64,000 bases of DNA from positions 708,880 to 772,879 of the forward strand of contig JALVSY010000007.1 in the NCBI GenBank assembly GCA_027036135.1, given 5' to 3'. The DNA is from Pyrodictiaceae archaeon (GTDB lineage Archaea > Thermoproteota > Thermoprotei_A > Sulfolobales > Pyrodictiaceae). Positions 1-64,000 of this stretch are shown in pieces. The notes beneath the pieces were generated by a model that saw only the letters and a program-made list of their open reading frames with translations, was not told the origin of the DNA and did not search any database. The first letter of the stretch is position 1. Every line of letters starts with the position of its first letter. The translations under genes were made by a program, and so were the position numbers.

Positions 1-642
1 GCCCTCATGTTCCGGAGAGCGGGGGCTGAGGTACGCGTAGTAGCAAAGTGGTTCAGTGACAAGCTAGCCGAGGCGGCTAAGAAGGACAATGGGATAAGAC
101 TAATCGAGGCAGATGCGGGCAACGAGGAGGAGCTCGAGCCCCATGTAGAGTGGGCAGACATAGTAGTTATCGCTACCGATAACGAGGGGGTCAATAACCT
201 CGTCTGGAGGCTCGCTGAGAAGCACCGACGATTGGTAAACGACGCTACGAACGCTGAGCGGACACAAGTCGTGGTACCATATATGGGCGAGGCCTATAAC
301 GGTGGACTAAAGGTAGCTGTCACAAGTGAGGGCAGAACAGGGGTAGCTGCTCGTAACGCTCTGCAAAGGATATTGAAGTGCCTAGAGAGGGATGAGGAGC
401 TAAGACTCCTCTACGACGTCATGGCCCGGCTTAAACCGGTTCTCAAAAAACACGTACCCATAGCTAAGCAACGTATACCATTGTACTACGAGGTCGAGGA
501 CCTAGTTAAGCCCCTTATAACCAAGTTAGAACCCATGGATGAAATACTCGGAAGAATCGCTGATTATCTTTCAAATAGGTTTAAGGAAATGGGGTTAAGA
601 GTTGATAGGGATCAGCTTATCCAAGAGCTCCTAAGAGAGTAA
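1..642 (+). CDS. sirC: Precorrin-2 dehydrogenase/sirohydrochlorin ferrochelatase (SirC/CysG-N family), 5'-truncated by window edge
   Basis: GAEVRVVA, VVIATDNEGVN, LVNDATN and VAVTSEGRTGVAAR motifs. The frame is open to position 1 and the Rossmann GxG start lies outside the window. Confidence 0.85.
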   Translation, partial: ALMFRRAGAEVRVVAKWFSDKLAEAAKKDNGIRLIEADAGNEEELEPHVEWADIVVIATDNEGVNNLVWRLAEKHRRLVNDATNAERTQVVVPYMGEAYNGGLKVAVTSEGRTGVAARNALQRILKCLERDEELRLLYDVMARLKPVLKKHVPIAKQRIPLYYEVEDLVKPLITKLEPMDEILGRIADYLSNRFKEMGLRVDRDQLIQELLRE

Positions 643-766
643 CTAGGCAAGTAGTGTGTTGCTTTATCCTTGCATATAATTGTTTTATATTCTATGCGTG
701 GATAGAATTTTGTACTTCTTCGCTCCAACGACCTACATAGAGCTGATTATTTTTAGGCGATAGATA

Positions 767-2392
767 TTGGAAGCCGTGATTCGTGTTCCTCGTGGAGGAC
801 GTGTTGATGAGATCGCGTTAGCTAGGCTCGGCGGATTCGCTGGAATTTATCGTAGTCCCAGGCTGCATAGACCGCGCTGGCCCTATTGCTCGAGGCCTTG
901 GTGCCCGGGTAACCGGGCATACAACGGGAGATACTATGTTAAGGCAACCGAGCCTCTCAAGAAGGACGAGGAGGTAATCCTCTACCAGGTAACAGAGCTT
1001 ACGAAGCTCATGTCGTCTCTCTGGGTGCTTGCAGCCTCCGAGTCTCTCCACGGCTGGCCAGCTAGGACAGTGCCACTCTCATCGACTATGCTAGCTACTA
1101 GAATCCTTGGTCTAGAACCCTACCTAGGAGGCAGGGACTCCGGGACCGGGGTGCTGCGATTAGAGAACATTAGCGATGAAAGAGTTGTGATTGTCGGCGC
1201 TGGGCTTGGAGGCCTCATTGCCGCCGAGGAGCTTCGTAGAGCTGGGGTGAAGACCGTTATAATGGACTACTCTGGGGGCACTAGCCATATCCACTATCTC
1301 CTAGGCGACGACGAGGCTAGGCGACTCCTCGGCAAGCTCGGCAACGAGATAGTCCCTGCGCGCTACATAGGCTACTACGACGAGGGACACGCGCTCCTAT
1401 CTAGCGACGCGCTCTACGTCACCAAGGGCCCCGTGGTCTACGCTATGGGAGGAGAAGCGCCGCCACCAATCACGGTTAATAATGATCTCCCCGGAGTGGT
1501 CTCGGCTAGCTATGGGCTCGAGCTAGTAGAGATGCTTGGATACAAGCCACGCAGAGTCGTCGTGCTCGGCTATGGCTACCTGGCTCCAAGGATTGCTGAC
1601 TGGTTCGCAGAGAGAGGCATAGAGACAAGGCTTGTTGCCCTCAAGGGCTCGCTGCCCGAGAAGCCGGAACGAGCTGAGCTCGTCGAGGCTGAGCGCGTAG
1701 AGGGCCTCCTCGGAGCCGAGTGCGTAGGGGCAGTCATCGTTGACGGGGAACGGTTTGGCGCCGATATGGTTGTCTCTGCCCTAGGCGTCTACCCCGACTC
1801 GCTACCCGTCTACGCTGCCGGGTATAAGCCCGTCTATCTCAGCGCTTGTTACCGATTCGTACCAGAGATCCCGGAGCCGAGCACCTCTCTTGATAAGCAT
1901 GGAGGCCTCGTGGCAGCCGGCATTGTTGCTGGCTACGAGTGGCCAGGGGCTGTGAAGGCTAGTGCCCGGTACGCTGCAGCCCTAGTAGCGCACTCTATGG
2001 GCAAGGTATCGGAGAACGATGTGGAGCACTACTACCAGGAGCTACGAAGCGCCATTGACGAGCAGACAAGGTACTGTCCCAAGGCCATTAGGCCACCAGT
2101 GTGGCTAAGCGGCGAGATAACGGGGCTACAACTAATAGACCTTGACGAGGATCTAGCACTCTACCACATTTACTCTGCTTGGAGCAAGGGCTACAAGAGA
2201 ATGGAGATGCTAAAGAGAGTCACTGGGCTAGGAACGGGCTCCGATCAGGGAAGATTCTCGGCTACCACGGCTGCAATAATCCTTGCAGCGATAAGCGGCA
2301 CCGACCCAGGCGAGATAGGCGTCTTCCGGCCAAGGCCTCCATATTTTGTTCCAGATGCCTCACTCTTAGCAAAAGCACCAACCGAGTGGTGA
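767..2392 (+). CDS. Sarcosine oxidase alpha-like / dye-linked L-proline dehydrogenase alpha subunit
   Basis: N-terminal SPRLHRPRWPYC, FAD motif IVGAGLGG, NNDLPGVVSA, C-terminal LKRVTGLGTGSDQGR and RPRPP. Adjacent to the beta subunit. Confidence 0.75.
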   Translation: MEAVIRVPRGGRVDEIALARLGGFAGIYRSPRLHRPRWPYCSRPWCPGNRAYNGRYYVKATEPLKKDEEVILYQVTELTKLMSSLWVLAASESLHGWPARTVPLSSTMLATRILGLEPYLGGRDSGTGVLRLENISDERVVIVGAGLGGLIAAEELRRAGVKTVIMDYSGGTSHIHYLLGDDEARRLLGKLGNEIVPARYIGYYDEGHALLSSDALYVTKGPVVYAMGGEAPPPITVNNDLPGVVSASYGLELVEMLGYKPRRVVVLGYGYLAPRIADWFAERGIETRLVALKGSLPEKPERAELVEAERVEGLLGAECVGAVIVDGERFGADMVVSALGVYPDSLPVYAAGYKPVYLSACYRFVPEIPEPSTSLDKHGGLVAAGIVAGYEWPGAVKASARYAAALVAHSMGKVSENDVEHYYQELRSAIDEQTRYCPKAIRPPVWLSGEITGLQLIDLDEDLALYHIYSAWSKGYKRMEMLKRVTGLGTGSDQGRFSATTAAIILAAISGTDPGEIGVFRPRPPYFVPDASLLAKAPTEW

Positions 2393-2398
2393 CAAGAC

Positions 2399-3619
2399 TT
2401 GACGAGAAGCTCTAGCGTAATGGGCTTGCCTAGGGCACCCTTTAGCGAGAAGCTACCCGATAAGGCAGACATAGTCATTATAGGTGGTGGGGCCGCTGGC
2501 ATAGCCGCCGCGTATGCTATGGCTAGGCTCGGCTACGCTGAGAGCCACCAAGTAGTACTATTGGAGAGGGGTTACCTTGGCCGAGGCTCAGCCACGCGGA
2601 ATGCTGGACGGTTCCGTGTACACTTCTTCTCCAAGGAGAATGCAAGGTTCGCCATAGAGTCTAGGAAGAGGATACTAGAGATACCCTACGTTACCGGTGT
2701 TAACCCCGTCATAGTTCTTGGCGGCTACCTGTGGCTCTTCGAGAAAGAGGAGACCTTCAAGGCTTTCAAGAGAACCAATGAAGAGCTATGGCGGCCACTC
2801 GGAGTACCAGTAGAGATAATGAGTATAGACGAGGCGGCAAAGAGATTCCCACATATAAGAATGAATAACTTCATCGGCGCGGCCTTCGGGCCACAGGATG
2901 GAAGCGTGCACCACGACTACATGATGATCGCCATGGCTTCCTACGCTGCCCGCAAAGGGGTCACGATAGCGCCTTACCGGGAAGCCGAGGAGATAGTTAC
3001 TGAGAACCACCGGGTCAAAGGAGTAAGGGTAAAGGGCCATGGAGTGATAGAGGTGGGCAAAGTCCTTGTCGCGGCAGGGGTGTGGACGGGGCCACTCCTA
3101 GAGAGGCTCGGGGTAAGGCTCCCGCTGAAACCTGTTAGGAAGAGCCTCCTTGTCACCGAGCCTTATCGGTTCTTCCTCAAAGAGTTCGTCGTGGTCTTCG
3201 AGACCGGGAGCTATGTGGCCCAGACAGCCAAGGGCGAGATAATAGCTACTGAGAAGTATCCTGCAGGAGAACCGGAGACCATAAATTGTAAGAACGTATC
3301 ACTGCGATGGCTCATAGCCACCATGAAGCTAGTAAAGAGGCTAATAGGAGATAAGGGCATCCACGTTATGAGGACGTGGAGCGGTCACTACTACGTAAGC
3401 CCAGACCATAGCCACGTGCTTGGAAGGGATCCAGACTGGCCAGACGGGCTCTACGTCGCAACGGGCTTTAGCGGCCACGGGCTAATGATGTCGCCTTATG
3501 CTGGCGAGCTAGTAGCCATAAATATTGTTGAGGACAAGATACCGGATGATATGAAGCCCTACCTGCCAACAAGGTTCCATGAAGGGAAACTAATACACGA
3601 AGGACTCGTAATAGGATAG
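2399..3619 (+). CDS. FAD-dependent oxidoreductase, sarcosine oxidase beta / proline dehydrogenase catalytic subunit (DAO family)
   Basis: IIGGGAAG, GRGSATRNAG and ATGFSGHGLMMSP motifs. Start may be the ATG at 2420. Confidence 0.85.
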   Translation: MTRSSSVMGLPRAPFSEKLPDKADIVIIGGGAAGIAAAYAMARLGYAESHQVVLLERGYLGRGSATRNAGRFRVHFFSKENARFAIESRKRILEIPYVTGVNPVIVLGGYLWLFEKEETFKAFKRTNEELWRPLGVPVEIMSIDEAAKRFPHIRMNNFIGAAFGPQDGSVHHDYMMIAMASYAARKGVTIAPYREAEEIVTENHRVKGVRVKGHGVIEVGKVLVAAGVWTGPLLERLGVRLPLKPVRKSLLVTEPYRFFLKEFVVVFETGSYVAQTAKGEIIATEKYPAGEPETINCKNVSLRWLIATMKLVKRLIGDKGIHVMRTWSGHYYVSPDHSHVLGRDPDWPDGLYVATGFSGHGLMMSPYAGELVAINIVEDKIPDDMKPYLPTRFHEGKLIHEGLVIG

Positions 3620-3679
3620 GGCTGCATCCCCAGCATAGGTTTTTAGAGGGGCCGGTACCCGCCTCCCTTCTACAAGGAA

Positions 3680-4351
3680 GTGTCCGCTTTGAGAAAAAGA
3701 CTTGGTCTCATAGGCTCCTTGCTCGTATTAGCGATACTCTTAGCGCCCATAGCTGTAGCGGAGAAGCCCTTCTGGGCAAAGGAGGGTAACTGGGTAAAGT
3801 ATGAGACAGAGCTAACAATGGAGGGCCAGGCTCTACAACTAGTATTCGGGACAACAAGGCTCACAGTGAAGGAGATAGTTGAACTCAAAATAGTCTCCGT
3901 GAACGATACCGGGTTCCAAGCTCTCGCAAAGATACTAGAATACCACGTTGAGCCGAAGGAGTTAGAAAAGAAAATGGAGAATGCTGCTCTCAAGACAAAG
4001 ACCATCTATGTAAGGTTCAATAACAAGCCCGGCTCAGAGCCCCTCTTCTATGCCGACCCTAAGCAACTCCCACCAAACGGCGTCGTAAAGGCAGGGCTAG
4101 AAGAGTCACCAATAACAGCAATATATGACACGAAAACCGGCTGGTTATTAGAGGCACACGCGAACACAACGAAGCAAGGGGTAACCACCACACTTCACAT
4201 GGTCCTACTCGACAGCAACTTCGTCAAGAAGAACAGCAAGAACCTAGGCGGTGCGGAGAGTAAAGCGAACATGGCACTCATACTAAGCTTAGCTGGCGTC
4301 GCAGCAACAATAGCTATCATAGCTATGCTTATTACTCGAAAACACCGCTAA
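3680..4351 (+). CDS. Exported, C-terminally membrane-anchored hypothetical protein
   Basis: N-terminal signal peptide (RKRLGLIGSLLVLAILLAPIAVA), beta-rich core, C-terminal hydrophobic helix followed by RKHR. Confidence 0.7.
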   Translation: MSALRKRLGLIGSLLVLAILLAPIAVAEKPFWAKEGNWVKYETELTMEGQALQLVFGTTRLTVKEIVELKIVSVNDTGFQALAKILEYHVEPKELEKKMENAALKTKTIYVRFNNKPGSEPLFYADPKQLPPNGVVKAGLEESPITAIYDTKTGWLLEAHANTTKQGVTTTLHMVLLDSNFVKKNSKNLGGAESKANMALILSLAGVAATIAIIAMLITRKHR

Positions 4352-4701
4352 TACGGATAAAGAGAGGCATGGGGCAGCAATTCCCTGTTTCTTCTCAAGG
4401 AATAGAATAGATCTATTATCCTACCCCTCCTCCCTATGAGGTTCTTTTGTCTCTTCTTGTCGTTACCCACTACTCTATGAGATCCGGTTTAGCCTAGAGA
4501 CAAGGACTCTATGCCTCGACACGGCTAACTAAGACGTGAAAAGGATAACTGTTTTAGTACTTCTCGCCTTATTCCGTTCTCCTATTACCCTAGTAGTGGA
4601 CTACGCACAGCTAAGAATAGCTAGCTAGAATGCGATAATTAATTAAAACAATAATGTTCTCTTTGCTCTGTGTAACTAGTTCCTACCTAGGGTAGAGAGA
4701 G

Positions 4702-6123
4702 GTGCGCACCGAAGCTGTTGAGGCTCTTGCTAAGAGTGTTTGGGAGTATATTGAGGAGGAGCGGGCAAGGAGACCGAAGCTCTCAGTGCCGGCTCATGGT
4801 CTGAGGATACTCGTTGAGGCTCTTAAGCTGGCTGAGGAGTTTAAGCCTAGCCAGCACGCTAAGAGAGTAGTCTTTAGCAAACACGGTGTACTAGGTACTG
4901 GGCTTGACCGGTTACTGACCTCGGTCTTCTATGACGTGTTGAAGAAGCAGGGTTTACTCGATCGCGTTATCGTTGAGCTTACTGGCGCCGAGAGCGCATT
5001 GATTCTTGATCCTTGGCTGCGTGCTGCTCTCCGCGCGGCTATCGATATTGTTCTCTTCTATCGCCCAGACAGGGATACTCTTCGGAGGCTACGATGGAGT
5101 ATTGCCGACTACTTATCAGCTAGGACTCATCCCTTTGTGGGCATGTATTATTGGCAACTCTTCGACAAGATACTCTCCTATAGGCCTAGGCCGAGGAGCA
5201 TTGAGGAGGCACTAGAGTGGCGCTACTTCCTCCCAGCCTGGTTTATACGTAGGATGCGGGAGCTTCTTGGCCCCGAGGAGGCCGAGGAACTGTTCAAGGC
5301 CCTTAACGAGAAGCCGTTGATAAGCGTGAGGGTGAATACTCTGAAGGCTCGTGTCGAGGAGATTGTTGAGGAGCTTAGGAGGGAGGGCAAAGAGCCGATA
5401 ATTAGTGAACGGGTCCCCGTGATACTGAAGTTCGAGGGCCCCTATGACTTCGATAATAGTAGGCTCTATCGCGAGGGCAAGATAATTATCCAGGAAGAGG
5501 CTAGTGCTGTAGCATCCCTAGTCCTAGCACCGAGGCCCGGGATGACTGTTGTAGACCTAGCCGCTGCGCCTGGGGGCAAGACGAGCCACATGGCTGAGCT
5601 TATGAGGAACCGTGGCATCATCTACGCCTTTGACATAGATAGGACTAGGATCAAGAGGATGAGGATGCTTCTCCACAGAATGGGGATAACTATAGTCAAG
5701 ATATTCGAGAAGGACGCTAGGAAGGCCCCGAAGATACTCGGGGAGGAGATAGCTGATAGAGTTATGCTCGACGCACCCTGCACGAGCACGGGCACGATAG
5801 CTAAGAACCCTGAGCTAAGGTGGCGTGTCCGCGAGGAAGGCCTCGAAGAGATAATCAAGTTGCAGCGCGAGCTACTCGAAGCAGCTGCTAGGCTCCTAAA
5901 GCCTGGCGGCAGGATGCTTTACTCTACTTGTAGCTTGTTACCCGAGGAGAACGAGGAGAACGTGAAATGGTTCCTCGAGAAGCACCCAGAGTTTAGGCTC
6001 GTAGAGCTGACTGGTCCCTATGACCCGTCGCCCTGGCTCCCGGGGGCTATGAGGGCGTGGCCGCATAGACATAAGACGATTGGGTTCTTCTACGCCCTCC
6101 TGGAGAAAAAGGAGAAGCGATGA
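4702..6123 (+). CDS. RsmB/NOL1/NOP2/Sun family RNA (cytosine-C5) methyltransferase
   Basis: RVNTLK, IQEEAS, DLAAAPGGKT, LDAPCTSTG and YSTCSLLPEENE motifs. Confidence 0.93.
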   Translation: MRTEAVEALAKSVWEYIEEERARRPKLSVPAHGLRILVEALKLAEEFKPSQHAKRVVFSKHGVLGTGLDRLLTSVFYDVLKKQGLLDRVIVELTGAESALILDPWLRAALRAAIDIVLFYRPDRDTLRRLRWSIADYLSARTHPFVGMYYWQLFDKILSYRPRPRSIEEALEWRYFLPAWFIRRMRELLGPEEAEELFKALNEKPLISVRVNTLKARVEEIVEELRREGKEPIISERVPVILKFEGPYDFDNSRLYREGKIIIQEEASAVASLVLAPRPGMTVVDLAAAPGGKTSHMAELMRNRGIIYAFDIDRTRIKRMRMLLHRMGITIVKIFEKDARKAPKILGEEIADRVMLDAPCTSTGTIAKNPELRWRVREEGLEEIIKLQRELLEAAARLLKPGGRMLYSTCSLLPEENEENVKWFLEKHPEFRLVELTGPYDPSPWLPGAMRAWPHRHKTIGFFYALLEKKEKR

Positions 6124-6147
6124 TAGTAGAGTGGTGCACTGGCCGCC

Positions 6148-6816
6148 TTGGCAAAGGCTAGGCTAGTGGCACTAGTAGCTACCAGGGGGGCGCTTGACTC
6201 GGTTGCTGAGACTCTACGCTTACTAGGCCCCGAGGAGTCCTTCTTAGCGCTCGTTAGTGGTAGTAATCGATTCGTAGCCATGGGTGCCTCGGTTAGCGAT
6301 GCACGGGACATACTCCTAGGCGGTGCTAGCCGCGGCGACATCGTCGCACTGATTGCACAGGGTGCTGTGTGTAGTGATTCGCACTTCTTCCTAAAGAGCG
6401 GCGAGTATAGTTATTTACTTGTTTGTAGCTTATATCCACTCGCTAAACAAGCCATAGTTACTGGCCAACCGCCCATTCCCTCGCGTAGGATCCCCGAGGC
6501 AGTACTCTACGCCTATACTGCTCGCCTCGTAAGGGACGGAGCGAGCGCGGAGAGACTAGTCACCAAGATAGCCTATAGCGCTGAGGGGCTCGGAGCCGGG
6601 GCGCTCGTATGGGAGAAGCGGGGGAAGAGCCCCCGCGTATACCTAGCCACCAGTGGCAATACCAGGATATGTACCAGGCACCTCGGCCCCGCAGCCCTAG
6701 CCTGGCTCACGAGAGGAGACAGCGAGTGCTTCCAGAGAGCTGTGCTCCGACTAGAGCTACTACGCCGTAGCCCGAGGATAATTATCCGCGAACTCGAGAA
6801 AGTACTCTACGACTAG
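6148..6816 (+). CDS. Hypothetical protein
   Basis: 222-aa ORF co-oriented with and directly after the methyltransferase, with genome-typical codon usage. No motif recognised. Confidence 0.55.
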   Translation: MAKARLVALVATRGALDSVAETLRLLGPEESFLALVSGSNRFVAMGASVSDARDILLGGASRGDIVALIAQGAVCSDSHFFLKSGEYSYLLVCSLYPLAKQAIVTGQPPIPSRRIPEAVLYAYTARLVRDGASAERLVTKIAYSAEGLGAGALVWEKRGKSPRVYLATSGNTRICTRHLGPAALAWLTRGDSECFQRAVLRLELLRRSPRIIIRELEKVLYD

Positions 6817-6913
6817 CGCAACAACTACCCGGGGGCTAGAAGGCGGTGTTACTAGCTCCTCTTTCTCTAGAAGCAACCGCCTAGCAGATAAGACTAGTCA
6901 CGGGGTACGGGCT

Positions 6914-7228
6914 TTGAGCCAAACTGCTAGGGAACGTCTCAAAGAGGTACTCGAGGTCATAGTCTCGAAAGAACTGGTATCTCCAGGAGACGCCGTAGTT
7001 GAGACCGGACTGCCACGCTACCTGGTCCTGGCAGCGTTTCAGTGCCTAGAAGCGCTCGGCATCATAGAGCCAGCCTTCGTCAAGGGCAGCTACAAGGTCT
7101 ACACTCCAACCATCTATGCTAAGAAACTCCTCAAGGCCCTCGAGTCTGGAGAAAAGCCAATACTGGCTCTACTCTCCGAACCAGCCAGTAGTGTGAGTAC
7201 TACATTGTCTAGCGAAGCCACCACATAG
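6914..7228 (+). CDS. Small winged-HTH protein
   Basis: SPGDAVVETGLPRYLVLAAFQCLEALGIIE followed by a beta-hairpin is a wHTH pattern. Confidence 0.6.
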   Translation: MSQTARERLKEVLEVIVSKELVSPGDAVVETGLPRYLVLAAFQCLEALGIIEPAFVKGSYKVYTPTIYAKKLLKALESGEKPILALLSEPASSVSTTLSSEATT

Positions 7229-7323
7229 AGCAGTATAGGGCAGGAGTATGGGCATGATCCTCTCCATCGGTATCTTTTAGCCTAGCGCTTCACCCTATGT
7301 ATGTATATAATGCTCCCTGGTGC

Positions 7324-8788
7324 TTACCGATACTTCATTATCCTTTTCGTTGCCTCGATGGCGTAGAAGAAGCCTATTACTTCTAGACGCCCAAGCAACA
7401 TCAGTATCATGAGTATCGCTTTAGCCGAGAACGAGGCTGTAGCTGAGGTTATTCCCACGCTTAGCCCTACAGTGCCCAGGGCACTGGCTGCCTCAAAGGC
7501 CGCGTCTATGGCTTTGTACTCGGGATTGAAGGCTAGGAGGGCTATTGTACCAACCATCCATGCTAGGAAGAAGAACGATATTACGGCAAAGGCGTTTAGT
7601 AGCTCGTTTTGGGATGTCTTGTAGCCGCCTACACACCTTGTTATTATTACGCCCCCGTATACGGTCTCTTTTATGCTCCACCAGAGGTTCTTGAAGAGTA
7701 TCATGAGGCGGTACTGCTTTATACCACCGGTTGTTGAGAGCACTGAGCCGCCTACGAGCATTAGTAGGGAGAGAATTAGCTTCCAGACCGGGTGCGCCTT
7801 GGATAAGTCGCTTATGCTGAATCCGGTTCCGGTTACCGCGCTTATCGCATGAAACGCAGCTTCTCTTAACGGGTTGTAGGGGCTCCACGTTATCCCTATG
7901 TGCCAGAGTATGAGCGCGGATAGCGACACCGACACTATTATTGTTACTAGTAGCGAGTTTATTTCCCCGCTTAGTCGCCTCCGCTTACCAACCAATAGCG
8001 CATAGATATCGGCGAAGTTGGATGCACCCATAATCATGCCCGCGAGCGCTGCCAGCTCCACCTTGACTGCGTGGTAGAACGCTATACTAGCGCTATGCGT
8101 GGAGAACCCGCCAGTTGCCAGGGCCGTCATCGAGTGATAGACTGCATCGCTGAGCGTCATACCGGCCCAGTAGAGGAGTGCAGCATCTATATAATAGGAA
8201 GTAGGTGGCCATCAAGGCTCTTAGGCTTTTGGCTATGCTTGGTTCTAGTCTCTCGTATCTGCCCTCTGCTAGGCCTACGAGGTGAGCTGGGAGCCCGCCT
8301 AGCCGGGCGAACACGAAGAACATAACCACTATGCCGAAGCCTCCTAGCCACTGGCAATAAGCCCTCCACCACAAAATACTCGGAGGAAGCTGCTCCACGC
8401 TGGGTACATAGCGGTGGAAAAACGGGTCAACACCACCAGTGAACACAGAGAGACCAGTAGTAGTATAGCCACTAATACTCTCAAACCAAGAATCAACCAA
8501 GGGTATATGGAGAACAACACTAACCGGAACAGCAGAGAAAAAAGGAGTCAAAACCCAAGCAAGAGCAACAAGTATGAATGCCTCGTTTTTGCTAAGGCTT
8601 CTGGACGGCTTTACGAACATGAACCATATGCCGGAGAATGCTAGGTACGCGGTAGCCCAGACTAGTAGTTGAAGCGAGTAGGTGACGTCACCCGATAAGA
8701 GCCCTGTTAAGCCAGATAGGAGATGGGTTATTCCCGCGGCAGCAACAGAGACCATGACGTGGCGAAGCAAGGGAAAAACACGGATCAC
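7324..8788 (-). pseudogene. trkH: TrkH potassium uptake membrane protein, split by a frameshift near 8190
   Basis: FESISGYTTTGLS and QWLGGFG in the upstream frame. TALATGGFS, TGTGFS, GGSVLSTTGGIK, SALGTVGLS and GRLE in the downstream frame. The frames join at TATATA 8188-8193. GTG start at 8788. Confidence 0.85.
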
Positions 8789-9103
8789 TCTTCGTTCTCG
8801 ATGATGGATTTCTATTGGTTGATGCCGGGGCTTCTTGATTCTCAAGGTTTTGAGACACCTAGTACACGATGCCCCTTGAACAACGCTGCGGTTATCTTCA
8901 CGGGAAGCAGAGCTGCTTGCCGAGGCGTCCCTCGAATGCTCCCTCATTGCTGCAAGAAGCGCTACGCTAGGGTAAAAGTCGTTGCTCCTGCCTCATCCCG
9001 GATCACGATATGTACATTACTACAGAGAAGCTTTGTCCACGGCAACGCGGATAAAACCTGGGTACAAGCCTTTCCTTGTTTCTTCTTGGGTGCGTTAGGT
9101 TCC

Positions 9104-11065
9104 TTGCGAAAAGAGCTTGTTAAGCCCGAGAGCCTTGATGGACTAGTCCTCGTCTCTAGCCCTGCTGTACCACCTAGGTGCAGTGACCACATCTACTACG
9201 TTGCTACGAGGGTTTCTGTTCAGCAAGACCGCTATGAATCCGCTATAATGCTCTACGATACTGGTAGTGGCGAGCACCGCGTCCTCCAAGGCGGGCCTAG
9301 TGATACGTGCCCGCTTCCCTCACCCGACGGTTCACGCTACTTGTTCATTCATCGCCCCGAGCAACGTAGCCAAAGGGATAGGAAGCAGCCGGGGCTCGAG
9401 CTTAGACTAGCTAGCCCTGGCTCAACAGGTAGTGTGGTTGTGGCTAGGATTCGTGGACTCGTCTCAGCAGCGTGGAGCCCCGACTCTCGGAGAGTTGTTG
9501 CTGCTATCCCGGTTGGGGAGCCAGATGAGGATATTAAGCTTGTTACTCGCCTACCTGTCTGGTTTAACGGCAAGGGCTATGTCTATAATACCCAGGTCAA
9601 GCCCTTCATAATCGACGTTGACTCCGGCGACATGACCGAGATCGATATCGGGCTTGAATGGGTACAAGTGGGTAGTGTTGATTGGAGCCCTGATGGAAGG
9701 TACATAGTGATACTGGCCTCCTATGACGAGAAGAAGCCCTTCCTCTACCGGCTATACGTCTACGACAGTGTTAGGGAGGAATACTGGGTAGCTGCCGAGG
9801 GACTCAGCGGGTACGGGGAGCTAGCATGGAGTCCCGACTCTAAGAGGGTAGCTTATCTGGGCCACCGGCTTGAGCGGGGTTTCGCTACGCACAACCGAGT
9901 AATAGTTATTGATCCGTGGGGCGGAGAGGAGTGCCTCACGTGCAGTCTTGGGCGAAACGCTAGTAACACAGTTAATAGTGATGTCCGTGGCCCGAACTGC
10001 TCTAAGCGACTAGCATGGACGCGTAGGGGCATACTCTTCCTCATGAGTGACGGCGGCGAGGTTAAGCTCTATAGCGTCTTGCCGGGCAAGGAGCCTCGGC
10101 CCGTGATCGCTCCAAGAGGAGGAGTAGTTGACGAGTTTGCCACCGATATTAGTGGCGAGCTGGTAGCCTATACCTTTATGACCCCGACGAGCCCCAAGGA
10201 GCTATACCTTTACCTCGATAACAAGGCAATCAGGATAACGCGGCATACCGAGGCATGGGTTAACAAGCACCTTCTCTCCTCCCCGGAGAGGATAGCGTTC
10301 AGGGCAAGTGATGGAGCCCTTGTTGAGGGCTGGGTACTGAGACCACCTCGTGGCGTGGAGGAGAGGGGCTGGGTACTCTACATCCACGGCGGTCCCAAGA
10401 CCATGTGGGGCTACGGCTTCATGCACGAGTTCCATGTACTGACTTCAGCTGGGTACACAGTTCTTTATGTTAACCCGCGGGGAAGCGATGGCTACTCAGA
10501 GGAGTTTGCTGACATAAGGTGCCGTTACGGTGAGAGAGACTACGAGGACCTAATGGAGGCAGCTAAGTACGCGGTAACAGAACTAGGCCTCGCCGAGGAC
10601 CGAGCAGCTGTTATGGGCGGGAGCTACGGCGGCTTCATGACGAACTGGGTAATAGGGCACACCGGCTTCTTCAAGGCGGCGGTGACGATGAGGAATATAT
10701 CTAACTGGATAAGCATGTACGGTACCACCGACATAGGCTGGTACTTCGTCGAGGACCAGATATGCTGCACGCCCTGGAAGAACCCGGAGCGGTGCTGGGA
10801 GAAGAGCCCACTACGCTACATCGACAAGGCCAAGACACCCACGCTCATAATCCATAGTGACCAGGATTATCGGTGCTGGCTAGACCAGGCCTTGCAGCTC
10901 TACACAGCGCTAAGGCTACACGGCGTGGATACGAAGCTAGCAATATTCCCTGGCGAGAACCACGACCTATCGCGCAGCGGGAAGCCGAAGCACAGGGTAA
11001 AACGACTACAACTAGTACTAGAGTGGCTAGACAAACACATAGGTGAGAAAAAGGGGCTAGCTTAG
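9104..11065 (+). CDS. S9 family (prolyl oligopeptidase/acylaminoacyl) peptidase
   Basis: WSPD propeller repeats, IHGGP, nucleophile GGSYGG, HSDQDYRC, GENH. Start moved to the in-frame TTG at 9104 because the track start overlaps trkH. Confidence 0.92.
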   Translation: MRKELVKPESLDGLVLVSSPAVPPRCSDHIYYVATRVSVQQDRYESAIMLYDTGSGEHRVLQGGPSDTCPLPSPDGSRYLFIHRPEQRSQRDRKQPGLELRLASPGSTGSVVVARIRGLVSAAWSPDSRRVVAAIPVGEPDEDIKLVTRLPVWFNGKGYVYNTQVKPFIIDVDSGDMTEIDIGLEWVQVGSVDWSPDGRYIVILASYDEKKPFLYRLYVYDSVREEYWVAAEGLSGYGELAWSPDSKRVAYLGHRLERGFATHNRVIVIDPWGGEECLTCSLGRNASNTVNSDVRGPNCSKRLAWTRRGILFLMSDGGEVKLYSVLPGKEPRPVIAPRGGVVDEFATDISGELVAYTFMTPTSPKELYLYLDNKAIRITRHTEAWVNKHLLSSPERIAFRASDGALVEGWVLRPPRGVEERGWVLYIHGGPKTMWGYGFMHEFHVLTSAGYTVLYVNPRGSDGYSEEFADIRCRYGERDYEDLMEAAKYAVTELGLAEDRAAVMGGSYGGFMTNWVIGHTGFFKAAVTMRNISNWISMYGTTDIGWYFVEDQICCTPWKNPERCWEKSPLRYIDKAKTPTLIIHSDQDYRCWLDQALQLYTALRLHGVDTKLAIFPGENHDLSRSGKPKHRVKRLQLVLEWLDKHIGEKKGLA

Positions 11066-11873
11066 TAGCTTCTTCTCTATCTCCCTCTCTATCTCGCCAG
11101 CTCTCCTCGTGGCCACTCTTACTGCCTCTATGACTGCTGACTTGAAGCCCCGGCCCTCTAGGATGCCTATCGCGGCTATCGTCGTGCCCGCGGGGGTCGT
11201 TACCTCGTCCCTTAGCTCTGCTGGGTGAAGGTCACTGTGCTCTGATAGATACCTAGTAGTAGTCTCTAGTAACTTGGTCACGAGGCTCCTAGCAGTGCTC
11301 CTGGGCAGCCCCACTGCTAGGGACGCTAGGAAGAACGCGTCAAGGAACTCGGCGACAATAGCTGGCCCCGAGCCCGCTACTGCTGTCCAAGCATCCATGA
11401 GTTCCTCGGATATCTCGTAGACCTCGCCGAAGCAGTTAAGCATTCTCCTCACCTCCTCGGCATGCTCGGAGCCCGGTGGAGAATATAGCCCGGTGAGGCT
11501 CTTCCGGATCCTTATGTTGAGGTTCGGCATTGCGCGGTGAATCTCGGCCCCTGGTAGGGCTTCGCGGAGTACTCGGGTAGAGATAGCAGCCATAACTGAG
11601 ACGACCACCTTGCCCGCAACGTCTCCCCGGATGTCCCTCGCTACTGCTGGGAACTGGTAGGGCTTCACAGCCAGGAACACATAGTCGGACTCCCGGACAG
11701 CGCACCTATTACAATTAGTTGCATCGAGCCCCGTCGAGCGGAGACGATTAAGGGTCCCGGGGCTACGCGCCGTCACTTTTACCTCTGCGCCGCACTCCTT
11801 CAGGGAGAGGGCTATCACCGAGCCTACCTTACCGCCACCAATAACAGCTACTCTAGTACCCTGGAAGACTCAT
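11057..11873 (-). CDS. proC: Pyrroline-5-carboxylate reductase (apparent +1 frameshift in codon 5)
   Basis: LAVKP, RAMPN, AGSGPA and VTTPAGTTIAAI motifs. The Rossmann VAVIGGGKVG lies upstream of the track start. The ATG at 11873 is one base out of frame (CCA GGG TAC). Confidence 0.9.
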
Positions 11874-11927
11874 CCCACGATACACCAAGGCACCGAGAGT
11901 GGGGAGAAGGGAGGTATAAAAACATTA

Positions 11928-12953
11928 TTACTCTCTCACATGGATTAGGCCGAGCTTCTTTAAGAGCAATGCGTATTCGAGCCTTGGTCTCGTGTGCCAC
12001 CTGTCCTCAAAGGGATCGTAGAGCTCATACGGGAAGGGGAACACCATTGTCCGGTAGCGCACGTATATGTCTAGGTCACAGCCTTCCCGGATCAATATAT
12101 CCGAGAGGGAACCGCTCATCGTTACCCCAGCCATTGCTCCCAGCTTTGAGTAATAGAGGTATGTTGACTCACCAGTAGCTGCTAACGCGCCGTAGAGAGT
12201 ATCGGTGCAGCGCTTATCCGTGCCAATAAGGGCCTTTACGCCGCTAAGGCCGCTCGAGACGTATACTCTGCCAAGAACATAGGCCTCACTTAGCCTGCGA
12301 TAATAGCGATTAATGTACTTAGGCTTAATACTACCCTGCAATGGCGCTGGCAAGTCCCTTGAGGCAGCTATGTTGATAATATCGCCTATCTTCTTAAGTG
12401 TCAACAAGGGGTCGTGGTCGAGCACTGCTATGAGTACGTGCGCTAGTACTGGTGTACGGAGTTCTAGCTTCTCTATACTAACGAGTTCGTGGAGGTGTTT
12501 ACCCAGCTTGTTAACTAGCTTAGGCTCACGCCTACCGAGACAGTTCTGTACTGGTATCTTCCACCCATAGTAGCCCTCATCGAGCCACTCAACGGGACTA
12601 CCCGGGTCTATCCCGGGCGGTATGAACCATGATATGAAGAGCTGCTTGGAGTTAAGCAGAGAAATAGTATGAATATACCATGGCAGGGGGAGCCCCTGCT
12701 TCTCAAGGAACTCGTTTGAGACTGTTCTCAGACGATGCAATCGTCTCCAGAGGCCTGGGTCGACGCGTTTTACTCCATAGACTACGCCTATGCCCATAGG
12801 CTTGAGGTGCTTGAGGTGGAAACTGCGGAGAGAGGAGCTCTTCTTAATTGTCTCTATGTAGCGGTAGCGAGTAGCAGGTGCAAGGCCCAGGTCGTCTAAG
12901 CGGAAATCATAGCAGCTCAGCTTCACAATGAATTCCTCGAAGCCTGTGCTCAT
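11928..12953 (-). CDS. Hypothetical protein with two HTH-like segments, putative transcriptional regulator
   Basis: LGLAPATRYRYIETIKK near the N-terminus and AVLDHDPLLTLKKIGD...PKYINRYYRRL mid-protein resemble tandem Lrp/AsnC-like wHTH units. Inference from pattern only. Confidence 0.5.
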   Translation of the reverse strand: MSTGFEEFIVKLSCYDFRLDDLGLAPATRYRYIETIKKSSSLRSFHLKHLKPMGIGVVYGVKRVDPGLWRRLHRLRTVSNEFLEKQGLPLPWYIHTISLLNSKQLFISWFIPPGIDPGSPVEWLDEGYYGWKIPVQNCLGRREPKLVNKLGKHLHELVSIEKLELRTPVLAHVLIAVLDHDPLLTLKKIGDIINIAASRDLPAPLQGSIKPKYINRYYRRLSEAYVLGRVYVSSGLSGVKALIGTDKRCTDTLYGALAATGESTYLYYSKLGAMAGVTMSGSLSDILIREGCDLDIYVRYRTMVFPFPYELYDPFEDRWHTRPRLEYALLLKKLGLIHVRE

Positions 12954-13059
12954 TATTCTGTTAACCCTTGTTTGTTCCTGTTATTCCGCCTCATACATGT
13001 TTTGTGAAAATAGCATTGAAAACAGAAAACAATTACTTAACAATAAAGTGGTGAAACAC

Positions 13060-13209
13060 ATGAACACCAAGAAGATAAAGCTCGTACTAGCCCAGCTAGT
13101 ATCAAGGAAAGAGGTACGCATAGCAATACTCGTAGCAGCCTTGCTCCTAGCCAAGAACCTACTACCAAATGCAAAGGCCCGGGACATAGGCGACATACCC
13201 GACGCCTAA
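13060..13209 (+). CDS. 49-aa secreted peptide precursor (MNTKKIKLVLAQLVSRKEVRIAILVAALLLAKNLLPNAKARDIGDIPDA)
   Basis: GGTGA RBS 6 nt before ATG 13060, AT-rich promoter upstream, T-tract downstream. Basic n-region, hydrophobic h-region and AKA cleavage motif. Confidence 0.7.
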   Translation: MNTKKIKLVLAQLVSRKEVRIAILVAALLLAKNLLPNAKARDIGDIPDA

Positions 13210-13215
13210 GAACCT

Positions 13216-13233
13216 GCTTTTAAGTTTTTCTCT
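13216..13233 (+). terminator. Oligo-T archaeal terminator after the peptide gene
   Basis: GCTTTTAAGTTTTTCTCT starting 7 nt after the TAA stop. Confidence 0.5.
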
Positions 13234-13368
13234 AAGCCTCTTCATTAAATTCTTTAACACACCCTATACGCTGGTAACACCCACTACTCCTACCGGGTGT
13301 AAACTATACCCGCATTCCGGGACAAAGCCCTCGGCCTAAGAGCAATACTCAGGGCACACGCTCGCAAA

Positions 13369-13584
13369 ATGTACGGGAAAGAGCTTGAGCAACTCACACG
13401 CCAAGAACTCCACAACCTAGTCTCAACAGTAATGCCTGGCCGAGAGAAACTAGTTGAGAAAATCTACTGGAGCAGCAGAGAAGAGGAAACACTAGCCGAG
13501 CAAATCGAGCCAGGTTCGCTAAAAAATCGAGTACCCTACCCAGCAATAGAGCGGAGAAATAACAAGGCTACACTCTTCATGTAG
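13369..13584 (+). CDS. Small hypothetical protein or gene remnant
   Basis: Protein-like helical sequence. The frame extends about 20 codons upstream without a start codon, so it may be a fragment. Confidence 0.35.
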   Translation: MYGKELEQLTRQELHNLVSTVMPGREKLVEKIYWSSREEETLAEQIEPGSLKNRVPYPAIERRNNKATLFM

Positions 13585-13738
13585 CTAGATATAGCCATAG
13601 CCTCTATTCTACCAGTTAGCTAGCACCTTCTCATCCATGCCCAGAGTTGCTTCCTTAATTATTTCATGTCCTCGAAATATAGTTTTGGTGCTTCAAGGAC
13701 TCGGTAGAGGCTTCAATAACCAGCCTATGTTGTTATCG

Positions 13739-14869
13739 TTAAAGGCTAGGAGGAATGCGCTTGAACAGGCCCCGGGGCCAAGCTATGAAGACGGTTACGA
13801 GTAGCGCTAGTACAAGTAATACTAGTGAGGCTGTGCCGCTTATAGGGAAGCTTATGGCTGCTAGGAATAGGAGGATGTAGTTTAGTGCTGTGTAGCGCCT
13901 TGCTGTCGGTATCCCGAGGATTATCGGAACCATCATTGGCGCGTGTATCAGTATGTGCTGGGTTACGAATCCTATCGTGGTCATGTGTATGAAGATGTAG
14001 AGTAGCTTGTATATATTCGGTGACTTGGAGTACATGAGGCTAGAGGCCAGCACCATTATGACATAGATCGCCGCGAATACGTGGCCTACTAGGAAGTATA
14101 GGTGGCTGCTCCTCGCAGGCCCCCTCTTCATCGCTCTCGTCTTCTCTAGGAAGACTAGGAGCTTATCCATCCTTGCCGCTGGTATGTAGAGGAGCATGGT
14201 TAATGCCAGGGCTAGCGCTCCGAGCGGTGGCCGCCAAGCGTATAGTGCTAGGCTTGCTCCCTGCGCCGCGTAGAGAGCGTAGACCAAGGAGGTTCTTGGC
14301 TTCTCACCGTAAGTGGATGGAAATGAGTGAATAGTTACAGCATAGATACTGGTAACCGCTAGGGCATAGACAAGGCCTAGGTAGTAGGTAAAGAAGCCCC
14401 TAGCCGGGTTAGAAGCCAGCGCATAGATCGCTGAGAGCGTGTAGGCATAGGCGAGCCCAGCTATGCTTAAGCCAACGCTTCCCCGAGGCGCCTCAGCAAC
14501 CGCTATCCATAGGGCTACTGCATACAATGCATAAATCGTTGCAAGAAGAGACCTGGGAGGAAGCCTATCTAGGAGCACAAGTCCCCCGAGGCCTAGACCC
14601 GCTAAGGCAACGATATAGGTAGCAATAACAAGTACTAAGGCTACCTTCTCTGCTCTCTTTGAGCGACGAGTACCCGAGGCCGCATAACTAGTAGCTATAC
14701 CAGCAACAAAGACAGCTAGTACAGTACTGGCCATTAGTGCTGCGTGAAACGCTGTATAGCCGCGAAGGGCCTCCCATAGAGCCTCCGCGAGTAGGAAGAA
14801 GCTGATGTACACTGCGAACGCACTGCTACGATGAACCAGCTTAATCCACGAGGCCAAGATACTCCCCAT
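13739..14869 (-). CDS. Polytopic membrane protein, NnrS-like (nitric-oxide response)
   Basis: About 11-12 TM helices and His motifs IHSFP, GH and IHMTTIGFVTQHILIHAPMMVPIILG, as in NnrS-like proteins. A qNor gene lies 10 kb away. Confidence 0.55.
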   Translation of the reverse strand: MGSILASWIKLVHRSSAFAVYISFFLLAEALWEALRGYTAFHAALMASTVLAVFVAGIATSYAASGTRRSKRAEKVALVLVIATYIVALAGLGLGGLVLLDRLPPRSLLATIYALYAVALWIAVAEAPRGSVGLSIAGLAYAYTLSAIYALASNPARGFFTYYLGLVYALAVTSIYAVTIHSFPSTYGEKPRTSLVYALYAAQGASLALYAWRPPLGALALALTMLLYIPAARMDKLLVFLEKTRAMKRGPARSSHLYFLVGHVFAAIYVIMVLASSLMYSKSPNIYKLLYIFIHMTTIGFVTQHILIHAPMMVPIILGIPTARRYTALNYILLFLAAISFPISGTASLVLLVLALLVTVFIAWPRGLFKRIPPSL

Positions 14870-14943
14870 GATAAAGTATACGTGTCTATACCTAGGGCAT
14901 TATCAAGGCTTCCACATATGCTCCGCGGGGAACCGAAAAAGAC

Positions 14944-15510
14944 CTACATAATATACACCACTATCCTGTCCCGGTACTCAACAACACCTCCCTCCACTAC
15001 ACCGTCCCAGCGATAAAGCAGATAGAACCTCTCAGCATCACCATGGACTAGCCAGAAGTAGAGAGCATTAACCACGTCGGGCGCGCCACCAGCAAGGTTC
15101 GCAGCAGCCATGACGCAGGCTATGCCGCCTAGGATAGAGTACTGGGTGGCTAGGTAGAGTAGGAGAGGCGTTAGTATCTGTGGCGCGAGAGTCACTAAGA
15201 GGTATTGGCTCGGTGTCATGTAATCATAGTCTAGCATGAGGGCTACCAGCTTCCTGTTGAAGAGGAGCCTAGCGCCAGGAACCCGGAGAGCAACCGCTAC
15301 CGCGTAGTGAGTCGCCTCATGCACCGCGACAAGGAGCAGCGCCGCAGCAATGTAGACAAGGAGACTAGCTGGGCACCCGGTAGCCCTATTGAGCAGGTAG
15401 AGCGACTCACAATGATTCGCGAACACGAGAGGCATAGAGACGAGCACTAGTATTGCTAGGAATAACCCGGCGTAGAGGGGCTTAAACCTCGCTATCTCTA
15501 CTCTTTGCAC
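14944..15510 (-). CDS. Membrane zincin metalloprotease (DUF3267/M50-like)
   Basis: VHEATH (HExxH) in a TM segment, LAP, and NLAGGAPD third-ligand motif. Confidence 0.7.
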   Translation of the reverse strand: MQRVEIARFKPLYAGLFLAILVLVSMPLVFANHCESLYLLNRATGCPASLLVYIAAALLLVAVHEATHYAVAVALRVPGARLLFNRKLVALMLDYDYMTPSQYLLVTLAPQILTPLLLYLATQYSILGGIACVMAAANLAGGAPDVVNALYFWLVHGDAERFYLLYRWDGVVEGGVVEYRDRIVVYIM

Positions 15511-16184
15511 CTTCTCAGCATCTCCTCTTGCTTACTGAGCACCTCCTCGGCACTAGCTACTGGGTCTCCGGCTCCTGTTATTAGTCTACCAACTATCTCG
15601 TAGTCAGCTCCGGCGCAGAGGGCCTCGCCTGGCCTTGCTCCCTGGGCACCTATGCCGGGTGATAGTATCTTCACGCCTTGTCCAAGGGTCTTCCTCGTCT
15701 CTCGTATTATTGCTGGCCTCGTAGCTGGGGCGACGACGCCCCATGGTCTCAGCTTGGCTGCTACGCTGAGTATGCTGGGTAGCGCTTTGTCGTAGACCTC
15801 CTCGGCTCCCGGATGACTCATAGAGACTACTATTATCAGTTTCTTGCCCAGGCTGTCCAAGTATTCTTTGAGCTCGTCGAGCGCGCCCCGTACGCCAACG
15901 AAGCCATGGGCTATCACGGCATCAACGCTGCTAGCTACACTTGACGCTACTAGCTTCATCACATGGCCTATATCCGCTAGCTTGAGGTCGGCAATCCATA
16001 GTTTCTCTGGGCAGGCTCCGCGAAGCTCGCTAAGAGACTGTACACCGTTTGCTAAGAGGAATGGGAGACCCACCTTGAACCCAGCTACCCGGGTACATAG
16101 ACTCCTAGTCAGCCCCCTAGCCTCCTCTACGCCGAGACCATCTATCGCAACTATCAGCGTCAATACGAGAGCCCCGCAGCACAC
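15498..16184 (-). CDS. pyrF: Orotidine-5'-phosphate decarboxylase
   Basis: FKVG, DLKLADIG, MSHP, SPGIGAQG and IVGR motifs. Confidence 0.96.
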   Translation of the reverse strand: MCCGALVLTLIVAIDGLGVEEARGLTRSLCTRVAGFKVGLPFLLANGVQSLSELRGACPEKLWIADLKLADIGHVMKLVASSVASSVDAVIAHGFVGVRGALDELKEYLDSLGKKLIIVVSMSHPGAEEVYDKALPSILSVAAKLRPWGVVAPATRPAIIRETRKTLGQGVKILSPGIGAQGARPGEALCAGADYEIVGRLITGAGDPVASAEEVLSKQEEMLRRCKE

Positions 16185-16377
16185 TAAAGCCCAGTACCAG
16201 GATTAAATGATGACCGTCCACAACGCTTCTTCATAGTAATTATTAATAAAATTATCAACATGTGAATGGCGTATGGGGGAAAGTTTCTTGCTGGACTACG
16301 TAATGGAAAAATATTACCCTTAATAGTTGCTTTAATTCGGTCCCTACTTATGCTCGTTACCGGAGGATAGCTGCGCT

Positions 16378-17289
16378 GTGTCTCCTAGCCTGGAGACGAA
16401 GATTGGGGGACTTGTGCTTCGGCACCCAGTTATGAACGCTAGTGGTATTCTCGGCTCCAGTACTGAAGGGTTTGAGAGACTGGTAAGGGCTGGGGTAGCG
16501 GCGCTTGTTACTAAGTCTTTTACACGACTGCCCCGCCGAGGCTACCCTACTCCTATAGCTGTGCCGCTTCCCTATGGGTTGCTGAACGCTGTTGGCCTTA
16601 GCAATCCGGGTGCAGAGGCTCTGCCAGAGCTGTTACGCTATGCTCGGGGGCTCGGTGTCCCGGTTGTAGTAAGTATTGCTGGTAGCGACGAGGAGGAGTT
16701 CGCGGAGGTAGCGGTTGTTGCCGAGGAGAGCGGTGCTAGCGCTGTTGAGCTTAATCTTAGCTGTCCTCATGCGCGGGGAAGGGGCCTAGAGCTAGGCATG
16801 GATCCTGGGAAGGTGAAGAGCATTGTCTCGGCAGTAGCCTCCACGGTAAAGGTGCCGGTGTGGGCCAAGCTGGGTATGAGTGACCGCTTATTGGACTCGG
16901 CAAGCGCCGCGCTAGAGGCTGGTGCAAGAGCCTTGGTACTCATCAATACTATCCGGGCTATGAGGATAGACGTGTGGGCTAAGAAACCAGTGCTTGGTAA
17001 TAGAATTGGAAGTTTATCTGGGCCAGCTATTCACCCCGTGGCTGTACGCGCTGTCTACGAGGTCTATGGCGAGACGGGGGCCGATATAGTAGGAGTTGGT
17101 GGAGTTGAGGACTGGGAGACCGCGGTCGAGTTAGTGCTTGCGGGTGCACGCGCCGTGCAAGTGGGAACAGCCATAGTGACCCGGGGGGAGCAGGTGATAG
17201 CAGAAATCCTTGAGGGTATCAAGAGGTACTTAGAGCTAGTGGGTGCTAGGAGCCTAGAGGAGCTGGTAGGGGCTGCGCACCGAGCCTAG
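16378..17289 (+). CDS. pyrD: Dihydroorotate dehydrogenase (class 1)
   Basis: MNASG, NAVGLSNPG, ELNLSCPH, INT, LSGPAIHP and GVGG motifs. Divergent from pyrF. Confidence 0.95.
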   Translation: MSPSLETKIGGLVLRHPVMNASGILGSSTEGFERLVRAGVAALVTKSFTRLPRRGYPTPIAVPLPYGLLNAVGLSNPGAEALPELLRYARGLGVPVVVSIAGSDEEEFAEVAVVAEESGASAVELNLSCPHARGRGLELGMDPGKVKSIVSAVASTVKVPVWAKLGMSDRLLDSASAALEAGARALVLINTIRAMRIDVWAKKPVLGNRIGSLSGPAIHPVAVRAVYEVYGETGADIVGVGGVEDWETAVELVLAGARAVQVGTAIVTRGEQVIAEILEGIKRYLELVGARSLEELVGAAHRA

Positions 17290-17317
17290 AGAGACCACGG
17301 AATAGGTTTCTGCGGGG

Positions 17318-18376
17318 ATGGATGAAGTAGTGGCTTTGCCAGCTATCATAGAGGTTCTCAAAGAGATACGAGATGCACTAGCATCTACTGCCTTTCGCAA
17401 AGTAATGCGGAACAGGTTTACCCTGGTGGCGCTCTTCTTTGCCTCGATGTGGCTTCTCTCAGCCCTCTTCTTCTACTACGCTGAGCACGTGCACGGCGGC
17501 AGGGATATAGACTTACCTACTTGTCTCTATTGGAGCCTCATAACCATGGCCACTGTTGGCTACGGCGACGTTGTGCCAGAGACGGGGCTCGGTAGACTAG
17601 TTGCCAGTATCACTGCTATCCTCGGCATAGTGGCTTACACGTTAACGGTATCGGTTATAGCTGACGCTTTCCTCGAGAAGGGGATGAGGAGGGCAATGGG
17701 CCTAGCACCGCTTAAGCGGAAAGAAATAATCGTTATAGACAGCGACGAGACCTGCTGGGACCTAGTGGACGAGCTAGTAGCTAACGGGCTAGCAGAGAAG
17801 GTAGGCTGGTTCACCGATAAGCAGCCAGCCACGGAGCCTCCCGTGGACTTCTTCGTCGGAGACCCCATGAGGGCAGAAGATATGAGGAAGGCCGGCGTAG
17901 ACAAGGCGAGACACATAGTCCTATGCCTAAGCGATGACTCGAAAGCCCTACACGTAGCACTATTGGCCAAGAAGCTTAACCATGGAGCCAAGATACACGC
18001 GATAGTGAGGAGCAGCGAGCTAGCCGAGCTCCTACGAGAAGCAGGGGTAGAGACAGTTCTCTCGATAAGGCTCCTAGGCAGGGCACTAGCCTCAGCAATA
18101 TTCGAGCCAAGCGTGGTCAAGTTCATTGATGAAGCGGTCTCGGTTAGGGGGGTCGCGGACGTAACCGAGACCGAGGCCAAGAACCTAGCAGGACTAACGG
18201 TGGCTGAGGCACAGGACAAGCTAAGCAGGCAGGACAAAACCTACCGGTACCAAGTCATAGGCATAATAAGGGAAAGAAAACTAATCCTAGCACCAAGCCT
18301 AAGAGAGAAAATAATGTCAAGCGATAGGCTACTAGTGCTCAGGGTGAGGAAGGACCCGGGTATTGTGGAGCTTTAA
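17318..18376 (+). CDS. Potassium channel with RCK/TrkA domain (MthK-like)
   Basis: Selectivity filter TMATVGYGDVVP, two TM helices and a cytoplasmic RCK domain. Confidence 0.92.
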   Translation: MDEVVALPAIIEVLKEIRDALASTAFRKVMRNRFTLVALFFASMWLLSALFFYYAEHVHGGRDIDLPTCLYWSLITMATVGYGDVVPETGLGRLVASITAILGIVAYTLTVSVIADAFLEKGMRRAMGLAPLKRKEIIVIDSDETCWDLVDELVANGLAEKVGWFTDKQPATEPPVDFFVGDPMRAEDMRKAGVDKARHIVLCLSDDSKALHVALLAKKLNHGAKIHAIVRSSELAELLREAGVETVLSIRLLGRALASAIFEPSVVKFIDEAVSVRGVADVTETEAKNLAGLTVAEAQDKLSRQDKTYRYQVIGIIRERKLILAPSLREKIMSSDRLLVLRVRKDPGIVEL

Positions 18377-18578
18377 GCCCAGCTAAAAAGCCTTGAACAA
18401 TCAAACCAGGTACCACAATCACTTTATCGCGAGAACCAAGGGCGAAGCAACTAAGCTATCCACGCAAGATATTGGGCGGAAACCCCCGGATAGCGTAACA
18501 TCCTTTAAGAGTCTTCTCTTGATTTGGATAAGAAATTAACTTGGCTAGCTATAGTACGAGGATAATTTGGGGAAGCTA

Positions 18579-18781
18579 TTGGCTCGAGTTATAAGGGCTA
18601 GATACATGAGGGGAGTTCTAGAGCTCCTAGATAAAGTTGATTTAGGTGAAGGAGAGATAGTATCCGTAATAATTGAGGAGAAAAAATTATCGAACGGAAT
18701 AGCAGACATAGTTAACAAGATTAGGAAGAACACCCAAAGATTGATGACCCCGTAAAGGTTCTAGAGGAGTTAAGAAAATGA
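18579..18781 (+). CDS. vapB: AF2212/DUF104-like antitoxin (VapB) with a C-terminal frameshift
   Basis: VIRARYMRGVLELLDKVDLGEGEIVSVII family pattern. Adding one C at 18733-18735 restores PKIDDPVKVLEELRK* ending in an ATGA overlap with vapC. Confidence 0.75.
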
Positions 18782-19206
18782 TCGTTGTCGATGTTAGCGT
18801 ATTCGTAGACTCTTTATTTAGCAGCAATCCGGACAGGTATCAGAAGGCAATAGGATTCCTTAAGGCCGTTGATGGCATGCCATTATACGCGCCAAGGATA
18901 TTCAGAGTAGAATTGATTGCTGTGGCACGTAGACTAGGATTTAAAGGTAAACGCCAAGAACTACTAGGCATTGTAGAGAAGCTAAACCTTGTCGAAGAAC
19001 ACGGCATCATCAGCGTCACGGAATATGTGGCTGACCAAATACATCCAAGAGCTGTTGATGCATACTATATAGCCACCGCAATAATAACGAATAGTATCCT
19101 AGTCGCAAATGATAAGCTTATGGTCAAAAATGCGAGAAAGGCGGGAATAGAAGCCTCTTACTTACTTGAGGAATACGACGTCCTATTAAATAGAGTAAAA
19201 GGCTGA
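18778..19206 (+). CDS. vapC: PIN-domain toxin VapC
   Basis: MIVVDVSVFVD, E, RAVDAYYIATA and ANDK carry the four PIN acidic positions. Confidence 0.9.
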   Translation: MIVVDVSVFVDSLFSSNPDRYQKAIGFLKAVDGMPLYAPRIFRVELIAVARRLGFKGKRQELLGIVEKLNLVEEHGIISVTEYVADQIHPRAVDAYYIATAIITNSILVANDKLMVKNARKAGIEASYLLEEYDVLLNRVKG

Positions 19207-19351
19207 AACACGGAAGCTAATCGATTTCATCTATTCCAATCATGTTTGTCACTAGTGAATTTATTTTCCAAGGTCCGGTCTGTATTCATTTAGTATAATT
19301 TTCGTGGCCCCCTGTCAGGCACTAGGATGTTGCAATAGTCCGATGATTTCG

Positions 19352-19744
19352 TTAGGGGTCTATTCCTTTTCGGGAAGCCTTTTCGAGCAATCTTGAAGCT
19401 AGGAGAGCGGCATCACGGTATTTTCTGTTCCTAATTATGTCTCTCACTAGATCCATGTCCACGGCGGCGTATTCATGTACAACAATGTTGCGAAACCCTG
19501 CTATGCGGCGTATAAGCTCGTAGTCCTGCTCTGAGACAAGCCCCTCAATGCGCAGTGACTCCGCTGCCTCTCTAGGCGTTGTCGGCGTGTAGCCTAGCTC
19601 AGCAGCAATCCTCATCACCATATCTAGCAAGGCCTGTGACTGTATCTGGAGCGCGTGAAGCGCTGCCAACTCCTCTACCCAGTTCCTTATCCCATGCTCG
19701 GCAAACCAGTCAAGCCTCGCCGTCATCTCGGCGATAGTGTTCAT
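19352..19744 (-). CDS. DUF86/HepT-type HEPN RNase toxin
   Basis: LQIQSQALLD and GFRNIVVHEY (RxxxxH). The true start may be a few codons upstream. Confidence 0.9.
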   Translation of the reverse strand: MNTIAEMTARLDWFAEHGIRNWVEELAALHALQIQSQALLDMVMRIAAELGYTPTTPREAAESLRIEGLVSEQDYELIRRIAGFRNIVVHEYAAVDMDLVRDIIRNRKYRDAALLASRLLEKASRKGIDP

Positions 19745-19748
19745 GAGC

Positions 19749-20195
19749 CTAGCTAGGACTCCCAGGGCCCCATCTCCTCCTAGCAGCCATTACACCGGTC
19801 TCAATTACGTGGAGCCTCTTTATAACCAACTCGTAGTCACTACAAACCATTACGCGGAGCAACAGCCATCTCCTAGCCCGCCCCCTCTCCTCCTCGTAGA
19901 CTAGGATCCCGTGCCTCCAGGCACTATGTATTATCGGGCACGGCGTATCATTGCTCGCCTCCACTACATCAACCCTGGCCCAATCAACACCAAGAACTTC
20001 TCCCACCTCGATACTTATCCTCAGCCTCCACTCAGCACCACCTCTTCCTCGAGGCTTAACAAGCAGATCAACATCCTCTCCAACACCCCTATAAGCAAGA
20101 CTACCAAACAACACAACCCATTCAACACCAAGCTTAGCCCAGTTAACCCTCCTTAGAGCACTCATTACCTCCTCGCGCCCAAGCATACCAGTCAC
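19749..20195 (-). CDS. MNT (minimal nucleotidyltransferase) antitoxin
   Basis: LFGSLAYRG..DVDLLV and VDVV. Directly upstream of the HEPN gene. Confidence 0.88.
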   Translation of the reverse strand: MTGMLGREEVMSALRRVNWAKLGVEWVVLFGSLAYRGVGEDVDLLVKPRGRGGAEWRLRISIEVGEVLGVDWARVDVVEASNDTPCPIIHSAWRHGILVYEEERGRARRWLLLRVMVCSDYELVIKRLHVIETGVMAARRRWGPGSPS

Positions 20196-20514
20196 AAACC
20201 GTTACCTCCCCAACAACTTGCCATTACGTATATACTCCCATTAACAGAGGCACGAGCAATAGTCCACGCCAGGAATAGATAGACAAAAACGAGAACTAGT
20301 AAACACCTTTTCTACGCACCTTCAAGGAACCATCATCCCCTTGTGCCTGCTTCTTAGCCCTCTAGCAAGCTTTCGGCATTAAGGCCCTTGAGCCTACTAC
20401 ATAGAGTCCCGAAGCTCGTTACTGATCCGACAAATCTAGGCCTAAGCTCCATGATGCTAGGGGTAGGATTCTCGCAGCGATCATGATGGCAACGAGGCAC
20501 GACAATATGAGGTT

Positions 20515-20835
20515 TCAACCGAGATTGGGAGATAGGTAGTACCACTTATCCTTCTCCTCTACTAGCTCTATGTGTACGTCTTCGTAGTCCGGTATTCCTG
20601 CTTTCTCTAGTATCCATGCCTTTATTTTCCCTCTCTCGAGCATGGATCTTGGCAGCTTCTTGCATACGACCAGTATATCTACATCGCTTGCAGGCACCGC
20701 CCTACCTTTAGCCCAACTACCGGTGAGATATGCTCTGCAGCCTAGAGACTCTACAACATTCCTTACGCGCTCGAAAACCTCGAGAGGATCAAGCTTTCTA
20801 GCCAGAAGCTTTACGACTCTTTCTGGCTTCAACAA
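20515..20835 (-). CDS. MNT nucleotidyltransferase domain protein
   Basis: LTGSWAKGRAVPASDVDILVV. Overlaps the upstream HEPN gene. Confidence 0.88.
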   Translation of the reverse strand: MLKPERVVKLLARKLDPLEVFERVRNVVESLGCRAYLTGSWAKGRAVPASDVDILVVCKKLPRSMLERGKIKAWILEKAGIPDYEDVHIELVEEKDKWYYLSPNLG

Positions 20836-21250
20836 AATTTATCACCTCTTCAGCGAACGATACAAGCTCTTCTGCATCCTCTTTACTGAATTCCTTGGGA
20901 AGATACCTTGCCGAGTAATACGCGTCTTCAAGTGTATGAAACTTGTACCTATTCCTCTTTATGAACTCGCTCACTTCATTAGCGAAGCCTAGCAATTCTC
21001 CCACAATATAGAGGAGCCTCCTAAGATTATGACTACGTGGAGCAACATCCGTGTACTCAAGTATTACCGACTTTAAATACAGCTGAACAGCCTGCTCGGC
21101 TTCAAAGACCGCTCCATCATAATCCCTGGCCTGCAGACTCATCTTAGCCCTGGCTAAGGCGTTCCTAGCCCTTCTAGCTAAGAGCCTCACAACATACTCG
21201 TGACTCTCCTCATCCACATTGCCTTTTCCTTTATCACGCTCAATGGACAT
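20798..21250 (-). CDS. HEPN domain protein
   Basis: AVFEAEQAVQLYLKS, PRSHNL and YYSARY motifs. Confidence 0.9.
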   Translation of the reverse strand: MSIERDKGKGNVDEESHEYVVRLLARRARNALARAKMSLQARDYDGAVFEAEQAVQLYLKSVILEYTDVAPRSHNLRRLLYIVGELLGFANEVSEFIKRNRYKFHTLEDAYYSARYLPKEFSKEDAEELVSFAEEVINFVEARKSRKASG

Positions 21251-21552
21251 GCATTACCTCCTCGTATATACCGGAGAGCAGAGGACTAAAGAATTACAGC
21301 CCCTCATAGTCCGACACCAATAACATGAGGCCCAAAGAGATAATGATACCCGGTCTCAGCGAGCCTATCATCACCCCAAGGCACTCATGCCACGACAAAG
21401 GGTCCAGGACTTCGGCAACAATGTCCTCTTCGCAGCCTAAACTAAAAGCCTCTAAAGTAGTTCTACTCGAACCAACAACACACGGCTTCTTACACTCGCC
21501 ACGGAGATCAATGCACACGAATCTCTCTATAGATAGCGAGTCCCCGTATCCG

Positions 21553-22001
21553 CTAGACATTATGGTGAAGAAGATCCCGAACCCTCTCCATGTCTCTCAA
21601 TAAGTAGTAGGCCTCTACACCAAGCTTCTTAGCACTTTGTGCTTGCCTCTTATCATTAGTCGATAAGATGCCATTAACTATAATTGCTACTGCTATGTAG
21701 TATGCATCCGCAGCTCGTGACCCTGTTTTCCGTGCTACTTTAACAGCTTTCTCGTAAATAGCTTCCTCCGGTATCAGCTTAATCGCGGGAAGGGTGTCGA
21801 GAACCAGGTCTAGCTCTTCCTCAGATAAGTAACGTGACAGAACGCCAACGATCTCAACAACCAATAGTTTTGGTTCATAAGCCTCTACGGTGCCTTGTGC
21901 AACAAGCCTAGCTATTTTAAGCTATGGCGGCGTGATCCTCGTTAGGGGCTGCATAGAGATTTATAAGCAATGAAGCGTCTAAAACGACTTTTTCTAGGCA
22001 A
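21553..22001 (-). pseudogene. vapC: PIN-domain VapC pseudogene
   Basis: The N-terminal KVVLDASLLINLY is in a different frame from EPKLLVVE...RAADAYYIAVA...TNDK. At least two frameshifts. Confidence 0.8.
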
Positions 22002-22205
22002 AACGCTCACGCTCCTTAATAAGATCCTCGACGAGGTCCCTGCCACCAAGACGTCCTCTTAGCTTATTCCTTATCTCACGGGCAACCTGGGTAACATCTT
22101 TCTTAATTATTCTAATCCTGACACGCTGTCCTTCCCTGGGATTAAGCTTCTCAAGTGGCTTTAAAAAACACCATTTTCGTATACGGCCTCAAAATCCTTA
22201 GCCAT
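21994..22205 (-). pseudogene. vapB: AF2212-like antitoxin pseudogene (absent from the ORF track)
   Basis: MAKDFEAVYENGVF* then, after a shift in the T6/A3 run at about 22160-22168, KPLEKLNPREGQRVRIRII...LIKERERFA*, overlapping the vapC start. Confidence 0.8.
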
Positions 22206-22485
22206 AACCTCCAACCCACTATATCTTCTAGCTACGACTCGTTTCCAATAAAAAACGAATAAAACGCTACTGGAGACTTACCTGTGTCTAAGTATGCCCG
22301 GGTTAGGAGCCACCAGCGAGGAATCAAGGAAATCAGTGAATATTACTGATTGGCTATTAAATGAAAAGCTTGAAGTATGTATGGATATCTTGTGCCACCT
22401 TTATACTATCTGGTGCCTGCCTTGGTGCTGGGAGAAAAGTTGTGATACGTATAAAAACATGTATCAGACTTATATCCGTACTTGG

Positions 22486-23697
22486 TTACTCGCTATAAGC
22501 TATTTCGCCCAGTTCCTCTATATCGAGTCCCTTAATTTGTTCCTCTTCTGGAACTCTAAGTTGCATTGTTTTATCAAGTATCCAGAGGATAATGTATGTT
22601 AAGATGAATGGATAGACGGCTCCTATTGTTGCAGCTGCTACTTCTTTGCCGAAGAAGGCTATGTTTCCATAAACTAGGCCATTGCTTCCCAGAACGGCTG
22701 ATGACCCGAATATTCCTAGTAGTATGACTCCGGTTAGACCTCCCATGCCGTGGACTCCCCAGACGTCTAAGACGTCGTCCCATCCCTTCTTGTTCTTGTA
22801 AGAGACTGCAGCGTACGCAACTAGCGCAGCTACGATACCAACCACCATGGCGGCTTGCGGAGGTATAAAGCCAGCGGTAGGAGTTACTGTTGCTAGGCCG
22901 GCTATGGCCCCGGTACAGAAGCCCACAGTACTTATTTTCTTCCCCATTGCAGTATCCAGGAGAACCCATGTGATTGCCGCAAACGCTGCCGCTATCTGGG
23001 TGTTCGCGAATGCTATGCTAGCATCTCCTCCGGCTCTTAAGGCGCTACCAGCATTGAACCCAAACCACCCGAACCATAGTAAAGCCGTCCCGAGAGCGAC
23101 TAGCATAAGGTTGTGTGGGCGATCCTTAACCTTCCTGGCCCCAAGGTAGAGCGCTGTTGCTAAGGCCGAGAAGCCTGCTGCTTCATGCACCACTATTCCT
23201 CCAGCGAAGTCCTCAACGCCCCAAGACTGGAGGAAGCCTCCTCCCCATACCCAGTGCGCTATAGGGAAGTAGACAAGGAATAGCCAGAGAGTTAGGAACA
23301 CGATATATGCCTTAAACTTCATCTTGTTAGCAAAGGCGCCAGTGATCAACGCAGGCGTGATTATAGCGAACATTAGCTGGAACATTACATAGGCTAATAA
23401 TGGTATCTTGTAAGCAGTCAGTGTCGTGTACTCGTTCATATGCATCAATAATGCATACTTAAGACCACCTATTAAGCCGCCGACATCTGGGCCGAAAGCC
23501 AGGGTGAAGCCAATCAACACCCAGATAATTGTTGTCCATCCCAGAGAGAACAACGATTCCATTAGTATTGTTAATGCGTTCTTTTTACCAACCAAGCCAC
23601 CGTAAAAGAGACCTAGACCCGGCGTCATTATCATTACTAGAGCAGCAGAGATCAAAACAAAGGCAGTATTACCACTACTAATCAGCGCCGGATTCAC
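22486..23697 (-). CDS. amt: Ammonium transporter (Amt family)
   Basis: MTPGLGLFYGG, FQLMFAIITPAL, DFAGGIVVH, WFGWFGFNAGS and DDVLDVWGVHG (twin His). Confidence 0.97.
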   Translation of the reverse strand: MNPALISSGNTAFVLISAALVMIMTPGLGLFYGGLVGKKNALTILMESLFSLGWTTIIWVLIGFTLAFGPDVGGLIGGLKYALLMHMNEYTTLTAYKIPLLAYVMFQLMFAIITPALITGAFANKMKFKAYIVFLTLWLFLVYFPIAHWVWGGGFLQSWGVEDFAGGIVVHEAAGFSALATALYLGARKVKDRPHNLMLVALGTALLWFGWFGFNAGSALRAGGDASIAFANTQIAAAFAAITWVLLDTAMGKKISTVGFCTGAIAGLATVTPTAGFIPPQAAMVVGIVAALVAYAAVSYKNKKGWDDVLDVWGVHGMGGLTGVILLGIFGSSAVLGSNGLVYGNIAFFGKEVAAATIGAVYPFILTYIILWILDKTMQLRVPEEEQIKGLDIEELGEIAYSE

Positions 23698-23719
23698 ACC
23701 ATAGCCGCCTCAAATCAGT

Positions 23720-23975
23720 AGATTCTTAATACTATTTAATAAACTCCGTCCAAGCCATGACAGTTAATCATTTATTAAAATAAAATTAAAAGATTAAAAT
23801 ATTAATAATTATATTAATTTTCTCTAAATAATTATATATTTCTATTCTTCTATTCTATATCTAATTAAGATTCTTATTTTAATTTATTAAATAGAAATAT
23901 TATAATTGTAAATTTTCGTAAATTTTATAACCTATTATAAGGGGAAACTAGAATAATACTATAAAATAAGTAAAA
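23720..23975. promoter_or_regulatory. Extremely AT-rich upstream region of amt
   Basis: 19 G+C in 180 nt over 23761-23940 by hand count (about 11% GC), in a window that is mostly near or above 50% GC. Confidence 0.7.
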
Positions 23976-24452
23976 TTATGCATATAGATTAACTACTTTT
24001 CTAATGCCTTTCTTAATGAGCTTCCAAGCAGCAGGTTTAGAAACGTTAAGAGCTTTAGCAACGCTAGATACATTATTGTATTGCAAAGCAAAGAGAACCA
24101 AGGCCCTTCTCTGCCTTGGCGTTAGAGCCAGGGATCTTATATCATACTCGTTAGTATCAAGCACTCTTTGCTCATATTTTCTTAAAATCTTTCTCACATT
24201 AACGGAGTCAACTAATACAAAGCGCACAAACCCGTCATGTGTAATAATCGGAGATGTTAATGTATAGCCACGCCTTATTAGCTGAGCAAACATGCATTCT
24301 TCGTTTCTCTTCCTTATCCTAATGATACTGCCCCCGCTTAGCAATATGTGCTCTATTCTATCACAGCCTAGTAGTCGGTATCCTATGTAGACCGCTGGTT
24401 CTGCTTCTTTGACCTCTCTACAAGGCTCCATAGATACGAGTAGAGTTTTCAT
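23976..24452 (-). CDS. Transcriptional regulator with C-terminal Bat-type (HTH_10-like) HTH and three Cys
   Basis: LTPRQRRAL...VSSVAKALNVSKPAAWKLIKKGIRKV. Divergent from the NO reductase. Confidence 0.75.
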   Translation of the reverse strand: MKTLLVSMEPCREVKEAEPAVYIGYRLLGCDRIEHILLSGGSIIRIRKRNEECMFAQLIRRGYTLTSPIITHDGFVRFVLVDSVNVRKILRKYEQRVLDTNEYDIRSLALTPRQRRALVLFALQYNNVSSVAKALNVSKPAAWKLIKKGIRKVVNLYA

Positions 24453-24505
24453 ATCTTAAATCACAGCCCCCGTGAAGCTAATTATATCATCACTACTTAA
24501 TATGA

Positions 24506-24545
24506 TTAACGCGTGCTTATTTAACACTGGTTAATAAAAGTTAAC
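24506..24545. promoter_or_regulatory. Palindromic operator(s) TTAAC-N4-GTTAA in the regulator/qNor divergent promoter
   Basis: TTAACACTGGTTAA at 24521-24534, degenerate TTAACGCGTGCTTA at 24506-24519, and GTTAAC at 24540-24545. Confidence 0.6.
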
Positions 24546-24603
24546 CACGAAGCCTATCAAGAAACCATACTCTAAGGTATACACGCGTGAAAGGTGAAGC
24601 CCT

Positions 24604-26790
24604 ATGGCTAATGATAATGGCAAGAAAGTTAACGGTTGGAGCCTCCTAGTACTAATAGCGACCATTGCTGTATACGCAGGTTACTTAGCTGGCGCATTGT
24701 ATACATATGAACATTTACCACCAATTCCTGCCGAAGTTCGTACAGCTAGCGGTAAAGTACTCTTCACGGGCAAGGATATCGTAGAGGGTAAGTGGCTTGT
24801 CCAGCGCTATGGTTTACAAGACTATGGCAGCATACTTGGCTTTGGGGGCTATTTTGGACCAGATTACACGGCATACGTTTCCAAGATGATAGCCGATGCA
24901 GCGATTCATAACAGTCCAGGAGTTCACGTGAAGCCGTCCAGTCTAGTAAAGATAGTCAAGGATGGAGATAAGACAGTATTTATTGTAGCAAAGCCAGTGG
25001 CCGAGGCGTATGAGAGAGCTGTCAAGTTCTTCGAGAACTTCTTCGCAGGAAAATACGGCTCCACGAGGCTAGCCAGTGGTCTTTTCACAAATAGCGACAT
25101 AAAGAAAATGGTTTCGTACTTCACATGGACAGCACTAATAGCGCTAAAGGGCTATACGCATGGCTTTCCATACACGAAGGGCTTGCTTAAGCCCAATATA
25201 AACGCTATGCGGGCCACTTGGGTCACATTAATAATCTTCATGGCTGCCGTGATGCCACTAACGGCATATATAATAATAAAGTTCATTGACTACTGGAAGG
25301 ATGAGAGAATAAGCATTAATTTACCAAGACCAAACAAGGCACAGAGGCTAACGCTTCTAGGTATGGCTCTCGCGATGATAGGGCTTGGCGTACAAGGCCT
25401 CCTAGGCGGCTATATGATGCATCTCTACGCTGATCCAACGCTTTACGGGCTCGATCTACACAATATATTGCCATTTAATGTAGCAAGGGGCCTACACTAT
25501 AACCTCGCAATATTATGGATAGCTATAACCTGGGTCAGCTTCGCGCTCTTTACGCTGCCCTACTTCGGCGTGAAGCTGGACGAGAAGAAGGTACTAATGA
25601 TACTCATAGCGGCTACTGTGGTATCTCTGGGAGCACTCCTAGGACTATGGGCCTCATACCTAGGCAAGATACCAGCCACAGACAATCTATGGTTCATAAT
25701 AGGAAGCCAGGGACGCCCCGTTGTAAGCGCTGGCACTCTTTGGCTCCTCCTAATAGCAGCGCTGCTTGGATATATGTCCTACACGGTGTACCAGGCCTCT
25801 AAGATAAACCAGTACCCGCTTAATACCCTCTTAAAGATACTCGCCATAGGCCTCGGAGGCACAGCATTTGGTACCTTCGTAGGCGCTTTACCGATAGTAA
25901 GGCCCTTCAAGAACTTCACGCTGGACGAGTACTTCAGATGGATAACAATCCATGCCTTCGTTGAGGGCTTCTGGCCAGGAATAGTGTCATCTATACTAAT
26001 AATACTGCTCGTTATAGCTGGCATGGTGCCTCCTAGGCTTGCCGTGGCAGCGGCGGGCACTGATGCAAGCCTAGAAATAATTAGCGGAATGATAGGCACT
26101 GCTCACCACTACTACTGGGGCGGACAGCCAACGTTCTGGATGTACGTCGGCGCTGCCCTAAGCACTCTCGAGGTCATACCAATAGGGTTCCTAATGGCGT
26201 ACTCAATAGTCCTATGGCGTAGAGGGGAGATAAAGACAGAGCTACAGAAGACGCTGCTCACATTCATCCTAGTAGCAGGCATAGGCGGCGGTCTCGGAGT
26301 AGTAGCGTTTGGAGCAGGATTACTGAACATGCCGATACTGAACTATTATCTTCACGGCACACAGGCAACGATGCTTCACGCGCATCTAGCAATGCCCCTA
26401 GCCTACGGCATACCATCGATGCTGATGTGGGTTGTAGCCTTCTACCTAGCTGGTGCCCTAACGGATAGGCATCTATCTATTGCGCGGAAAGCTGCAGTAA
26501 TAATAGCGATAGGTTTCTATCTCCAAGCACTTGTCCTAGGAATAATGGCGTATAGACAGTTCCAGGCAGAGACGAATCTAGGGTACTGGGCTGTTAAGGG
26601 AATCGTGACTCCAAGCGGTAAACCAGGCATATGGACCACGATGACTGGCGTAATATGGAGCAGACTGGTAGGCGACTTAGTGGCTGCCGCTGGGATGTTA
26701 ATGCTGATGGTGCCCATGTTGTTTAACCTGCCAAAAGCGCTGCATGAACCAGTACTAGTAGAGACCAAGGAGGCTATAAGAAGAAAATAA
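24604..26790 (+). CDS. norB: Quinol-dependent nitric oxide reductase (qNor)
   Basis: YGSILGFGGYFGPDYTA, PFNVARGLHYNLAILW, RWITIHAFVEGFW, GTAHHYYW, STLEVIP and HAHLA heme/non-heme Fe ligands. GGTGA RBS. Confidence 0.95.
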   Translation: MANDNGKKVNGWSLLVLIATIAVYAGYLAGALYTYEHLPPIPAEVRTASGKVLFTGKDIVEGKWLVQRYGLQDYGSILGFGGYFGPDYTAYVSKMIADAAIHNSPGVHVKPSSLVKIVKDGDKTVFIVAKPVAEAYERAVKFFENFFAGKYGSTRLASGLFTNSDIKKMVSYFTWTALIALKGYTHGFPYTKGLLKPNINAMRATWVTLIIFMAAVMPLTAYIIIKFIDYWKDERISINLPRPNKAQRLTLLGMALAMIGLGVQGLLGGYMMHLYADPTLYGLDLHNILPFNVARGLHYNLAILWIAITWVSFALFTLPYFGVKLDEKKVLMILIAATVVSLGALLGLWASYLGKIPATDNLWFIIGSQGRPVVSAGTLWLLLIAALLGYMSYTVYQASKINQYPLNTLLKILAIGLGGTAFGTFVGALPIVRPFKNFTLDEYFRWITIHAFVEGFWPGIVSSILIILLVIAGMVPPRLAVAAAGTDASLEIISGMIGTAHHYYWGGQPTFWMYVGAALSTLEVIPIGFLMAYSIVLWRRGEIKTELQKTLLTFILVAGIGGGLGVVAFGAGLLNMPILNYYLHGTQATMLHAHLAMPLAYGIPSMLMWVVAFYLAGALTDRHLSIARKAAVIIAIGFYLQALVLGIMAYRQFQAETNLGYWAVKGIVTPSGKPGIWTTMTGVIWSRLVGDLVAAAGMLMLMVPMLFNLPKALHEPVLVETKEAIRRK

Positions 26791-26999
26791 TACAAAAACC
26801 CTTTAACTACTAACGATATCTAGATACTTGTTTAAAAGTTACTAACTAAGTTTTTTATATAAATTATGTATTGAGGCATCTATATCTGATTCTAGAGTGT
26901 GCTAAAGCGTCTAATTATATTATTTCATATCCGCTCAGATATTGAAGGATAGCGAAAAAGCAGACAAGTGGTCTCTCTTTGAAGAGGGGCTAATAGTTC

Positions 27000-28016
27000 T
27001 TGCACAGAGCTATTGAGGCTCGTGGTCTTGTTAAGCGCTATGTTACTTGGGAGCGTCGGGGCCTGTTTCGTAGGCGTAGGAGGAGTGTTGAGGCTCTTCG
27101 GGGTGTTAGTTTCTCTACTCGTTGGGGTGAGGTGTTTGGGCTTCTTGGGCCTAATGGGGCTGGTAAGACTACTACTGTGAAGATTCTCTCTACGCTTCTC
27201 CTCCCCGATGAGGGGGGTGCGCGGGTAGCTGGCTACGATGTCGTCAGCGAGGCTGTCATGGTTAGGGATAGTATTGGTGTTGTGCTGAGTGTTGAGAGGG
27301 GTTTCTTTTGGAAGCTTACTGGCCGCGAGAACCTGAGATACTTTGGTATGCTGCGGGGGCTGCGTGGCGGTGAGCTGGAGGAGAGGGTTTCGCGTGTTCT
27401 TCGCCTCGTTGGGCTCGAGGAGCTTGGCGCTGCTGATAAATTGTACGAGGAGTACTCTCTCGGCATGAAGGCCCGGCTTGCTCTTGCCCGAGCACTTCTC
27501 CACGACCCCAGAGTGCTTATCCTCGACGAGCCCACGCTCGGCCTGGACCCTGTCTCTGCTAGGCGTATCCGCGAGCTAGTTGTACGGCTTGCCCACGAGG
27601 AGCAGAGGGCTGTGCTCATAACTACACATAACATGTTCGAGGCCGAGATGATATGTGACCGTGTAGCAATAATAGACGAGGGCGTCATAAAGGCTATTGG
27701 CTCCCCCGAGGAGCTTAAGGCGAAGATAGCTCACAGCGTCCCCATTGTCATAAGGTTCCGAGGCGATAGGGGCCCCGGGGAGGCCGAGAAGGCTCTCCGA
27801 GCAGGGCTAGAGGTCCTGGGTCTCAGTGTTAAGCCTGTTGAGGATGGCTATGTGGCTCGTATCCTTGTTAGGAGTGGCGAGGACGAAGAGGTGCTCGCTA
27901 GAGCTATCGCTGTCTTGGCGAAGCTAGGCTTCTCTATTAGGAGCGTTGAAGTCTCCAAGCCCAGCCTCGAGGACGTATTCGTAGCTCTAACAACCCGGGA
28001 AAAGAGTGGGGCTTGA
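27000..28016 (+). CDS. ABC-2 exporter ATP-binding subunit
   Basis: GPNGAGKTT, YSLGMK, LILDEPT and TTH motifs. Confidence 0.95.
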   Translation: MHRAIEARGLVKRYVTWERRGLFRRRRRSVEALRGVSFSTRWGEVFGLLGPNGAGKTTTVKILSTLLLPDEGGARVAGYDVVSEAVMVRDSIGVVLSVERGFFWKLTGRENLRYFGMLRGLRGGELEERVSRVLRLVGLEELGAADKLYEEYSLGMKARLALARALLHDPRVLILDEPTLGLDPVSARRIRELVVRLAHEEQRAVLITTHNMFEAEMICDRVAIIDEGVIKAIGSPEELKAKIAHSVPIVIRFRGDRGPGEAEKALRAGLEVLGLSVKPVEDGYVARILVRSGEDEEVLARAIAVLAKLGFSIRSVEVSKPSLEDVFVALTTREKSGA

Positions 28017-28833
28017 TGCTGCTATGCCGAGTTCTTTCCTCGACGTGGTTGCCGCGGAGTTCTACGCGTATACGAGGTTCTATAAGAATAACCGGGCGAT
28101 GATGATTGCTGCCTTTATCTGGCCCTACCTAATGGTCTTGATACTTCTTGGGCTTGGCTACCTCTTTGGCAGTCTTAGCCAGTACGCTGCCCGCATGGGT
28201 GTCAGGAACCCAGTGTTCTTCATAGTGTCGGCGAGCACCGTTGCGATGAGCTCAACGTTCATAATTGACGAGGTTGCTAACTATACGCTCTATAATCGCT
28301 GGAACGGCACTCTCCCCTACATCCTATTGACCCCTATGAGGCTTCCTAAGCAACTACTAGCAGCTAGCATACCCTCGACACTAGTATCGCCAGCTATTAG
28401 TGTTACATCTGCGCTCCCAGTAGCAATTTACTTCGAGGGACTGAGGGGAGCAATTATCATTGCTGCTTTGTATACTGTTATTGTTCTCGGGATGGTGCCG
28501 CTCGCTGGCCTCTCCGTCCTCATAGCTGGGCTGGTCCTCACTGTGAGGGAGGAGACAAACATAGCTAATAGTATTACGCCCTTCCTCCTCTTGGTCTCCG
28601 GCGTCTTCTACCCAGTAACGATACTGCCTAAGGCATTACAGCTCATAGCCGTGGCTGTGCCCGTGAAGTATGTTGTGGATATAGCCCGGGCCATAGCCTC
28701 TACGGGTACGTTTAGCCACGAGGTCTTCCTAGCAGTCTATGTACTCACATTGATGGCGTTTGCGTATAACTCTCTCGTCGCGCCGCTACTCGGTGCTATA
28801 GAGGAGCGGGTGAAGCGCTATGCACCATTCTAG
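28006..28833 (+). CDS. ABC-2 exporter permease
   Basis: Six TM helices, RWNGTLPYILLTP, SGVFYPVTILP. Confidence 0.9.
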   Translation: MGLDAAMPSSFLDVVAAEFYAYTRFYKNNRAMMIAAFIWPYLMVLILLGLGYLFGSLSQYAARMGVRNPVFFIVSASTVAMSSTFIIDEVANYTLYNRWNGTLPYILLTPMRLPKQLLAASIPSTLVSPAISVTSALPVAIYFEGLRGAIIIAALYTVIVLGMVPLAGLSVLIAGLVLTVREETNIANSITPFLLLVSGVFYPVTILPKALQLIAVAVPVKYVVDIARAIASTGTFSHEVFLAVYVLTLMAFAYNSLVAPLLGAIEERVKRYAPF

Positions 28834-29638
28834 CAGGGGCCTAGCCAAGTTATTGGCAGTGATATACCTGCACGGTGTGAGGACTTGGCGCTATAAGTAC
28901 AGCTTCATAAATTCCTCGATAAACACTATGCTTTGGATAACCATATTCCTCCTAGGCGTGATAATGTTCGTCCCCGCCAAGGAGCTGCCAGTAGTAGCGC
29001 CACAGGTGTTCTGGGGAATAACTGTCTGGAACCTGATAACCTATACCGTTATATACATCTCTGGCTGGACAACATGGTTCCTCGTATCAATGGGGCTAGT
29101 AGAGGAGCACATACTCCACGGCCTAGGCCTACCCCTACTCCTCGCTGGGCGCCTCGTAACAGTCCTAGCTGAGTCAGCTATAGCCGTCCCCCTAGTCTAC
29201 TTCGTGCTAAGAGGAGTAGCTGGCCCCATGAGGCTCGTGGAGAACCCGTGGCTACTCCTCTACGGCCTAGTAGCGGCGGAGGCAATGGCTATAGGCTACG
29301 CATTAGTATTAGCGACACTGGCGCTTCGGCTAAGCATACCGGGGCCCATGCTTGACATAACTAACTTTATACTCTTCGTAGTGGGCGGGATAGCTGCCCC
29401 GGTTGCGAAGCTCCCTGCCCAGCTACGGGTAGTCGCACTCCTCACCCCGTATTCTCATGCAGCCGAGCTAGTGAGGTACGCCGCGACCGGGACGAGGCCC
29501 TACCTAGGCCTCTTAACCGAGACATTTATCAGCGGAGCACTAGCCGTAGCCATGCCGCTAGCCGCCTACGCGTTCTACCGCTTCGTTGAGAAGCATTATC
29601 TCCGGCGCTACGGTGTACGCGGCGTTGGCAGAATGTAG
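28820..29638 (+). CDS. ABC-2 exporter permease
   Basis: Six TM helices, GGIAAPVAKLP...LTPYSHAAELVR. Confidence 0.88.
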   Translation: MHHSSRGLAKLLAVIYLHGVRTWRYKYSFINSSINTMLWITIFLLGVIMFVPAKELPVVAPQVFWGITVWNLITYTVIYISGWTTWFLVSMGLVEEHILHGLGLPLLLAGRLVTVLAESAIAVPLVYFVLRGVAGPMRLVENPWLLLYGLVAAEAMAIGYALVLATLALRLSIPGPMLDITNFILFVVGGIAAPVAKLPAQLRVVALLTPYSHAAELVRYAATGTRPYLGLLTETFISGALAVAMPLAAYAFYRFVEKHYLRRYGVRGVGRM

Positions 29639-29760
29639 ACCGTAACAAAAATACCTGGTCAATACACGTTTCTTAATCCCGGCCTCCTCGCCGGGGGACA
29701 CCGCCGCGTAACGGCGCCTACAAGGGGGATGAGACCCGGCTGCGCACCGGAACATCTTCT

Positions 29761-30564
29761 TCATGGTTTCTGGAACTGTAGCTCCGCTAGGCTCCTAACG
29801 GTATAAGTGGCGTCGCATAGCTCGCCTCGCTCACCAGCAACCCCTGTCAACACCAATACGCTGTCCATGCCAGCTCTCTTTGCTGCTTCTATGTCTGTGT
29901 CGCAGCGATCACCTATGACGAGCGCCTCTACTGCGTGGACTCCATGTAGCTTGAGAGCTAGCTCAAACATGTATGTCTCTGGCTTGCCCGCAACAAAGAC
30001 TGGTCTAGCACCCGTGGATCTCTCTAGGAAGGCTAGTATCGCGCCAGCACCAGGCGCATCGCCACCCTCAACGGGGACAACGTTATCCGTGTTAGTAGCT
30101 ATCAAGGGGACACCGCACTTCCTTATTGCTTGGTGGGCTCTCCAGAGCTTATGGTAGCTAACAAGCCTATCGAGGCCAACCACTACGTAGTCCACAAGGC
30201 AGCTACCCGGGTCCATGGAGGTATAGACGAGGTGACCCTGCTCCACTAGCTCCTCTATGAGGCCCTCCTCCCCTATCACTAGGACGCGGGCCCTGCCACA
30301 CATATCTACGAGGCGGGCGGCGACAGCGTAGCCGCTCGTGATTATCTCGTCGGGGCCAACGTCCCAGCCCATTACCGCTGAGAGCCTCTCCATGTAGAGC
30401 CTCCGACTCCTCGTAGAATTATTTGTGACGAAGACTATCTTGATCCCAGAGTCGTGTGCCTTGCGTAGCCACTCAACATTCTCCTCGATAATCTCCTTGC
30501 CTCTCCACACAACACCGTCAAGATCCACTAGGAAGAGGCGATAAGCCTTCTCGAGTATTTGCAA
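29761..30564 (-). CDS. HAD-IIA family hydrolase (NagD-like)
   Basis: DLDGV, VTNNS, ATNTD, GKP and IGDRCDTDI motifs. Confidence 0.94.
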   Translation of the reverse strand: MQILEKAYRLFLVDLDGVVWRGKEIIEENVEWLRKAHDSGIKIVFVTNNSTRSRRLYMERLSAVMGWDVGPDEIITSGYAVAARLVDMCGRARVLVIGEEGLIEELVEQGHLVYTSMDPGSCLVDYVVVGLDRLVSYHKLWRAHQAIRKCGVPLIATNTDNVVPVEGGDAPGAGAILAFLERSTGARPVFVAGKPETYMFELALKLHGVHAVEALVIGDRCDTDIEAAKRAGMDSVLVLTGVAGERGELCDATYTVRSLAELQFQKP

Positions 30565-30690
30565 CCCTTACTCACTCCCCTATACAAGAGCCCCTATGGC
30601 TCCTCCCGGGGCGTCGCCGGGCGGGGCGCGTGGAGGCCGCATCCTTTATGAGTATCTATCGTGGCTATATAGTCTCGGTGAAGCAGGGCC

Positions 30691-31572
30691 TTGATCCTCT
30701 TTGACTGGGGCACCTATAACGGGCTCACCACCTTGGTGAAGGCTGCTACTCTCGGCATGAAGCTCACCGAGATACCGCCCTACGACTTCTCTAGGCGTAG
30801 TAGGAGGCTCGAGTACTTCCAGCAATACCGCGAGCTAGCAACTAAGGCGTTTACCACTATAACTGCTCACGCGCCCTACTATAACGTTGTCTCAACGGTC
30901 CCCGAGGTCTATGAGAGGAGTAAGAAGGCCCTAGTAGCTGCTGCGAAGAAGGCTAGGGAAGCTGGCGCCGAGATATTCAACCTGCACCTTGGCTGGAGAG
31001 CGTGGATGGATAACCGCGATATAGAGCAGGCAGCTGAGGTCGTGAAAGCTATCCTGGACGAGGTACCCGACATAGTTGTTACGCTCGAGACTATGTATTC
31101 TAGGAGAATGCTGGGCACCTTCGATGATATCAAGGCGATAATAGAGACAGTGGGTAGTGACAGGATACAGATATCGACTCAGCTAGAGAACGTGTTTATG
31201 CTGGAGACTGGTGCTGCTGAGCACGGTAACTTCGAGGCAGCTAATAGGAGCGTTGATGAGACCTTCTGGAGAAACGTTCTCCAAAAGACGCTGAGCCTTA
31301 GCACGAAGTACCTATCGCTTAGGTTCTCCCAGGTGGTGGGCTTCGCCCTTGGGAGAAGAGTGCTGAAGAAAAGGGTGCCGCTTGGCAAGGGCTATCCAGA
31401 CCTAGAGCCCTTGGCGAGAGCACTGGCGGATTTCATGGTGCACGAGATAAGGGAGAAGAACCTTGAGATGAGGATGCACCTAATCTACACGGGGCCCCCG
31501 GAGACTAAGTACCGCGACACAATAATGCTCTACGCAAAGGTGATGAGCGAGGTAGTGCCTCATCTCCACTAA
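30691..31572 (+). CDS. TIM-barrel protein, AP endonuclease family 2/xylose-isomerase-like (divergent)
   Basis: HAPYYN, NLHLG and TLETM match the family, but the later metal ligands look degenerate. Confidence 0.65.
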   Translation: MILFDWGTYNGLTTLVKAATLGMKLTEIPPYDFSRRSRRLEYFQQYRELATKAFTTITAHAPYYNVVSTVPEVYERSKKALVAAAKKAREAGAEIFNLHLGWRAWMDNRDIEQAAEVVKAILDEVPDIVVTLETMYSRRMLGTFDDIKAIIETVGSDRIQISTQLENVFMLETGAAEHGNFEAANRSVDETFWRNVLQKTLSLSTKYLSLRFSQVVGFALGRRVLKKRVPLGKGYPDLEPLARALADFMVHEIREKNLEMRMHLIYTGPPETKYRDTIMLYAKVMSEVVPHLH

Positions 31573-31735
31573 CATAGCCTTTTCCCCGATACCATTCCCT
31601 GCCTCTGCAGCTAAACCACGGGGTACATAGGGAGCCACTCTATCCCGAGCCTAGTCAGGGAATTATTCAGGATACTTGATTCCTTGTAAAGAAGACCAAA
31701 ACATGGCTAGCTAGTGAGGGGAGCCCAGAGGAGCC

Positions 31736-33553
31736 TTGGCAAAGCCTCCTAGTACTAGGCTTCGGCCCCGTAAGTATCAGTTAGAGGCCTATGAGTGGGC
31801 TCTGCGTGTTCGTCGTGGAGTAGTGGTGCTGCCTACCGGTACTGGTAAGACGCTTGTCGCTGTGCTCTGGGCGAAGAAGCTCCTAGAGAGCGGTGGCGCT
31901 AAGAGGGTATTGTTCCTCGAGCCTACGAGGTTCCTTGTGGAGCAGGTTGCTAGGTATATTCGCTGGGTCTCGGGCCTAGAGGCCGAGGCTGTTCACGGTG
32001 CTGTTCCCCGCGGGGAGAGGGATAGGAGGTGGAGAAGCCAAGTAGTGGTTGCTACCCCTGAGATTGTTCTAAGTGACTGGGATCTCGTAGAGAAGAACCC
32101 CGTTGACGCCGTTGTTGTTGATGAGTGCCACCATACTACTGGCAAGGATGCCTACAAGGAGGTAATGAAGAAGCTGAGAGGCGTTGAGTATCGGCTTGGC
32201 TTGTCGGCGTTCATTCCTAGGCATCGGAGGAGAGAGATAGAGGAGACTATTGGGGAGATAAGGGAGTGGAGCTGGTCTAGCCCAGATGTAGCCCCGTACA
32301 TCCCGCCATGGATAGGCGAGGTATACGAAGCCTCGCTGAACGAGGCCGAGCAGCGCCTCTACAACGCTCTCGAGGAGCTCAGTAACCGAGTGGCTGGTAG
32401 GCTACGGGGACTCGTAAGGAATGCTCTCCGCTGGCTAGTACGCGACGGTGCACTCGCCCTAAGGGAGAGCGCGGGGAAGCCGACACTGCTTGCCTCGCTT
32501 CTCAGCGAGCTAAGAGAACTAATAGGTGACCCGGGGGTAAGGCCTAGTCACAAGACCGAGCCCTTCAAGAGGATACTACGGGACCACGAGGGCTACTACT
32601 CCAAGGCAATAGTATTCATAGACCGTGTGGTTGTTGCCCGGCACGCCTGCGAGGAGGCCAAGAAGCTGGGCTATACCTGCGCCCTCATCCGGGGAAGGAT
32701 GCGGGGCCCCGAGCTAAGGAAGGCGCTGGAGGAGGCGGCAAGGCCCGAGACAAGAGTAATCGTTTCAACCTCTGCTGGCGAGGAAGGCATAGACCTGCCT
32801 GATGCCGATCTCTTAGTGATGTGGAGTATTACTGCCTCTCCTCTACGCTTCATACAGCGCCACGGGAGAGTGCTTAGGGCTAGGGAGGAGAAGCCCCGTA
32901 AGCCGCGCGTGGTGGCCTACATTGTTACGCTCGACACCGTTGATGTTGATAGCTTTGTCGACGCTATAGAGACTGCTAGGAAGATAGGCGTTGATGTACC
33001 TGTTGACCCTGGCGTCGTGGAGGCTCTTTGGCGCCGCACTACCCGGAGCCGGATAATAGCAGTGCTCGAGGGGAATCCAATGACAATAGAGCTGCTCATA
33101 GAGGCTCTCGGCATGCCGCGCGATAGGCTGGAGCGCGACTTGCAGAGGCTTATGCAGAGAGGCGAGGTAGTCTACATCTATACAGCAATAGGCAAGGTCT
33201 ATGCATATAGCGGCGACATAGAGCTATTGGAGGAGAGGTTCCCAGAGTACCTTAGCCCAGAGAAAGGCGCCAAGGCCAGGGCGAAGTACGTTGCTCAGGG
33301 CACTAGTAGGTGGAGCCGGGCAATTAGCGGTGACTACGAGCAACTATATGCCCGCCTATCAAGGGTTGTTGAGAAGACTCCTATCGAGAGGCTACTAGCG
33401 AGCCTAGAGGTTGACACGGGTAAGGGGCTCGTGAGGCTAGTGAACCTACACTATACCTTCCTCATAGACGAGGAGGAGAAACTGGGGCTAGTACTGAGGA
33501 ATGCTTTCTCGGTGCCACGGATAATAAGGGAGCTGGGCACCCTTCCCTCATAG
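31736..33553 (+). CDS. SF2 DExH helicase (Hef/Mph1-like) with a C-terminal wHTH region
   Basis: YQ motif, PTGTGKT, DECHH, GLSA, TSAGEEGIDLP, FIQRHGR. Confidence 0.88.
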   Translation: MAKPPSTRLRPRKYQLEAYEWALRVRRGVVVLPTGTGKTLVAVLWAKKLLESGGAKRVLFLEPTRFLVEQVARYIRWVSGLEAEAVHGAVPRGERDRRWRSQVVVATPEIVLSDWDLVEKNPVDAVVVDECHHTTGKDAYKEVMKKLRGVEYRLGLSAFIPRHRRREIEETIGEIREWSWSSPDVAPYIPPWIGEVYEASLNEAEQRLYNALEELSNRVAGRLRGLVRNALRWLVRDGALALRESAGKPTLLASLLSELRELIGDPGVRPSHKTEPFKRILRDHEGYYSKAIVFIDRVVVARHACEEAKKLGYTCALIRGRMRGPELRKALEEAARPETRVIVSTSAGEEGIDLPDADLLVMWSITASPLRFIQRHGRVLRAREEKPRKPRVVAYIVTLDTVDVDSFVDAIETARKIGVDVPVDPGVVEALWRRTTRSRIIAVLEGNPMTIELLIEALGMPRDRLERDLQRLMQRGEVVYIYTAIGKVYAYSGDIELLEERFPEYLSPEKGAKARAKYVAQGTSRWSRAISGDYEQLYARLSRVVEKTPIERLLASLEVDTGKGLVRLVNLHYTFLIDEEEKLGLVLRNAFSVPRIIRELGTLPS

Positions 33554-33607
33554 CGACGAGTGCTTATACCTAGGAGGCTCTGCTTCAGGTTGTGGGGAGA
33601 AAGAGGT

Positions 33608-33853
33608 GTGCCTGAGCAGCGGCTAGGCTCCGAGACTATTAGGTCCCTCGTATCGCTAGTACTGGGGCTAATCACTCTGTACCTTGGTTACCGGTTCTTC
33701 ATGTATAGCTTGAGCTTCCTCGCGGCCGAGCCGCCACGAGTCACTGCCGGGCTCATGGCGGGCCTGGCAGGGTTCACGTTCACAGCTGCTGCTGTAACCC
33801 TCTTACGGGACTGGATAATAGTTGAGAAAGCTGGGCGGAGCGAGAAGAGCTAG
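33608..33853 (+). CDS. Small two-TM membrane protein
   Basis: GAGGT RBS before GTG and two hydrophobic helices. Confidence 0.6.
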   Translation: MPEQRLGSETIRSLVSLVLGLITLYLGYRFFMYSLSFLAAEPPRVTAGLMAGLAGFTFTAAAVTLLRDWIIVEKAGRSEKS

Positions 33854-33901
33854 GCTTCCTCTCAACCAGCGGCTCCTTATCACTACCTGGCTGCGGCTAG
33901 T

Positions 33902-34255
33902 TTAGTCCTGCTTGGCTGAGGGCCCGCATTCGAGCACCGTCTCTGACTCTATCTCGACAGCGCCGTGGACTCCGCGGAGAATAACTCTCACCCTTTCAGG
34001 CTTTGCTGCCTCGCAGATGTCGCGGGCTATCCTACTGGTTATGTGCTCCTGGTAGTCCCGTGTGTTCTTGAAGCTCTCCAGGTATTCTTGGAAACTATAG
34101 GCCCCCACGTACAGCTTCTCACTACTGGGTACGTACTCAACGAATACCTCGTAGCGATCAACTAGCCCCGTTAGCGGGCAAACAGCATCAAACACGCTTC
34201 GCAGAGTCACCTTGCCTGCCCCGTCCTCTATACGGATAGTTTTTATACTCACCAT
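33902..34255 (-). CDS. queF-L: QueF-like (QueF-L) T-fold amidinotransferase, crenarchaeal archaeosine synthesis
   Basis: 117 aa from ATG 34255. CPLTGLVD catalytic Cys/Asp, VEYVP and YQEH match the QueF-L pattern. The track ORF is over-extended. Confidence 0.8.
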
Positions 34256-34430
34256 TTTACTCGCCCCGTGGAGGCTTTGTGGCCTAAACCTACCAGGGGA
34301 TAAAACTAGCGCCCATAGCTGCACAAGTGAGGGCAGGGCACTCTTACCCCGGAACCCATTATGCCACGTTGTGGGAGAGGTACTGATAAGGAGGGGTTCT
34401 CGGAGAGAATATGGTTCCCGGGCATGGATT

Positions 34431-35396
34431 GTGACGAGTGCTGGAAGCAAGATTAGCGCTATTATCAGGGTTAGTAAGCTTGCTGACCGGGTTCTTGGTG
34501 AGGTCTCGAAGGTTGTATATGGCCTCGAGAACGAGACAAGGATTATTCTTGCATCACTTATTGTTGGCGGCCATGTTCTTATAGAGGGTGTGCCCGGAGT
34601 AGCTAAGACTACTCTCGCAAAAGCTATTGCATCGTCTCTTGACCTAAAGTTTAAGCGTATACAGTTCACCCCGGATCTCTTGCCAAGCGATATTATAGGT
34701 ACCTTAATATTTGATCAAAGGACCGGTGAGTTTAGGCTACGCAAGGGACCGATATTCGGCAACATAGTGCTTGCCGACGAGATTAACAGGGCAAGCCCAC
34801 GGACACAATCAGCACTACTAGAAGCGATGCAGGAGAGACAAGTAAGCATCGAGGGTAATGCGCTCCGCCTCCCGGAGCCTTTCATGGTCATTGCTACCCA
34901 GAACCCCGTGGAGCTGGAGGGTACCTTCCCGCTCCCGGAGGCGCAGCTAGACAGATTCCTTGTCAAGGTGCCTATTCGTAGACCCGGCCGCGGCGTGCTG
35001 AAGAGGGTTCTGAAGAGTCTTCGCGTCATAGAGCAGTGGCCGATAAGCCCTGTAGCTGGTGCAAAGGATGTACTAGAGGCCCGGGAAGCCGTGTGGAGTG
35101 TTGAGGTCTCCGAGCCCGTTATCGACTATATAATCGACCTCGTGGATGCTACTCACGAGTACCCCGGAGTAGAGCTCGGCGCTAGTCCCCGCGCAGCTAT
35201 TGCTTTACAACAACTAGCCAGGGCACTAGCAGCCATGGCCGGCCGCGACTACGTTATACCAGATGATGTGAAGGTTGCCGCGAGGTATGTGCTACCGCAC
35301 CGCATAGTATTAGCCCCGGAGGCCGAGGCTGAGGGGCTTACGCCCGAGGCCGTGGTTGGGAGCATTCTCGAGAAGACCCGCGTGCCCATACCCTAG
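34431..35396 (+). CDS. moxR: MoxR family AAA+ ATPase
   Basis: [42 protein letters not shown] and [22 protein letters not shown]. Confidence 0.95.
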
Positions 35397-35464
35397 CACT
35401 CTGTCCCCGTGGATGCATAACGGGGGCTCCTTATCGCTGAGCTGCGAACTATTCTCGGCGTACT

Positions 35465-36490
35465 TTGCTACGGAAGAGTTTTTCTAGAATACATATCACT
35501 ACAATAAATCGGTGTATTTACCGTTTGGTTATCGAAGCGCGCGAGATAGTATCAATGATCAAGGATAGTATGGAGCAACGAGGCTTACCATTACCCGTTA
35601 GCCGGGAGGCCATCTACGAGTGGAGCCGTGGCCTAGGTCTTCCGTCCAGCGGTGATTACCTCCTCTATACTGGTGGCTTGTACCAGCTCCTCCCCTATAT
35701 TGAGAGCCTTGTTATCCAGCTGGAGAAGGTTGGGAAGAGCAGTGTTGGCGGCTTCGCCCTAAAGCTCGCCAAGAAGGTCATGAAGGTTGTTGATGTCTCT
35801 AAGCTGGTTAGCAAGCCCGATAAGGAGGCCAAGAAGTACAGCGAGCAAGTCCTACAGAGCATAGCTCGGCTACTCTCGGCCGCGAGTATAAGCTTCTACT
35901 ATGACCCCGAGCTAGACGGGTATAGTGGTGCTCTTCTCTACGACATGGGTCTCCTCAAGAGCTTCCGGAGACACGCAGAGAGAGTCTACGAGGCGTTCAG
36001 GTCACGTGGAGTAAGGAGAATAGTCACCATCGACCCCCATACCACACATATGCTTCGCTCAGTCTACCCCAAGGTCCTGAGCGGCTACGAGCTAGAGGTT
36101 CGCTCCTACCTAGAGCTATTAGCAGAGAACCTTGACAAGCTCCGCTTCAAAACGAGTAGTGCCGGGCCAGTCGTTATCCACGACCCATGCCTCTATGCCC
36201 GCTTCGAGAACGTCATAGAGGAGCCTAGGAAGCTACTAAGCGCCGCTGGCTACGACGTCAAGGAGCCGCGCAGGAGTCGCAGGCTAACATACTGCTGCGG
36301 CGGCCCAGTAGAGTCCCTAGCACCAAGCCTCTCAAAGAGAATAGCTATGAACAGGGTAGAGGAGCTAATGGAGTACGCTAGCACAATAGTGACCCTCTGC
36401 CCTATCTGTTATGCTAATCTCCACCGTGTCGCTCCGAGGAACGTGCGCGTAGCGGATATCTCGGTACTGCTCTCCGAGAGGCTTGAATAA
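35465..36490 (+). CDS. CCG-domain Fe-S oxidoreductase (LutA/GlpC-like)
   Basis: HDPCLYAR, YCCGGP and TLCPICYANL. In an operon with lutB. Confidence 0.8.
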   Translation: MLRKSFSRIHITTINRCIYRLVIEAREIVSMIKDSMEQRGLPLPVSREAIYEWSRGLGLPSSGDYLLYTGGLYQLLPYIESLVIQLEKVGKSSVGGFALKLAKKVMKVVDVSKLVSKPDKEAKKYSEQVLQSIARLLSAASISFYYDPELDGYSGALLYDMGLLKSFRRHAERVYEAFRSRGVRRIVTIDPHTTHMLRSVYPKVLSGYELEVRSYLELLAENLDKLRFKTSSAGPVVIHDPCLYARFENVIEEPRKLLSAAGYDVKEPRRSRRLTYCCGGPVESLAPSLSKRIAMNRVEELMEYASTIVTLCPICYANLHRVAPRNVRVADISVLLSERLE

Positions 36491-36492
36491 CC

Positions 36493-37704
36493 ATGAGCGT
36501 GAAGAGGATTACCTATAAGGAGGCCCTAGAGGAGATCTGCAAGGGTCTTGGCGACGAGGAGTTTCAGAGAGGGCTGCGCACTGGTGTCCGGAACGCTGAG
36601 GGTAAGTTCCTGAAGATACTTGATGCTCACCCCGAGCTACGCGAGCTAGCCAGCATGGTTGAGGATGCGAAGAAGAAGGTAATAAGCAACCTTGAGCACT
36701 ACATAGACATGGCCATGGAGTCTCTCAAGAAGGTCCACGCTAAGCCATACTTCGCCCACACAGCCGAGGAGGCTCGAGAAATAGTAGCGAAGATAATTGG
36801 ACGAGGCAAGACAATAGTCTTCTCCAAGAGCATGGTTGCCGAGGAGATCCAGCTCCAGCACTACCTAGAGGAACTCGGCAACGAGGTATGGGAGACCGAT
36901 ACAGGTGAATTCCTCATAAGGCTGGCAGGCAGCAAGCCAATGCACACCACCGCGCCAGCAATCCACTTGTCTAGGCAGAAGGCCATAGAGCTTCTACGAA
37001 AGAAGCTCGGAATAAAACTCCCCGACAACGCTATGCACGAGGAAATAGTGGGCGCGATAAGGAAGTTCCTCAGAGAAAAATTCGCCAAAGCAGACATAGG
37101 CATTAGCGGTGGCAACGCGCTCGCAGCCGACACGGGCTCAATAATACTCGTCGAGAACGAGGGCAACATCCGCCTCGTCACAGGGTACCCGCCAGTACAC
37201 ATCGCGGTAATAAGCGTAGAGAAAATACTGCCAACATTCCCCGTAGCACTAGCAGCAGCAATAGTACAAGCAGCATGGGCGGGCCTCTACCCACCAACCT
37301 ACCTCAACGTGATAAGCGGGCCAAGCTCAACCTCGGACATAGAGAGGAAACGCGTCTACGGGGCACACGGGCCACAGGAAGTTCACGTAGTACTAGTAGA
37401 CAATGGCCGAGTCGAAGCGGCCAAACACCCAGTACTAAGCGGGCAACTCAAGTGCATAAAGTGCGGTAGATGTCAATGGGAGTGCCCAGTGTGGCAACAA
37501 ACAGCAAACCTCTGGGGAGGCCCAGTCTACGGTGGCCCAATGGGAATGGGCTGGACAGCCATAACACTAGGCCTACGAGACGCAGCAGAACTAAGCATGT
37601 TATGCCTAGGCTGCGGAAGATGCGATGAAGTCTGCCCAGTCCACGTACCCCTATCAAGCATAATCCACTGGCTAAAACAACAATACACCGGCGAAGGAGA
37701 ATAA
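36493..37704 (+). CDS. lutB: LUD-domain Fe-S protein LutB/LldF (lactate utilisation)
   Basis: SKSMVAEEI, ETDTGEF, ENEGN, GPSSTSDIE, GAHGP and two CxxCxxCxxxCP clusters. Confidence 0.9.
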   Translation: MSVKRITYKEALEEICKGLGDEEFQRGLRTGVRNAEGKFLKILDAHPELRELASMVEDAKKKVISNLEHYIDMAMESLKKVHAKPYFAHTAEEAREIVAKIIGRGKTIVFSKSMVAEEIQLQHYLEELGNEVWETDTGEFLIRLAGSKPMHTTAPAIHLSRQKAIELLRKKLGIKLPDNAMHEEIVGAIRKFLREKFAKADIGISGGNALAADTGSIILVENEGNIRLVTGYPPVHIAVISVEKILPTFPVALAAAIVQAAWAGLYPPTYLNVISGPSSTSDIERKRVYGAHGPQEVHVVLVDNGRVEAAKHPVLSGQLKCIKCGRCQWECPVWQQTANLWGGPVYGGPMGMGWTAITLGLRDAAELSMLCLGCGRCDEVCPVHVPLSSIIHWLKQQYTGEGE

Positions 37705-37754
37705 GAAGCAAACAACAAAGCCAACACTGATTCTATGTTTTATTCCTTGATGCT

Positions 37755-38783
37755 TTACTTGATTCTTAGCCTACTAGCTGCTCTATGATATATGGGGTCA
37801 AGGAAGCGATAGTCTTGTATTATGCTTAACTTTTCCAGTTTTTTTATGATCCTCGTTAGCGTTGATTTGGGCACAGTAACTCCCTCTTTCTCTTCAATAT
37901 ATCTCCTTACCGATGACCAGGTGCTTGCTCCCTCAGCTATGGCCTTTAGAACTAGTTTCTCACGAGGACGCAGGTTCTCTAGCTCTTTAGCTGCTAGGTT
38001 TATTACAGCATCAAGTATTCGGTTGAAATCCCTTACTCCATCGATATATGATTTTCCGAAGTACACGAGCCAGCCAACAATACCATCGAAGATGTTAACA
38101 GCCTTTTCTATAAGATCCTTACTGGGTCTTATCCCTTGTTCCATGAATCCCTTTTCTAGGAAGTCCCTTGACATTTGTGGAGTAAAGCGCTCTACTAGGA
38201 GCTCTAGCGCATATCGCCCGTAAAGAGGTGAATCAGGATTATCTGTACCAATGAACTCTCTTAGTAGCCCTATCTCCGAGCCACTTAGTACTATGGTTAT
38301 GTTCTCGAGGTTATCATATGCATAGGCTATTGCGCGTTTTACCTCAATTGATATTGGCGGTCTTATTAGCTGAGCCTCGTCAAACACAATTATTATCCTC
38401 TTGTCATGCTTATTAAGTTCCTCTAGTAGCCCTACGAGGCTTATTGAGTCTCTACCACGCCAACGTATCTCAACCTCGGCACCAAGAACACGTATACCCC
38501 TGATACTTTTCACTATATCCCTTAGCTTACCAAGGTGAGACGTAATACCGTCACTTATCCTGCTATAGAGCTCAGCTAAGCTACTTACACCCCTCATATC
38601 TATGTAGATTCCGCGCCACTCCTCAAGAAATGATCGAAGAAGCGAAGTCTTACCGATACGCCTTATACCAAGAACAAGCACTAGCGGCTCTCCGCGCTCT
38701 GCAGCACGGTCTAGTAATGTAAGCTCCTTCTCTCTGTCAAAGAGTTCTAGCCTAGACGTCTTAGGCCGGGGATCAAAAAGCAC
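37755..38783 (-). CDS. Archaeal AAA ATPase (COG1672-type) with C-terminal wHTH
   Basis: LFDPRPKT, LFDREKE, GIRRIGKTS, FDEAQ, SGSEIG, PLYGR and KSTLTRIIKKLEK. GTG start at 38783. Confidence 0.9.
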   Translation of the reverse strand: MLFDPRPKTSRLELFDREKELTLLDRAAERGEPLVLVLGIRRIGKTSLLRSFLEEWRGIYIDMRGVSSLAELYSRISDGITSHLGKLRDIVKSIRGIRVLGAEVEIRWRGRDSISLVGLLEELNKHDKRIIIVFDEAQLIRPPISIEVKRAIAYAYDNLENITIVLSGSEIGLLREFIGTDNPDSPLYGRYALELLVERFTPQMSRDFLEKGFMEQGIRPSKDLIEKAVNIFDGIVGWLVYFGKSYIDGVRDFNRILDAVINLAAKELENLRPREKLVLKAIAEGASTWSSVRRYIEEKEGVTVPKSTLTRIIKKLEKLSIIQDYRFLDPIYHRAASRLRIK

Positions 38784-38818
38784 AGTTCCGCACCGGAACT
38801 CAGTTCCGGTGCGGAACC
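38784..38818. promoter_or_regulatory. Nested palindromic operator: two AGTTCCG-N3-CGGAAC(T) sites forming a perfect 16-bp inverted repeat
   Basis: GTTCCGCACCGGAACT-C-AGTTCCGGTGCGGAAC, between an AT-rich TATA-like element (38820-38828) and the ATPase start codon. Confidence 0.8.
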
Positions 38819-39123
38819 AATAATTAAGATATCGGTAAAGATGAGGCAAAATACTACGTATACAACATGTCCATTAAACACAAGAATATTATAGCTCTAT
38901 CAATCATACTTACAATTCTTTATCGAGTTAGCCTCTAGTGTACTATAGATCCGATAGAAAGAATTTATTACTATTTAATCAATGTTCTGAGAAAACAATT
39001 CTGCTAGAAAGTGAACCTAGAAAGGGAACTAGAATTTAAAATATGATTGGAGGGATTTGGTAAGACAATGAACCAAACGAATTAATTATGACCAAAGATT
39101 CGCTCTAATGGATACCGTGCTAG

Positions 39124-40257
39124 CTAGAATATTAGTGGTAGTATGTCTCCTGCTCCTCCGTGGAATTTTCCGCGTATGTTTATCTTGTAGCCGCATCTCG
39201 GGCATTTGTTGTCCTTTGTTAGTCTCCACGCTATTATTGCGAAGCCTCTTCTCTCTATTACTTTGTAGCCGCATTGTGGGCAGTAGGTGCTTTCGAGTGG
39301 GTGTCCCCAGACGTTGCCTATGTATACGTAGTGTAGTCCTTGCTCCTTGGCTATCTTGGCTAGTTTCTCTAGTGTCTCTACGGGGGTTGGTGGTAGGTTT
39401 GTGAGCCGGTAGTCTGGGTGGAAGCGTAGTAAGTGGAATGGGGTCTCGGGGCCTAGGTTTTCTACTATCCACCTGGCTAGTCGGCGTACGTCTTCCTCCT
39501 TGTCGCCGTACTTGGGTACTACGAGGTTTGTTATCTCTATGAACCAGCCCTGTTTCTTCATCTCTAGGAGGGCATCATATATGGGTGAGGGATCTGGTAC
39601 TCCCATGAATTTTTTGTAGAACTCGGGGTTTCCTCCTCCCTTGAAGTCCACTGTTACACCGTCCATGTAGTTTCCTAGCATCCTTATTGCCTCTGGTGTC
39701 ATGTAGCCGTTGGTCACCATGACGTTGTATAAGCCTTTCTGCTTTGCCAGTTTCGCGACGTCGTACATATACTCGAAGAATATTGTTGGCTCGTTGTAGG
39801 TGTATGCTATCCCGTCCGCGCCGTACTCGAGGGCAGCCTCAACTACTTTCTCGGGGGGCACGTAGCGGCCATAGAGGCCTCGTTCTAGCCTTGACTGGCT
39901 TATTTCCCAGTTTTGGCAGAATTGGCAGAAGAAGTTGCAACCCACAGTGCTTATTGAGAGTACGCTGCTCCCGGGCTCGAAGTGGAAGAGGGGCTTCTTC
40001 TCTATGGGGTCAATGTTCATTGCCGTGAGTAGGCCGTAGACAAGGGTGTATAGTTTCCCGCCGATATTCTTACGGACGCCGCATACACCATACTTGCCCG
40101 GGGCTATTATGCAGCGCCTAGCGCAGAGGTTGCAGCGCACATAGCCCTTCTCGCCATGGTACTCCACTGGCTCCCATAGGACTGCTTCTCTCACGTAGGG
40201 CTTCTTTAGTAGCTCCTCGTTGCTCGGTCTCCTCTCCTCGCTTAAGCCTATGGCCAA
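39124..40257 (-). CDS. amrS: AmmeMemoRadiSam system radical SAM enzyme
   Basis: CNLCARRC...CGVR, DPIEKKPLFHF, GCNFFCQFCQNWEISQ, YTYNEP and C-terminal CPQC/CPRC. Confidence 0.93.
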   Translation of the reverse strand: MAIGLSEERRPSNEELLKKPYVREAVLWEPVEYHGEKGYVRCNLCARRCIIAPGKYGVCGVRKNIGGKLYTLVYGLLTAMNIDPIEKKPLFHFEPGSSVLSISTVGCNFFCQFCQNWEISQSRLERGLYGRYVPPEKVVEAALEYGADGIAYTYNEPTIFFEYMYDVAKLAKQKGLYNVMVTNGYMTPEAIRMLGNYMDGVTVDFKGGGNPEFYKKFMGVPDPSPIYDALLEMKKQGWFIEITNLVVPKYGDKEEDVRRLARWIVENLGPETPFHLLRFHPDYRLTNLPPTPVETLEKLAKIAKEQGLHYVYIGNVWGHPLESTYCPQCGYKVIERRGFAIIAWRLTKDNKCPRCGYKINIRGKFHGGAGDILPLIF

Positions 40258-40386
40258 GACATGTGTCCCCGAGTGTATAGGGGTTGTAGGAACTCTGTAT
40301 AAGTAACCCGAAGTACACTGGGCTGTAGATACTTTAACGACGAAGAGCAGGGGAGTAGATACCAGTACTGTTGCACAAGTTAGTAA

Positions 40387-41805
40387 CTAGACTAGTCCCT
40401 GTTTTCCCAGTTTTTCTCTGTACCGTTTATAGCGTAGCATAGCGGCTAGGCTACCTACTGCTCTCTCCGGGCTAGGGTATGCTGGTATGTGTTCTCGGTT
40501 CAGTACCTTCATTGCCTCGTAGGTCTCTATGCCGCCGACCATTGCTACGAGTAGTGGCTTGTTCTTGTCGCGGTACTCCTTGGCTACATCGGTTATTGCT
40601 TTTGCTAGGTCTATTGGGTCTAGTACCGCGGTCTGACAATAGAGTACGACTATGTTGTCTACCTTGTCTGACTCGTAAGCTACTCTTAGTGCTGCGACGT
40701 AATTGTCTACCCCGGCTTGGCCGGAGAGGTCTACTGGGTTCTTGGGGCTACCGAACCAGGGCATTGTTTTTCGGAACTTCTCTATCAACTCGTTATCGGG
40801 TTGTAGTAGGGGTACACCGTGTAGCTCTGCGGCATCGGTTGCTAGTACTCCTACCCCGCCGCCATTGGTTATGATGACCGTGTTCTCGCCTGGTGGGAGC
40901 GGCTGGGTTGCGAAGGCTCTTGCCCAGTCGAACATCTCTTCCACAGTCTCTGCTCTCAGTATACCTGCCTGCTTGAACCCAGCGCTGTAGAGCGTGTCTG
41001 CTCCTGCTAGGCTTCCAGTGTGGCTCGCTACCGCAGCTGCTCCTCGCCTCGTTCTGCCAGCCTTTATGACTATTACGGGCTTCTTCGCCGTGACCCTCTT
41101 CATTGCCTCTATGAATCTCTGCCCAGTGCCTGGCTTCAATCCCTCAAGGTAAATAGCTATGACCCTCGTGTGTGGGTCGTCTGCCAGCCACTCGGAGACC
41201 TCAACCACATCTATATCGGCCATGTTGCCCATGCTCACGACTGCGCTGAGTCCTAGCTCGTTCATAGCAGTCCAGCCCATCAATGCTATGCCGAGGGCCC
41301 CACTCTGCGTGATGAATGCTATGTTTCCTTTCCTAATCCTGCTGGGCCCGAAGGTAGCGTTCATCCCTATAGGGGTATAGGCTACGCCAAAGATGTTGGG
41401 GCCTAGGACCCTCATCCCATACCTCCGGGCTATCTTGACGAGCTCCTCCTCTGCCTCCCTGTTACCTACCTCGGAGAACCCCGCCGTTATGACAACGAGT
41501 ACCTTGACGCCCTTCTCGCCACACTCCCGAGCAACCCTATTCACTATACCAACAGGTACAGCAATGACCGCCATGTCTACCTCATCGGGTATATCAAGCA
41601 CGCTTGGATAAGCCTTGAGCCCCAGGATCTCCTTCGCGAAAGGGTTCACAGGGTAAATCTTACCCGTGTACCCGGACTCTATCAGGTTACGGACAATCGT
41701 GTAACCTATTTTCCCGGGATGCCTAGACGCGCCTATCACGGCTATGCTGCGTGGATTAAACAATGCATCAAGAGGGCTACGCGGCTTCAAGGCTAGTAAG
41801 GACAC
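40387..41805 (-). CDS. acdA: ADP-forming acetate/acyl-CoA ligase alpha subunit
   Basis: IAVIGAS, GPNIFG, TQSGALG, SHTGSLAG (phospho-His), TNGGGVG and NPVDL. Start near GGAGG/GTG 41805 or TTG 41790. Confidence 0.93.
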   Translation of the reverse strand: MSLLALKPRSPLDALFNPRSIAVIGASRHPGKIGYTIVRNLIESGYTGKIYPVNPFAKEILGLKAYPSVLDIPDEVDMAVIAVPVGIVNRVARECGEKGVKVLVVITAGFSEVGNREAEEELVKIARRYGMRVLGPNIFGVAYTPIGMNATFGPSRIRKGNIAFITQSGALGIALMGWTAMNELGLSAVVSMGNMADIDVVEVSEWLADDPHTRVIAIYLEGLKPGTGQRFIEAMKRVTAKKPVIVIKAGRTRRGAAAVASHTGSLAGADTLYSAGFKQAGILRAETVEEMFDWARAFATQPLPPGENTVIITNGGGVGVLATDAAELHGVPLLQPDNELIEKFRKTMPWFGSPKNPVDLSGQAGVDNYVAALRVAYESDKVDNIVVLYCQTAVLDPIDLAKAITDVAKEYRDKNKPLLVAMVGGIETYEAMKVLNREHIPAYPSPERAVGSLAAMLRYKRYREKLGKQGLV

Positions 41806-42205
41806 CTCCCAGGGATAAGAGGTAAGTGCTCTGGGCAAAAACGTTTTGGCACCACAACGTTTTAATAAATAAATCGCCGAATAGAGAAAATAACTAGCTG
41901 AAACAGACTCTAGAGTACAGGGATACCGAGAATACGGGTTCTTGTTCATTGATTGAGAAAAAAGGGAACCAGGTTAGCACCCCTTACCTTGTTGAGCGCG
42001 AGTCGAGTAGGGCAAATGTGCACACGGCTAGAAAGTTGGTAGCAAGGGTCTCAGCATTTTTCCTTGAGGAAAGACTAGATATAAAATATATCATTCATGC
42101 TAGGCGGGCCAGGAGCTTACCAAGCAATGTCGAGCTTTTCCCCTTAGACGATATCAGGGAAGGCATAGGAAGGAGGAAGCACTACTTGTCAAGCCAGTAG
42201 CGTAG

Positions 42206-42301
42206 CTCGGGGGACCTTGGTGGCTCGGTCCCGCCGAGGACCCCTTCCTCACCCCCTGGGGGCTCCTCGGTGAAAGGGCGTCCCTCCTCATCACCACCGA
42301 G
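42206..42301 (-). ncRNA. Candidate structured RNA with C/D-box (K-turn) motifs
   Basis: Minus strand reads GGTGG-TGATGA...CCGA...GTGAGGA...CCGA-G-CCACC. GC-rich, intergenic, with multiple stems. Confidence 0.4.
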
Positions 42302-42337
42302 ATCTCTGTTCATGTACTGAGAGGGTTGTTTTCTTGG

Positions 42338-43189
42338 TTACTTTTCTTCGAGCATTTGCTCTAGTCTATCTAGTTCGCCTTTCTTCATGCCCCAGTACAT
42401 TCCCGCTGAGGGGAATGCTCCCTGCCTTACCTCGTTAGCGTAGCGTGTCACTGCTTCGCGTATCATCTTGGCTGTGTCTAGATACTTTTTGGCGAAGGGG
42501 GGCGGGCTTAGTGATAGCCCTATTAGGTCGTGGAGTACGAGGACTTGGCCGTCGCAATATGGGCCGCTTCCTATACATATCGTTGGTATGCTTAGTCTCT
42601 GTGTTATCTTTCTTGCTACCTCGTGGGCTGTGAACTCTATCACTATTGCGAAGGCTCCTGCCTCTTCTAGTGCCTCGGCGTCCTGGATTATCTTCTTGGC
42701 CTCCTCGGCTGTCTTGCCTGCCAGTCTGTAGCCTCCGAGGAGCTTGTGTTTCTGCGGGGTAAGGCCTATGTGCCCCATTACGGGGATGCCTGTCCTTGTT
42801 AGGGCCTTAACCACGTCGCTGTATTCTTGCCCGCCCTCTAGCTTTACCGCGTCCGCGCCCATGGCTAGCATTTTTCCCGCGTTGTGCACCGCCTCGTTTA
42901 TGCTCGCCTCGTAGCTCATGAACGGCATGTCTCCAACTACTAGTGCCCTGGGCTTCGCCCTAGCGACCGCTGCTACGTGTAGGAGCATCATATCCATTGT
43001 TACCTGGAGCGTTGACTCGAGGCCATGAACAACCATGCCCACGCTGTCGCCAACAAGTATAGCGTCGACCCCTGCCTCATCGACTATGCGCGCGGAGGGA
43101 TAATCATAGGCCGTGACCATTACTATTTTCTCGCCGCGCTGCTTTGCACGGACTATGTCTCGCACGGTGACCTTCTCCCGGCTAGCCAT
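42338..43189 (-). CDS. panB: 3-methyl-2-oxobutanoate hydroxymethyltransferase
   Basis: MVTAYD, LVGDSVGM, DMPFMSY, VKLEGG, GHIGLTPQ and DGQVLV. Confidence 0.97.
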   Translation of the reverse strand: MASREKVTVRDIVRAKQRGEKIVMVTAYDYPSARIVDEAGVDAILVGDSVGMVVHGLESTLQVTMDMMLLHVAAVARAKPRALVVGDMPFMSYEASINEAVHNAGKMLAMGADAVKLEGGQEYSDVVKALTRTGIPVMGHIGLTPQKHKLLGGYRLAGKTAEEAKKIIQDAEALEEAGAFAIVIEFTAHEVARKITQRLSIPTICIGSGPYCDGQVLVLHDLIGLSLSPPPFAKKYLDTAKMIREAVTRYANEVRQGAFPSAGMYWGMKKGELDRLEQMLEEK

Positions 43190-44097
43190 TTCTCGAGCAG
43201 CCTCACAGCCCGGTACGCAAACCAGTTAAGCGGGGCCGAGACCCCGTGTCTCCAGGCCTCTTCGGCGACGACTCCACTGATATAGTCTATCTCGGTCCGC
43301 TTACCCCTACTAATGTCCTGGATCATGGAGGAGCAGTTATCCCCAGTTACCCGGGCTACTCGCAGCGCCTCCTCAACAGGGTTCCTCGGCAGCTTAATGC
43401 CGTGGGCCTCGGCGACCCTGCCAACCTCCTCTGCCAAGGCCTCAGCTAGCTCCCTGGCAAAAGGATCCTCAACTACTACCCGGTTACGGCTCCACGCTAG
43501 CACTGTTACTGGGTTTATTGCTGCGTTTACCGCGAGTTTCAGCCAGCGCCACTCATCGAGACGCCCGCCGATGCAGTGGGTACTTAGCCCTCCCCGACTA
43601 AGAGCATCGGAGAGGAAGTGGCAGGCACGCCTAGCTTCCTCGTTAGCGCTTCTCCAGCCCAGCAGCACCTCGCCCCTATTGACGAGCCTTGAGCGGCAAT
43701 GCCCGAGCCTAGTGGAGCCAAACAACACTATTCCGCCAAGAGCCCTACCCGGGAACCTCGACTCTAGTAGCTCTAGGCTCCCTAGCCCATTCTGTAACGA
43801 GACAACCGAGCCAGGCCTCCACCCAGCACGTAGAGACTCCTCAACAGCTGCTCGTAGATCATAGGCCTTGGTAGCGTAGAGAACCAGCTCTGGGCTAATC
43901 CTATGTGCATCGCTCCACGTGTAGACGGGGATACTAGCCTCTCCTAGACCCTCGACAATAACCCTGCTAGCACTCTGGCCCCGAGTAACTACAGCCACGT
44001 CCACGCCTCCCCTGCTAAGCGCGACAGCAAGCACTGAGCCAACAGCGCCGCACCCAACAACCACTACACTGGCCAAGGCAGCTCCTTGCCCTCCCAT
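43153..44097 (-). CDS. panE: Ketopantoate reductase
   Basis: VGCGAVG, TKAYD, LQNGLG, WLKLAVNAAINP, SSMIQD and TEIDYISG. Confidence 0.93.
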   Translation of the reverse strand: MGGQGAALASVVVVGCGAVGSVLAVALSRGGVDVAVVTRGQSASRVIVEGLGEASIPVYTWSDAHRISPELVLYATKAYDLRAAVEESLRAGWRPGSVVSLQNGLGSLELLESRFPGRALGGIVLFGSTRLGHCRSRLVNRGEVLLGWRSANEEARRACHFLSDALSRGGLSTHCIGGRLDEWRWLKLAVNAAINPVTVLAWSRNRVVVEDPFARELAEALAEEVGRVAEAHGIKLPRNPVEEALRVARVTGDNCSSMIQDISRGKRTEIDYISGVVAEEAWRHGVSAPLNWFAYRAVRLLEKWLAGRRSPCET

Positions 44098-44122
44098 GAG
44101 GACCGGAGTGTTCTCCCGGGAA

Positions 44123-44166
44123 TATACCCGCCGGTATATAGCTACAGTTATATAACCACAGTTATA
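44123..44166. promoter_or_regulatory. Three tandem 14-nt-period palindromes TATAnC-N4-GnTATA
   Basis: TATACC-CGCC-GGTATA (44123), TATAGC-TACA-GTTATA (44137) and TATAAC-CACA-GTTATA (44151) in the panE/ATPase divergent spacer. Confidence 0.65.
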
Positions 44167-44196
44167 CAGCAGGTTATGCCATGGGGGCACCCGTTA

Positions 44197-45498
44197 GTGC
44201 AAAAAGTAGTTATCCATCGATGGGAGTGTAGCTACCTTGCCAAGCGCTCCCGGGAACAAGGCTGGGTACTGGTATACGGTAGGAGGAAGACAGGAAAGAC
44301 ATGGCTTCTAAGGAACTGCGTTGACTGGGGTCTCTACGTCACTGTTACGCGTAGCGGCGAGTGCATAGTAGAGGACCGGGCTGGTAGGAGGAATATTGGT
44401 CTCCGAGAATGCATATCCATGGCTACTCAGGGGCTGAGGAAGCAGGGGGAGAGCATCATTATTGACGAGTTTCAGCGTGTCCCGGAAAAGTACTGGGACT
44501 TGCTAGCAATTGCTGCCCACGAGGCTGAGAGAGGCCTCATACTATGCGGGTCTAGCCTAGGCATGGCACGCCGCGTATTCGACGAGAGAAGCCCCTTGCT
44601 AGGCTTCTTTGAGGCCTTCCGCGTAGACCTGGCAAGCATCGCGGATACCATCGCGTCACTCCACGGCCAGGGCCTCGGAACCCGCGAGGCAGTCCTATGG
44701 TCAATTATTGTCCGTGACCCCTGGGTGCTGCTGCATCTCAAGCCCCGGGGTGAGCCCTGGAAGCTACTAGCCGAGCGAGCAGCTGGCCTTGTCCCCGCGG
44801 CTAAGGGGCTTATCGGGGAGGTGTTTAGTGAGGAAGATAGGCAGCTAAGCAGGGTCTACGAGGCGGTTCTCCAGCTACTAGCTCAGGGCTATTGGCGGGC
44901 TGCCGACATAGCTGCCAAGCTCTACGAGGCAGGGTTCTCCACGTCTCCCCAGCCAGGGGTAGCAACCGGGGTTCTTCGCGTCCTTGAAGAGATGGGGCTT
45001 GTTGAGCGTGTTCCCTTGTGGAGGACTCGTAGAGCCCGCGTATATTATCGGCACCGATCCTCGTCGGTCTCGCTTCTCTACAGCGTAGCAGACTATGTGG
45101 AGGAGGTAGGGGAGACACCTAGCCCCGACGCGCTCTTGGCAAGGTATGGTGTGGAGCTGCAGTTCGGCCTCGGAGAGCTACTAGCTGAGCGCAAGGGTCT
45201 TCGCAGAGGCTACTCTATACCGCGGGGTGGACGCGACATAGACGTCGTCTTGCTCGATAGACGCGGCAGGCCTGAGTGGGGCTACGAGGTGGAAATGGGC
45301 CACCTGGATACCCGCGAAGCCGAGAACATAGCTGAGTGGATACGGTCCCTCGGAATACCACACGCAGGTATAATAGCCCTAGGCGGGATAAGGGGCGATA
45401 CAGGTAGGGTTGATGAGGCCCCTGACGCCAAGGCTATAGTGGAGGAGGCAGAGATGCTAAGCAATACACGGAGAAAAGAAATTGATACGGTGGAATAG
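44197..45498 (+). CDS. Archaeal AAA ATPase with wHTH and C-terminal DUF234-like PD-(D/E)xK domain
   Basis: YGRRKTGKT, IDEFQR, CGSS, SPLLG and DIDVV...YEVEMG. GTG start at 44197. Confidence 0.85.
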   Translation: MQKVVIHRWECSYLAKRSREQGWVLVYGRRKTGKTWLLRNCVDWGLYVTVTRSGECIVEDRAGRRNIGLRECISMATQGLRKQGESIIIDEFQRVPEKYWDLLAIAAHEAERGLILCGSSLGMARRVFDERSPLLGFFEAFRVDLASIADTIASLHGQGLGTREAVLWSIIVRDPWVLLHLKPRGEPWKLLAERAAGLVPAAKGLIGEVFSEEDRQLSRVYEAVLQLLAQGYWRAADIAAKLYEAGFSTSPQPGVATGVLRVLEEMGLVERVPLWRTRRARVYYRHRSSSVSLLYSVADYVEEVGETPSPDALLARYGVELQFGLGELLAERKGLRRGYSIPRGGRDIDVVLLDRRGRPEWGYEVEMGHLDTREAENIAEWIRSLGIPHAGIIALGGIRGDTGRVDEAPDAKAIVEEAEMLSNTRRKEIDTVE

Positions 45499-45567
45499 CC
45501 TTAGCTAAGGCGCTGCTCCTGGCTACCCGGTTCCGAGGCCCTACGGAGATCGGAGGAGTCCCTGAGC

Positions 45568-46299
45568 TTGCCTATCGTGCGAATGGGTGGCTGGGTACTA
45601 GCCATAGAGGGGGATACAAACAGCTCTAATGACATTATTGCTACTCTTCGCCGCGTCTACGAGAGAGTTAGTGGAGAGGACCTCGTCGAGCTAATTATCC
45701 ACGAATCGCGAGAAGCAATGGAGACGTTTCTCAGACAAGAAGCAGAGAGGCTGGGCGTTGTTATTGATGCCTCGTTCCCCGTGGTTCATGAGGCTTGGAC
45801 CGGGGTTCCCCGGATACACGTAGTCCCCCAGGAGCTTAGACAACTAGGCGACGTGGGCAAGGCCTTTCTCGTACACGAGGCCTTTCACAGCATACTACAC
45901 GGCTCACTAGAGTATTATATCGTAACATTACCCGGCAGCGATGAAGCGAGCTGGCTAGCAGCCTACATAGCCGCCACGAGTATCAAGGACCTAGAAGTAC
46001 ACATGCACATGAAGAGATACGGGTTCAAGGAGGAGCTATTGCTCGAGAAGAACTACTGGGAGAAAACACTGGGAAACAAGTGGGGATGCAGCAGTCCCGA
46101 GGAGCTTGGAGATGTGCTGCGAGCAGCCACGATATGGATAGTCCTGGGAGAGAAGCCGCCGCTAAGCGAAGAGTGCTCCGGGAAAATAGAGCCCCTTATC
46201 AAGTTATACGAGGAACTAACGCGCCTAGATAAGAGGCCGTGGAATTACCTGGATAGAGCAATAAGCGAGACAATAGGCATTGTTAAGGCTCTTCGGTAG
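45568..46299 (+). CDS. Hypothetical protein with zincin HExxH motif
   Basis: HEAWTGVPRI, LVHEAFHSILHG and KDLEV. Confidence 0.65.
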   Translation: MPIVRMGGWVLAIEGDTNSSNDIIATLRRVYERVSGEDLVELIIHESREAMETFLRQEAERLGVVIDASFPVVHEAWTGVPRIHVVPQELRQLGDVGKAFLVHEAFHSILHGSLEYYIVTLPGSDEASWLAAYIAATSIKDLEVHMHMKRYGFKEELLLEKNYWEKTLGNKWGCSSPEELGDVLRAATIWIVLGEKPPLSEECSGKIEPLIKLYEELTRLDKRPWNYLDRAISETIGIVKALR

Positions 46300-46359
46300 A
46301 GCTGTCTCTGAGCCCAGCCGTGTCCCGGAGGGATGCATATGGAGGCCTAGTGCTCCTAG

Positions 46360-47715
46360 GTGACGAGGCATTTTTCATCCCTCAGGGACCTTGATACAGA
46401 GTTAATGGTGTTGTCTCTCTTGGCTAGCGGAGAGCCCCTTGTTCTTTGTGGCCGGGTAGTTGATACGTCTAGTGGCGGTATTATCGAGGATGGCTGCGTC
46501 GTTGTAGAGGGCAGTGTTATACGTGATGTTGGTTCCCGTGGCTCTGTCGAGGTACCGGAAGAGGCTAGGGTTCTTGATCTCCGGGGTTATACTATCCTGC
46601 CTGGCCTAATAGATGCCCATGTACATGTTACCGGGCTTCGTAGCGGCGACTACGTGAGAGAGGCCCTCACAACCCCGGCTGGTGTTCTATGCGCACGCGG
46701 AGCAAGGGATTTAGAGAAAATGCTTGATGCTGGCTTCACCACTATTGTTGATGCTGGTGGTGTTATAGGTCTTCATCTCCGCGATGCTGTTGCTGAGGGC
46801 ACTGTTAGGGGGCCGCGCATAGTTGCTGCTGGGTACCCGTTGAGCCAGACCTTTGGCCATGGCGATGTACACTTTCTCCCCGTTGAGTACGTTGATGCAC
46901 GGACTACTAGGATTTTCCAGCCCTTCCTCTCACTGATATGTGATGGAGCTGACGAGTGCCGCAAGGCTGCTCGCTATGCTCTCCGGGAGGGAGCGGATTT
47001 TATCAAGATATTCGCTAGTGGTGGCGTTGCTTCCCAGCGCGATAGGCCAGAGTACCCTCAGTTCACCCTAGAGGAGATCAAGGCCATTGTTGAGGAGGCT
47101 AGGAGGGCTAGGAGGTTCGTACATGCACATGCAGAGGGTGCGGAGGGCATAATCAATGCTCTACGCGGGGGCGTGACGAGGATAGCCCACGCAATATTCA
47201 TAGATGATGAAGGCATTAGCCTAGCCCTGGAGAAGAACGCTGTCATAATCCCAACGCTTAGTGTCGTGAAGCTACTCGTGGAGCACGGCGAGAAAGCCGG
47301 GGTACCGAGCTGGGCCCTAGAGAAGGCACGGGAAGTCTACAAGATACACGTGGAGAACATTAGGCGTGCCTACCGGGCAGGTGTAAGGCTAGCGACTGGC
47401 ACCGACTTCTTCTTCGAGCCACTCGGGACAAAGTTCTACGGGCTCAATGCGTTAGAGATACACCTCCTCGTAACAGAGATAGGGCTAAGCCCCCTAGAAG
47501 CACTAATAGCTGCCACTAAGAACGCTGCCTACGTGGCCGGGCTAGAGGGCAAAGTAGGCGAGCTAAAGCCGGGATACCTAGCAGACATCATAGTCGTGAA
47601 AGGCAACCCTGACCAAGACACTAGGACACTACTCTGCCCAGACAACGTAGTACTTGTGATGAAGGAAGGCAAGATACTAAAAGACAGAGTCAATGGCCAA
47701 GATGCACATGCTTAG
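46360..47715 (+). CDS. Metal-dependent amidohydrolase (Xaa-Pro dipeptidase-like)
   Basis: PGLIDAHVH, IKIFASGG, HAHA, IAH, GTD and GYLADIIVV. Start probably at 46405 or later. Confidence 0.92.
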   Translation: MTRHFSSLRDLDTELMVLSLLASGEPLVLCGRVVDTSSGGIIEDGCVVVEGSVIRDVGSRGSVEVPEEARVLDLRGYTILPGLIDAHVHVTGLRSGDYVREALTTPAGVLCARGARDLEKMLDAGFTTIVDAGGVIGLHLRDAVAEGTVRGPRIVAAGYPLSQTFGHGDVHFLPVEYVDARTTRIFQPFLSLICDGADECRKAARYALREGADFIKIFASGGVASQRDRPEYPQFTLEEIKAIVEEARRARRFVHAHAEGAEGIINALRGGVTRIAHAIFIDDEGISLALEKNAVIIPTLSVVKLLVEHGEKAGVPSWALEKAREVYKIHVENIRRAYRAGVRLATGTDFFFEPLGTKFYGLNALEIHLLVTEIGLSPLEALIAATKNAAYVAGLEGKVGELKPGYLADIIVVKGNPDQDTRTLLCPDNVVLVMKEGKILKDRVNGQDAHA

Positions 47716-47852
47716 GCAATAGTAGAGTATTAGTTAAGGCACTAGTAGTTACTGCTCTCTCAGCTCCGATAGCTTGCGCACTGAGTCAGTTCCCAGGAAT
47801 ACTTTTACTTAGCTCTTCATATTCCACCTCTATAAGGAGGAAAAAGGGGGCC

Positions 47853-48336
47853 GTGGATTCTCTCGTAATTAGTCTGCCGCCTAGTACGGCTAAGAGGCTT
47901 CGTAGAGAGGCCGAGAGGAATGAAATGAGTGTTGAGGAGCACGTCTTGGAGCTTCTAGGGACTAGTCTAAATCCCCGCTAATAGAGCGAGGGAGTATATA
48001 GAGGGAGCAAGACAGCTCCTTGAGCAGGCTCGTGGGGAGCTGGGGAGGGGTGATGTTCGGCAGGCTGCTGAAAAGCTATGGGGCGCGGCAGCACTGGCTG
48101 TTAAGGCCTACGCGTCGTGGAGAGAAGGCAAAAGGCTGACAAGCCACCGAGAACTATGGGAGTATAGCAAGAAGCTGATAAACGAGCTAGGAGAATGGGT
48201 GTATGATGCATGGATGGCGGCCAATGGTATGCATACATGCTTCTACGAAAACTGGTGCAGCAGGGAGCATGTTGAGAGCGCTATTAAGCGTATAGAGAGG
48301 CTTGTCAACGAGATTACTCGCCGTATACTCGGCTAG
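47853..48336 (+). pseudogene. PaREP1 family protein with RHH-like N-terminus, +1 frameshift (absent from the ORF track)
   Basis: MDSLVISLPPSTAKRLRREAE..., then after CCCC 47973-47976, GDVRQAAEKLWGAAALAVKAYA...TSHRELWEY...AWMAANGMHTCFYENW. Length 484 nt = 3n+1. Confidence 0.85.
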
Positions 48337-50306
48337 CTCCTTGACCCACGCCTCATTTCCACCAATAATCGATGAACAATGCTCTCCACAGCGTCTGCCT
48401 GGTTTGTTGCAGGGCACGCGTTTATGCAGAGCCGGCAAGCCCTACATTTCTCTGGGTTTATCCTTGGTAGGGGCTCTGTGAAGGCGTTGTAGGGGCAGCT
48501 TTCTTTGCAGAGGCCGCAGCCGAGACAGTAGGAGGCCATATAGAGCGCTGCCGCTGCTGCCCTCGCTGCCTTGGCTGCTCCGCGCCTATTCCTTACGCGC
48601 TCGGGGTTCCTTATCTCGATTCGGCCCGTTGTGCTTACTAGTATCTCTGCGTCACTGTCCTCGTCTAGTAGGAGTGTCTCGTTGCCCCAGGTCTCTAGTA
48701 TTCTTAGCCCGGTCGCCTTGGCGAGGCCCGGCAATAGGCTGGGCTCGATAGCGTCGTGAAGCGTTATCGTTGCTACGAGGCTCCGGCCTCGCCGAGAGTA
48801 CTCCAGGGCTGCCGATACGCCGCGGTTCAGCTTCTCTAGTAGCTTGTCGGGGTCTAGCCCAGCTCTCCTGGCCAGGAGCCTGGCCTAAGAAGGGTAGCTG
48901 AATCTCCACCTCCATAGCCCCAGCGTGATCCACTCGCTCGGCAAGTCTCGGCGACGAGCATAGCTCCTTAGAAAGCTTGTCCACTTCTCCCATAGATCTG
49001 GGTGGCGTTTCTTAACTATCTTGAACTCTGCTAGCCTGCTTACGGGGCACATGTAGCACCCTATGCGGTCAAACCCTTCCAGGTACAATGGGTGGAGCGG
49101 TAGTCTCCGGTAGTGTATGTAGAGGTAGACCTCTAGGCTACTCCACCTCTGAATAGGGAGGGCTACGTAGTGCCTACCACGGGCAGCTGTACCGCTCTCA
49201 GCTAGTCGGGGCGAGAGTGCTCTCTGGGTACTCTCTGCTCCCCGTTGCCCAGTTACGACGAGTATCCTCTTGTCCCTGGGGAACTCACTGAATACCCTCG
49301 GGAGGACGCTCATCTTGAGGTACTTCGTGCACCACCTATAGTCCCTGGCTGGGGGCCCGTAGAGCCTCGCTGCCCGCCAGAAGGCCTCTGAGCCAGGGGA
49401 TGCCTCGTGATGAGTAAACCCGAGAGCCCTAACTATCTTGTCTATGGTCTCGAGGCTCTCAGGGTGCTCGATACCAGTATCGATGCTATAGCTGTGCTCT
49501 ACCCCCGCTCTCATAGCAATGCTGGCCGCTACCGTGCTGTCCTTCCCGCCGCTGACAGCGCTAACAGCCCAGAAGCCATGAATCCTTATTGTCTCCTGGA
49601 GCCAGGTCGTTGCCTCCTCTTCTAGCTCCTCTAGCCATTCCCTGTTAACCTCGACGGCCTCGTCTAGGCTGAGGGGGCGGGGGTTATGCCTCCACTCTAT
49701 TCTACGGTTCCTCGCCCAGGCCTTAACCACACGTATTGCGCCGTCCTCGAGTACTCTTCCAACACCATAGCTTGGGCCACGCCCCACAAGTACGACGAAG
49801 TTTCCGGGGCCGGGCTTCTCGCCTCGGAGCCCCTCTCGGAGAACAGCGCCACTACGGAGCCGGGCCCTGGTCTCAACAACAGTCCCCAGCTCCTCGTTGG
49901 CGAGGATCTCTGCGCCGACACGGTCTGGGCGAAACCTCCACCTATCCTCTAGGGGCTCGTAGAAGAAGAGACCAACCGTGTGCCCATCGACGAGGACCTC
50001 GTATGCCGCATCGACGCCCTGGACGGGGTTAAACAATGCGAAACTGGATGGCGAGCCAAGGAGTCTCTTGGCAGCCTCTTTGCCGTGCTCGCGCTTGGCT
50101 GCTTCGTAGAGCTCTCTCCTCTCCTTGGGCCACGCTGGCCTAGCATCACCCGGTGGAGCCATCTTGACCTCAACAGTCCTTGAGCCACAGCGGGGACAGC
50201 GCTCCCTGCCAAGAACAGGGGCGCCGCAGACAGGGCACCAGCGCAACCTTGGCACGTATCTCCGGAAGATGCGTAGCGCTGCCTCCCCCTTTACCCGCTT
50301 AACCAC
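48333..50306 (-). pseudogene. PAPS-reductase-domain protein with Zn-ribbon, PUA-like and C-terminal 4Fe-4S domains, interrupted by an in-frame TAG
   Basis: CPVC/CPRC, PPGDARPA, SGGKDS, YRWCTKYLK, GQRGAES and RIGCYMCP. TAG at 48885-48887, then the same frame continues into CLGCGLCKESCP/CRACRLCINACP. Confidence 0.85.
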
Positions 50307-50404
50307 ACTAACGTCTGCCCTCGCATAGCCAGGCTAGGCTATCTCGTCACTATCCTCTTATTTCCTCCTCGTTTGGGCTGTTAGCCCACAAGAGAACTCA
50401 TTAA

Positions 50405-50418
50405 TTAACACGTGTTAA
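50405..50418. promoter_or_regulatory. Perfect palindrome TTAACACGTGTTAA upstream of the octaheme cytochrome
   Basis: 14-bp perfect inverted repeat 116 nt before the ATG, just upstream of BRE/TATA-like CCGAAAAGTTAAG. Same consensus as the qNor promoter. Confidence 0.7.
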
Positions 50419-50533
50419 AGCTATGGTCTGCTCCGAAAAGTTAAGGTTGCAACGCTAAAACCAATGCCCCGCATTATAACATAGACTACCCGGACAACAA
50501 GGTAACGATGCACTATAAGAGGGAGGACAAGCC

Positions 50534-53188
50534 ATGAACATGAAATACCTATTTCTAGCCCTTTCGATAATAGCATTGTTAGTCCTCCCCTACATAGGAT
50601 TAATGGCGCCAGCCCACGCTGAGGACTACCAGGGCCCAGAGCCAAGGATGGGAAATGCGAGCATTAAAGAACTCCAACAGCTGTTAAAAAGCAACATAGT
50701 TAGCCCGCAAACGAAGGCTTGTATAGCATGCCACATAAAGTATACGCCTGGCATCGTCTACCAATGGCTAAATAGCGCTCACGCCCATCACCCCGCCATG
50801 GATGCAGCTGAGCTATACAAGGCGATAGGCGCCACCCAGTGGATAGATAAGATAAGCCCCAAGTTCAAGAACTACCACTATGTAGTAGGCTGCTACGAGT
50901 GCCACGGCATGTTCGCCGACAAGAATAGACCAGATGTATTCAACCACTTCGGCTTCAAAATAGTAACAATAGTAACCAGGAAGGATTGTGCACAATGCCA
51001 CCCTAAGGAGAACGCGGAGATAAGCTGGACATGGCACGCCACCGCCACTCTACACGCTACCTTCCTTCCATGGTACAAAGGCATACTAACATACGCAGCC
51101 AAGGTTCTAGGAGCCAACCCATTCGGTAACACTGAGCAGAAGAAACTATACGAGGAGTATTTCCCGCCATACTTGACCGAGAAACGTGACCAGCAACCAG
51201 TCTACTGGAACTTCTACGAAAAAATAGCTAAGGCAATCTACGACTACTTCAACCACAAGGCGACAAGCGAGGATATGCAGATAATAAACATGCTAAAGAA
51301 GGCAACCGGTATGATATCACCCTATGATAAGGACTTTAAGAACTGGATAAGCCCGCTATGGCCAGCAAGCGGCACGCTAAATACAACAGTACTGGAGAGA
51401 GACCATGTAGCAATAACAGTACCGGCGCTAGGGCTAGAGAACGGAACATACACTATCTACAACCCAATGAGTCATCCATGGTTCAGGAACGCTTACATGT
51501 ACCATGCATGTATAGAGTGCCACGGCTCCATAGTTATACCATACAAGGTTGTAACAGTAGATGTGAACGGCCTACCAACAAGACTGATGCTTTACTGGGG
51601 CTGGCCAAGCGTTGGAGCAGGACGCGTGGATCCAGACGGTAGCATAGGTACATGCACCGCCTGCCACGATGCCCACATGTTTAGCATAGCTCAAGCAAGA
51701 CATCCATGGACATGTGGCCGCTGCCACCTGGGCTATGATCACCCACAGATAGAGATCTATGAGGAGAGCGCACACGGCAATATAGAAAATGCTTACGGCA
51801 AGTATTATAACTGGGAGCACCTACCATGGCGCGTAGGCGTTGACTTCATAGCACCAACGTGCGCAACATGCCATATGAGCACTATAGCTGTAGTGTATCC
51901 AAATGGTACGGAACGCATAGTTGTAAAGGGTACGCACGATTTAGAGGCTAGATTAGTATGGGATGAGACACACTTCTTTGCAGTACCAAAGCCAATCATA
52001 CCAGACAAGGTGCAAGAGGCACTATTCCTGCACTACAGCGTGCTGAAAGGCGATCTAGGTGCTGTATTAAAAGCACACGAGGAACTGGTGAAAGAAGGGG
52101 CACCGATAAAGTGGCCAGTATACTGGGGCATAAAGATAAGCGAAGGCTATAAGCCAGGCCAGTTTGGCTTCCCAAGACTACTTAACATACAATTCACCGG
52201 CACACTAGCGCAGCACCGTGAGGAGATGAAGAAGGTATGTGAGCTATGCCACAGCATCCCGTGGGTAAACAACTACTTCAGAACAGCCGATCAGAACATG
52301 ATAGACTATGACGTAGTAGCGCACTTTGCGTTCAACCTACTAAAGCTAGCATGGAAGCTAGGCATACAGCACAAGAACAACTTAATGGACGAGTACATGG
52401 AGTGGTGGTGGTACTACATCTGGCACCACCAGGGCAGAAGATGGAGAATGGGCGCCTTCATGATGGGGCCTGATTACGCACACTGGTTCGGTATCGTTGA
52501 CACGATGAAGGCGCTAATGAAGATGACGGAATACTTTGATACAGCACTAAAGATTAGAGAATTACAAATGGAGATAGCTGCACTAAAGAAGCAGGCAACC
52601 GGAGCGCCATACATGCCGGGAGTACAAGCACAAATAGCACAGCTGCAACAACAGCTACAACTACTTGAATCACGCCTACAAGCACTACAAGCACAAGTAC
52701 CAGTAATACAGCAGCAGATAAGCAAACTAGATATGGACTTCAGCAAGAATGCAGCAAAGACACAGCAGAGCATTGCACAGATACATGAGAGCATACAAGA
52801 ATTGATGGCACAAATAGAGCAGCTAGCGAAGCAGCTACCATCAGCCCCGCAGAAACAAGAGATAGAGAAACTTGTAGCAGATATAGAGCAGACAATTAAC
52901 AAAATGCAGCAAATAGAGCAGCAGGTAAGTACTGCTGCAATGGCTGCAAAAGAAGCCAAGACTGAGGCAGCAAAGGCGAGCGAGGCAGCAGCAGCAGCCA
53001 AGAGCGCTGCGGCGGCAGCTAAGAGCACCGCTGGAGCAGCCTATGAAAAGGTAACAGAATTATCAAGCCAGGTCCACAGTCTAAGGACAAGTGTAGAGAA
53101 CATGGCTAGGGCTGCATTCGCGATAGGTGTTATAGCAATAGTTATAGCAATAATAGCTGCTGTGGTTGCCTTTATAAGAAGGGGCTAA
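50534..53188 (+). CDS. Octaheme cytochrome c, HAO family (epsilon-HAO/Ignicoccus OCC-like), with coiled-coil stalk and C-terminal TM anchor
   Basis: Signal peptide. Eight CxxCH (CIACH, CYECH, CAQCH, CIECH, CTACH, CGRCH, CATCH, CELCH), GYDHPQIEIYEESAHG and GAFMMGPDYAHWFG. Q/A-rich heptads, then a TM helix ending RRG. Confidence 0.92.
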   Translation: MNMKYLFLALSIIALLVLPYIGLMAPAHAEDYQGPEPRMGNASIKELQQLLKSNIVSPQTKACIACHIKYTPGIVYQWLNSAHAHHPAMDAAELYKAIGATQWIDKISPKFKNYHYVVGCYECHGMFADKNRPDVFNHFGFKIVTIVTRKDCAQCHPKENAEISWTWHATATLHATFLPWYKGILTYAAKVLGANPFGNTEQKKLYEEYFPPYLTEKRDQQPVYWNFYEKIAKAIYDYFNHKATSEDMQIINMLKKATGMISPYDKDFKNWISPLWPASGTLNTTVLERDHVAITVPALGLENGTYTIYNPMSHPWFRNAYMYHACIECHGSIVIPYKVVTVDVNGLPTRLMLYWGWPSVGAGRVDPDGSIGTCTACHDAHMFSIAQARHPWTCGRCHLGYDHPQIEIYEESAHGNIENAYGKYYNWEHLPWRVGVDFIAPTCATCHMSTIAVVYPNGTERIVVKGTHDLEARLVWDETHFFAVPKPIIPDKVQEALFLHYSVLKGDLGAVLKAHEELVKEGAPIKWPVYWGIKISEGYKPGQFGFPRLLNIQFTGTLAQHREEMKKVCELCHSIPWVNNYFRTADQNMIDYDVVAHFAFNLLKLAWKLGIQHKNNLMDEYMEWWWYYIWHHQGRRWRMGAFMMGPDYAHWFGIVDTMKALMKMTEYFDTALKIRELQMEIAALKKQATGAPYMPGVQAQIAQLQQQLQLLESRLQALQAQVPVIQQQISKLDMDFSKNAAKTQQSIAQIHESIQELMAQIEQLAKQLPSAPQKQEIEKLVADIEQTINKMQQIEQQVSTAAMAAKEAKTEAAKASEAAAAAKSAAAAAKSTAGAAYEKVTELSSQVHSLRTSVENMARAAFAIGVIAIVIAIIAAVVAFIRRG

Positions 53189-53333
53189 CCAAATAGCAAT
53201 AAGCCTCCATCCACACTAACATTTTTTAACATTCTTTTTTCAAGACCTAAATAATTTATAAGAAACTTACCGACTTTAAAATAATATTACTGACTAAAAG
53301 GATGGCGATAGGGAAAGAGATCGGTATTTAAGT

Positions 53334-54869
53334 GTGAGATTCTTGAAAAATGAATATATCGTGATCACTATAGCTATATTAGTGATATTGATGTTAACCT
53401 TAGCGCCTAGTATACTGATTGCTCAAGAAAACAGCTTCCTTAGTAAGTCATACATCTTCATCTCCTTGAGACCCCTCTTAGGAAAGAATTCATGGCAGGT
53501 AAACATTAGTGCAGACATAGAAGAAAACCTTTTCAGATGCAAAGGCGTGGTGAGGGCAAACCCGTATTATAGGGAGACAAGGGCGGTATCAGCAACGCTT
53601 CTCTCTGTACCACTATATTATGTCCTTGACTCAGTATGTCCTAACCTCACTCTTCTACTCGATGTCATAAAGCCAACTGGACTCGTTCACATAGTTATCA
53701 ATGTCCCTAGGAATTATTATATATATACTGCAATGGATTCTCGGGGATACGGTTCTCACGGAAAGTATGTGTTACTGCTTGGATTGTTCACTCATCAATA
53801 CCTATTTGATGGAATAGTTGTTGCTTCAAAAAGGTACTATAAAGCTGCTAGGATTTATAGAATTACTCTTATAGAGCCACGCGGTTCTGCATATAATTAT
53901 ACGCTTGTAGCCAGAGTCGTGGAATGTGTTAGTGGTTTTCTTCGCAAAGAGTTAGGGCCTAGCAATCGTAACCCCGTAGTGGTAGTTATTGCTGCTGGTT
54001 GGGATCATCCATATATGTTGACCGGGGTAGGATATAGCCTTGGTGGCGTCATATATATCAAGCCGGGCTCGGACCTAGGTAGTCTTATTCATCTTATTGC
54101 GCACGAGACTGTGCATAGCTGGATAGGGAAAGGTAAACTGCAAGGAGGACCAAGTCTAGTAGAGGGGGCCGCTGAGCTATTATCCCTATTAGCTCTCTCC
54201 TCCTGCAACAAGGAAATGTATAAAAAGGATCTCCTCTACGAAGTGATGAGCCAAAAAGCTAACCCTTACAATGTCTGGCTCCGACTCCACGCAGCAATAA
54301 GAGAGGCCTCCATATATGCTTGTAGAAGGGATCTCTATATTAAGGCACTTCACTTACTCTATGAACGGGGAAAAAAGAACGCCAATATATTCGATCTATT
54401 GATGACTATTAAGAAGTTAGCGAATAATTACAGTTGCCTAGACACTCTCGAGAAATACCTAGGTAGGGCATTATTAAACATAGGAAACGAATCGCTAAAA
54501 GAATTACTAAATACTTCACTAAAACAAGGAAATCAAGAAATAACACAATACTCCGTAACTAGTACTCGAATAATACGCACAACAGCATTAAAAACAAGTG
54601 CCGAGACCTTGATAAGATATCGTCATTTCACCAATAGCACGAATAGACCATTAAGAATACATGAGCGTGAGTTAACACGTGGCAAAGAATATAATAGTAC
54701 GGATACCAGGCACACTATAAACCGTATTAGTAACACAGAGCATAGCTTCAGAATAGTAAAAACCTGTGTCTTTAGTAATAAGCATAGTCTCTACTTGCTA
54801 GCCTTGTTAATCATAATTGTACTCAGCATTATTATCTATAATGTGCTGATAAGTAAATATTATATTTAA
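53334..54869 (+). CDS. Membrane-anchored gluzincin (M1-like) metallopeptidase
   Basis: Signal/TM N-terminus, IAHETVHSW...LVEGAAE (HExxH+E), Thr/Ser-rich linker and C-terminal TM helix. Confidence 0.7.
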   Translation: MRFLKNEYIVITIAILVILMLTLAPSILIAQENSFLSKSYIFISLRPLLGKNSWQVNISADIEENLFRCKGVVRANPYYRETRAVSATLLSVPLYYVLDSVCPNLTLLLDVIKPTGLVHIVINVPRNYYIYTAMDSRGYGSHGKYVLLLGLFTHQYLFDGIVVASKRYYKAARIYRITLIEPRGSAYNYTLVARVVECVSGFLRKELGPSNRNPVVVVIAAGWDHPYMLTGVGYSLGGVIYIKPGSDLGSLIHLIAHETVHSWIGKGKLQGGPSLVEGAAELLSLLALSSCNKEMYKKDLLYEVMSQKANPYNVWLRLHAAIREASIYACRRDLYIKALHLLYERGKKNANIFDLLMTIKKLANNYSCLDTLEKYLGRALLNIGNESLKELLNTSLKQGNQEITQYSVTSTRIIRTTALKTSAETLIRYRHFTNSTNRPLRIHERELTRGKEYNSTDTRHTINRISNTEHSFRIVKTCVFSNKHSLYLLALLIIIVLSIIIYNVLISKYYI

Positions 54870-54992
54870 TTTGGCTCAGACATAAAAAAGTGTTCCTACA
54901 AGCACTGAGTAAAACTTATTGATGCCTTCGATAATAGAGTTATTTGGATAGCTAGCAAAGAGTCTAAAAAGCTATCTTAGCCATTATGATGA

Positions 54993-55865
54993 TTGAGAGG
55001 TGGGCTCTTGATAAATCAATCAGCCGTAGTATTCTGTCTTACACAGATACCGGGATGCCCGTTACAAATGCTTATGAGAAAAACCGTGGAGTCCTCCTTA
55101 AACGAGACTAATAACACTAATAACAGTACTAGTAACTCTATGAATATCGTCCTAAACATGGTTTCAGGGATCGCTGGTCGTGTTCTCCGTGCTGGTCTTC
55201 ACCGAGAAGAAGGCTATACTGAGATCTGGCTGCGCATAAGTGGTGCTAGTGGTTACCTAGATCTATTCGAGAATAAAATGAGACAAGAAGAAGGGGTTGC
55301 TTTTCAAAAAATCTTTAGTAATAAGTTTAATACCGTATATCGGATACTAATAGAACATAATAAATGCCCATGTGCTAACGATAAAGTTACTCATTGCCCA
55401 TTATTAAAGGCTATGCCTGGAGCCATGGTAAAGTCTAGCATTATTACGCCGTACGGACTCCTCTGCGAATTCTTGGTCGCTAAGAGCAGAGTTATCTCAG
55501 AGTTAAAGCAGCGCGGCTGTAAGATACTCCTAATGCACGAGATAAATGGCTATGACTTCATGCTGACCCAGAAACAAGAACTCGCCATTATATATGCTTA
55601 CCTCATGGGCTATTATCACTTTCCGCGCAAAGTCAGCCTTAAGGAATTGGCAGCTAAGCTGGGTTTATCTGTTTCAACTCTTGCCGAATTGCTTAGAAAA
55701 GCTGAGGCAAAAGTTATTGATGCTTACATAAGGCATGAGTTACCTCATTATCTTGTAGGTCTAGTGATGAGCAAGAGCACCTATAGAGATTTTGTTGAAA
55801 ACCAATTTGGTTCAAAACATGAGGAGAAGAAAGAGAAAGTGTTAGTTGAGGCCAAGACTAGCTAG
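54993..55865 (+). CDS. Bat-type (HTH_10) transcriptional regulator with NarO/DmsR-like Cys motif
   Basis: GCPL...CPCANDKVTHC (C-Xn-CxC-X7-C) and LTQKQ...AYLMGYYHFPRKVSLKELAAKLGLSVSTLAELLRKAEAK. Confidence 0.85.
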   Translation: MRGGLLINQSAVVFCLTQIPGCPLQMLMRKTVESSLNETNNTNNSTSNSMNIVLNMVSGIAGRVLRAGLHREEGYTEIWLRISGASGYLDLFENKMRQEEGVAFQKIFSNKFNTVYRILIEHNKCPCANDKVTHCPLLKAMPGAMVKSSIITPYGLLCEFLVAKSRVISELKQRGCKILLMHEINGYDFMLTQKQELAIIYAYLMGYYHFPRKVSLKELAAKLGLSVSTLAELLRKAEAKVIDAYIRHELPHYLVGLVMSKSTYRDFVENQFGSKHEEKKEKVLVEAKTS

Positions 55866-56059
55866 AAGTACTTATTAACTAGAATATGTCTCGGCCCTTA
55901 TCTATTTCTTCGATGCCTACTTAATGAGAGTAAGTAGCTGCATGAGTAGGCTCCTTAAACGGCGTTGATGAAGCGCCAAACATTTTTCGGAGAAGAGTGA
56001 TAAGAGCTGTAGAGCCACTATGTGCCTTATGATGGGCCTCGAAGGGAGGATGCACGATA

Positions 56060-57628
56060 TTGCCAAGGTTTAGCAGGAAGTCCATGAGGCTTGATCTTAA
56101 GGCTTTTCAGCGCCAGAAGCGCAGTGGCCTTGTACTCATAGTAGTTATCTTAATTGCTGCAACTATCGCGTTTGGACTGGTTGCTTATATGGGCGATGTT
56201 TCTCACCTCTATTTCGAGGTAGAGGGAAAAGCTATTCCTAATCTGGCTACACTACAAAAGCTTATATCTAGCTCCAAGAAACCCGTTGCGGTAATGTTCG
56301 AGTCTCCTACATGCCCTGTTTGTAAGAGGATGTACCCTTACTGGGCTAAGCTTGAAGAAAGGAGTCCAACGCTTCCTGTAAGCTTTTACCATATATTATA
56401 TGGGCCTCAGACAGCCTCTGCTTTTCAGAAGTATCACGTATACGATACGCCAACATTCATAGTATTTGTTAATGGCAAGCCCGTGGCACGACATGTTGGT
56501 GCCTTTATTTCCGGAAATATTACGGATTCTATGTTAGCATGGGCTATTGGAGCCTCTGGGCTACCTCAAGTCATGAATCCAACCGAGCTTGCAAGACAAG
56601 GGCTGAGTATCTTTAATGAGAAGTGTGCTGCTTGCCACGGAATAATACCAGGAATTGATAAAAAATCAATACTATTATGGCTTAGAGGAAGGAAGGTAAT
56701 GAATGATCCATTAGCTAGCGTGTTCTACGAAGCACTGAAGAGGAATATGACGCTTGAAGAATACTTTGGCGGCTATACTAATCTGAGAGACACTGTCGCG
56801 ACTATGAGAAAATATACCGAGTTAACAGCATACGAGCTTAGCAGAACCACTTACCTACTCTCGTATATGTCTCATATTCTACTAGGGCTCAAGCCTCCGG
56901 TATTTAACTTGTCCGACGTAGCCACATTATTTAATTCAACTAGTCCTAAAGAGGCCCTGCCACTGAGAAGCAAAGAGGCCGGCCTAGCCGGACAAGCCGC
57001 TAGTATTATTAGTGCCGTAGCTGCGTTTGTCGCAGGATTCGTTGCAGCCTTCTCACCATGCGTCTTGCCTCTCCTAGTAACACAGGCAGCCACGATCAGT
57101 GCTACTGGGAGAAAGCTAAGTGCTAGTAATTGTGGACTATGTGGGTTTGCTTCATTTCTCGGCGTTATAGCTATAGGCTTATTATTTGTTATCGCGGGAG
57201 TCCTAGCTACAAGCATACAAGAGGTACTTTTACCGGTAATGGCATTAGCCATAATTGCTGCAGGTACAGCGAGCTTACTAGGTGTGCCAGTAGAACTCGA
57301 TACAATGCTAAGCACAAAACATGGAGGACTCTACGGCTTCTGCGCAGCATACGGGTTCCTCGCTGTTCAGTGTAGCCTGCCCTTAGTAGTAGGCTCGCTT
57401 CTCCTAGTATTGAGCGCAGGGGCTGGAATCTCGGGAATACTAGTAGCTGCTAGCTTTGCCCTAGGCGTAAGTCTCCCCCTAGCGATCGTGCTTTATGCTG
57501 TCTCGAGGCTTGGTGCAGGCGTTGTCAATAAGATAATGCAACACAAGAGAGCACTCGATATAATGGGCGGCTTAGTGCTTCTTGGCTCAGGTCTCTACCT
57601 GCTACTATACTCGTTAGGATTTGTTTAA
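56060..57628 (+). CDS. ccdA: Thioredoxin - monoheme cytochrome c - CcdA/DsbD fusion protein
   Basis: TM helix, then FESPTCPVC...TPTFIVFVNGKPV (Trx), GLSIFNEKCAACHG (cytochrome c), and AFSPCVLPLL plus VQCSLPL within six TM helices (CcdA). Confidence 0.85.
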   Translation: MPRFSRKSMRLDLKAFQRQKRSGLVLIVVILIAATIAFGLVAYMGDVSHLYFEVEGKAIPNLATLQKLISSSKKPVAVMFESPTCPVCKRMYPYWAKLEERSPTLPVSFYHILYGPQTASAFQKYHVYDTPTFIVFVNGKPVARHVGAFISGNITDSMLAWAIGASGLPQVMNPTELARQGLSIFNEKCAACHGIIPGIDKKSILLWLRGRKVMNDPLASVFYEALKRNMTLEEYFGGYTNLRDTVATMRKYTELTAYELSRTTYLLSYMSHILLGLKPPVFNLSDVATLFNSTSPKEALPLRSKEAGLAGQAASIISAVAAFVAGFVAAFSPCVLPLLVTQAATISATGRKLSASNCGLCGFASFLGVIAIGLLFVIAGVLATSIQEVLLPVMALAIIAAGTASLLGVPVELDTMLSTKHGGLYGFCAAYGFLAVQCSLPLVVGSLLLVLSAGAGISGILVAASFALGVSLPLAIVLYAVSRLGAGVVNKIMQHKRALDIMGGLVLLGSGLYLLLYSLGFV

Positions 57629-57658
57629 TCTCCATGAGTATGCGGGGGGTAGTCGAGT

Positions 57659-60600
57659 ATGAGCCTTCATATAGGGCCTCTCCACTACTCCGGTATAGTA
57701 CCATTAGTAGCCCTATTAGTACTGATATATGGTGTTGGTAAGGCACTAATTGGCAGAGATGCCCGAAGGATCCTAAAGATAGGGTTCTTGTTAATCATTA
57801 TTGGCTGGCTTATATATTGGATACCTTATGTTACCCTGGACTTTAGCCTAAAGGAAGTATACTGGGATACAAGCCCGGAGTTGCCCCTCTGGATGCGATT
57901 CGCAGCAGCTTGGGCAGGTAGTGGCGGAAGCTTATTCCTCTTCACACTAATAGCTAGCCTAGCATCGCTCTATGCGCTGAAAAACGCCACACGCTGGTTG
58001 CAAGTCGCGCTAGGCTCTATAACAATAATAGGTCTCATAGCAGCTTTCCTTAATGACGCCTTCACAGCCCTCCCCTCAACTCCCCCTAGCGGCGCCGGGC
58101 TTAACCCCTTGCTAAAGAGCCCCTGGCTATACCCTCACCCACTTTCGACGTTTAGTGGCTATGCCTTACTAGCTATAGCAGCAGCAGCGCTCCTAGCCGG
58201 ACAGAAGAGAAAGGGATACACACTCTACGAGATAGGCTGGGCCTTCCTCACCCTTGGCATACTATTGGGTGGGTACTGGAGCTATGAGACATTTGGCTGG
58301 GGTGGTTACTGGGCCTGGGATCCCGTGGAGACAAGCGAGCTAATGGTGTGGCTAGCAGCCACGCTATTACCACACATACTTTATGCAGCTCCAAGTCTCG
58401 CTGATTTCTCGGAAGGCCTCATAGCCTCCAGCGTGTTCTTAGCAATGTATGTGACGCGCACCGGGCTAAGCCCACTTCACAGCTTTGCCGCCCCAAGCAT
58501 AGGAGCAATAATACTCCTCATCACCGGGTATTCATGGCTCCTCCTAGCAACAATAAAGCTCTACTTCAAACTAGAGCCAGGCATCCGCGACTTAGTAAAT
58601 AGCTTGAGAAGCGGTAGCACGTACCGAGTAGGCATCACTATAGCCGCGCTTTCGCTCTTAGCCGCTACCTTGTTTGTCTACAGCACATTACTGGTCCCGG
58701 CTACAATAATAGCCACAGGTAAGACAGCTAGCGTCCCGCAAATGAATTCGGGTATTCAGTATTTCCACCCAGTTCTCTATCCACTATTAATAACCATGCT
58801 AGCAGCTATGCCAGCAGTGTTCCTCGGAGAATGGCTCGGATGGCGAGGCTACTTCGCCTTACTAGTCACAACGGGTCTTGCGGCAACAACTCTTGGATTA
58901 GCTGCTTACTATGATAAGGTTACCCTAGCGCCTCTAAGCCCTCTCGGAACCAATGCCGAGATGGCCTTTGGACTTGTATGGGCAGGGGTAGCTGCTGCAT
59001 CAACCCTAACATATCTTGGACTCCGCGCTCGTAGAGGACTCCGCGTTCTTTTACGTGACCGCTTGGGTGGATTATCGTTACTTCACTTGGGACTAGCTAT
59101 AACTGTGATAGGGGTGCTACTAAGCGGGACATATGCGTTTAACCAAGCCTATATGAAGACATATCATGTTAAACCTGGGCAAGAAATAGATTTACCGGGC
59201 GGATTCAGACTAGTATTTAAAGGATTTAAGTATAGTATCAGTCATTCAAAGGTGGACATTTATACTAGATACGTAAATCACGCCACAAGTTATTACTATG
59301 GGCAACTGGCACTTTACACTCTTGCCCAAGATTTTGCGCGAACAATACAGAGCTACGAAAAAGGAAAGATCATATACAAGGAGAACCCCATTATAAGAAC
59401 CCTAATAAACATTGCCTCGAAAAAAGCGATATTCTATCCAGGAAACTATACAATAGAGACCCGGGCAACAATAAGATATATAAACTTTGCAACAAATATA
59501 ACACTATTATTAACCGACAACGAACCCGTTAAAATAAAGATAGTAAACATGACCCTAGAACCCCTAGTAAACCAGAACCCTAATACTGGCAAATACTACC
59601 TCTACATGCCGATTCAAGGAAATAAAATAGAAATGATACTGCCACGGAATATATCAAAATTCATAACACCAGAACTAGGAGTACACGCCTTCCTAGCAAT
59701 ACAGTTCACGAAACCAGCAAGAATCATAACCAAAAACTTAACCATAATTATCAATAATGCATCACTATTATCAGAGCAATTCGTAACTGGAGGACAAGGA
59801 GCACCACTAAGGGTAAAGAACAATACTATAACTGGTTCGTTCGCTGTACTTGACATAAGGCATGCAAAGATAATTACAAAGAATGGCACAACAGTAACTA
59901 TACCAGCACAAATACCAGCAAGTGCAATAATATACTACTCTATAACAACTAATCCGACCTACAAGAAAATATTAGAGGCCATTAAAGAGACCGGGCTCTA
60001 CAAAATACTAGCCAATCCAGATAACATACTTAGGCTCGCATTTACGCAGAAGTGTATAAATGAGATGAGCAAGGGAGCATCATTTGCTCCTCCAAGTGAG
60101 TGCCTTGCCTATGTTAGGGCACCGAAGCTAGTACCAGAGACGGCATGGTTAAAACTCCAATTCAAACTAATAAGAGGACACACATCCAAGGAAATCAATA
60201 CCAGAATAAGGTACGAGGCGTATGGCGAGATACAAGGCATACATGGGCTTGTGCCGAAAGTTATTCATCCAGGAGAGGGCATAGACGAGGTTTACATAGT
60301 ATTGGAGCCACCTATGATTAATAGTTTCCTTTATGGCAACCAGATGGCTTACCATGAACTCTTTATTTACTATCTACATGAAGTATTCAAGAATCTGACG
60401 CCTCCCCAGAGACTTGCACTAGCAGCTGTAATGATTGGCGGATATGAGTCCGATATGTTGAAAACAATGAGTGAACAACAAGCCCAGAACCTGCTTGAGG
60501 GAAGCCTCATCGACGTATACATACTAGCTTCTAAGTTTAGTCCAATGAACTCTACAATATATAGAGAGGGGTTACTAGTAAAGGTCAAGATAGTGCCAGG

Positions 60601-60691
60601 TGTAAGACTTGTATGGATAGGACCCATAATAATGGCGGCCTCGGCTCTCTATCTGGCAGGCTTTGCACTATTTACGAGGCGTGAAGGCTGA
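57659..60691 (+). CDS. ccmF: Cytochrome c heme lyase CcmF with a large extracytoplasmic insertion
   Basis: WAGSGGSL, GLNPLL...HP, WSYETFGWGGYWAWDPVET (WWD), TRTG..LHSF, HLG and PGVRLVWIG. Confidence 0.93.
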   Translation: MSLHIGPLHYSGIVPLVALLVLIYGVGKALIGRDARRILKIGFLLIIIGWLIYWIPYVTLDFSLKEVYWDTSPELPLWMRFAAAWAGSGGSLFLFTLIASLASLYALKNATRWLQVALGSITIIGLIAAFLNDAFTALPSTPPSGAGLNPLLKSPWLYPHPLSTFSGYALLAIAAAALLAGQKRKGYTLYEIGWAFLTLGILLGGYWSYETFGWGGYWAWDPVETSELMVWLAATLLPHILYAAPSLADFSEGLIASSVFLAMYVTRTGLSPLHSFAAPSIGAIILLITGYSWLLLATIKLYFKLEPGIRDLVNSLRSGSTYRVGITIAALSLLAATLFVYSTLLVPATIIATGKTASVPQMNSGIQYFHPVLYPLLITMLAAMPAVFLGEWLGWRGYFALLVTTGLAATTLGLAAYYDKVTLAPLSPLGTNAEMAFGLVWAGVAAASTLTYLGLRARRGLRVLLRDRLGGLSLLHLGLAITVIGVLLSGTYAFNQAYMKTYHVKPGQEIDLPGGFRLVFKGFKYSISHSKVDIYTRYVNHATSYYYGQLALYTLAQDFARTIQSYEKGKIIYKENPIIRTLINIASKKAIFYPGNYTIETRATIRYINFATNITLLLTDNEPVKIKIVNMTLEPLVNQNPNTGKYYLYMPIQGNKIEMILPRNISKFITPELGVHAFLAIQFTKPARIITKNLTIIINNASLLSEQFVTGGQGAPLRVKNNTITGSFAVLDIRHAKIITKNGTTVTIPAQIPASAIIYYSITTNPTYKKILEAIKETGLYKILANPDNILRLAFTQKCINEMSKGASFAPPSECLAYVRAPKLVPETAWLKLQFKLIRGHTSKEINTRIRYEAYGEIQGIHGLVPKVIHPGEGIDEVYIVLEPPMINSFLYGNQMAYHELFIYYLHEVFKNLTPPQRLALAAVMIGGYESDMLKTMSEQQAQNLLEGSLIDVYILASKFSPMNSTIYREGLLVKVKIVPGVRLVWIGPIIMAASALYLAGFALFTRREG

Positions 60692-61341
60692 TGGCGCCTG
60701 TACTTGAGGCACGCAATATATGGAAGGCATATCGGCCCCGAGACTGGGTTTTACGCGGCATAGACCTAACAATTAACACAAGCGACTTCGTGGTAATTGT
60801 CGGCCCCAATGGAAGCGGGAAAACAACCTTTTTAAAAATAGTATCCGGGCTTCTACGCCCCAGCAAAGGCGATATAAAGATATGTGGGCATAAACCTTGG
60901 AGCATCGAAGCCAAGAAGTGTAGAGGAGTTGTCATGCACTGGAGCTTCCTCTATGACGAATTAACTGTTGCAGAAAACCTTAGCTTCTATGCCACTCTTA
61001 GCGGTATACAAAAATATGCACCATATCGAGACAAGATTGTCCACACACTGGGTCTAAATAAGAGACTTCATCAATTAGTGGCGTGGCTCAGCTTCGGATG
61101 GCGGAAAAGAACCGATTTGGCTAGATCATTGCTTGGAGAGCCTAAGTTATTAATACTAGATGAGCCGTTAACAGGACTTGACCCAGATGCTAGCACACGA
61201 CTACTAGAATCACTAAGAGACTACGTTGATAAAGGAGGAGCAATACTTGCTGCAACCCCTAAGGGTGAGGAAGAACTGTTAAAGAGTGCTACCAGAGTAT
61301 ATGAGCTTGCTAATGGGAAACTTATAGAGTCTAGAACATAG
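60691..61341 (+). CDS. ccmA: Heme exporter ATP-binding subunit
   Basis: GPNGSGKTT, LYDELTVAENL and LDEP, inside the ccm operon. Confidence 0.85.
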   Translation: MAPVLEARNIWKAYRPRDWVLRGIDLTINTSDFVVIVGPNGSGKTTFLKIVSGLLRPSKGDIKICGHKPWSIEAKKCRGVVMHWSFLYDELTVAENLSFYATLSGIQKYAPYRDKIVHTLGLNKRLHQLVAWLSFGWRKRTDLARSLLGEPKLLILDEPLTGLDPDASTRLLESLRDYVDKGGAILAATPKGEEELLKSATRVYELANGKLIESRT

Positions 61342-61390
61342 GTTCCTTATTCAATATGATGTATAGTCCTGGCTACAAACGGAGATAGAG

Positions 61391-62467
61391 GTGCTGGAAT
61401 TGACGAATATCAATAAATATGGCTACATATTAGCAATAATCTTCATAATCGATGCTATTATTAGTAGCTATGCTGTCCTAAAAGCGCCTTACCCTGCATT
61501 CGTGAATCTAGGCAGCCCCGCTGCCTATCTAAATATTTACATCCATGTCCCCGTGGCTATGAACAGCTACGTGCTCTATACCGGTGCCTTTATAGCCGCA
61601 ATACTCTACTTAGCCAAACGAGAAGAACGCTATGATAAGTACGTCTATGCATTCACCCTCGTGGCTACACTATACGCTGCTTATACCCTAGTATCTGGTA
61701 GCATGTGGGCGCACGAATCATGGGGTTCCTACTGGAACTGGGACCCAAGAGAGACCGGTGTACTATTATTATTCTTATCATATCTCGTCTATTTCGCGCT
61801 CCGCTCAAGCATAGTCGACCCAGATAGAAAGCCCGTCGTATCATCGACCTACGCCATTGCCGCTTATGCAATGGTTCCAATAAGCTATGCTGCGCCAAGA
61901 ATAGCGAGTTCAAGCCTACACCCAACTATGACGCTCCTTCAGGGCTTCATGGAGCAACTTGAGGTAAGGGCAATACTTTATACAAAGATAATACTAGTTT
62001 TACTAATAGGCCTTTTAGCGGTAAAACTATACGTTGACAAAGAGCATTTATCGCAAAATTCTAAGAGAGCACTAAAAATAGCCATTCTCATCTCCATAAT
62101 CATTATCATAGCCGTTGCAAGTTACTTATCCTCACAATACGCCGGAGGAAAAATTACTAGAGTATACGCTGTATTTGGATCTCCTTTGAGTGCTAAGCTA
62201 TTAGTCAGGGAAGGAAACAGTTTCGTAAATATCTCTGTAGCAGAAAAACTAACCAAATACGTTGTTGCGGGGAGAATAGCTCTAGTGGGCCATATTATCA
62301 AGTTAATAGGCTTACATGGAAATAGAGCTGAGAAAATCGAAATACTTATACCTAGTTGCGTGATACTCGATTTTATATTTTACGCCCTATTTATTTCGGG
62401 ACTAGGCTATATCCTTCTTCACAAGAAAAAAATTGTAGGGGAGGAGGAGTATGAAGAGCAAGGCTAA
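61391..62467 (+). CDS. ccmC: Heme chaperone loader CcmC (C-terminally extended)
   Basis: IYIHVP, GSMWAHESWGSYWNWDPRET and SLHP. Confidence 0.92.
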   Translation: MLELTNINKYGYILAIIFIIDAIISSYAVLKAPYPAFVNLGSPAAYLNIYIHVPVAMNSYVLYTGAFIAAILYLAKREERYDKYVYAFTLVATLYAAYTLVSGSMWAHESWGSYWNWDPRETGVLLLFLSYLVYFALRSSIVDPDRKPVVSSTYAIAAYAMVPISYAAPRIASSSLHPTMTLLQGFMEQLEVRAILYTKIILVLLIGLLAVKLYVDKEHLSQNSKRALKIAILISIIIIIAVASYLSSQYAGGKITRVYAVFGSPLSAKLLVREGNSFVNISVAEKLTKYVVAGRIALVGHIIKLIGLHGNRAEKIEILIPSCVILDFIFYALFISGLGYILLHKKKIVGEEEYEEQG

Positions 62468-62858
62468 ATTATTCTCAATCGCTGCCGCACTATTTGTTAT
62501 ATTTGCTGGGATAGGTTATTATGCTGTAAAAAGTAGTTCATACATGGATGTCTCCCAAGTACTAAAACTTAATCACCGAGCCGAGGTTACTGTCAAAGGG
62601 CGTCTCGTAGGTACGCAGTATAACGCACGTGCAGGAGAGTTATATATATTACTTGAGGGGAAGAATGGGGCGAAACTGGTTGCGATTGCTAATGCAAAGT
62701 ACATAGAGGAAAAATATGGCCCTATACAGTACCTTCAATGGGACCCAAATAATGTTGTTATACAAGGAATATACGATCCTCATCAACATGTCTTAATAGT
62801 AACGAATATCCTTGAAGGGTGCCATAGTAACTATAATCAGCCAGCTACACGAGCATAG
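62451..62858 (+). CDS. ccmE: Heme chaperone CcmE, CxxxY (System I*) variant
   Basis: N-terminal TM helix, OB-fold (VTVKG...VVIQG) and ILEGCHSNY. Confidence 0.85.
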   Translation: MKSKAKLFSIAAALFVIFAGIGYYAVKSSSYMDVSQVLKLNHRAEVTVKGRLVGTQYNARAGELYILLEGKNGAKLVAIANAKYIEEKYGPIQYLQWDPNNVVIQGIYDPHQHVLIVTNILEGCHSNYNQPATRA

Positions 62859-62976
62859 ATAATATGAATCCAAGTCCAGGCTCAACTTATTTCTACATCT
62901 CCTTAGTTCTCGGGTCAAGAACATTAGGATTAGCAGACAATCACTAAATGTATGCAACAACGCCTGGGGAAGGGAA

Positions 62977-63651
62977 GTGGAACAACTAGTTGCATTGCTT
63001 AGAAAAGATGTACTGATTATTAGCAGACGTTGGCATGAACTAGCCTCGCTTATCATAATATCGATCGTCATAGGAATAGGCGTGGCTTATATGATATCGG
63101 GGCCCTTGGCTCCGCTGGCTGAGCGGCTTGATGCAACTGTAGTGGTGGCTGCAGGACAAATAATAGTTTATTTCATAATATCCATAGCTACGGGTTTTAT
63201 AGCAGTATTGCGAGAAGCTGAAAAAGGGACCCTTGATGGCTTGCGAGCTTCTCCTCTTAGCCCGGAGACTCTTTTTGTGGCAAAGCTGATTTATGTATAT
63301 TTGATAATAATTGTTTTATCCTTTGCATATTCCCTTGCTACCATCTTCTTTTCTGGGTATACTAGTATCTTTAATACGAGCTATATAGTGCTTAGTCTCT
63401 CTATAAGTCTTTATTTCGCGTCAGCAACTGCTTTAACCTCCTTTATGATAATCTATAGTGAAGCACGTAGCCTTCTCTCAATGGTGGTTTTATCTGGGTT
63501 GCTTGCTCCATTTCTACAAGAGGCTGATAGGGCGCTAGCAGCAGCTGCGGCAGGAACTGCGACTGGAGGCCAAGCTGCACAGATACTTGGAGCAGCATTA
63601 GCATTCGCGGTTATAGCTACTATATTGTCGAAGCCGCTCTCAGAGATCTAA
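62977..63651 (+). CDS. ccmB: Heme exporter permease CcmB
   Basis: LLRKDVLI..R and REAEKGTLDGLRASP...LFVAKL, six TM helices. Confidence 0.85.
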   Translation: MEQLVALLRKDVLIISRRWHELASLIIISIVIGIGVAYMISGPLAPLAERLDATVVVAAGQIIVYFIISIATGFIAVLREAEKGTLDGLRASPLSPETLFVAKLIYVYLIIIVLSFAYSLATIFFSGYTSIFNTSYIVLSLSISLYFASATALTSFMIIYSEARSLLSMVVLSGLLAPFLQEADRALAAAAAGTATGGQAAQILGAALAFAVIATILSKPLSEI

Positions 63652-63721
63652 GGAAGCGCGTGGCCGTTCAGAGGCTTTATTTAAGCGGTTTACATAAAAA
63701 GACTTAATTATTCAGCTGTAC

Positions 63722-64000
63722 TCAAGAGGAATTTTGTCTTTTCCTCCTAGGAGGCTCCAGAGGACTTAGTCCTAGTCTTCTTCTAACCCTATTCACAACG
63801 CGGTAGAGTGTTTCGTAGTCTACTTGGTCGTCGCTTATCATGCCTAGGCTGTATTTCTGCTTACAGCTCTCGCACATGAGTAGTTGCGGCATCTTTTCCG
63901 GGTGATGGCCTTTTAGTATTAGTCTCTCAATAGTCTTCTCTATCATTGCTGCTGCTCCTAGCGGCTCGCCGCATACTATGCAACGAAGGCTCTCTTTAAG
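63722..64000 (-). CDS. C-terminal part of a ferredoxin-type (4Fe-4S/Zn-binding) protein, truncated by window edge
   Basis: The frame is open to 64000: LRCIVCGEPLGAAAMIEKTIERL...LLMCESCK. Confidence 0.6.
   Translation of the reverse strand, partial: LKESLRCIVCGEPLGAAAMIEKTIERLILKGHHPEKMPQLLMCESCKQKYSLGMISDDQVDYETLYRVVNRVRRRLGLSPLEPPRRKRQNSS

Follow-up and report, generated by a model that had tools for sequence, protein, structure and literature searches.

A three-gene cassette of Pyrodictiaceae that may act as a peptide-controlled switch

Does a gene of only 49 codons, lying divergently beside the gene of a 341-aa protein, encode a real product, and could the short C-terminal tail of that product act upon the protein next door? 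The question arises from a stretch of DNA of a Pyrodictiaceae archaeon (the window: 64,000 nt of contig JALVSY010000007.1, assembly GCA_027036135.1), in which an initial annotation had seen a possible peptide-signalling pair. We know of no established archaeal peptide signal with a genetically linked receptor, and a literature search for such a pair found none. Among the genomes searched, the locus is a three-gene cassette of Pyrodictiaceae and of one genome from a neighbouring family. This cassette, which is undescribed, may represent a candidate peptide-controlled switch.

A conserved micro-gene and its product

The elements first noticed at the locus, a 49-codon gene with a GGTGA ribosome-binding site and T-tracts at a distance of 106 nt from the gene of the 341-aa protein, were confirmed by direct reading (Table 1). 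The micro-gene is genuine, looks monocistronic, and encodes MNTKK...AKARDIGDIPDA. With an HMM built without its own genome, the micro-ORF of the window ranked first among 46,697 frames (E 5.3e-9). The G018 and G023 micro-genes differ by 27 bases, distributed as 5/3/19 over the codon positions, and their codon changes comprise 17 synonymous and 6 non-synonymous ones; both population variants in the micro-gene of the window (13141 T>C and 13164 A>G) are synonymous changes in Leu codons. Shine-Dalgarno-like sites occur in 9 of 12 homologous micro-genes (background 0.18), and 11 of 12 are followed within 80 nt by a run of at least five T (background 0.04). In the public protein collection 29 homologues are already called, and the annotation of Hyperthermus butylicus includes a member of 53 aa. 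The micro-ORF exceeds chance: it is conserved and coding. A stub of a longer secreted protein, which had been named as the finding that would speak against a separate peptide gene, is not what the forms in relatives show. Most orthologues have GTG at the position of the 49-codon start, and the public gene call on the contig of the window is a 70-aa form beginning at an upstream in-frame ATG (12997). Searches of Pfam, NCBIfam and PADLOC assigned the micro-peptide to no family.

Table 1. Features of the locus (window positions) and predicted domains of the 341-aa protein (residues)
Feature	Position	Strand	Remarks
Gene of the 341-aa protein	11928-12953	-	ORF read directly
Divergent intergenic (promoter) region	12954-13059		106 nt; between 341-aa gene and micro-gene
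Inverted repeat TGTTTT-N15-AAAACA	12998-13003 and 13019-13024		inside intergenic region; read directly
GGTGA Shine-Dalgarno-like site	13050-13054		5 nt before micro-gene ATG
Micro-gene	13060-13209	+	49 codons + stop; ATG 13060, stop 13207-13209
T-tracts TTTT and TTTTT	13218-13221 and 13225-13229	+	3' of micro-gene stop; archaeal terminator-like
Third gene	13309-13584	+	PH0832/NitrOD5-like small helical protein
DUF3267 peptidase ORF	14944-15510	-	carries HEATH
wHTH1	~1-65 aa		341-aa protein
Alpha-beta domain 1	~90-160 aa		341-aa protein
wHTH2	~166-228 aa		341-aa protein
RAM-like domain 2	~229-305 aa		341-aa protein
FPFPYELYDPxxxxW stretch	C-terminal		341-aa protein; conserved

Other elements of the locus carry less weight. 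The inverted repeat in the shared promoter, to which attention had been drawn at the outset, is present as described but lies at about chance level, as an analytic estimate from base composition (~3,100 position/spacer combinations x ~4e-4) predicts about one 6-bp inverted repeat in the intergenic stretch. Visual comparison of 11 intergenic regions revealed no common operator motif. G018 and G023 share a near-identical upstream block of ~60 nt, to which the window bears a loose resemblance only. In the X5 contig, positions 12954-13129 are without population variants, compared with 13 in the 341-aa gene, a difference that is not significant. An Rfam scan of positions 9000-17000 gave sub-threshold rows only. 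The ORF with the HExxH motif matches PF11667 (DUF3267, 'putative zincin peptidase') at E 5.4e-8; the peptidase, which had been pointed out as lying close by, is not part of the cassette. Neither it nor a 376-aa membrane protein turned up when 12 related loci were compared. The other neighbours of the 341-aa gene in the window are proC, an S9 peptidase-like ORF, and pyrimidine genes.

The micro-protein of the window consists of a 20-aa basic n-region, an 11-aa apolar run (IAILVAALLLA), the segment KNLLPNAKA, and the tail RDIGDIPDA. Its proposed likeness to a signal peptide with a short tail extends to the homologues, which share this anatomy; the small residues at positions -3 and -1, assigned by visual inspection, are questionable in 2 or more of the 13 peptides. 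An apolar run of 8-14 aa is present in all 13 micro-proteins, and the n-region of 13-23 aa is net positive in 11 of them (L061 has a net charge of -1, L098 of 0). In most members, the core is followed by a proline and then by small residues. The front is conserved in sequence (e.g. K-x-L-x-x-L-L...P-E-x-[KR]-[IL]-A), and the tail of 6-12 aa is acidic, usually contains proline, and shows the motif [DE]-[VIL]-P-x-x. Among orthologues, whose peptides were taken from the protein collection without their DNA, 6 of 7 agree in all of the last 12 residues, and the n-region takes 1-7 changes. The three cassettes that this genome carries as paralogues differ in their tails, and one paralogue group combines a conserved front with a variable tail. 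Tail similarity tracks the tree of the 341-aa protein family, a pattern that simple co-inheritance would also give. In one orphan relative, of 75 aa, this front is retained and joined to another, longer tail.

The partner proteins and the distribution of the cassette

A homologous ORF of 40-53 aa is paired with a homologue of the 341-aa protein at 13 loci, which represent three genera of Pyrodictiaceae (g1, g9, and g11), one genome from a neighbouring family, and one metagenome contig. All 11 profile matches at E <= 2e-8 in 29 genomes of the family adjoin a gene of the 341-aa family (hereafter the big gene). The initial annotation had made its case depend on an adjacent short ORF beside the homologues of the 341-aa protein, and such an ORF was indeed recovered: in the big-protein tree, loci with a micro-ORF, which adjoins the big gene at all 12 loci used for this comparison, account for 12 of 19 in one clade and 0 of 12 elsewhere. 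L098, from another family and outside the model building, has the micro-ORF as well (E 3e-6 among 116 frames). The remaining 7 of the 19 loci in the cassette clade (L065/L046, L056, L055, L073, L013, L072, and L060) contain no convincing micro-ORF.

The big gene and the micro-gene are arranged head to head in 11 of the 13 loci; in L064, the micro-gene is convergent and lies downstream of the big gene. A third gene accompanies the big gene at 13 loci, and in L037, L043, and L044 it is found on the other side and not downstream of the micro-gene. The cassette has been duplicated as a unit, and this genome contains three paralogous cassettes and four loci of the big-protein family. G002:C60 is another paralogue and not a close orthologue. 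Copies of close orthologues in genome and metagenome contigs are cut at the contig end (L034 from residue 27, L036 and L012 with the C-terminus only). Comparison of 12 related loci and of the neighbours at six cassettes revealed no conserved tailoring enzyme, protease, or transporter, and radical SAM genes were not found among 30 neighbours scanned at six cassettes. Transglutaminase-like genes are located downstream of the big gene in 2 of 6 cassettes only, and CcmF-type cytochrome c assembly genes near two cassettes. Both the third conserved gene and the multi-copy, paralogous nature of the cassette had been overlooked in the initial annotation.

At E <= 0.1, the 341-aa protein matched 0 families in Pfam and 0 in NCBIfam; neither this protein nor the third one had a match in PHROGs or PADLOC. 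Among 1.84 billion representatives, it has 42 relatives. Its AF2 model (pLDDT 96.1, pTM 0.92) is most similar to NirDL in Foldseek (4ch7/4czc, E 5.5e-8, prob 1.0), and VIA aligned 256 residues with 4czc_A at Z 9.8 (rmsd 5.3, ~11% identity). Modest similarity was found for the separate halves, as residues 162-313 match more than 10 Lrp/AsnC structures at Z 4.0-4.6 and residues 2-143 match 8q90 at Z 3.6. The protein is thus confidently modelled as a single-chain double Lrp/AsnC module, in which two wHTH and two RAM-like domains would form a built-in pseudo-dimer. The 'two HTH-like segments' reported earlier are borne out, because AF2, Foldseek, and VIA converge on a confident fused double Lrp/AsnC model with NirDL as its best structural match. 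Atlas neighbours of the protein with HTH_24/HTH_AsnC-type assignments reached scores of only 0.84-0.89. Sequence matches in the PDB consisted of short Kelch-repeat hits to the YDP..W motif only and were judged spurious. The median pI of the big-protein family is 9.4, and both wHTH segments have a pI of 9.5-9.8, which offers an indirect hint of DNA binding. Cys14, Asp16, His46, and Cys138 are nearly invariant in the family. Such conservation could point to metal binding or catalysis, a site left unexplained if the protein is the receptor of a peptide effector.

The conserved frame of the third gene is open from 13309, and its sole canonical start is the ATG at 13369. A profile of the third protein matches PH0832 (2p9x) at E 1.6e-5. 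The AF2 model has three helices (pLDDT 73.9), and its top Foldseek match is again 2p9x (E 0.5, prob 0.85). When compared with PF11537, 2 of 13 members scored at E <= 0.01, the best with 25.3 bits at a cut-off of 27; the PF11537 model of Pfam gave 0 matches in the protein's own genome. In those parts of Galperin et al. (2018, PMC5847659) that concern the PH0832/NitrOD5 family, it figures as an output or stand-alone signalling domain.

A candidate mechanism and its alternatives

We tentatively propose that the exported tail may be the cognate effector of the double-Lrp regulator. The double-Lrp protein would bind the shared promoter region and control the micro-gene. A core that lacks the length of a stable membrane helix but resembles the h-region of a signal peptide suggests that the micro-protein is targeted to the Sec pathway; cleavage would follow the A-K-A-type site. 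Either the tail set free in this way (RDIGDIPDA in the window) or the intact precursor might then act as effector of its own double-Lrp protein by binding to the cleft between the RAM-like domains, where proteins of the Lrp family take small ligands. The adaptor encoded by the third gene may couple this switch to other signalling proteins, and the paralogous cassettes of one genome (three here) could be kept apart by their different tails. In two runs made without controls, the co-fold of the big, third, and micro proteins reached 0.02 in both, compared with a mark of 0.32, and this outcome carries no weight in either direction. Since a peptide once exported would have to re-enter the cell to reach a receptor in the cytoplasm, an importer would be required, and none is linked to the cassette among the neighbours scanned at six cassettes. 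An effector role of the tail is also opposed by the nearest solved structure, NirDL, which belongs to an enzyme and not to a regulator. The 7 loci of the cassette clade at which no micro-ORF was detected, the paralogue group with a variable tail, the agreement of tail similarity with co-inheritance, and the lack of an operator motif common to the 11 intergenic regions likewise speak against it. A more far-reaching version, in which Pyrodictiaceae use the cassettes for peptide communication or self-sensing, is distinctly speculative and, in our estimation, improbable. Each cassette would then export an acidic, proline-bearing peptide of 6-12 residues, which would be read specifically by its own single-chain double-Lrp receptor (an Lrp fold and not a TPR fold as in bacterial RRNPP systems), and the paralogues would serve as separate channels.

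Several other explanations have to be weighed against an effector function of the tail. The double-Lrp protein may be an ordinary regulator that responds to amino acids or metabolites, and the micro-protein merely its regulated product, exported or in the membrane, without any feedback. The Lrp/AsnC fold of the 341-aa protein, the head-to-head layout in 11 of 13 loci, and the lack of a linked importer agree with this simple relation of regulator and target, and divergent regulator-target pairs are usual in the Lrp/AsnC family. We nevertheless regard it as rather doubtful: the pairing outlives rearrangement (the micro-gene is convergent in L064, and the third gene has moved in L037, L043, and L044), the cassette was duplicated as a unit with diverged tails, and the invariance of the tail in orthologues calls for a specific partner. 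Alternatively, the micro-protein may remain uncleaved and function in the manner of small membrane modulators. With the core in the membrane, its basic amphipathic front, on the cytoplasmic side, would keep the double-Lrp protein or the adaptor at the membrane and release it upon a cue sensed at the outside tail. A conserved front of 13-23 aa is unusual for the n-region of a signal peptide, and because of this length and conservation a cytoplasmic interaction or a role as membrane tether would fit too. The adaptor-type third gene and the orphan 75-aa relative, with its same front and different longer tail, also point in this direction. With 8-14 aa, however, the apolar run is rather short to span a membrane as a helix, and most members have proline and small-x-small residues after the core, so that a tether seems unlikely.

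The best structural match of the 341-aa protein (Z 9.8) is an enzyme, and this match raises the possibility that the protein is not a regulator at all but an enzyme on a NirDL/AhbAB scaffold that acts on a peptide or a tetrapyrrole-like compound. If it worked in a RiPP-like manner, the wHTH would read the front of the micro-protein as leader, and the tail would be the modified core. The near-invariance of Cys14, Asp16, His46, and Cys138, a peptide with conserved front and variable tail, and the CcmF-type genes near two cassettes would suit such a function. It is nonetheless quite improbable, considering that a genuine fused siroheme decarboxylase is encoded elsewhere in the genome (profile probability of 0.1 to the 341-aa family), that no tailoring enzyme, protease, or transporter recurs at the cassettes compared, and that the RiPP leaders known to us are unlike the apolar core of the micro-protein. 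Finally, the peptide sequence of the micro-ORF might be irrelevant, the ORF being either a chance frame or a leader that is translated, for instance as an attenuator of the third gene; a T-tract terminator, which in the window separates the micro-gene from the third gene, would be in line with this. We consider it extremely unlikely in view of the conservation at the amino acid level (17 synonymous compared with 6 non-synonymous codon changes), the homology across 13 loci, and the 29 homologues called independently in public data, and the third gene is not 3' of the micro-gene in L037, L043, and L044.

With its defined micro-gene and a putative receptor that has a confident model, the cassette is a testable candidate in cultivable hyperthermophiles, and several natural cognate and non-cognate pairs could be used as specificity controls. 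Even on sober readings, it comprises an uncharacterised protein family with a fused double-Lrp fold that is absent from Pfam, a conserved family of micro-proteins of ~50 aa that are easily mis-called (as in the 70-aa call here), and an association of the PH0832/NitrOD5 adaptor domain with partners new to it.

Comparison with known systems

Each half of the 341-aa protein resembles the Lrp/AsnC regulators (1i1g, 2dbb, 2e7w, 2cfx, 2cg4) in its combination of a wHTH with a RAM-type alpha-beta domain (Z 3.6-4.6), and the protein is also like them in being basic and encoded divergently from a small neighbour. It differs in that two modules are joined in one chain without a signal for the Pfam families HTH_AsnC or AsnC_trans_reg. 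Further differences are an insertion in the second HTH, the conserved FPFPYELYDP...W C-terminus, and the near-invariant Cys, Asp, His, and Cys residues. The fused two-module architecture is matched over the whole length of the protein by the siroheme decarboxylases NirDL and AhbA-AhbB. In contrast to these enzymes, the 341-aa protein lacks PF22451 (NirdL-like_HTH) and PF17805 (AsnC_trans_reg2), its family is multi-copy, and the cassette has no ahbC/ahbD-type neighbours. The genuine fused siroheme decarboxylase of the same genome carries both PF22451 and PF17805 and is located beside radical SAM/SPASM genes; hhalign found no similarity between it and the profile of the 341-aa family.

The front of the micro-proteins may be a Sec-type signal peptide, a class marked by a positively charged n-region, an apolar h-region of ~7-15 residues, and a c-region with small residues at -3/-1; the n-region is atypically long and conserved for such a front. 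The third protein shares with PH0832/NitrOD5 the profile match and the small, helical, stand-alone, and multi-copy character. It stays below the Pfam cut-off, however, and its partner here is a double-Lrp protein instead of a REC domain or a KaiC-like ATPase.

In the RRNPP-type cassettes of Bacillota, such as Rap-Phr, PlcR-PapR, and Rgg-SHP, the receptors are of the TPR type. The cassette described here differs from them by its Lrp-like putative receptor, its archaeal host, and the extra adaptor gene. What it has in common with them is a small gene beside a putative receptor, a product with a signal-peptide-like front and a short C-terminal tail, and different tails on paralogous cassettes.

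Evidence for the micro-gene

The micro-ORF is a real gene. The initial annotation had paired it with the gene for the 341-aa double-Lrp protein (the big gene), which is separated from it by 106 nt, and had reported an inverted repeat in this gap. The repeat is present exactly where it had been placed, and the pairing was borne out elsewhere: a script run over the loci of relatives of the 341-aa protein recovered divergent ORFs of 40-55 aa and of the same build, and after further scans the pair was found in 12 loci, namely the window (G000:C7:708880-772879), the paralogous cassettes G000:C7:154k and G000:C2 of the window's own genome (G000), one metagenome contig, and the genomes G004, G012, G014, G018, G021, G023, G024, and G042. 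L098, a locus in a genome of another family (G114) that was found later and never part of training, also has its big gene directly preceded by a divergent micro-ORF (E 3e-6 in a set of 116 frames). An HMM trained on nine peptides of other genomes only puts the window ORF at the top of all 46,697 six-frame ORFs in G000 (E 5.3e-9). The micro-peptide profile gave 11 matches at E <= 2e-8 in the 29 whole genomes of the family, all 11 of them beside a big gene; because these were members of the training set, this search tells that no strong match sits elsewhere.

Features of the locus in the window
Feature	Position	Strand	Placement	Basis
Big gene (341 aa)	11928-12953	-		ORF read from sequence
Inverted repeat TGTTTT-N15-AAAACA	12998-13024		between big gene and micro-gene	sequence
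GGTGA, Shine-Dalgarno-like	13050-13054	+	5' of micro-gene	sequence
Micro-gene, 49 codons, product MNTKKIKLVLAQLVSRKEVRIAILVAALLLAKNLLPNAKARDIGDIPDA	ATG 13060, stop 13207-13209	+		ORF read from sequence
T-tracts TTTT, TTTTT	13218-13221, 13225-13229	+	3' of micro-gene stop	sequence
Third gene, conserved frame	13309-13584	+	downstream of micro-gene	motif conserved
Polytopic membrane protein, 376 aa, without any Pfam family	13739-14869		convergent to cassette
DUF3267 zincin-like membrane peptidase, 188 aa, HExxH (HEATH)	14944-15510		convergent to cassette, adjoins 376-aa gene

Between G018 and G023, the micro-ORF differs at 27 bases, distributed 5/3/19 over the codon positions, with 17 synonymous versus 6 non-synonymous codon changes. 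Contigs of related strains carry two variants within the window micro-ORF (13141 T>C and 13164 A>G), and both read as synonymous Leu. A Shine-Dalgarno-like GGTG, GAGG, or GGAG stands 4-18 nt 5' of the start in nine of the 12 loci (background 0.18), and a run of T5 or longer follows within 80 nt 3' of the gene in 11 of 12 (background 0.04). Among public protein records, 29 homologues of the micro-protein are called, one of them from Hyperthermus butylicus and annotated "hypothetical protein".

The public call on the window's contig is a 70-aa form (12997-13209) starting at an upstream in-frame ATG at 12997, which leaves 43 nt between it and the start of the big gene, and this frame remains open in orthologues. 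At the position of the 49-codon start, six of seven orthologues have V (GTG), and P0062, the orthologue that diverges most, is called as a 49-aa protein. The position of the Shine-Dalgarno-like element and the length of all other micro-protein groups (40-53 aa) favor the 49-codon start as the probable one over the 70-codon form.

A third gene and the distribution of the cassette

The cassette has a third conserved gene, which the initial annotation overlooked. Its motif, G-L-x-A-[IVL]-L...A-[RK]-[RK]-x-[YF]-G-x-x-[LF]-E-x-L, is found next to the big gene at 13 loci; the gene lies 3' of the micro-gene in the window, G018, G023, G021, G024, and G014, and 3' of, or convergent to, the big gene in G000:C7:154k, G004, and G012. 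A profile of the gene's products matches the Pyrococcus horikoshii protein PH0832 (2p9x; E 1.6e-5), and 2p9x is also the top Foldseek row for the three-helix model (pLDDT 73.9). PF11537 (NitrOD5) is matched by two of the 13 members, with 25.3 bits at best, under the cut-off of 27. Galperin et al. (2018; PMC5847659) class this family as a signaling domain that serves as an output or stands alone. At 13309-13368 of the window, the conserved N-terminus (…RDKALGLRAILRAHARK) reads through in frame without a stop, and no ATG, GTG, or TTG was found there before ATG 13369; neither of the strain variants at 13329 and 13357 yields a start codon. The product may be shorter, translation may begin at a non-canonical codon, or the start may have been lost recently.

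Pfam scans of 30 neighbor genes at six cassettes revealed otherwise unrelated genes. The HExxH protease noted earlier as close by does not belong to the cassette, and neither its gene nor that of the 376-aa membrane protein has a counterpart in the comparison with 12 related loci. On the cassette's other side, the orthologous metagenome contig L034 retains proC and an S9-peptidase-like gene, which indicates that the cassette is chromosomal and stable. In two of the six scanned cassettes, the big gene is followed downstream by a transglutaminase-like gene (DUF553/Transglut_core): at L039 6907-8490, with a gap of just 22 nt, and at L044 6032-7117, with a PaREP1/HEPN gene in between. CcmF-like cytochrome c assembly genes (~1010 aa) are located ~0.5 kb past the third gene in the cassettes of G018 (L039 10735-13770) and G023 (L040 10477-13509). 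Some 60 nt 5' of the micro-gene, two loci of these genomes (L050 and L053) contain a block, …TATTTATGTTTTTGTAGCGTAACAT[T/A]TGAAAGAGACCAA…, that is near-identical in G018 and G023 though the flanking intergenic DNA has diverged. Its conservation exceeds that of the coding parts, and it is a candidate promoter or operator.

Of the 29 genomes from the window's family, 17 carry members of the big-gene family. In a class-wide sample it was present in seven of 151 genomes: G000, five of six others of its family, one of 25 from a neighboring family (f8), and none of 119 from other families. G000 has four loci, one of them as two frames: at G000:C7:154592-155790 (L037 8593-9791), the paralogous big gene is split into frames of 132 and 288 aa, probably by a frameshift, and the micro-gene and third gene are intact. 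Family genes with one in-frame TAG each (G023:C1:1272381-1273247 and G015:C1:317151-318284) or one in-frame TGA (G004:C1:1343889-1344932) may be pseudogenes or sequencing errors. In a tree built from 31 proteins taken from the loci, one major clade contains every one of the 12 micro-ORF loci (12 of 19 clade members) and all third-gene loci; in the other clades, neither gene was found (0 of 12).

Fold of the 341-aa protein

Searches of Pfam, NCBIfam, PHROGs, and PADLOC returned no family match for the 341-aa protein. Relatives at E <= 1e-3 number only 42 among 1.84 billion representatives, and all named ones are "hypothetical". The AlphaFold2 model, based on a 36-row alignment, reached a pLDDT of 96.1 and a pTM of 0.92. 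Its sole significant Foldseek matches in the PDB are to the siroheme decarboxylase NirDL (4ch7, E 5.5e-8; 4czc, E 8.2e-8), and among 48,161 chains VIA-align placed 4czc_A on top (Z 9.8, 256 aligned; next row 5.5). With the same tool, residues 162-313 match more than 10 Lrp/AsnC regulators (Z 4.0-4.6), and residues 2-143 a halophilic Lrp (Z 3.6). Judged from the model, these matches identify the protein as a single-chain double Lrp/AsnC module, and they support the two HTH-like segments initially described. Family members are basic (median pI 9.4; both wHTH segments 9.5-9.8). Cys14, Asp16, His46, and Cys138 are near-invariant, and Pro89, Pro134, Tyr218, Ser222, Gly228, Arg229, and Trp319 are invariant. 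Protein-atlas neighbors, as leads only, are archaeal HTH_24/HTH_AsnC-type clusters of 326-444 aa, mostly 350-445 aa (scores 0.83-0.89).

A role as the cell's siroheme decarboxylase is ruled out. A genuine fused copy of 330 aa, with two PF22451 (NirdL-like_HTH) and two PF17805 (AsnC_trans_reg2) domains, is encoded elsewhere in the genome (G000:C30:177512-178255; L096 1483-2472, minus strand), and profile comparison revealed no similarity between it and the 341-aa family (probability 0.1). This copy adjoins radical-SAM/SPASM genes, and the setting is that of the alternative heme pathway.

Possible roles of the micro-protein

In all 13 peptides the longest apolar run spans 8-14 aa, preceded by an n-region of 13-23 aa and followed by 11-28 residues; the n-region net charge is positive in 11 of 13 (L061, -1; L098, 0). 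An apolar core of 8-14 aa has the length expected of a signal-peptide h-region, and a membrane helix would normally be longer. By eye only, most peptides have proline and small residues after the core (A-K-A, A-K-G, A-E-G, T-Q-A, etc.). The tails are short, acidic, and mostly proline-bearing (DIGDIPDA, EEVPAD, KEVPAD, IKLPIA, RDAPTF, WDVPAF, IIDDPAA, KDPPFFTG), one group ends in DVG[AV]V, and the three cassettes of G000 have tails that differ from one another. An orphan 75-aa relative (G000:C7:634937-635167; L077 4935-5162, minus strand) shares the front (MKTLKKILARLAMDPKTKIALVAAV…) and has a longer tail of YGDPKYY/YGDPRYY repeats. It stands alone among unrelated neighbors with succinyl-CoA synthetase genes adjoining; weak matches suggest that it recurs in G001 and G002.

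As the likeliest of the readings considered, though with considerable reservation, we infer that the double-Lrp protein would regulate the promoter common to the big gene and the micro-gene, that the micro-protein would be exported, and that its tail would be the specific effector of its own double-Lrp regulator. Six of seven orthologues of the window peptide (82-96% identity) keep the C-terminal 12 residues without change, and the n-region carries 1-7 changes, mostly conservative. A relation of regulator and target only, which would assign no such part to the tail, is conceivable if rather doubtful. The C7:154k-type group is reversed, with a conserved front and a variable tail. An uncleaved membrane tether that would act via the conserved front is unlikely, and the core would be short for it. 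An enzyme or RiPP-like system appears quite improbable, and a meaningless frame, set against the substitution pattern and the recurrence at L098, is very hard to credit.

The literature searched yielded no example, in archaea, of peptide pheromones that pair with an Lrp-type receptor, and the cassette is of interest because it is directly testable. Its likeness to RRNPP cassettes lies in the layout; the difference lies in the putative receptor, as the 341-aa protein does not show the fold that defines RRNPP receptors. The fold is instead the one it has in common with Lrp/AsnC and NirDL, whereas its sequence carries the signature of neither family.

Follow-up and report, generated by a model that had tools for sequence, protein, structure and literature searches.

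The window analyzed here, a 64,000-nucleotide stretch of a Pyrodictiaceae genome (G000), contains two divergent gene pairs, each with an exact copy of the palindrome TTAAC-N4-GTTAA between its members (motif copies are given here without strand). In the first pair, the gene for a 158-aa regulator (P0001; 23976..24452, minus strand) is divergent from that for a 728-aa quinol-type nitric oxide reductase (qNor; 24604..26790, plus strand), an enzyme with COX1 and NorB_cytochrome_c-like domains that was found in 3 of the 41 genomes searched. The regulator combines an N-terminal alpha/beta domain with a C-terminal sigma-region-4/LuxR-like three-helix HTH, its HTH_10 score of 19.6 bits falling under the cut-off of 23.1. 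The initial annotation described it as a 3-Cys protein (the cysteines are at positions 11, 30, and 53), but its family conserves just two of them, C11 and C53. Between the two genes, TTAACACTGGTTAA occupies 24521..24534 (15.6 bits by weight matrix) and is followed immediately, on the qNor side, by the A/T-rich TAAAAG. The degenerate copy previously noticed 15 nt upstream is TTAACGCGTGCTTA (24506..24519), a tandem second operator copy spaced 15 nt start-to-start from TTAACACTGGTTAA and scoring 15.5 bits. Directly 5' of the qNor ribosome-binding site lies a weak motif-like box, TATACACGCGTGAA (24578..24591; 10.8 bits). Boxes of this type occupy the same place in the two other qNor-bearing genomes (9.2 bits in G015, 6.2 bits in G019) and may represent weak sites of the factor that binds the palindrome or operators of the local HTH protein. 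In the other genus, too, the sites of the qNor region score low, at 10.1 and 8.3 bits.

The second pair consists of a gene for a PAPS-reductase-domain protein with a Cys-rich N-terminal segment (48885..50306, minus strand) and, divergent from it, a gene for an HAO/IhOCC-family octaheme cytochrome c (50534..53188, plus strand). The cytochrome has eight CxxCH motifs, a C-terminal coiled coil, and a membrane anchor, and among solved structures it is closest to 4qo5 (E 5.8e-79), with hydroxylamine oxidoreductases next. A 2x[4Fe-4S] ferredoxin gene (48333..48734, minus strand) follows the PAPS-reductase-like gene in the same orientation and possibly belongs to one transcription unit with it. The intergenic site, TTAACACGTGTTAA (50405..50418; 21.9 bits), is a perfect palindrome. 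Either member of each divergent pair may be the controlled one, and the PAPS-reductase-like gene is as possible a target as the octaheme gene. The site is kept in position in two genomes of the same genus, as TTAACAAGCGTTAA in G004 (20.9 bits) and as TTAACACCCGTTAA in G001; upstream of the octaheme and PAPS-like orthologues outside the genus no motif site was found.

The block CCGAAAAGTTAAGGTTGCAACGCTA (50436..50460, plus strand) contains a core, CCGAAAA.TT.GGTTGCAA, that stands unchanged before the octaheme gene in five genomes from two genera. The block could be the core promoter, or else a cluster-specific factor could use it as its operator. A 290-aa HTH_10 regulator (54993..55865, plus strand), whose gene adjoins the octaheme cluster in all four genomes examined, is likely to be the cluster-specific regulator. 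About 320 nt upstream of its gene, within the 3' end of the open reading frame at 53334..54869, is a weaker motif copy, TTAACACGTGGCAA (54672..54685; 12.1 bits), whose status as a site is doubtful because it is not conserved in G004.

The two palindromes are those from which the initial annotation had proposed a candidate nitrogen-oxide regulon, and they are, as it noted, the only complete copies in the window, where 0.03 exact matches are expected and none of 100 shuffles gave two or more. With one mismatch allowed, the window contains three matches against 1.47 expected; the additional copy, at 24531, is not significant, as 17 of 100 shuffles gave at least three. Across the 2.2-Mb genome there are seven exact copies, all of them intergenic at a coding fraction of 0.86, and six of the seven have AC at the centre. 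When the half-site was permuted (n = 30), TTAAC gave the most intergenic palindromes. Sites within two mismatches of TTAACACGTGTTAA are intergenic in 17 of 20 cases, with intergenic DNA making up 16.7% of the genome, as are 23 of the 26 matches scoring at least 14 bits, the threshold for the genome count, with a weight matrix that was trained on the best consensus matches upstream of orthologues of a single regulator (described below) and is therefore not independent of the consensus. The flanks of the sites are dissimilar across the genome, and the motif was rejected as a repeat element on this basis. The enrichment that the initial annotation had proposed to look for is present.

The genes downstream of these sites point to a broader function than nitrogen-oxide metabolism. 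They include genes for iron-sulfur assembly and iron handling (sufCB, feoA, feoB, ferritin, an iron-type ABC binding protein, and ferredoxin), for oxidative-stress defense (superoxide reductase, thioredoxin, thioredoxin reductase, the peroxiredoxin Bcp, and endonuclease III), and for redox enzymes (2-oxoacid:ferredoxin oxidoreductase, qNor, an NnrS-like protein, and the divergent octaheme/PAPS-reductase-like pair). Radical-SAM enzymes are also among the targets. A few targets are off theme: the RNA polymerase subunit Rpb5, an HMG-CoA-synthase-like gene, and a GTP cyclohydrolase/pyrophosphatase. The check outlined in the initial annotation named nnrS genes, and one NnrS-like gene does carry a site. 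The proposed specificity for nitrogen oxides is not supported, the contents being mainly iron-sulfur assembly, the transport and storage of iron, defense of the thiol and superoxide type, and iron-sulfur enzymes.

Comparison with other genomes indicates that many of the sites have been retained at orthologous promoters both within the genus and beyond it. G004 has 11 exact copies against none for a control pattern (51 against 47 with one mismatch allowed), with sites at the orthologous promoters of EndoIII, OFOR, sufC, the octaheme/PAPS-like pair, Bcp, thioredoxin, ferredoxin, and others. In G001, G002, and G003, sites are found at octaheme, binding-protein, EndoIII, ferritin, and OFOR promoters. 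At the 12-bit threshold used for cross-genome upstream regions, 14 of 29 genomes have a site upstream of sufC (family members, 13 of 20) and 7 of 26 have one upstream of superoxide reductase, against a background of 1.5% of 594 sampled G000 upstream regions. The family-wide consensus is TTAAC-N4-GTTAA and that of this genus TTAACAC|GTGTTAA. Both window sites are copies of one nonrandom, evolutionarily conserved regulatory palindrome, so that a common factor acting on both promoters is likely; of the co-regulation originally suggested, this part stands, without its restriction to nitrogen oxides and probably without the adjacent HTH protein as the factor.

The best candidate for that factor is encoded outside the window: a 133-aa MarR/TrmB-like winged-helix protein (G000:C30:160167-160568). 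A search of 24 family relatives found it in 22, and a search of 16 genomes outside the family found it in none. Its cysteines C34, C38, and C119, laid out as a CxxxC pair in helix 1 and a single residue in the C-terminal helix, are invariant (31 of 31 and 22 of 22 sequences). The winged-helix model (pLDDT 83.7) has as its closest folds MepR (MarR), AbfR2 (Lrs14), and ST1889. Within 260 nt upstream of the gene itself, a site with no more than one outer mismatch occurs in 15 of the 22 orthologues, a feature shared by 50 of 2504 G000 genes; five other orthologues have a site with two mismatches and two have none. The site in this genus, TTAGCCCACGTTAC, is among the degenerate ones, with two outer mismatches. 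By-eye inspection of 13 of these upstream regions (those with at most one outer mismatch, G018 and G023 being counted once and G007 excluded) showed a TATA-like run 0-6 nt after the site in eight.

Known regulators provide partial precedents for such a protein. The MarR thiol repressors (OhrR and relatives such as MgrA/SarZ) are, as the candidate is proposed to be, small dimeric winged-helix proteins that act from a palindromic operator over the promoter on genes of peroxide and thiol defense, and MarR proteins are the closest solved folds to the candidate. In two-Cys OhrR, one cysteine is in the N-terminal helix and one in the C-terminal helix, an arrangement that the 133-aa protein has in common with it. 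The similarity is nonetheless marginal (MepR, E 1.7e-4; Pfam MarR models under their cut-offs), the candidate has a CxxxC pair in place of a single sensing cysteine, the proposed regulon is far larger and includes iron-sulfur assembly and iron transport, and the candidate is confined to one archaeal family. SurR of the Thermococcales, a redox-switch winged-helix regulator with a CxxC motif, is comparable in features rather than by homology: it too is an archaeal winged-helix protein, its DNA binding is believed to be switched by a pair of N-terminal cysteines, and its redox regulon spans several operons, which it controls through a short dyad with GTT/AAC triplets. Its motif, however, is GTTn3AAC, it has two domains and ~230 residues, and its targets are hydrogenase and sulfur metabolism. 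The grouping of suf, iron handling, and norB- and nnrS-type genes under one repressor with three cysteines per monomer recalls IscR/NsrR (Rrf2) and SufR, but no Rrf2 family member was found above cut-off in G000, the candidate differs in fold family and cysteine spacing, and an iron-sulfur cluster in it is hypothetical.

An alternative that carries some weight, although we consider it unlikely, is that the motif is bound by another conserved regulator, the 133-aa protein being merely a conserved target. Candidates include a Fur homologue (G000:C30:142256-142708), a 205-aa MarR_2/TrmB-like protein (C16:529607-530224), and a 261-aa HTH_10 protein (C7:~183516). Fur/PerR-type regulators in bacteria control feoAB, ferritin, iron binding protein, suf, and oxidative-stress genes, a set with which the regulon's iron uptake, ferritin, and peroxide defense targets overlap; Fur is present in G000 and widespread in the family, and genus g6, which is without Fur, has no sites at suf or the superoxide reductase gene. 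Those same g6 genomes, however, keep perfect or near-perfect sites at the gene for the 133-aa protein. Moreover, in 25 of 26 fur loci no motif occurs within ~1.5 kb of the gene, the sole exception (L154) being a weak site with two outer mismatches ~950 nt away, and with its 7-0-7 (or 5-4-5) layout the palindrome differs from the 7-1-7 architecture of Fur/PerR boxes. The operon of the 205-aa protein has a conserved site in this genus, yet sufC and the 133-aa gene both have sites in G018 (98% complete) and G023, neither of which encodes the 205-aa protein. As for the 261-aa HTH_10 protein, its gene has no sites nearby in either G000 or G004. Also favorable to another binder is G031, from outside the family, which has a 22.7-bit site before sufC along with Fur and a 205-aa homologue, and in which no orthologue of the 133-aa protein was found even by profile search.

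Improbable, by comparison, is the original proposal that the 158-aa HTH protein binds the palindrome and thereby joins qNor and the octaheme cytochrome in a regulon dedicated to nitrogen oxides. Its gene is divergent to qNor in all three qNor-bearing genomes, motif or motif-like boxes occur in all three qNor intergenic regions, and the site at the NnrS-like gene would fit. In G000, G018, and G023 the motif is present in the promoter of the gene or its homologue, and weaker copies are present in G015 and G019, as would suit a target of the regulon; in G018 and G023 it is an exact TTAAC-N4-GTTAA before a TATA-like run, readable as autoregulation. No homologue was found, however, in any of four same-genus genomes, and the complete one among them retains its 11 exact sites, that at the octaheme locus included. 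The persistence of many sites at orthologous promoters in this sister species, which lacks both qNor and the HTH protein, is the reason for not regarding the latter as the main binder. Further, in G009, G016, and G008, where the protein is missing, the site at the 133-aa gene is nonetheless perfect or nearly so, and the majority of targets are not nitrogen-oxide genes. The 5-4-5 dyad geometry and the association with a nitric oxide reductase promoter recall FNR/DNR/NnrR boxes (TTGAT-N4-ATCAA), but the half-site differs at three of five positions, HTH_Crp_2 exceeds its cut-off only in open reading frames of 87 aa and 515 aa, and the TTAAC-N4-GTTAA regulon is not a denitrification regulon. Given its place beside qNor in three of three genomes, the 158-aa protein is probably a local qNor regulator, and its own gene probably a target of the wider regulon.

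The reading of the palindrome as a core-promoter variant (BRE/TATA-like, perhaps for an alternative TFB/TBP) rather than a specific operator is very improbable. Sites are concentrated 10-60 nt before start codons, which, like the genes themselves, were called with a crude in-house ORF caller, and their TTAA ends run into A/T-rich TATA-like stretches at many promoters. But the archaeal TATA/BRE consensus does not resemble a 14-nt dyad whose centre is G+C-rich (ACGT/CGCG), only ~25-45 promoters among ~2500 genes have one, tandem copies occur at qNor, sufC, OFOR, and thioredoxin, and the dyad symmetry suits a dimeric winged-helix protein. Chance resemblance of the two window copies in AT-rich intergenic DNA, for which it can be said that the pattern was defined after both sites had been seen and that the one-mismatch count is not significant, is refuted by the exact-copy statistics, intergenic enrichment, and positional conservation in other genomes, as far as such evidence allows.

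The reading we favor, at a probability of roughly 55%, is therefore a Pyrodictiaceae-wide regulon with the 133-aa cysteine protein as its binder and the window sites as operators. Its core would comprise sufCB, superoxide reductase, and the regulator's own gene, with the qNor/HTH and octaheme/PAPS-reductase-like pairs as newer members recruited in this genus. A dimer of the 133-aa protein would occupy the palindrome, which at most promoters appears to abut or overlap the TATA/BRE region, so that TBP/TFB would be blocked. Oxidation or nitrosylation of the cysteines, or loss of a metal or iron-sulfur centre, would then release the protein and derepress the set; the binder, the sign of this regulation (repression), and its signal (redox or iron-sulfur stress) are all inferred. 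The palindromes in the window would thus be part of a much larger iron-sulfur, iron, and oxidative-stress network in this hydrothermal-vent archaeal family.

The TTAAC-N4-GTTAA dyad occurs twice in exact form in the 64-kb window, at the two places where the initial annotation had recorded it: as TTAACACTGGTTAA at 24521-24534, in the promoter shared by the qNor gene (24604-26790, forward strand) and the divergent gene for the 158-aa HTH protein P0001 (23976-24452, reverse strand), and as the perfect palindrome TTAACACGTGTTAA at 50405-50418, upstream of the octaheme cytochrome gene (50534-53188, forward strand). Only 0.03 exact copies are expected, and none of 100 dinucleotide shuffles contained two or more. 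With one mismatch allowed, 3 matches are observed against 1.47 expected, and because 17 of the 100 shuffles also give three or more, no weight is placed on an overlapping copy at 24531. The “degenerate copy” described beside the qNor palindrome is likewise present (TTAACGCGTGCTTA, 24506-24519) and is as good a site as its neighbor, scoring 15.5 versus 15.6 bits by a weight matrix that gives 21.9 bits to the 50405 site and lower scores to sites at 54672 (12.1 bits) and 24578 (10.8 bits). The sequence TAAAAG directly adjoins the qNor-region site. The FNR operator has the consensus TTGAT-N4-ATCAA, and the sites considered here, reading TTAAC-N4-GTTAA, do not match that FNR/CRP-type pattern. A sigma-70 promoter and terminator scan of 24400-24650, whose model does not apply to archaea, found nothing, and Rfam gave no match in the window or in L001, a locus elsewhere in the source genome (G000). 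In L001, a gene-poor stretch of ~850 nt before thioredoxin (4340-5196; G000:C7:35011-35867) holds two motif copies 163 nt apart.

Beyond the window, which corresponds to G000:C7:708880-772879, the enrichment scan that the initial annotation had proposed is positive across the 2.2-Mb, 40-contig assembly. All seven exact copies are intergenic by our own ORF calls (coding fraction 0.86), with one overlapping the start of a longest ORF by 7 nt, and among 30 half-site permutations TTAAC yields the most intergenic palindromes (7/7). In six of the seven, TTAAC is followed by AC, which extends the consensus for this organism to the 14-nt dyad TTAACAC|GTGTTAA; 17 of the 20 sites within two mismatches of this 14-mer are intergenic, in a genome of which 16.7% is intergenic DNA. 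When at most one mismatch is allowed in the ten outer positions, 43 of 65 matches are intergenic, compared with 12 of 30 for a reversed control pattern. The weight matrix, trained on 15 sites from other genomes upstream of orthologues of a 133-aa protein, finds 26 matches of at least 14 bits, 23 of them intergenic, although it is not an independent discovery of the motif because its training sites were picked as the best consensus matches. The flanks of the sites are mutually unrelated, so the motif is not a repeat element. Of the 23 top intergenic sites, about 10 have their end 16-32 nt ahead of the called start; in the leaderless transcripts that are common among crenarchaea, this interval is the TATA/BRE region. 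Tandem copies occur at the qNor, sufC, OFOR, and thioredoxin promoters. The motif is very probably a true operator.

The genes that follow these sites fall largely into a few functional groups. Thiol and oxidant defense is represented by thioredoxin (two sites), a thioredoxin-reductase-like flavoprotein, a Bcp/PrxQ peroxiredoxin, and superoxide reductase (SOR), the last divergent from pyruvate kinase; iron handling by ferritin, an SfuA/ThiB-type binding protein, feoA, and feoB, which is preceded by a 403-aa gene of no known function that has a site of its own; and Fe-S assembly by sufC-sufB/D (two sites) and an FeS_assembly_P protein. Fe-S proteins with sites include ferredoxin, the 2-oxoacid:ferredoxin oxidoreductase alpha subunit (two sites), endonuclease III, and two radical-SAM genes. 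Respiratory and related sites precede a cytochrome c/4Fe-4S/NrfD cluster just beyond the window and an NnrS-like protein and, within the window, the qNor/HTH pair and the octaheme/PAPS-like pair. Several other genes of no known function are preceded by sites, as are the off-theme genes for Rpb5, an HMG-CoA-synthase-like protein, and GTP cyclohydrolase I/pyrophosphatase. The theme is thus likely to be mainly Fe-S, iron, and oxidative stress. The nitrogen-oxide regulon proposed earlier fits poorly with a flanking-gene annotation so dominated by these functions; what stands of that interpretation is that a common factor probably acts at both window promoters, whereas neither the regulon nor the regulator it named is supported.

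The motif is conserved within the genus. Among 40 relatives scanned, the four same-genus genomes contain 11 (G004), 6 (G002), 4 (G001), and 4 (G003) exact copies, against 0-1 for controls. The stricter form TTAACACNNGTTAA has 6 distinct sites each in G000 and G004 and 0-2 in most other genomes, its control giving 0-1 and being zero in all but two genomes. In the complete genome G004, sites are found at the orthologous promoters of endonuclease III, OFOR, sufC, the octaheme/PAPS-like pair, the HMG-CoA-synthase-like/DUF309 genes, GCH1/PPase, Bcp, thioredoxin, ferredoxin, and the 403-aa, 204-aa, 131-aa, and 110-aa genes, among others, and sites at an M42 peptidase, an SBP_bac_5 protein, and a 369-aa protein have no G000 counterpart. 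Its one-mismatch count is 51 against a control of 47, so that the weaker sites carry no information. G001, G002, and G003 have sites at the octaheme/PAPS-like, binding-protein, endonuclease III, ferritin, and OFOR promoters. Over a wider range, sufC was examined in the 29 genomes with sequence, and 14 of them have a site of at least 12 bits within 250 nt upstream (13/20 family members and 1/9 others). For superoxide reductase the count is 7/26, and another four reach 9.9-10.9 bits. The background rate, from 594 upstream regions sampled in G000, is 1.5%.

Several more distant genomes show other arrangements. In G037, G026, and G025, from other families of the order, exact copies number 21, 13, and 8 versus 0-1 for controls, but with other centers; none of them lies before sufC or SOR, and a related half-site may be used there by another factor. 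In G031, also outside the family, a near-perfect site, TTAACACGCGTTAA, stands 29 nt before sufC (G031:C35:67180-67193; 1501-1514 of locus L028), and the gene divergent from this sufC encodes a 248-aa protein with a thioredoxin-like N terminus. The complete genome G012 has no exact motif, but near-copies still precede sufC, SOR, and the 133-aa gene; at its loci L148 and L122, a Fur match with in-frame TGA and TAG stops and a 205-aa winged-helix match with a TAG may be pseudogenes.

Perfect palindromes in other genera led to the candidate regulator, the winged-helix gene encoding the 133-aa protein (G000:C30:160167-160568, outside the window). Orthologues occur in 22 of 24 family relatives and in 0 of 16 genomes outside (E 1e-5 or better), and a profile search of G031, G026, G037, and G025 found none. 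Upstream of the gene itself, 15 of the 22 orthologues have a site with at most one outer mismatch, five have one with two mismatches, including all four of this genus, and two have none; the corresponding background is 50 of 2504 G000 genes. Examples are TTAACACGTGTTAA (G009), TTAACGCGTGTTAA (G016), TTAACACATGTTAA (G008), TTAACGCGCGTTAA (G010), and TTAACGAGCGTTAA (G015). Viewed by eye, 8 of 13 upstream regions have an AGATAT(T/A)A-like run 0-6 nt past the site, the 13 being those with at most one outer mismatch, with G018/G023 counted once and G007 left out.

The protein falls just below the Pfam cut-off for TrmB (25.1 versus 25.6 bits) and further below that for MarR_2 (19.2 versus 27), and most homologues carry a precomputed PF01978 label. 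In the sources they are called hypothetical, TrmB-family, or MarR-family proteins of Pyrofollis, Pyrodictium, and Hyperthermus, which identifies the family as Pyrodictiaceae; an ESM Atlas search returned only generic small archaeal TrmB-domain clusters. An AlphaFold model (pLDDT 83.7) has a winged helix-turn-helix fold (helices 44-55, 62-69, and 73-85; wing 90-106) flanked by N- and C-terminal helices at residues 29-40 and 109-132. The nearest solved sequences and folds are MarR-type MepR, AbfR2 (Lrs14), ST1889, and AF2008, with MepR, 3r0a, AbfR2, and ST1889 the top Foldseek matches (E about 1e-5 to 4e-4). Three cysteines, C34, C38, and C119, are invariant in 31/31 database homologues and 22/22 genome orthologues. 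Judged from sequence and genome comparison, this protein is somewhat favored as the motif binder, with a probability of about 0.55, and the results as a whole, including the regulon reconstructed here, best fit a novel stress repressor of the Cys-bearing winged-helix type that is confined to this family.

Other candidates rank lower. Fur is present in G000 (79.6 bits, G000:C30:142319-142633), a relevant fact for a regulon rich in iron genes, but 25 of 26 fur loci lack a motif copy, the remaining one has a single weak and distant copy, and genomes of a genus without Fur (g6) retain perfect sites at the 133-aa gene; neither autoregulation nor a matching distribution of Fur and motif was found. 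The site of a 205-aa MarR_2/TrmB-like protein is conserved only within this genus, and the protein itself is missing from G018 and G023, which have sites.

P0001, the three-cysteine HTH protein that had been put forward as the binder, is an unlikely one. Its homologues are found in 7 of 41 genomes searched, G000 included, and in none of the four same-genus genomes, one of which is complete; a search of genome contigs for related loci also found no relative. Because that complete genome retains the motif and its targets, P0001 cannot well be the main binder. It looks rather like a target, since copies of the motif lie in its own promoter in G000, G018, and G023, with weak ones in G015 and G019, and, being divergent from qNor in all three qNor-bearing genomes, it is probably a local qNor regulator. 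Its HTH_10 match is below cut-off (19.6 versus 23.1 bits), and its cysteines are at positions 11, 30, and 53. The model (pLDDT 91.3) shows an N-terminal α/β domain and a sigma-region-4/LuxR-like HTH, with the C-terminal 50 residues superposing on HTHs of that type and on the archaeal transcription factor 8hno (Z 8.1-8.3, rmsd 1.2-2.1 over 49-55 residues). Foldseek with the whole protein found no PDB match at E 0.001 or better, and VIA-align gave the N-terminal domain a middling Z of ~7 to ACT/ferredoxin-like folds, from which no fold is assigned. Six of the seven family members have C11 plus a CxxC; in the G000 copy the pair's first Cys is missing. Upstream of P0001 homologues in G023, G018, and G013 (L023 ~1380-1400, L024, and L025), the TTAAC-N4-GTTAA site has ahead of it a second dyad, GGTTGCAC-N3-GCAACC (GGTTGC-N5-GCAACC), which resembles the octaheme-promoter GGTTGCAAC block.

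Familiar regulator families were also searched for: in G000, no Rrf2 (IscR/NsrR) domain reaches cut-off (best 17.1 and 16.8 bits, cut-off 30), and HTH_Crp_2 matches over cut-off are confined to two open frames (87 and 515 aa); the DtxR-type HTH has a single weak match over cut-off, in a 425-aa frame. The ST1710 operator contains GTTAAC and not the TTAAC-N4-GTTAA dyad (PMC2724296).

Domain and motif analysis agrees with the initial identification of the genes flanking the window sites. The 728-aa qNor is a single polypeptide in which an N-terminal NorC-like domain (NorB_cytochrome_c-like, residues 42-92) is fused to a heme-copper-oxidase-type NorB core (COX1, residues 249-651). It is found in 3 of 41 genomes and lies with P0001 in a low-GC stretch (20000-26800; 0.42-0.47 versus about 0.50-0.55 around it) adjoining PIN, HEPN, and nucleotidyltransferase toxin-antitoxin genes and an ammonium transporter, so that, by composition and gene content, the two look like a laterally acquired module. 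The octaheme cytochrome (884 aa) is of HAO/IhOCC type, with eight CxxCH motifs and 4qo5 as best solved relative (E 5.8e-79), followed by HAO-like chains at 3e-16 to 7e-9. The 4qo5 alignment covers only residues 324-654; residues ~660-884 (52500-53188) form a ~200-residue C-terminal coiled coil with weak SMC/Golgin-type matches and a hydrophobic anchor at its end. Downstream of the octaheme cluster, at 55900-63700, low-GC DNA (0.40-0.46) holds the complete machinery for cytochrome c maturation, with CcmF-like, CcmA-like, and CcmC-like genes, a thioredoxin-like gene, and an ABC-2 permease.

Missing from the initial annotation was that a PAPS-reductase-domain gene (48885-50306, reverse strand), followed by a ferredoxin, diverges from the octaheme gene on the other side of the 50405 site. 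Fifteen nucleotides beyond the site, on the octaheme side, an invariant CCGAAAA.TT.GGTTGCAA block (50436-50460) is shared by five genomes of two genera (also L082, L085, L086, and L047 among the compared loci). It is conserved better than the palindrome itself, contains the near-palindrome GGTTGCAAC, and may be a core promoter or the operator of a neighboring 290-aa HTH_10 protein. With A/T-rich DNA on both flanks of the site and the invariant block toward the octaheme gene, the site could act on either gene. No site was found upstream of octaheme orthologues outside the genus or of PAPS-reductase-like orthologues in three other genera, and the qNor-region sites in another genus are weak; both window loci therefore read as recent recruits to an older regulon.

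The dyad lies close to promoters, several of which have tandem copies. In the proposed mechanism, the 133-aa protein would bind as a dimer, occlude TBP/TFB, and so repress transcription, its three cysteines responding to oxidants, to NO, or to the condition of a metal or Fe-S center that it binds. Its release would derepress Fe-S repair, iron acquisition and storage, and antioxidant enzymes and, in G000, also qNor and the octaheme/PAPS-like locus. Less confidence attaches to the sign of regulation and to the signal than to the identity of the binder. A bolder and rather doubtful proposal is that the 133-aa protein founds a Pyrodictiaceae-restricted class of Fe-S/metal-thiolate winged-helix sensors, in which the invariant cysteines (a CxxxC and a third in the C-terminal helix, likely at the dimer interface) hold a cluster whose loss or nitrosylation derepresses the regulon, with Fe-S assembly, iron uptake, antioxidant enzymes, and NO reductase switched on together.

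As far as could be found, almost nothing is known of transcription control in the Pyrodictiaceae. A search of literature listings, with comparison to archaeal DtxR regulons outside its scope, found no paper on the motif, the 133-aa protein, or any Pyrodictiaceae regulon; in the passages of PMC8105010 consulted, no regulator is mentioned and “transcriptional regulator” does not occur. The present analysis provides a concrete operator, ~20-40 promoters, and a named candidate regulator whose three cysteines can be tested. The low-GC qNor island and the octaheme cluster further suggest a way in which respiratory modules gained by lateral transfer are wired into a resident stress regulon. The Pyrodictiaceae include the most heat-tolerant cultured organisms, and if the sensor proposal is true, the 133-aa protein would be an archaeal equivalent in function of IscR/NsrR/SufR, built on an unrelated scaffold, and a master switch by which strict vent anaerobes survive pulses of oxygen and nitrogen oxides.
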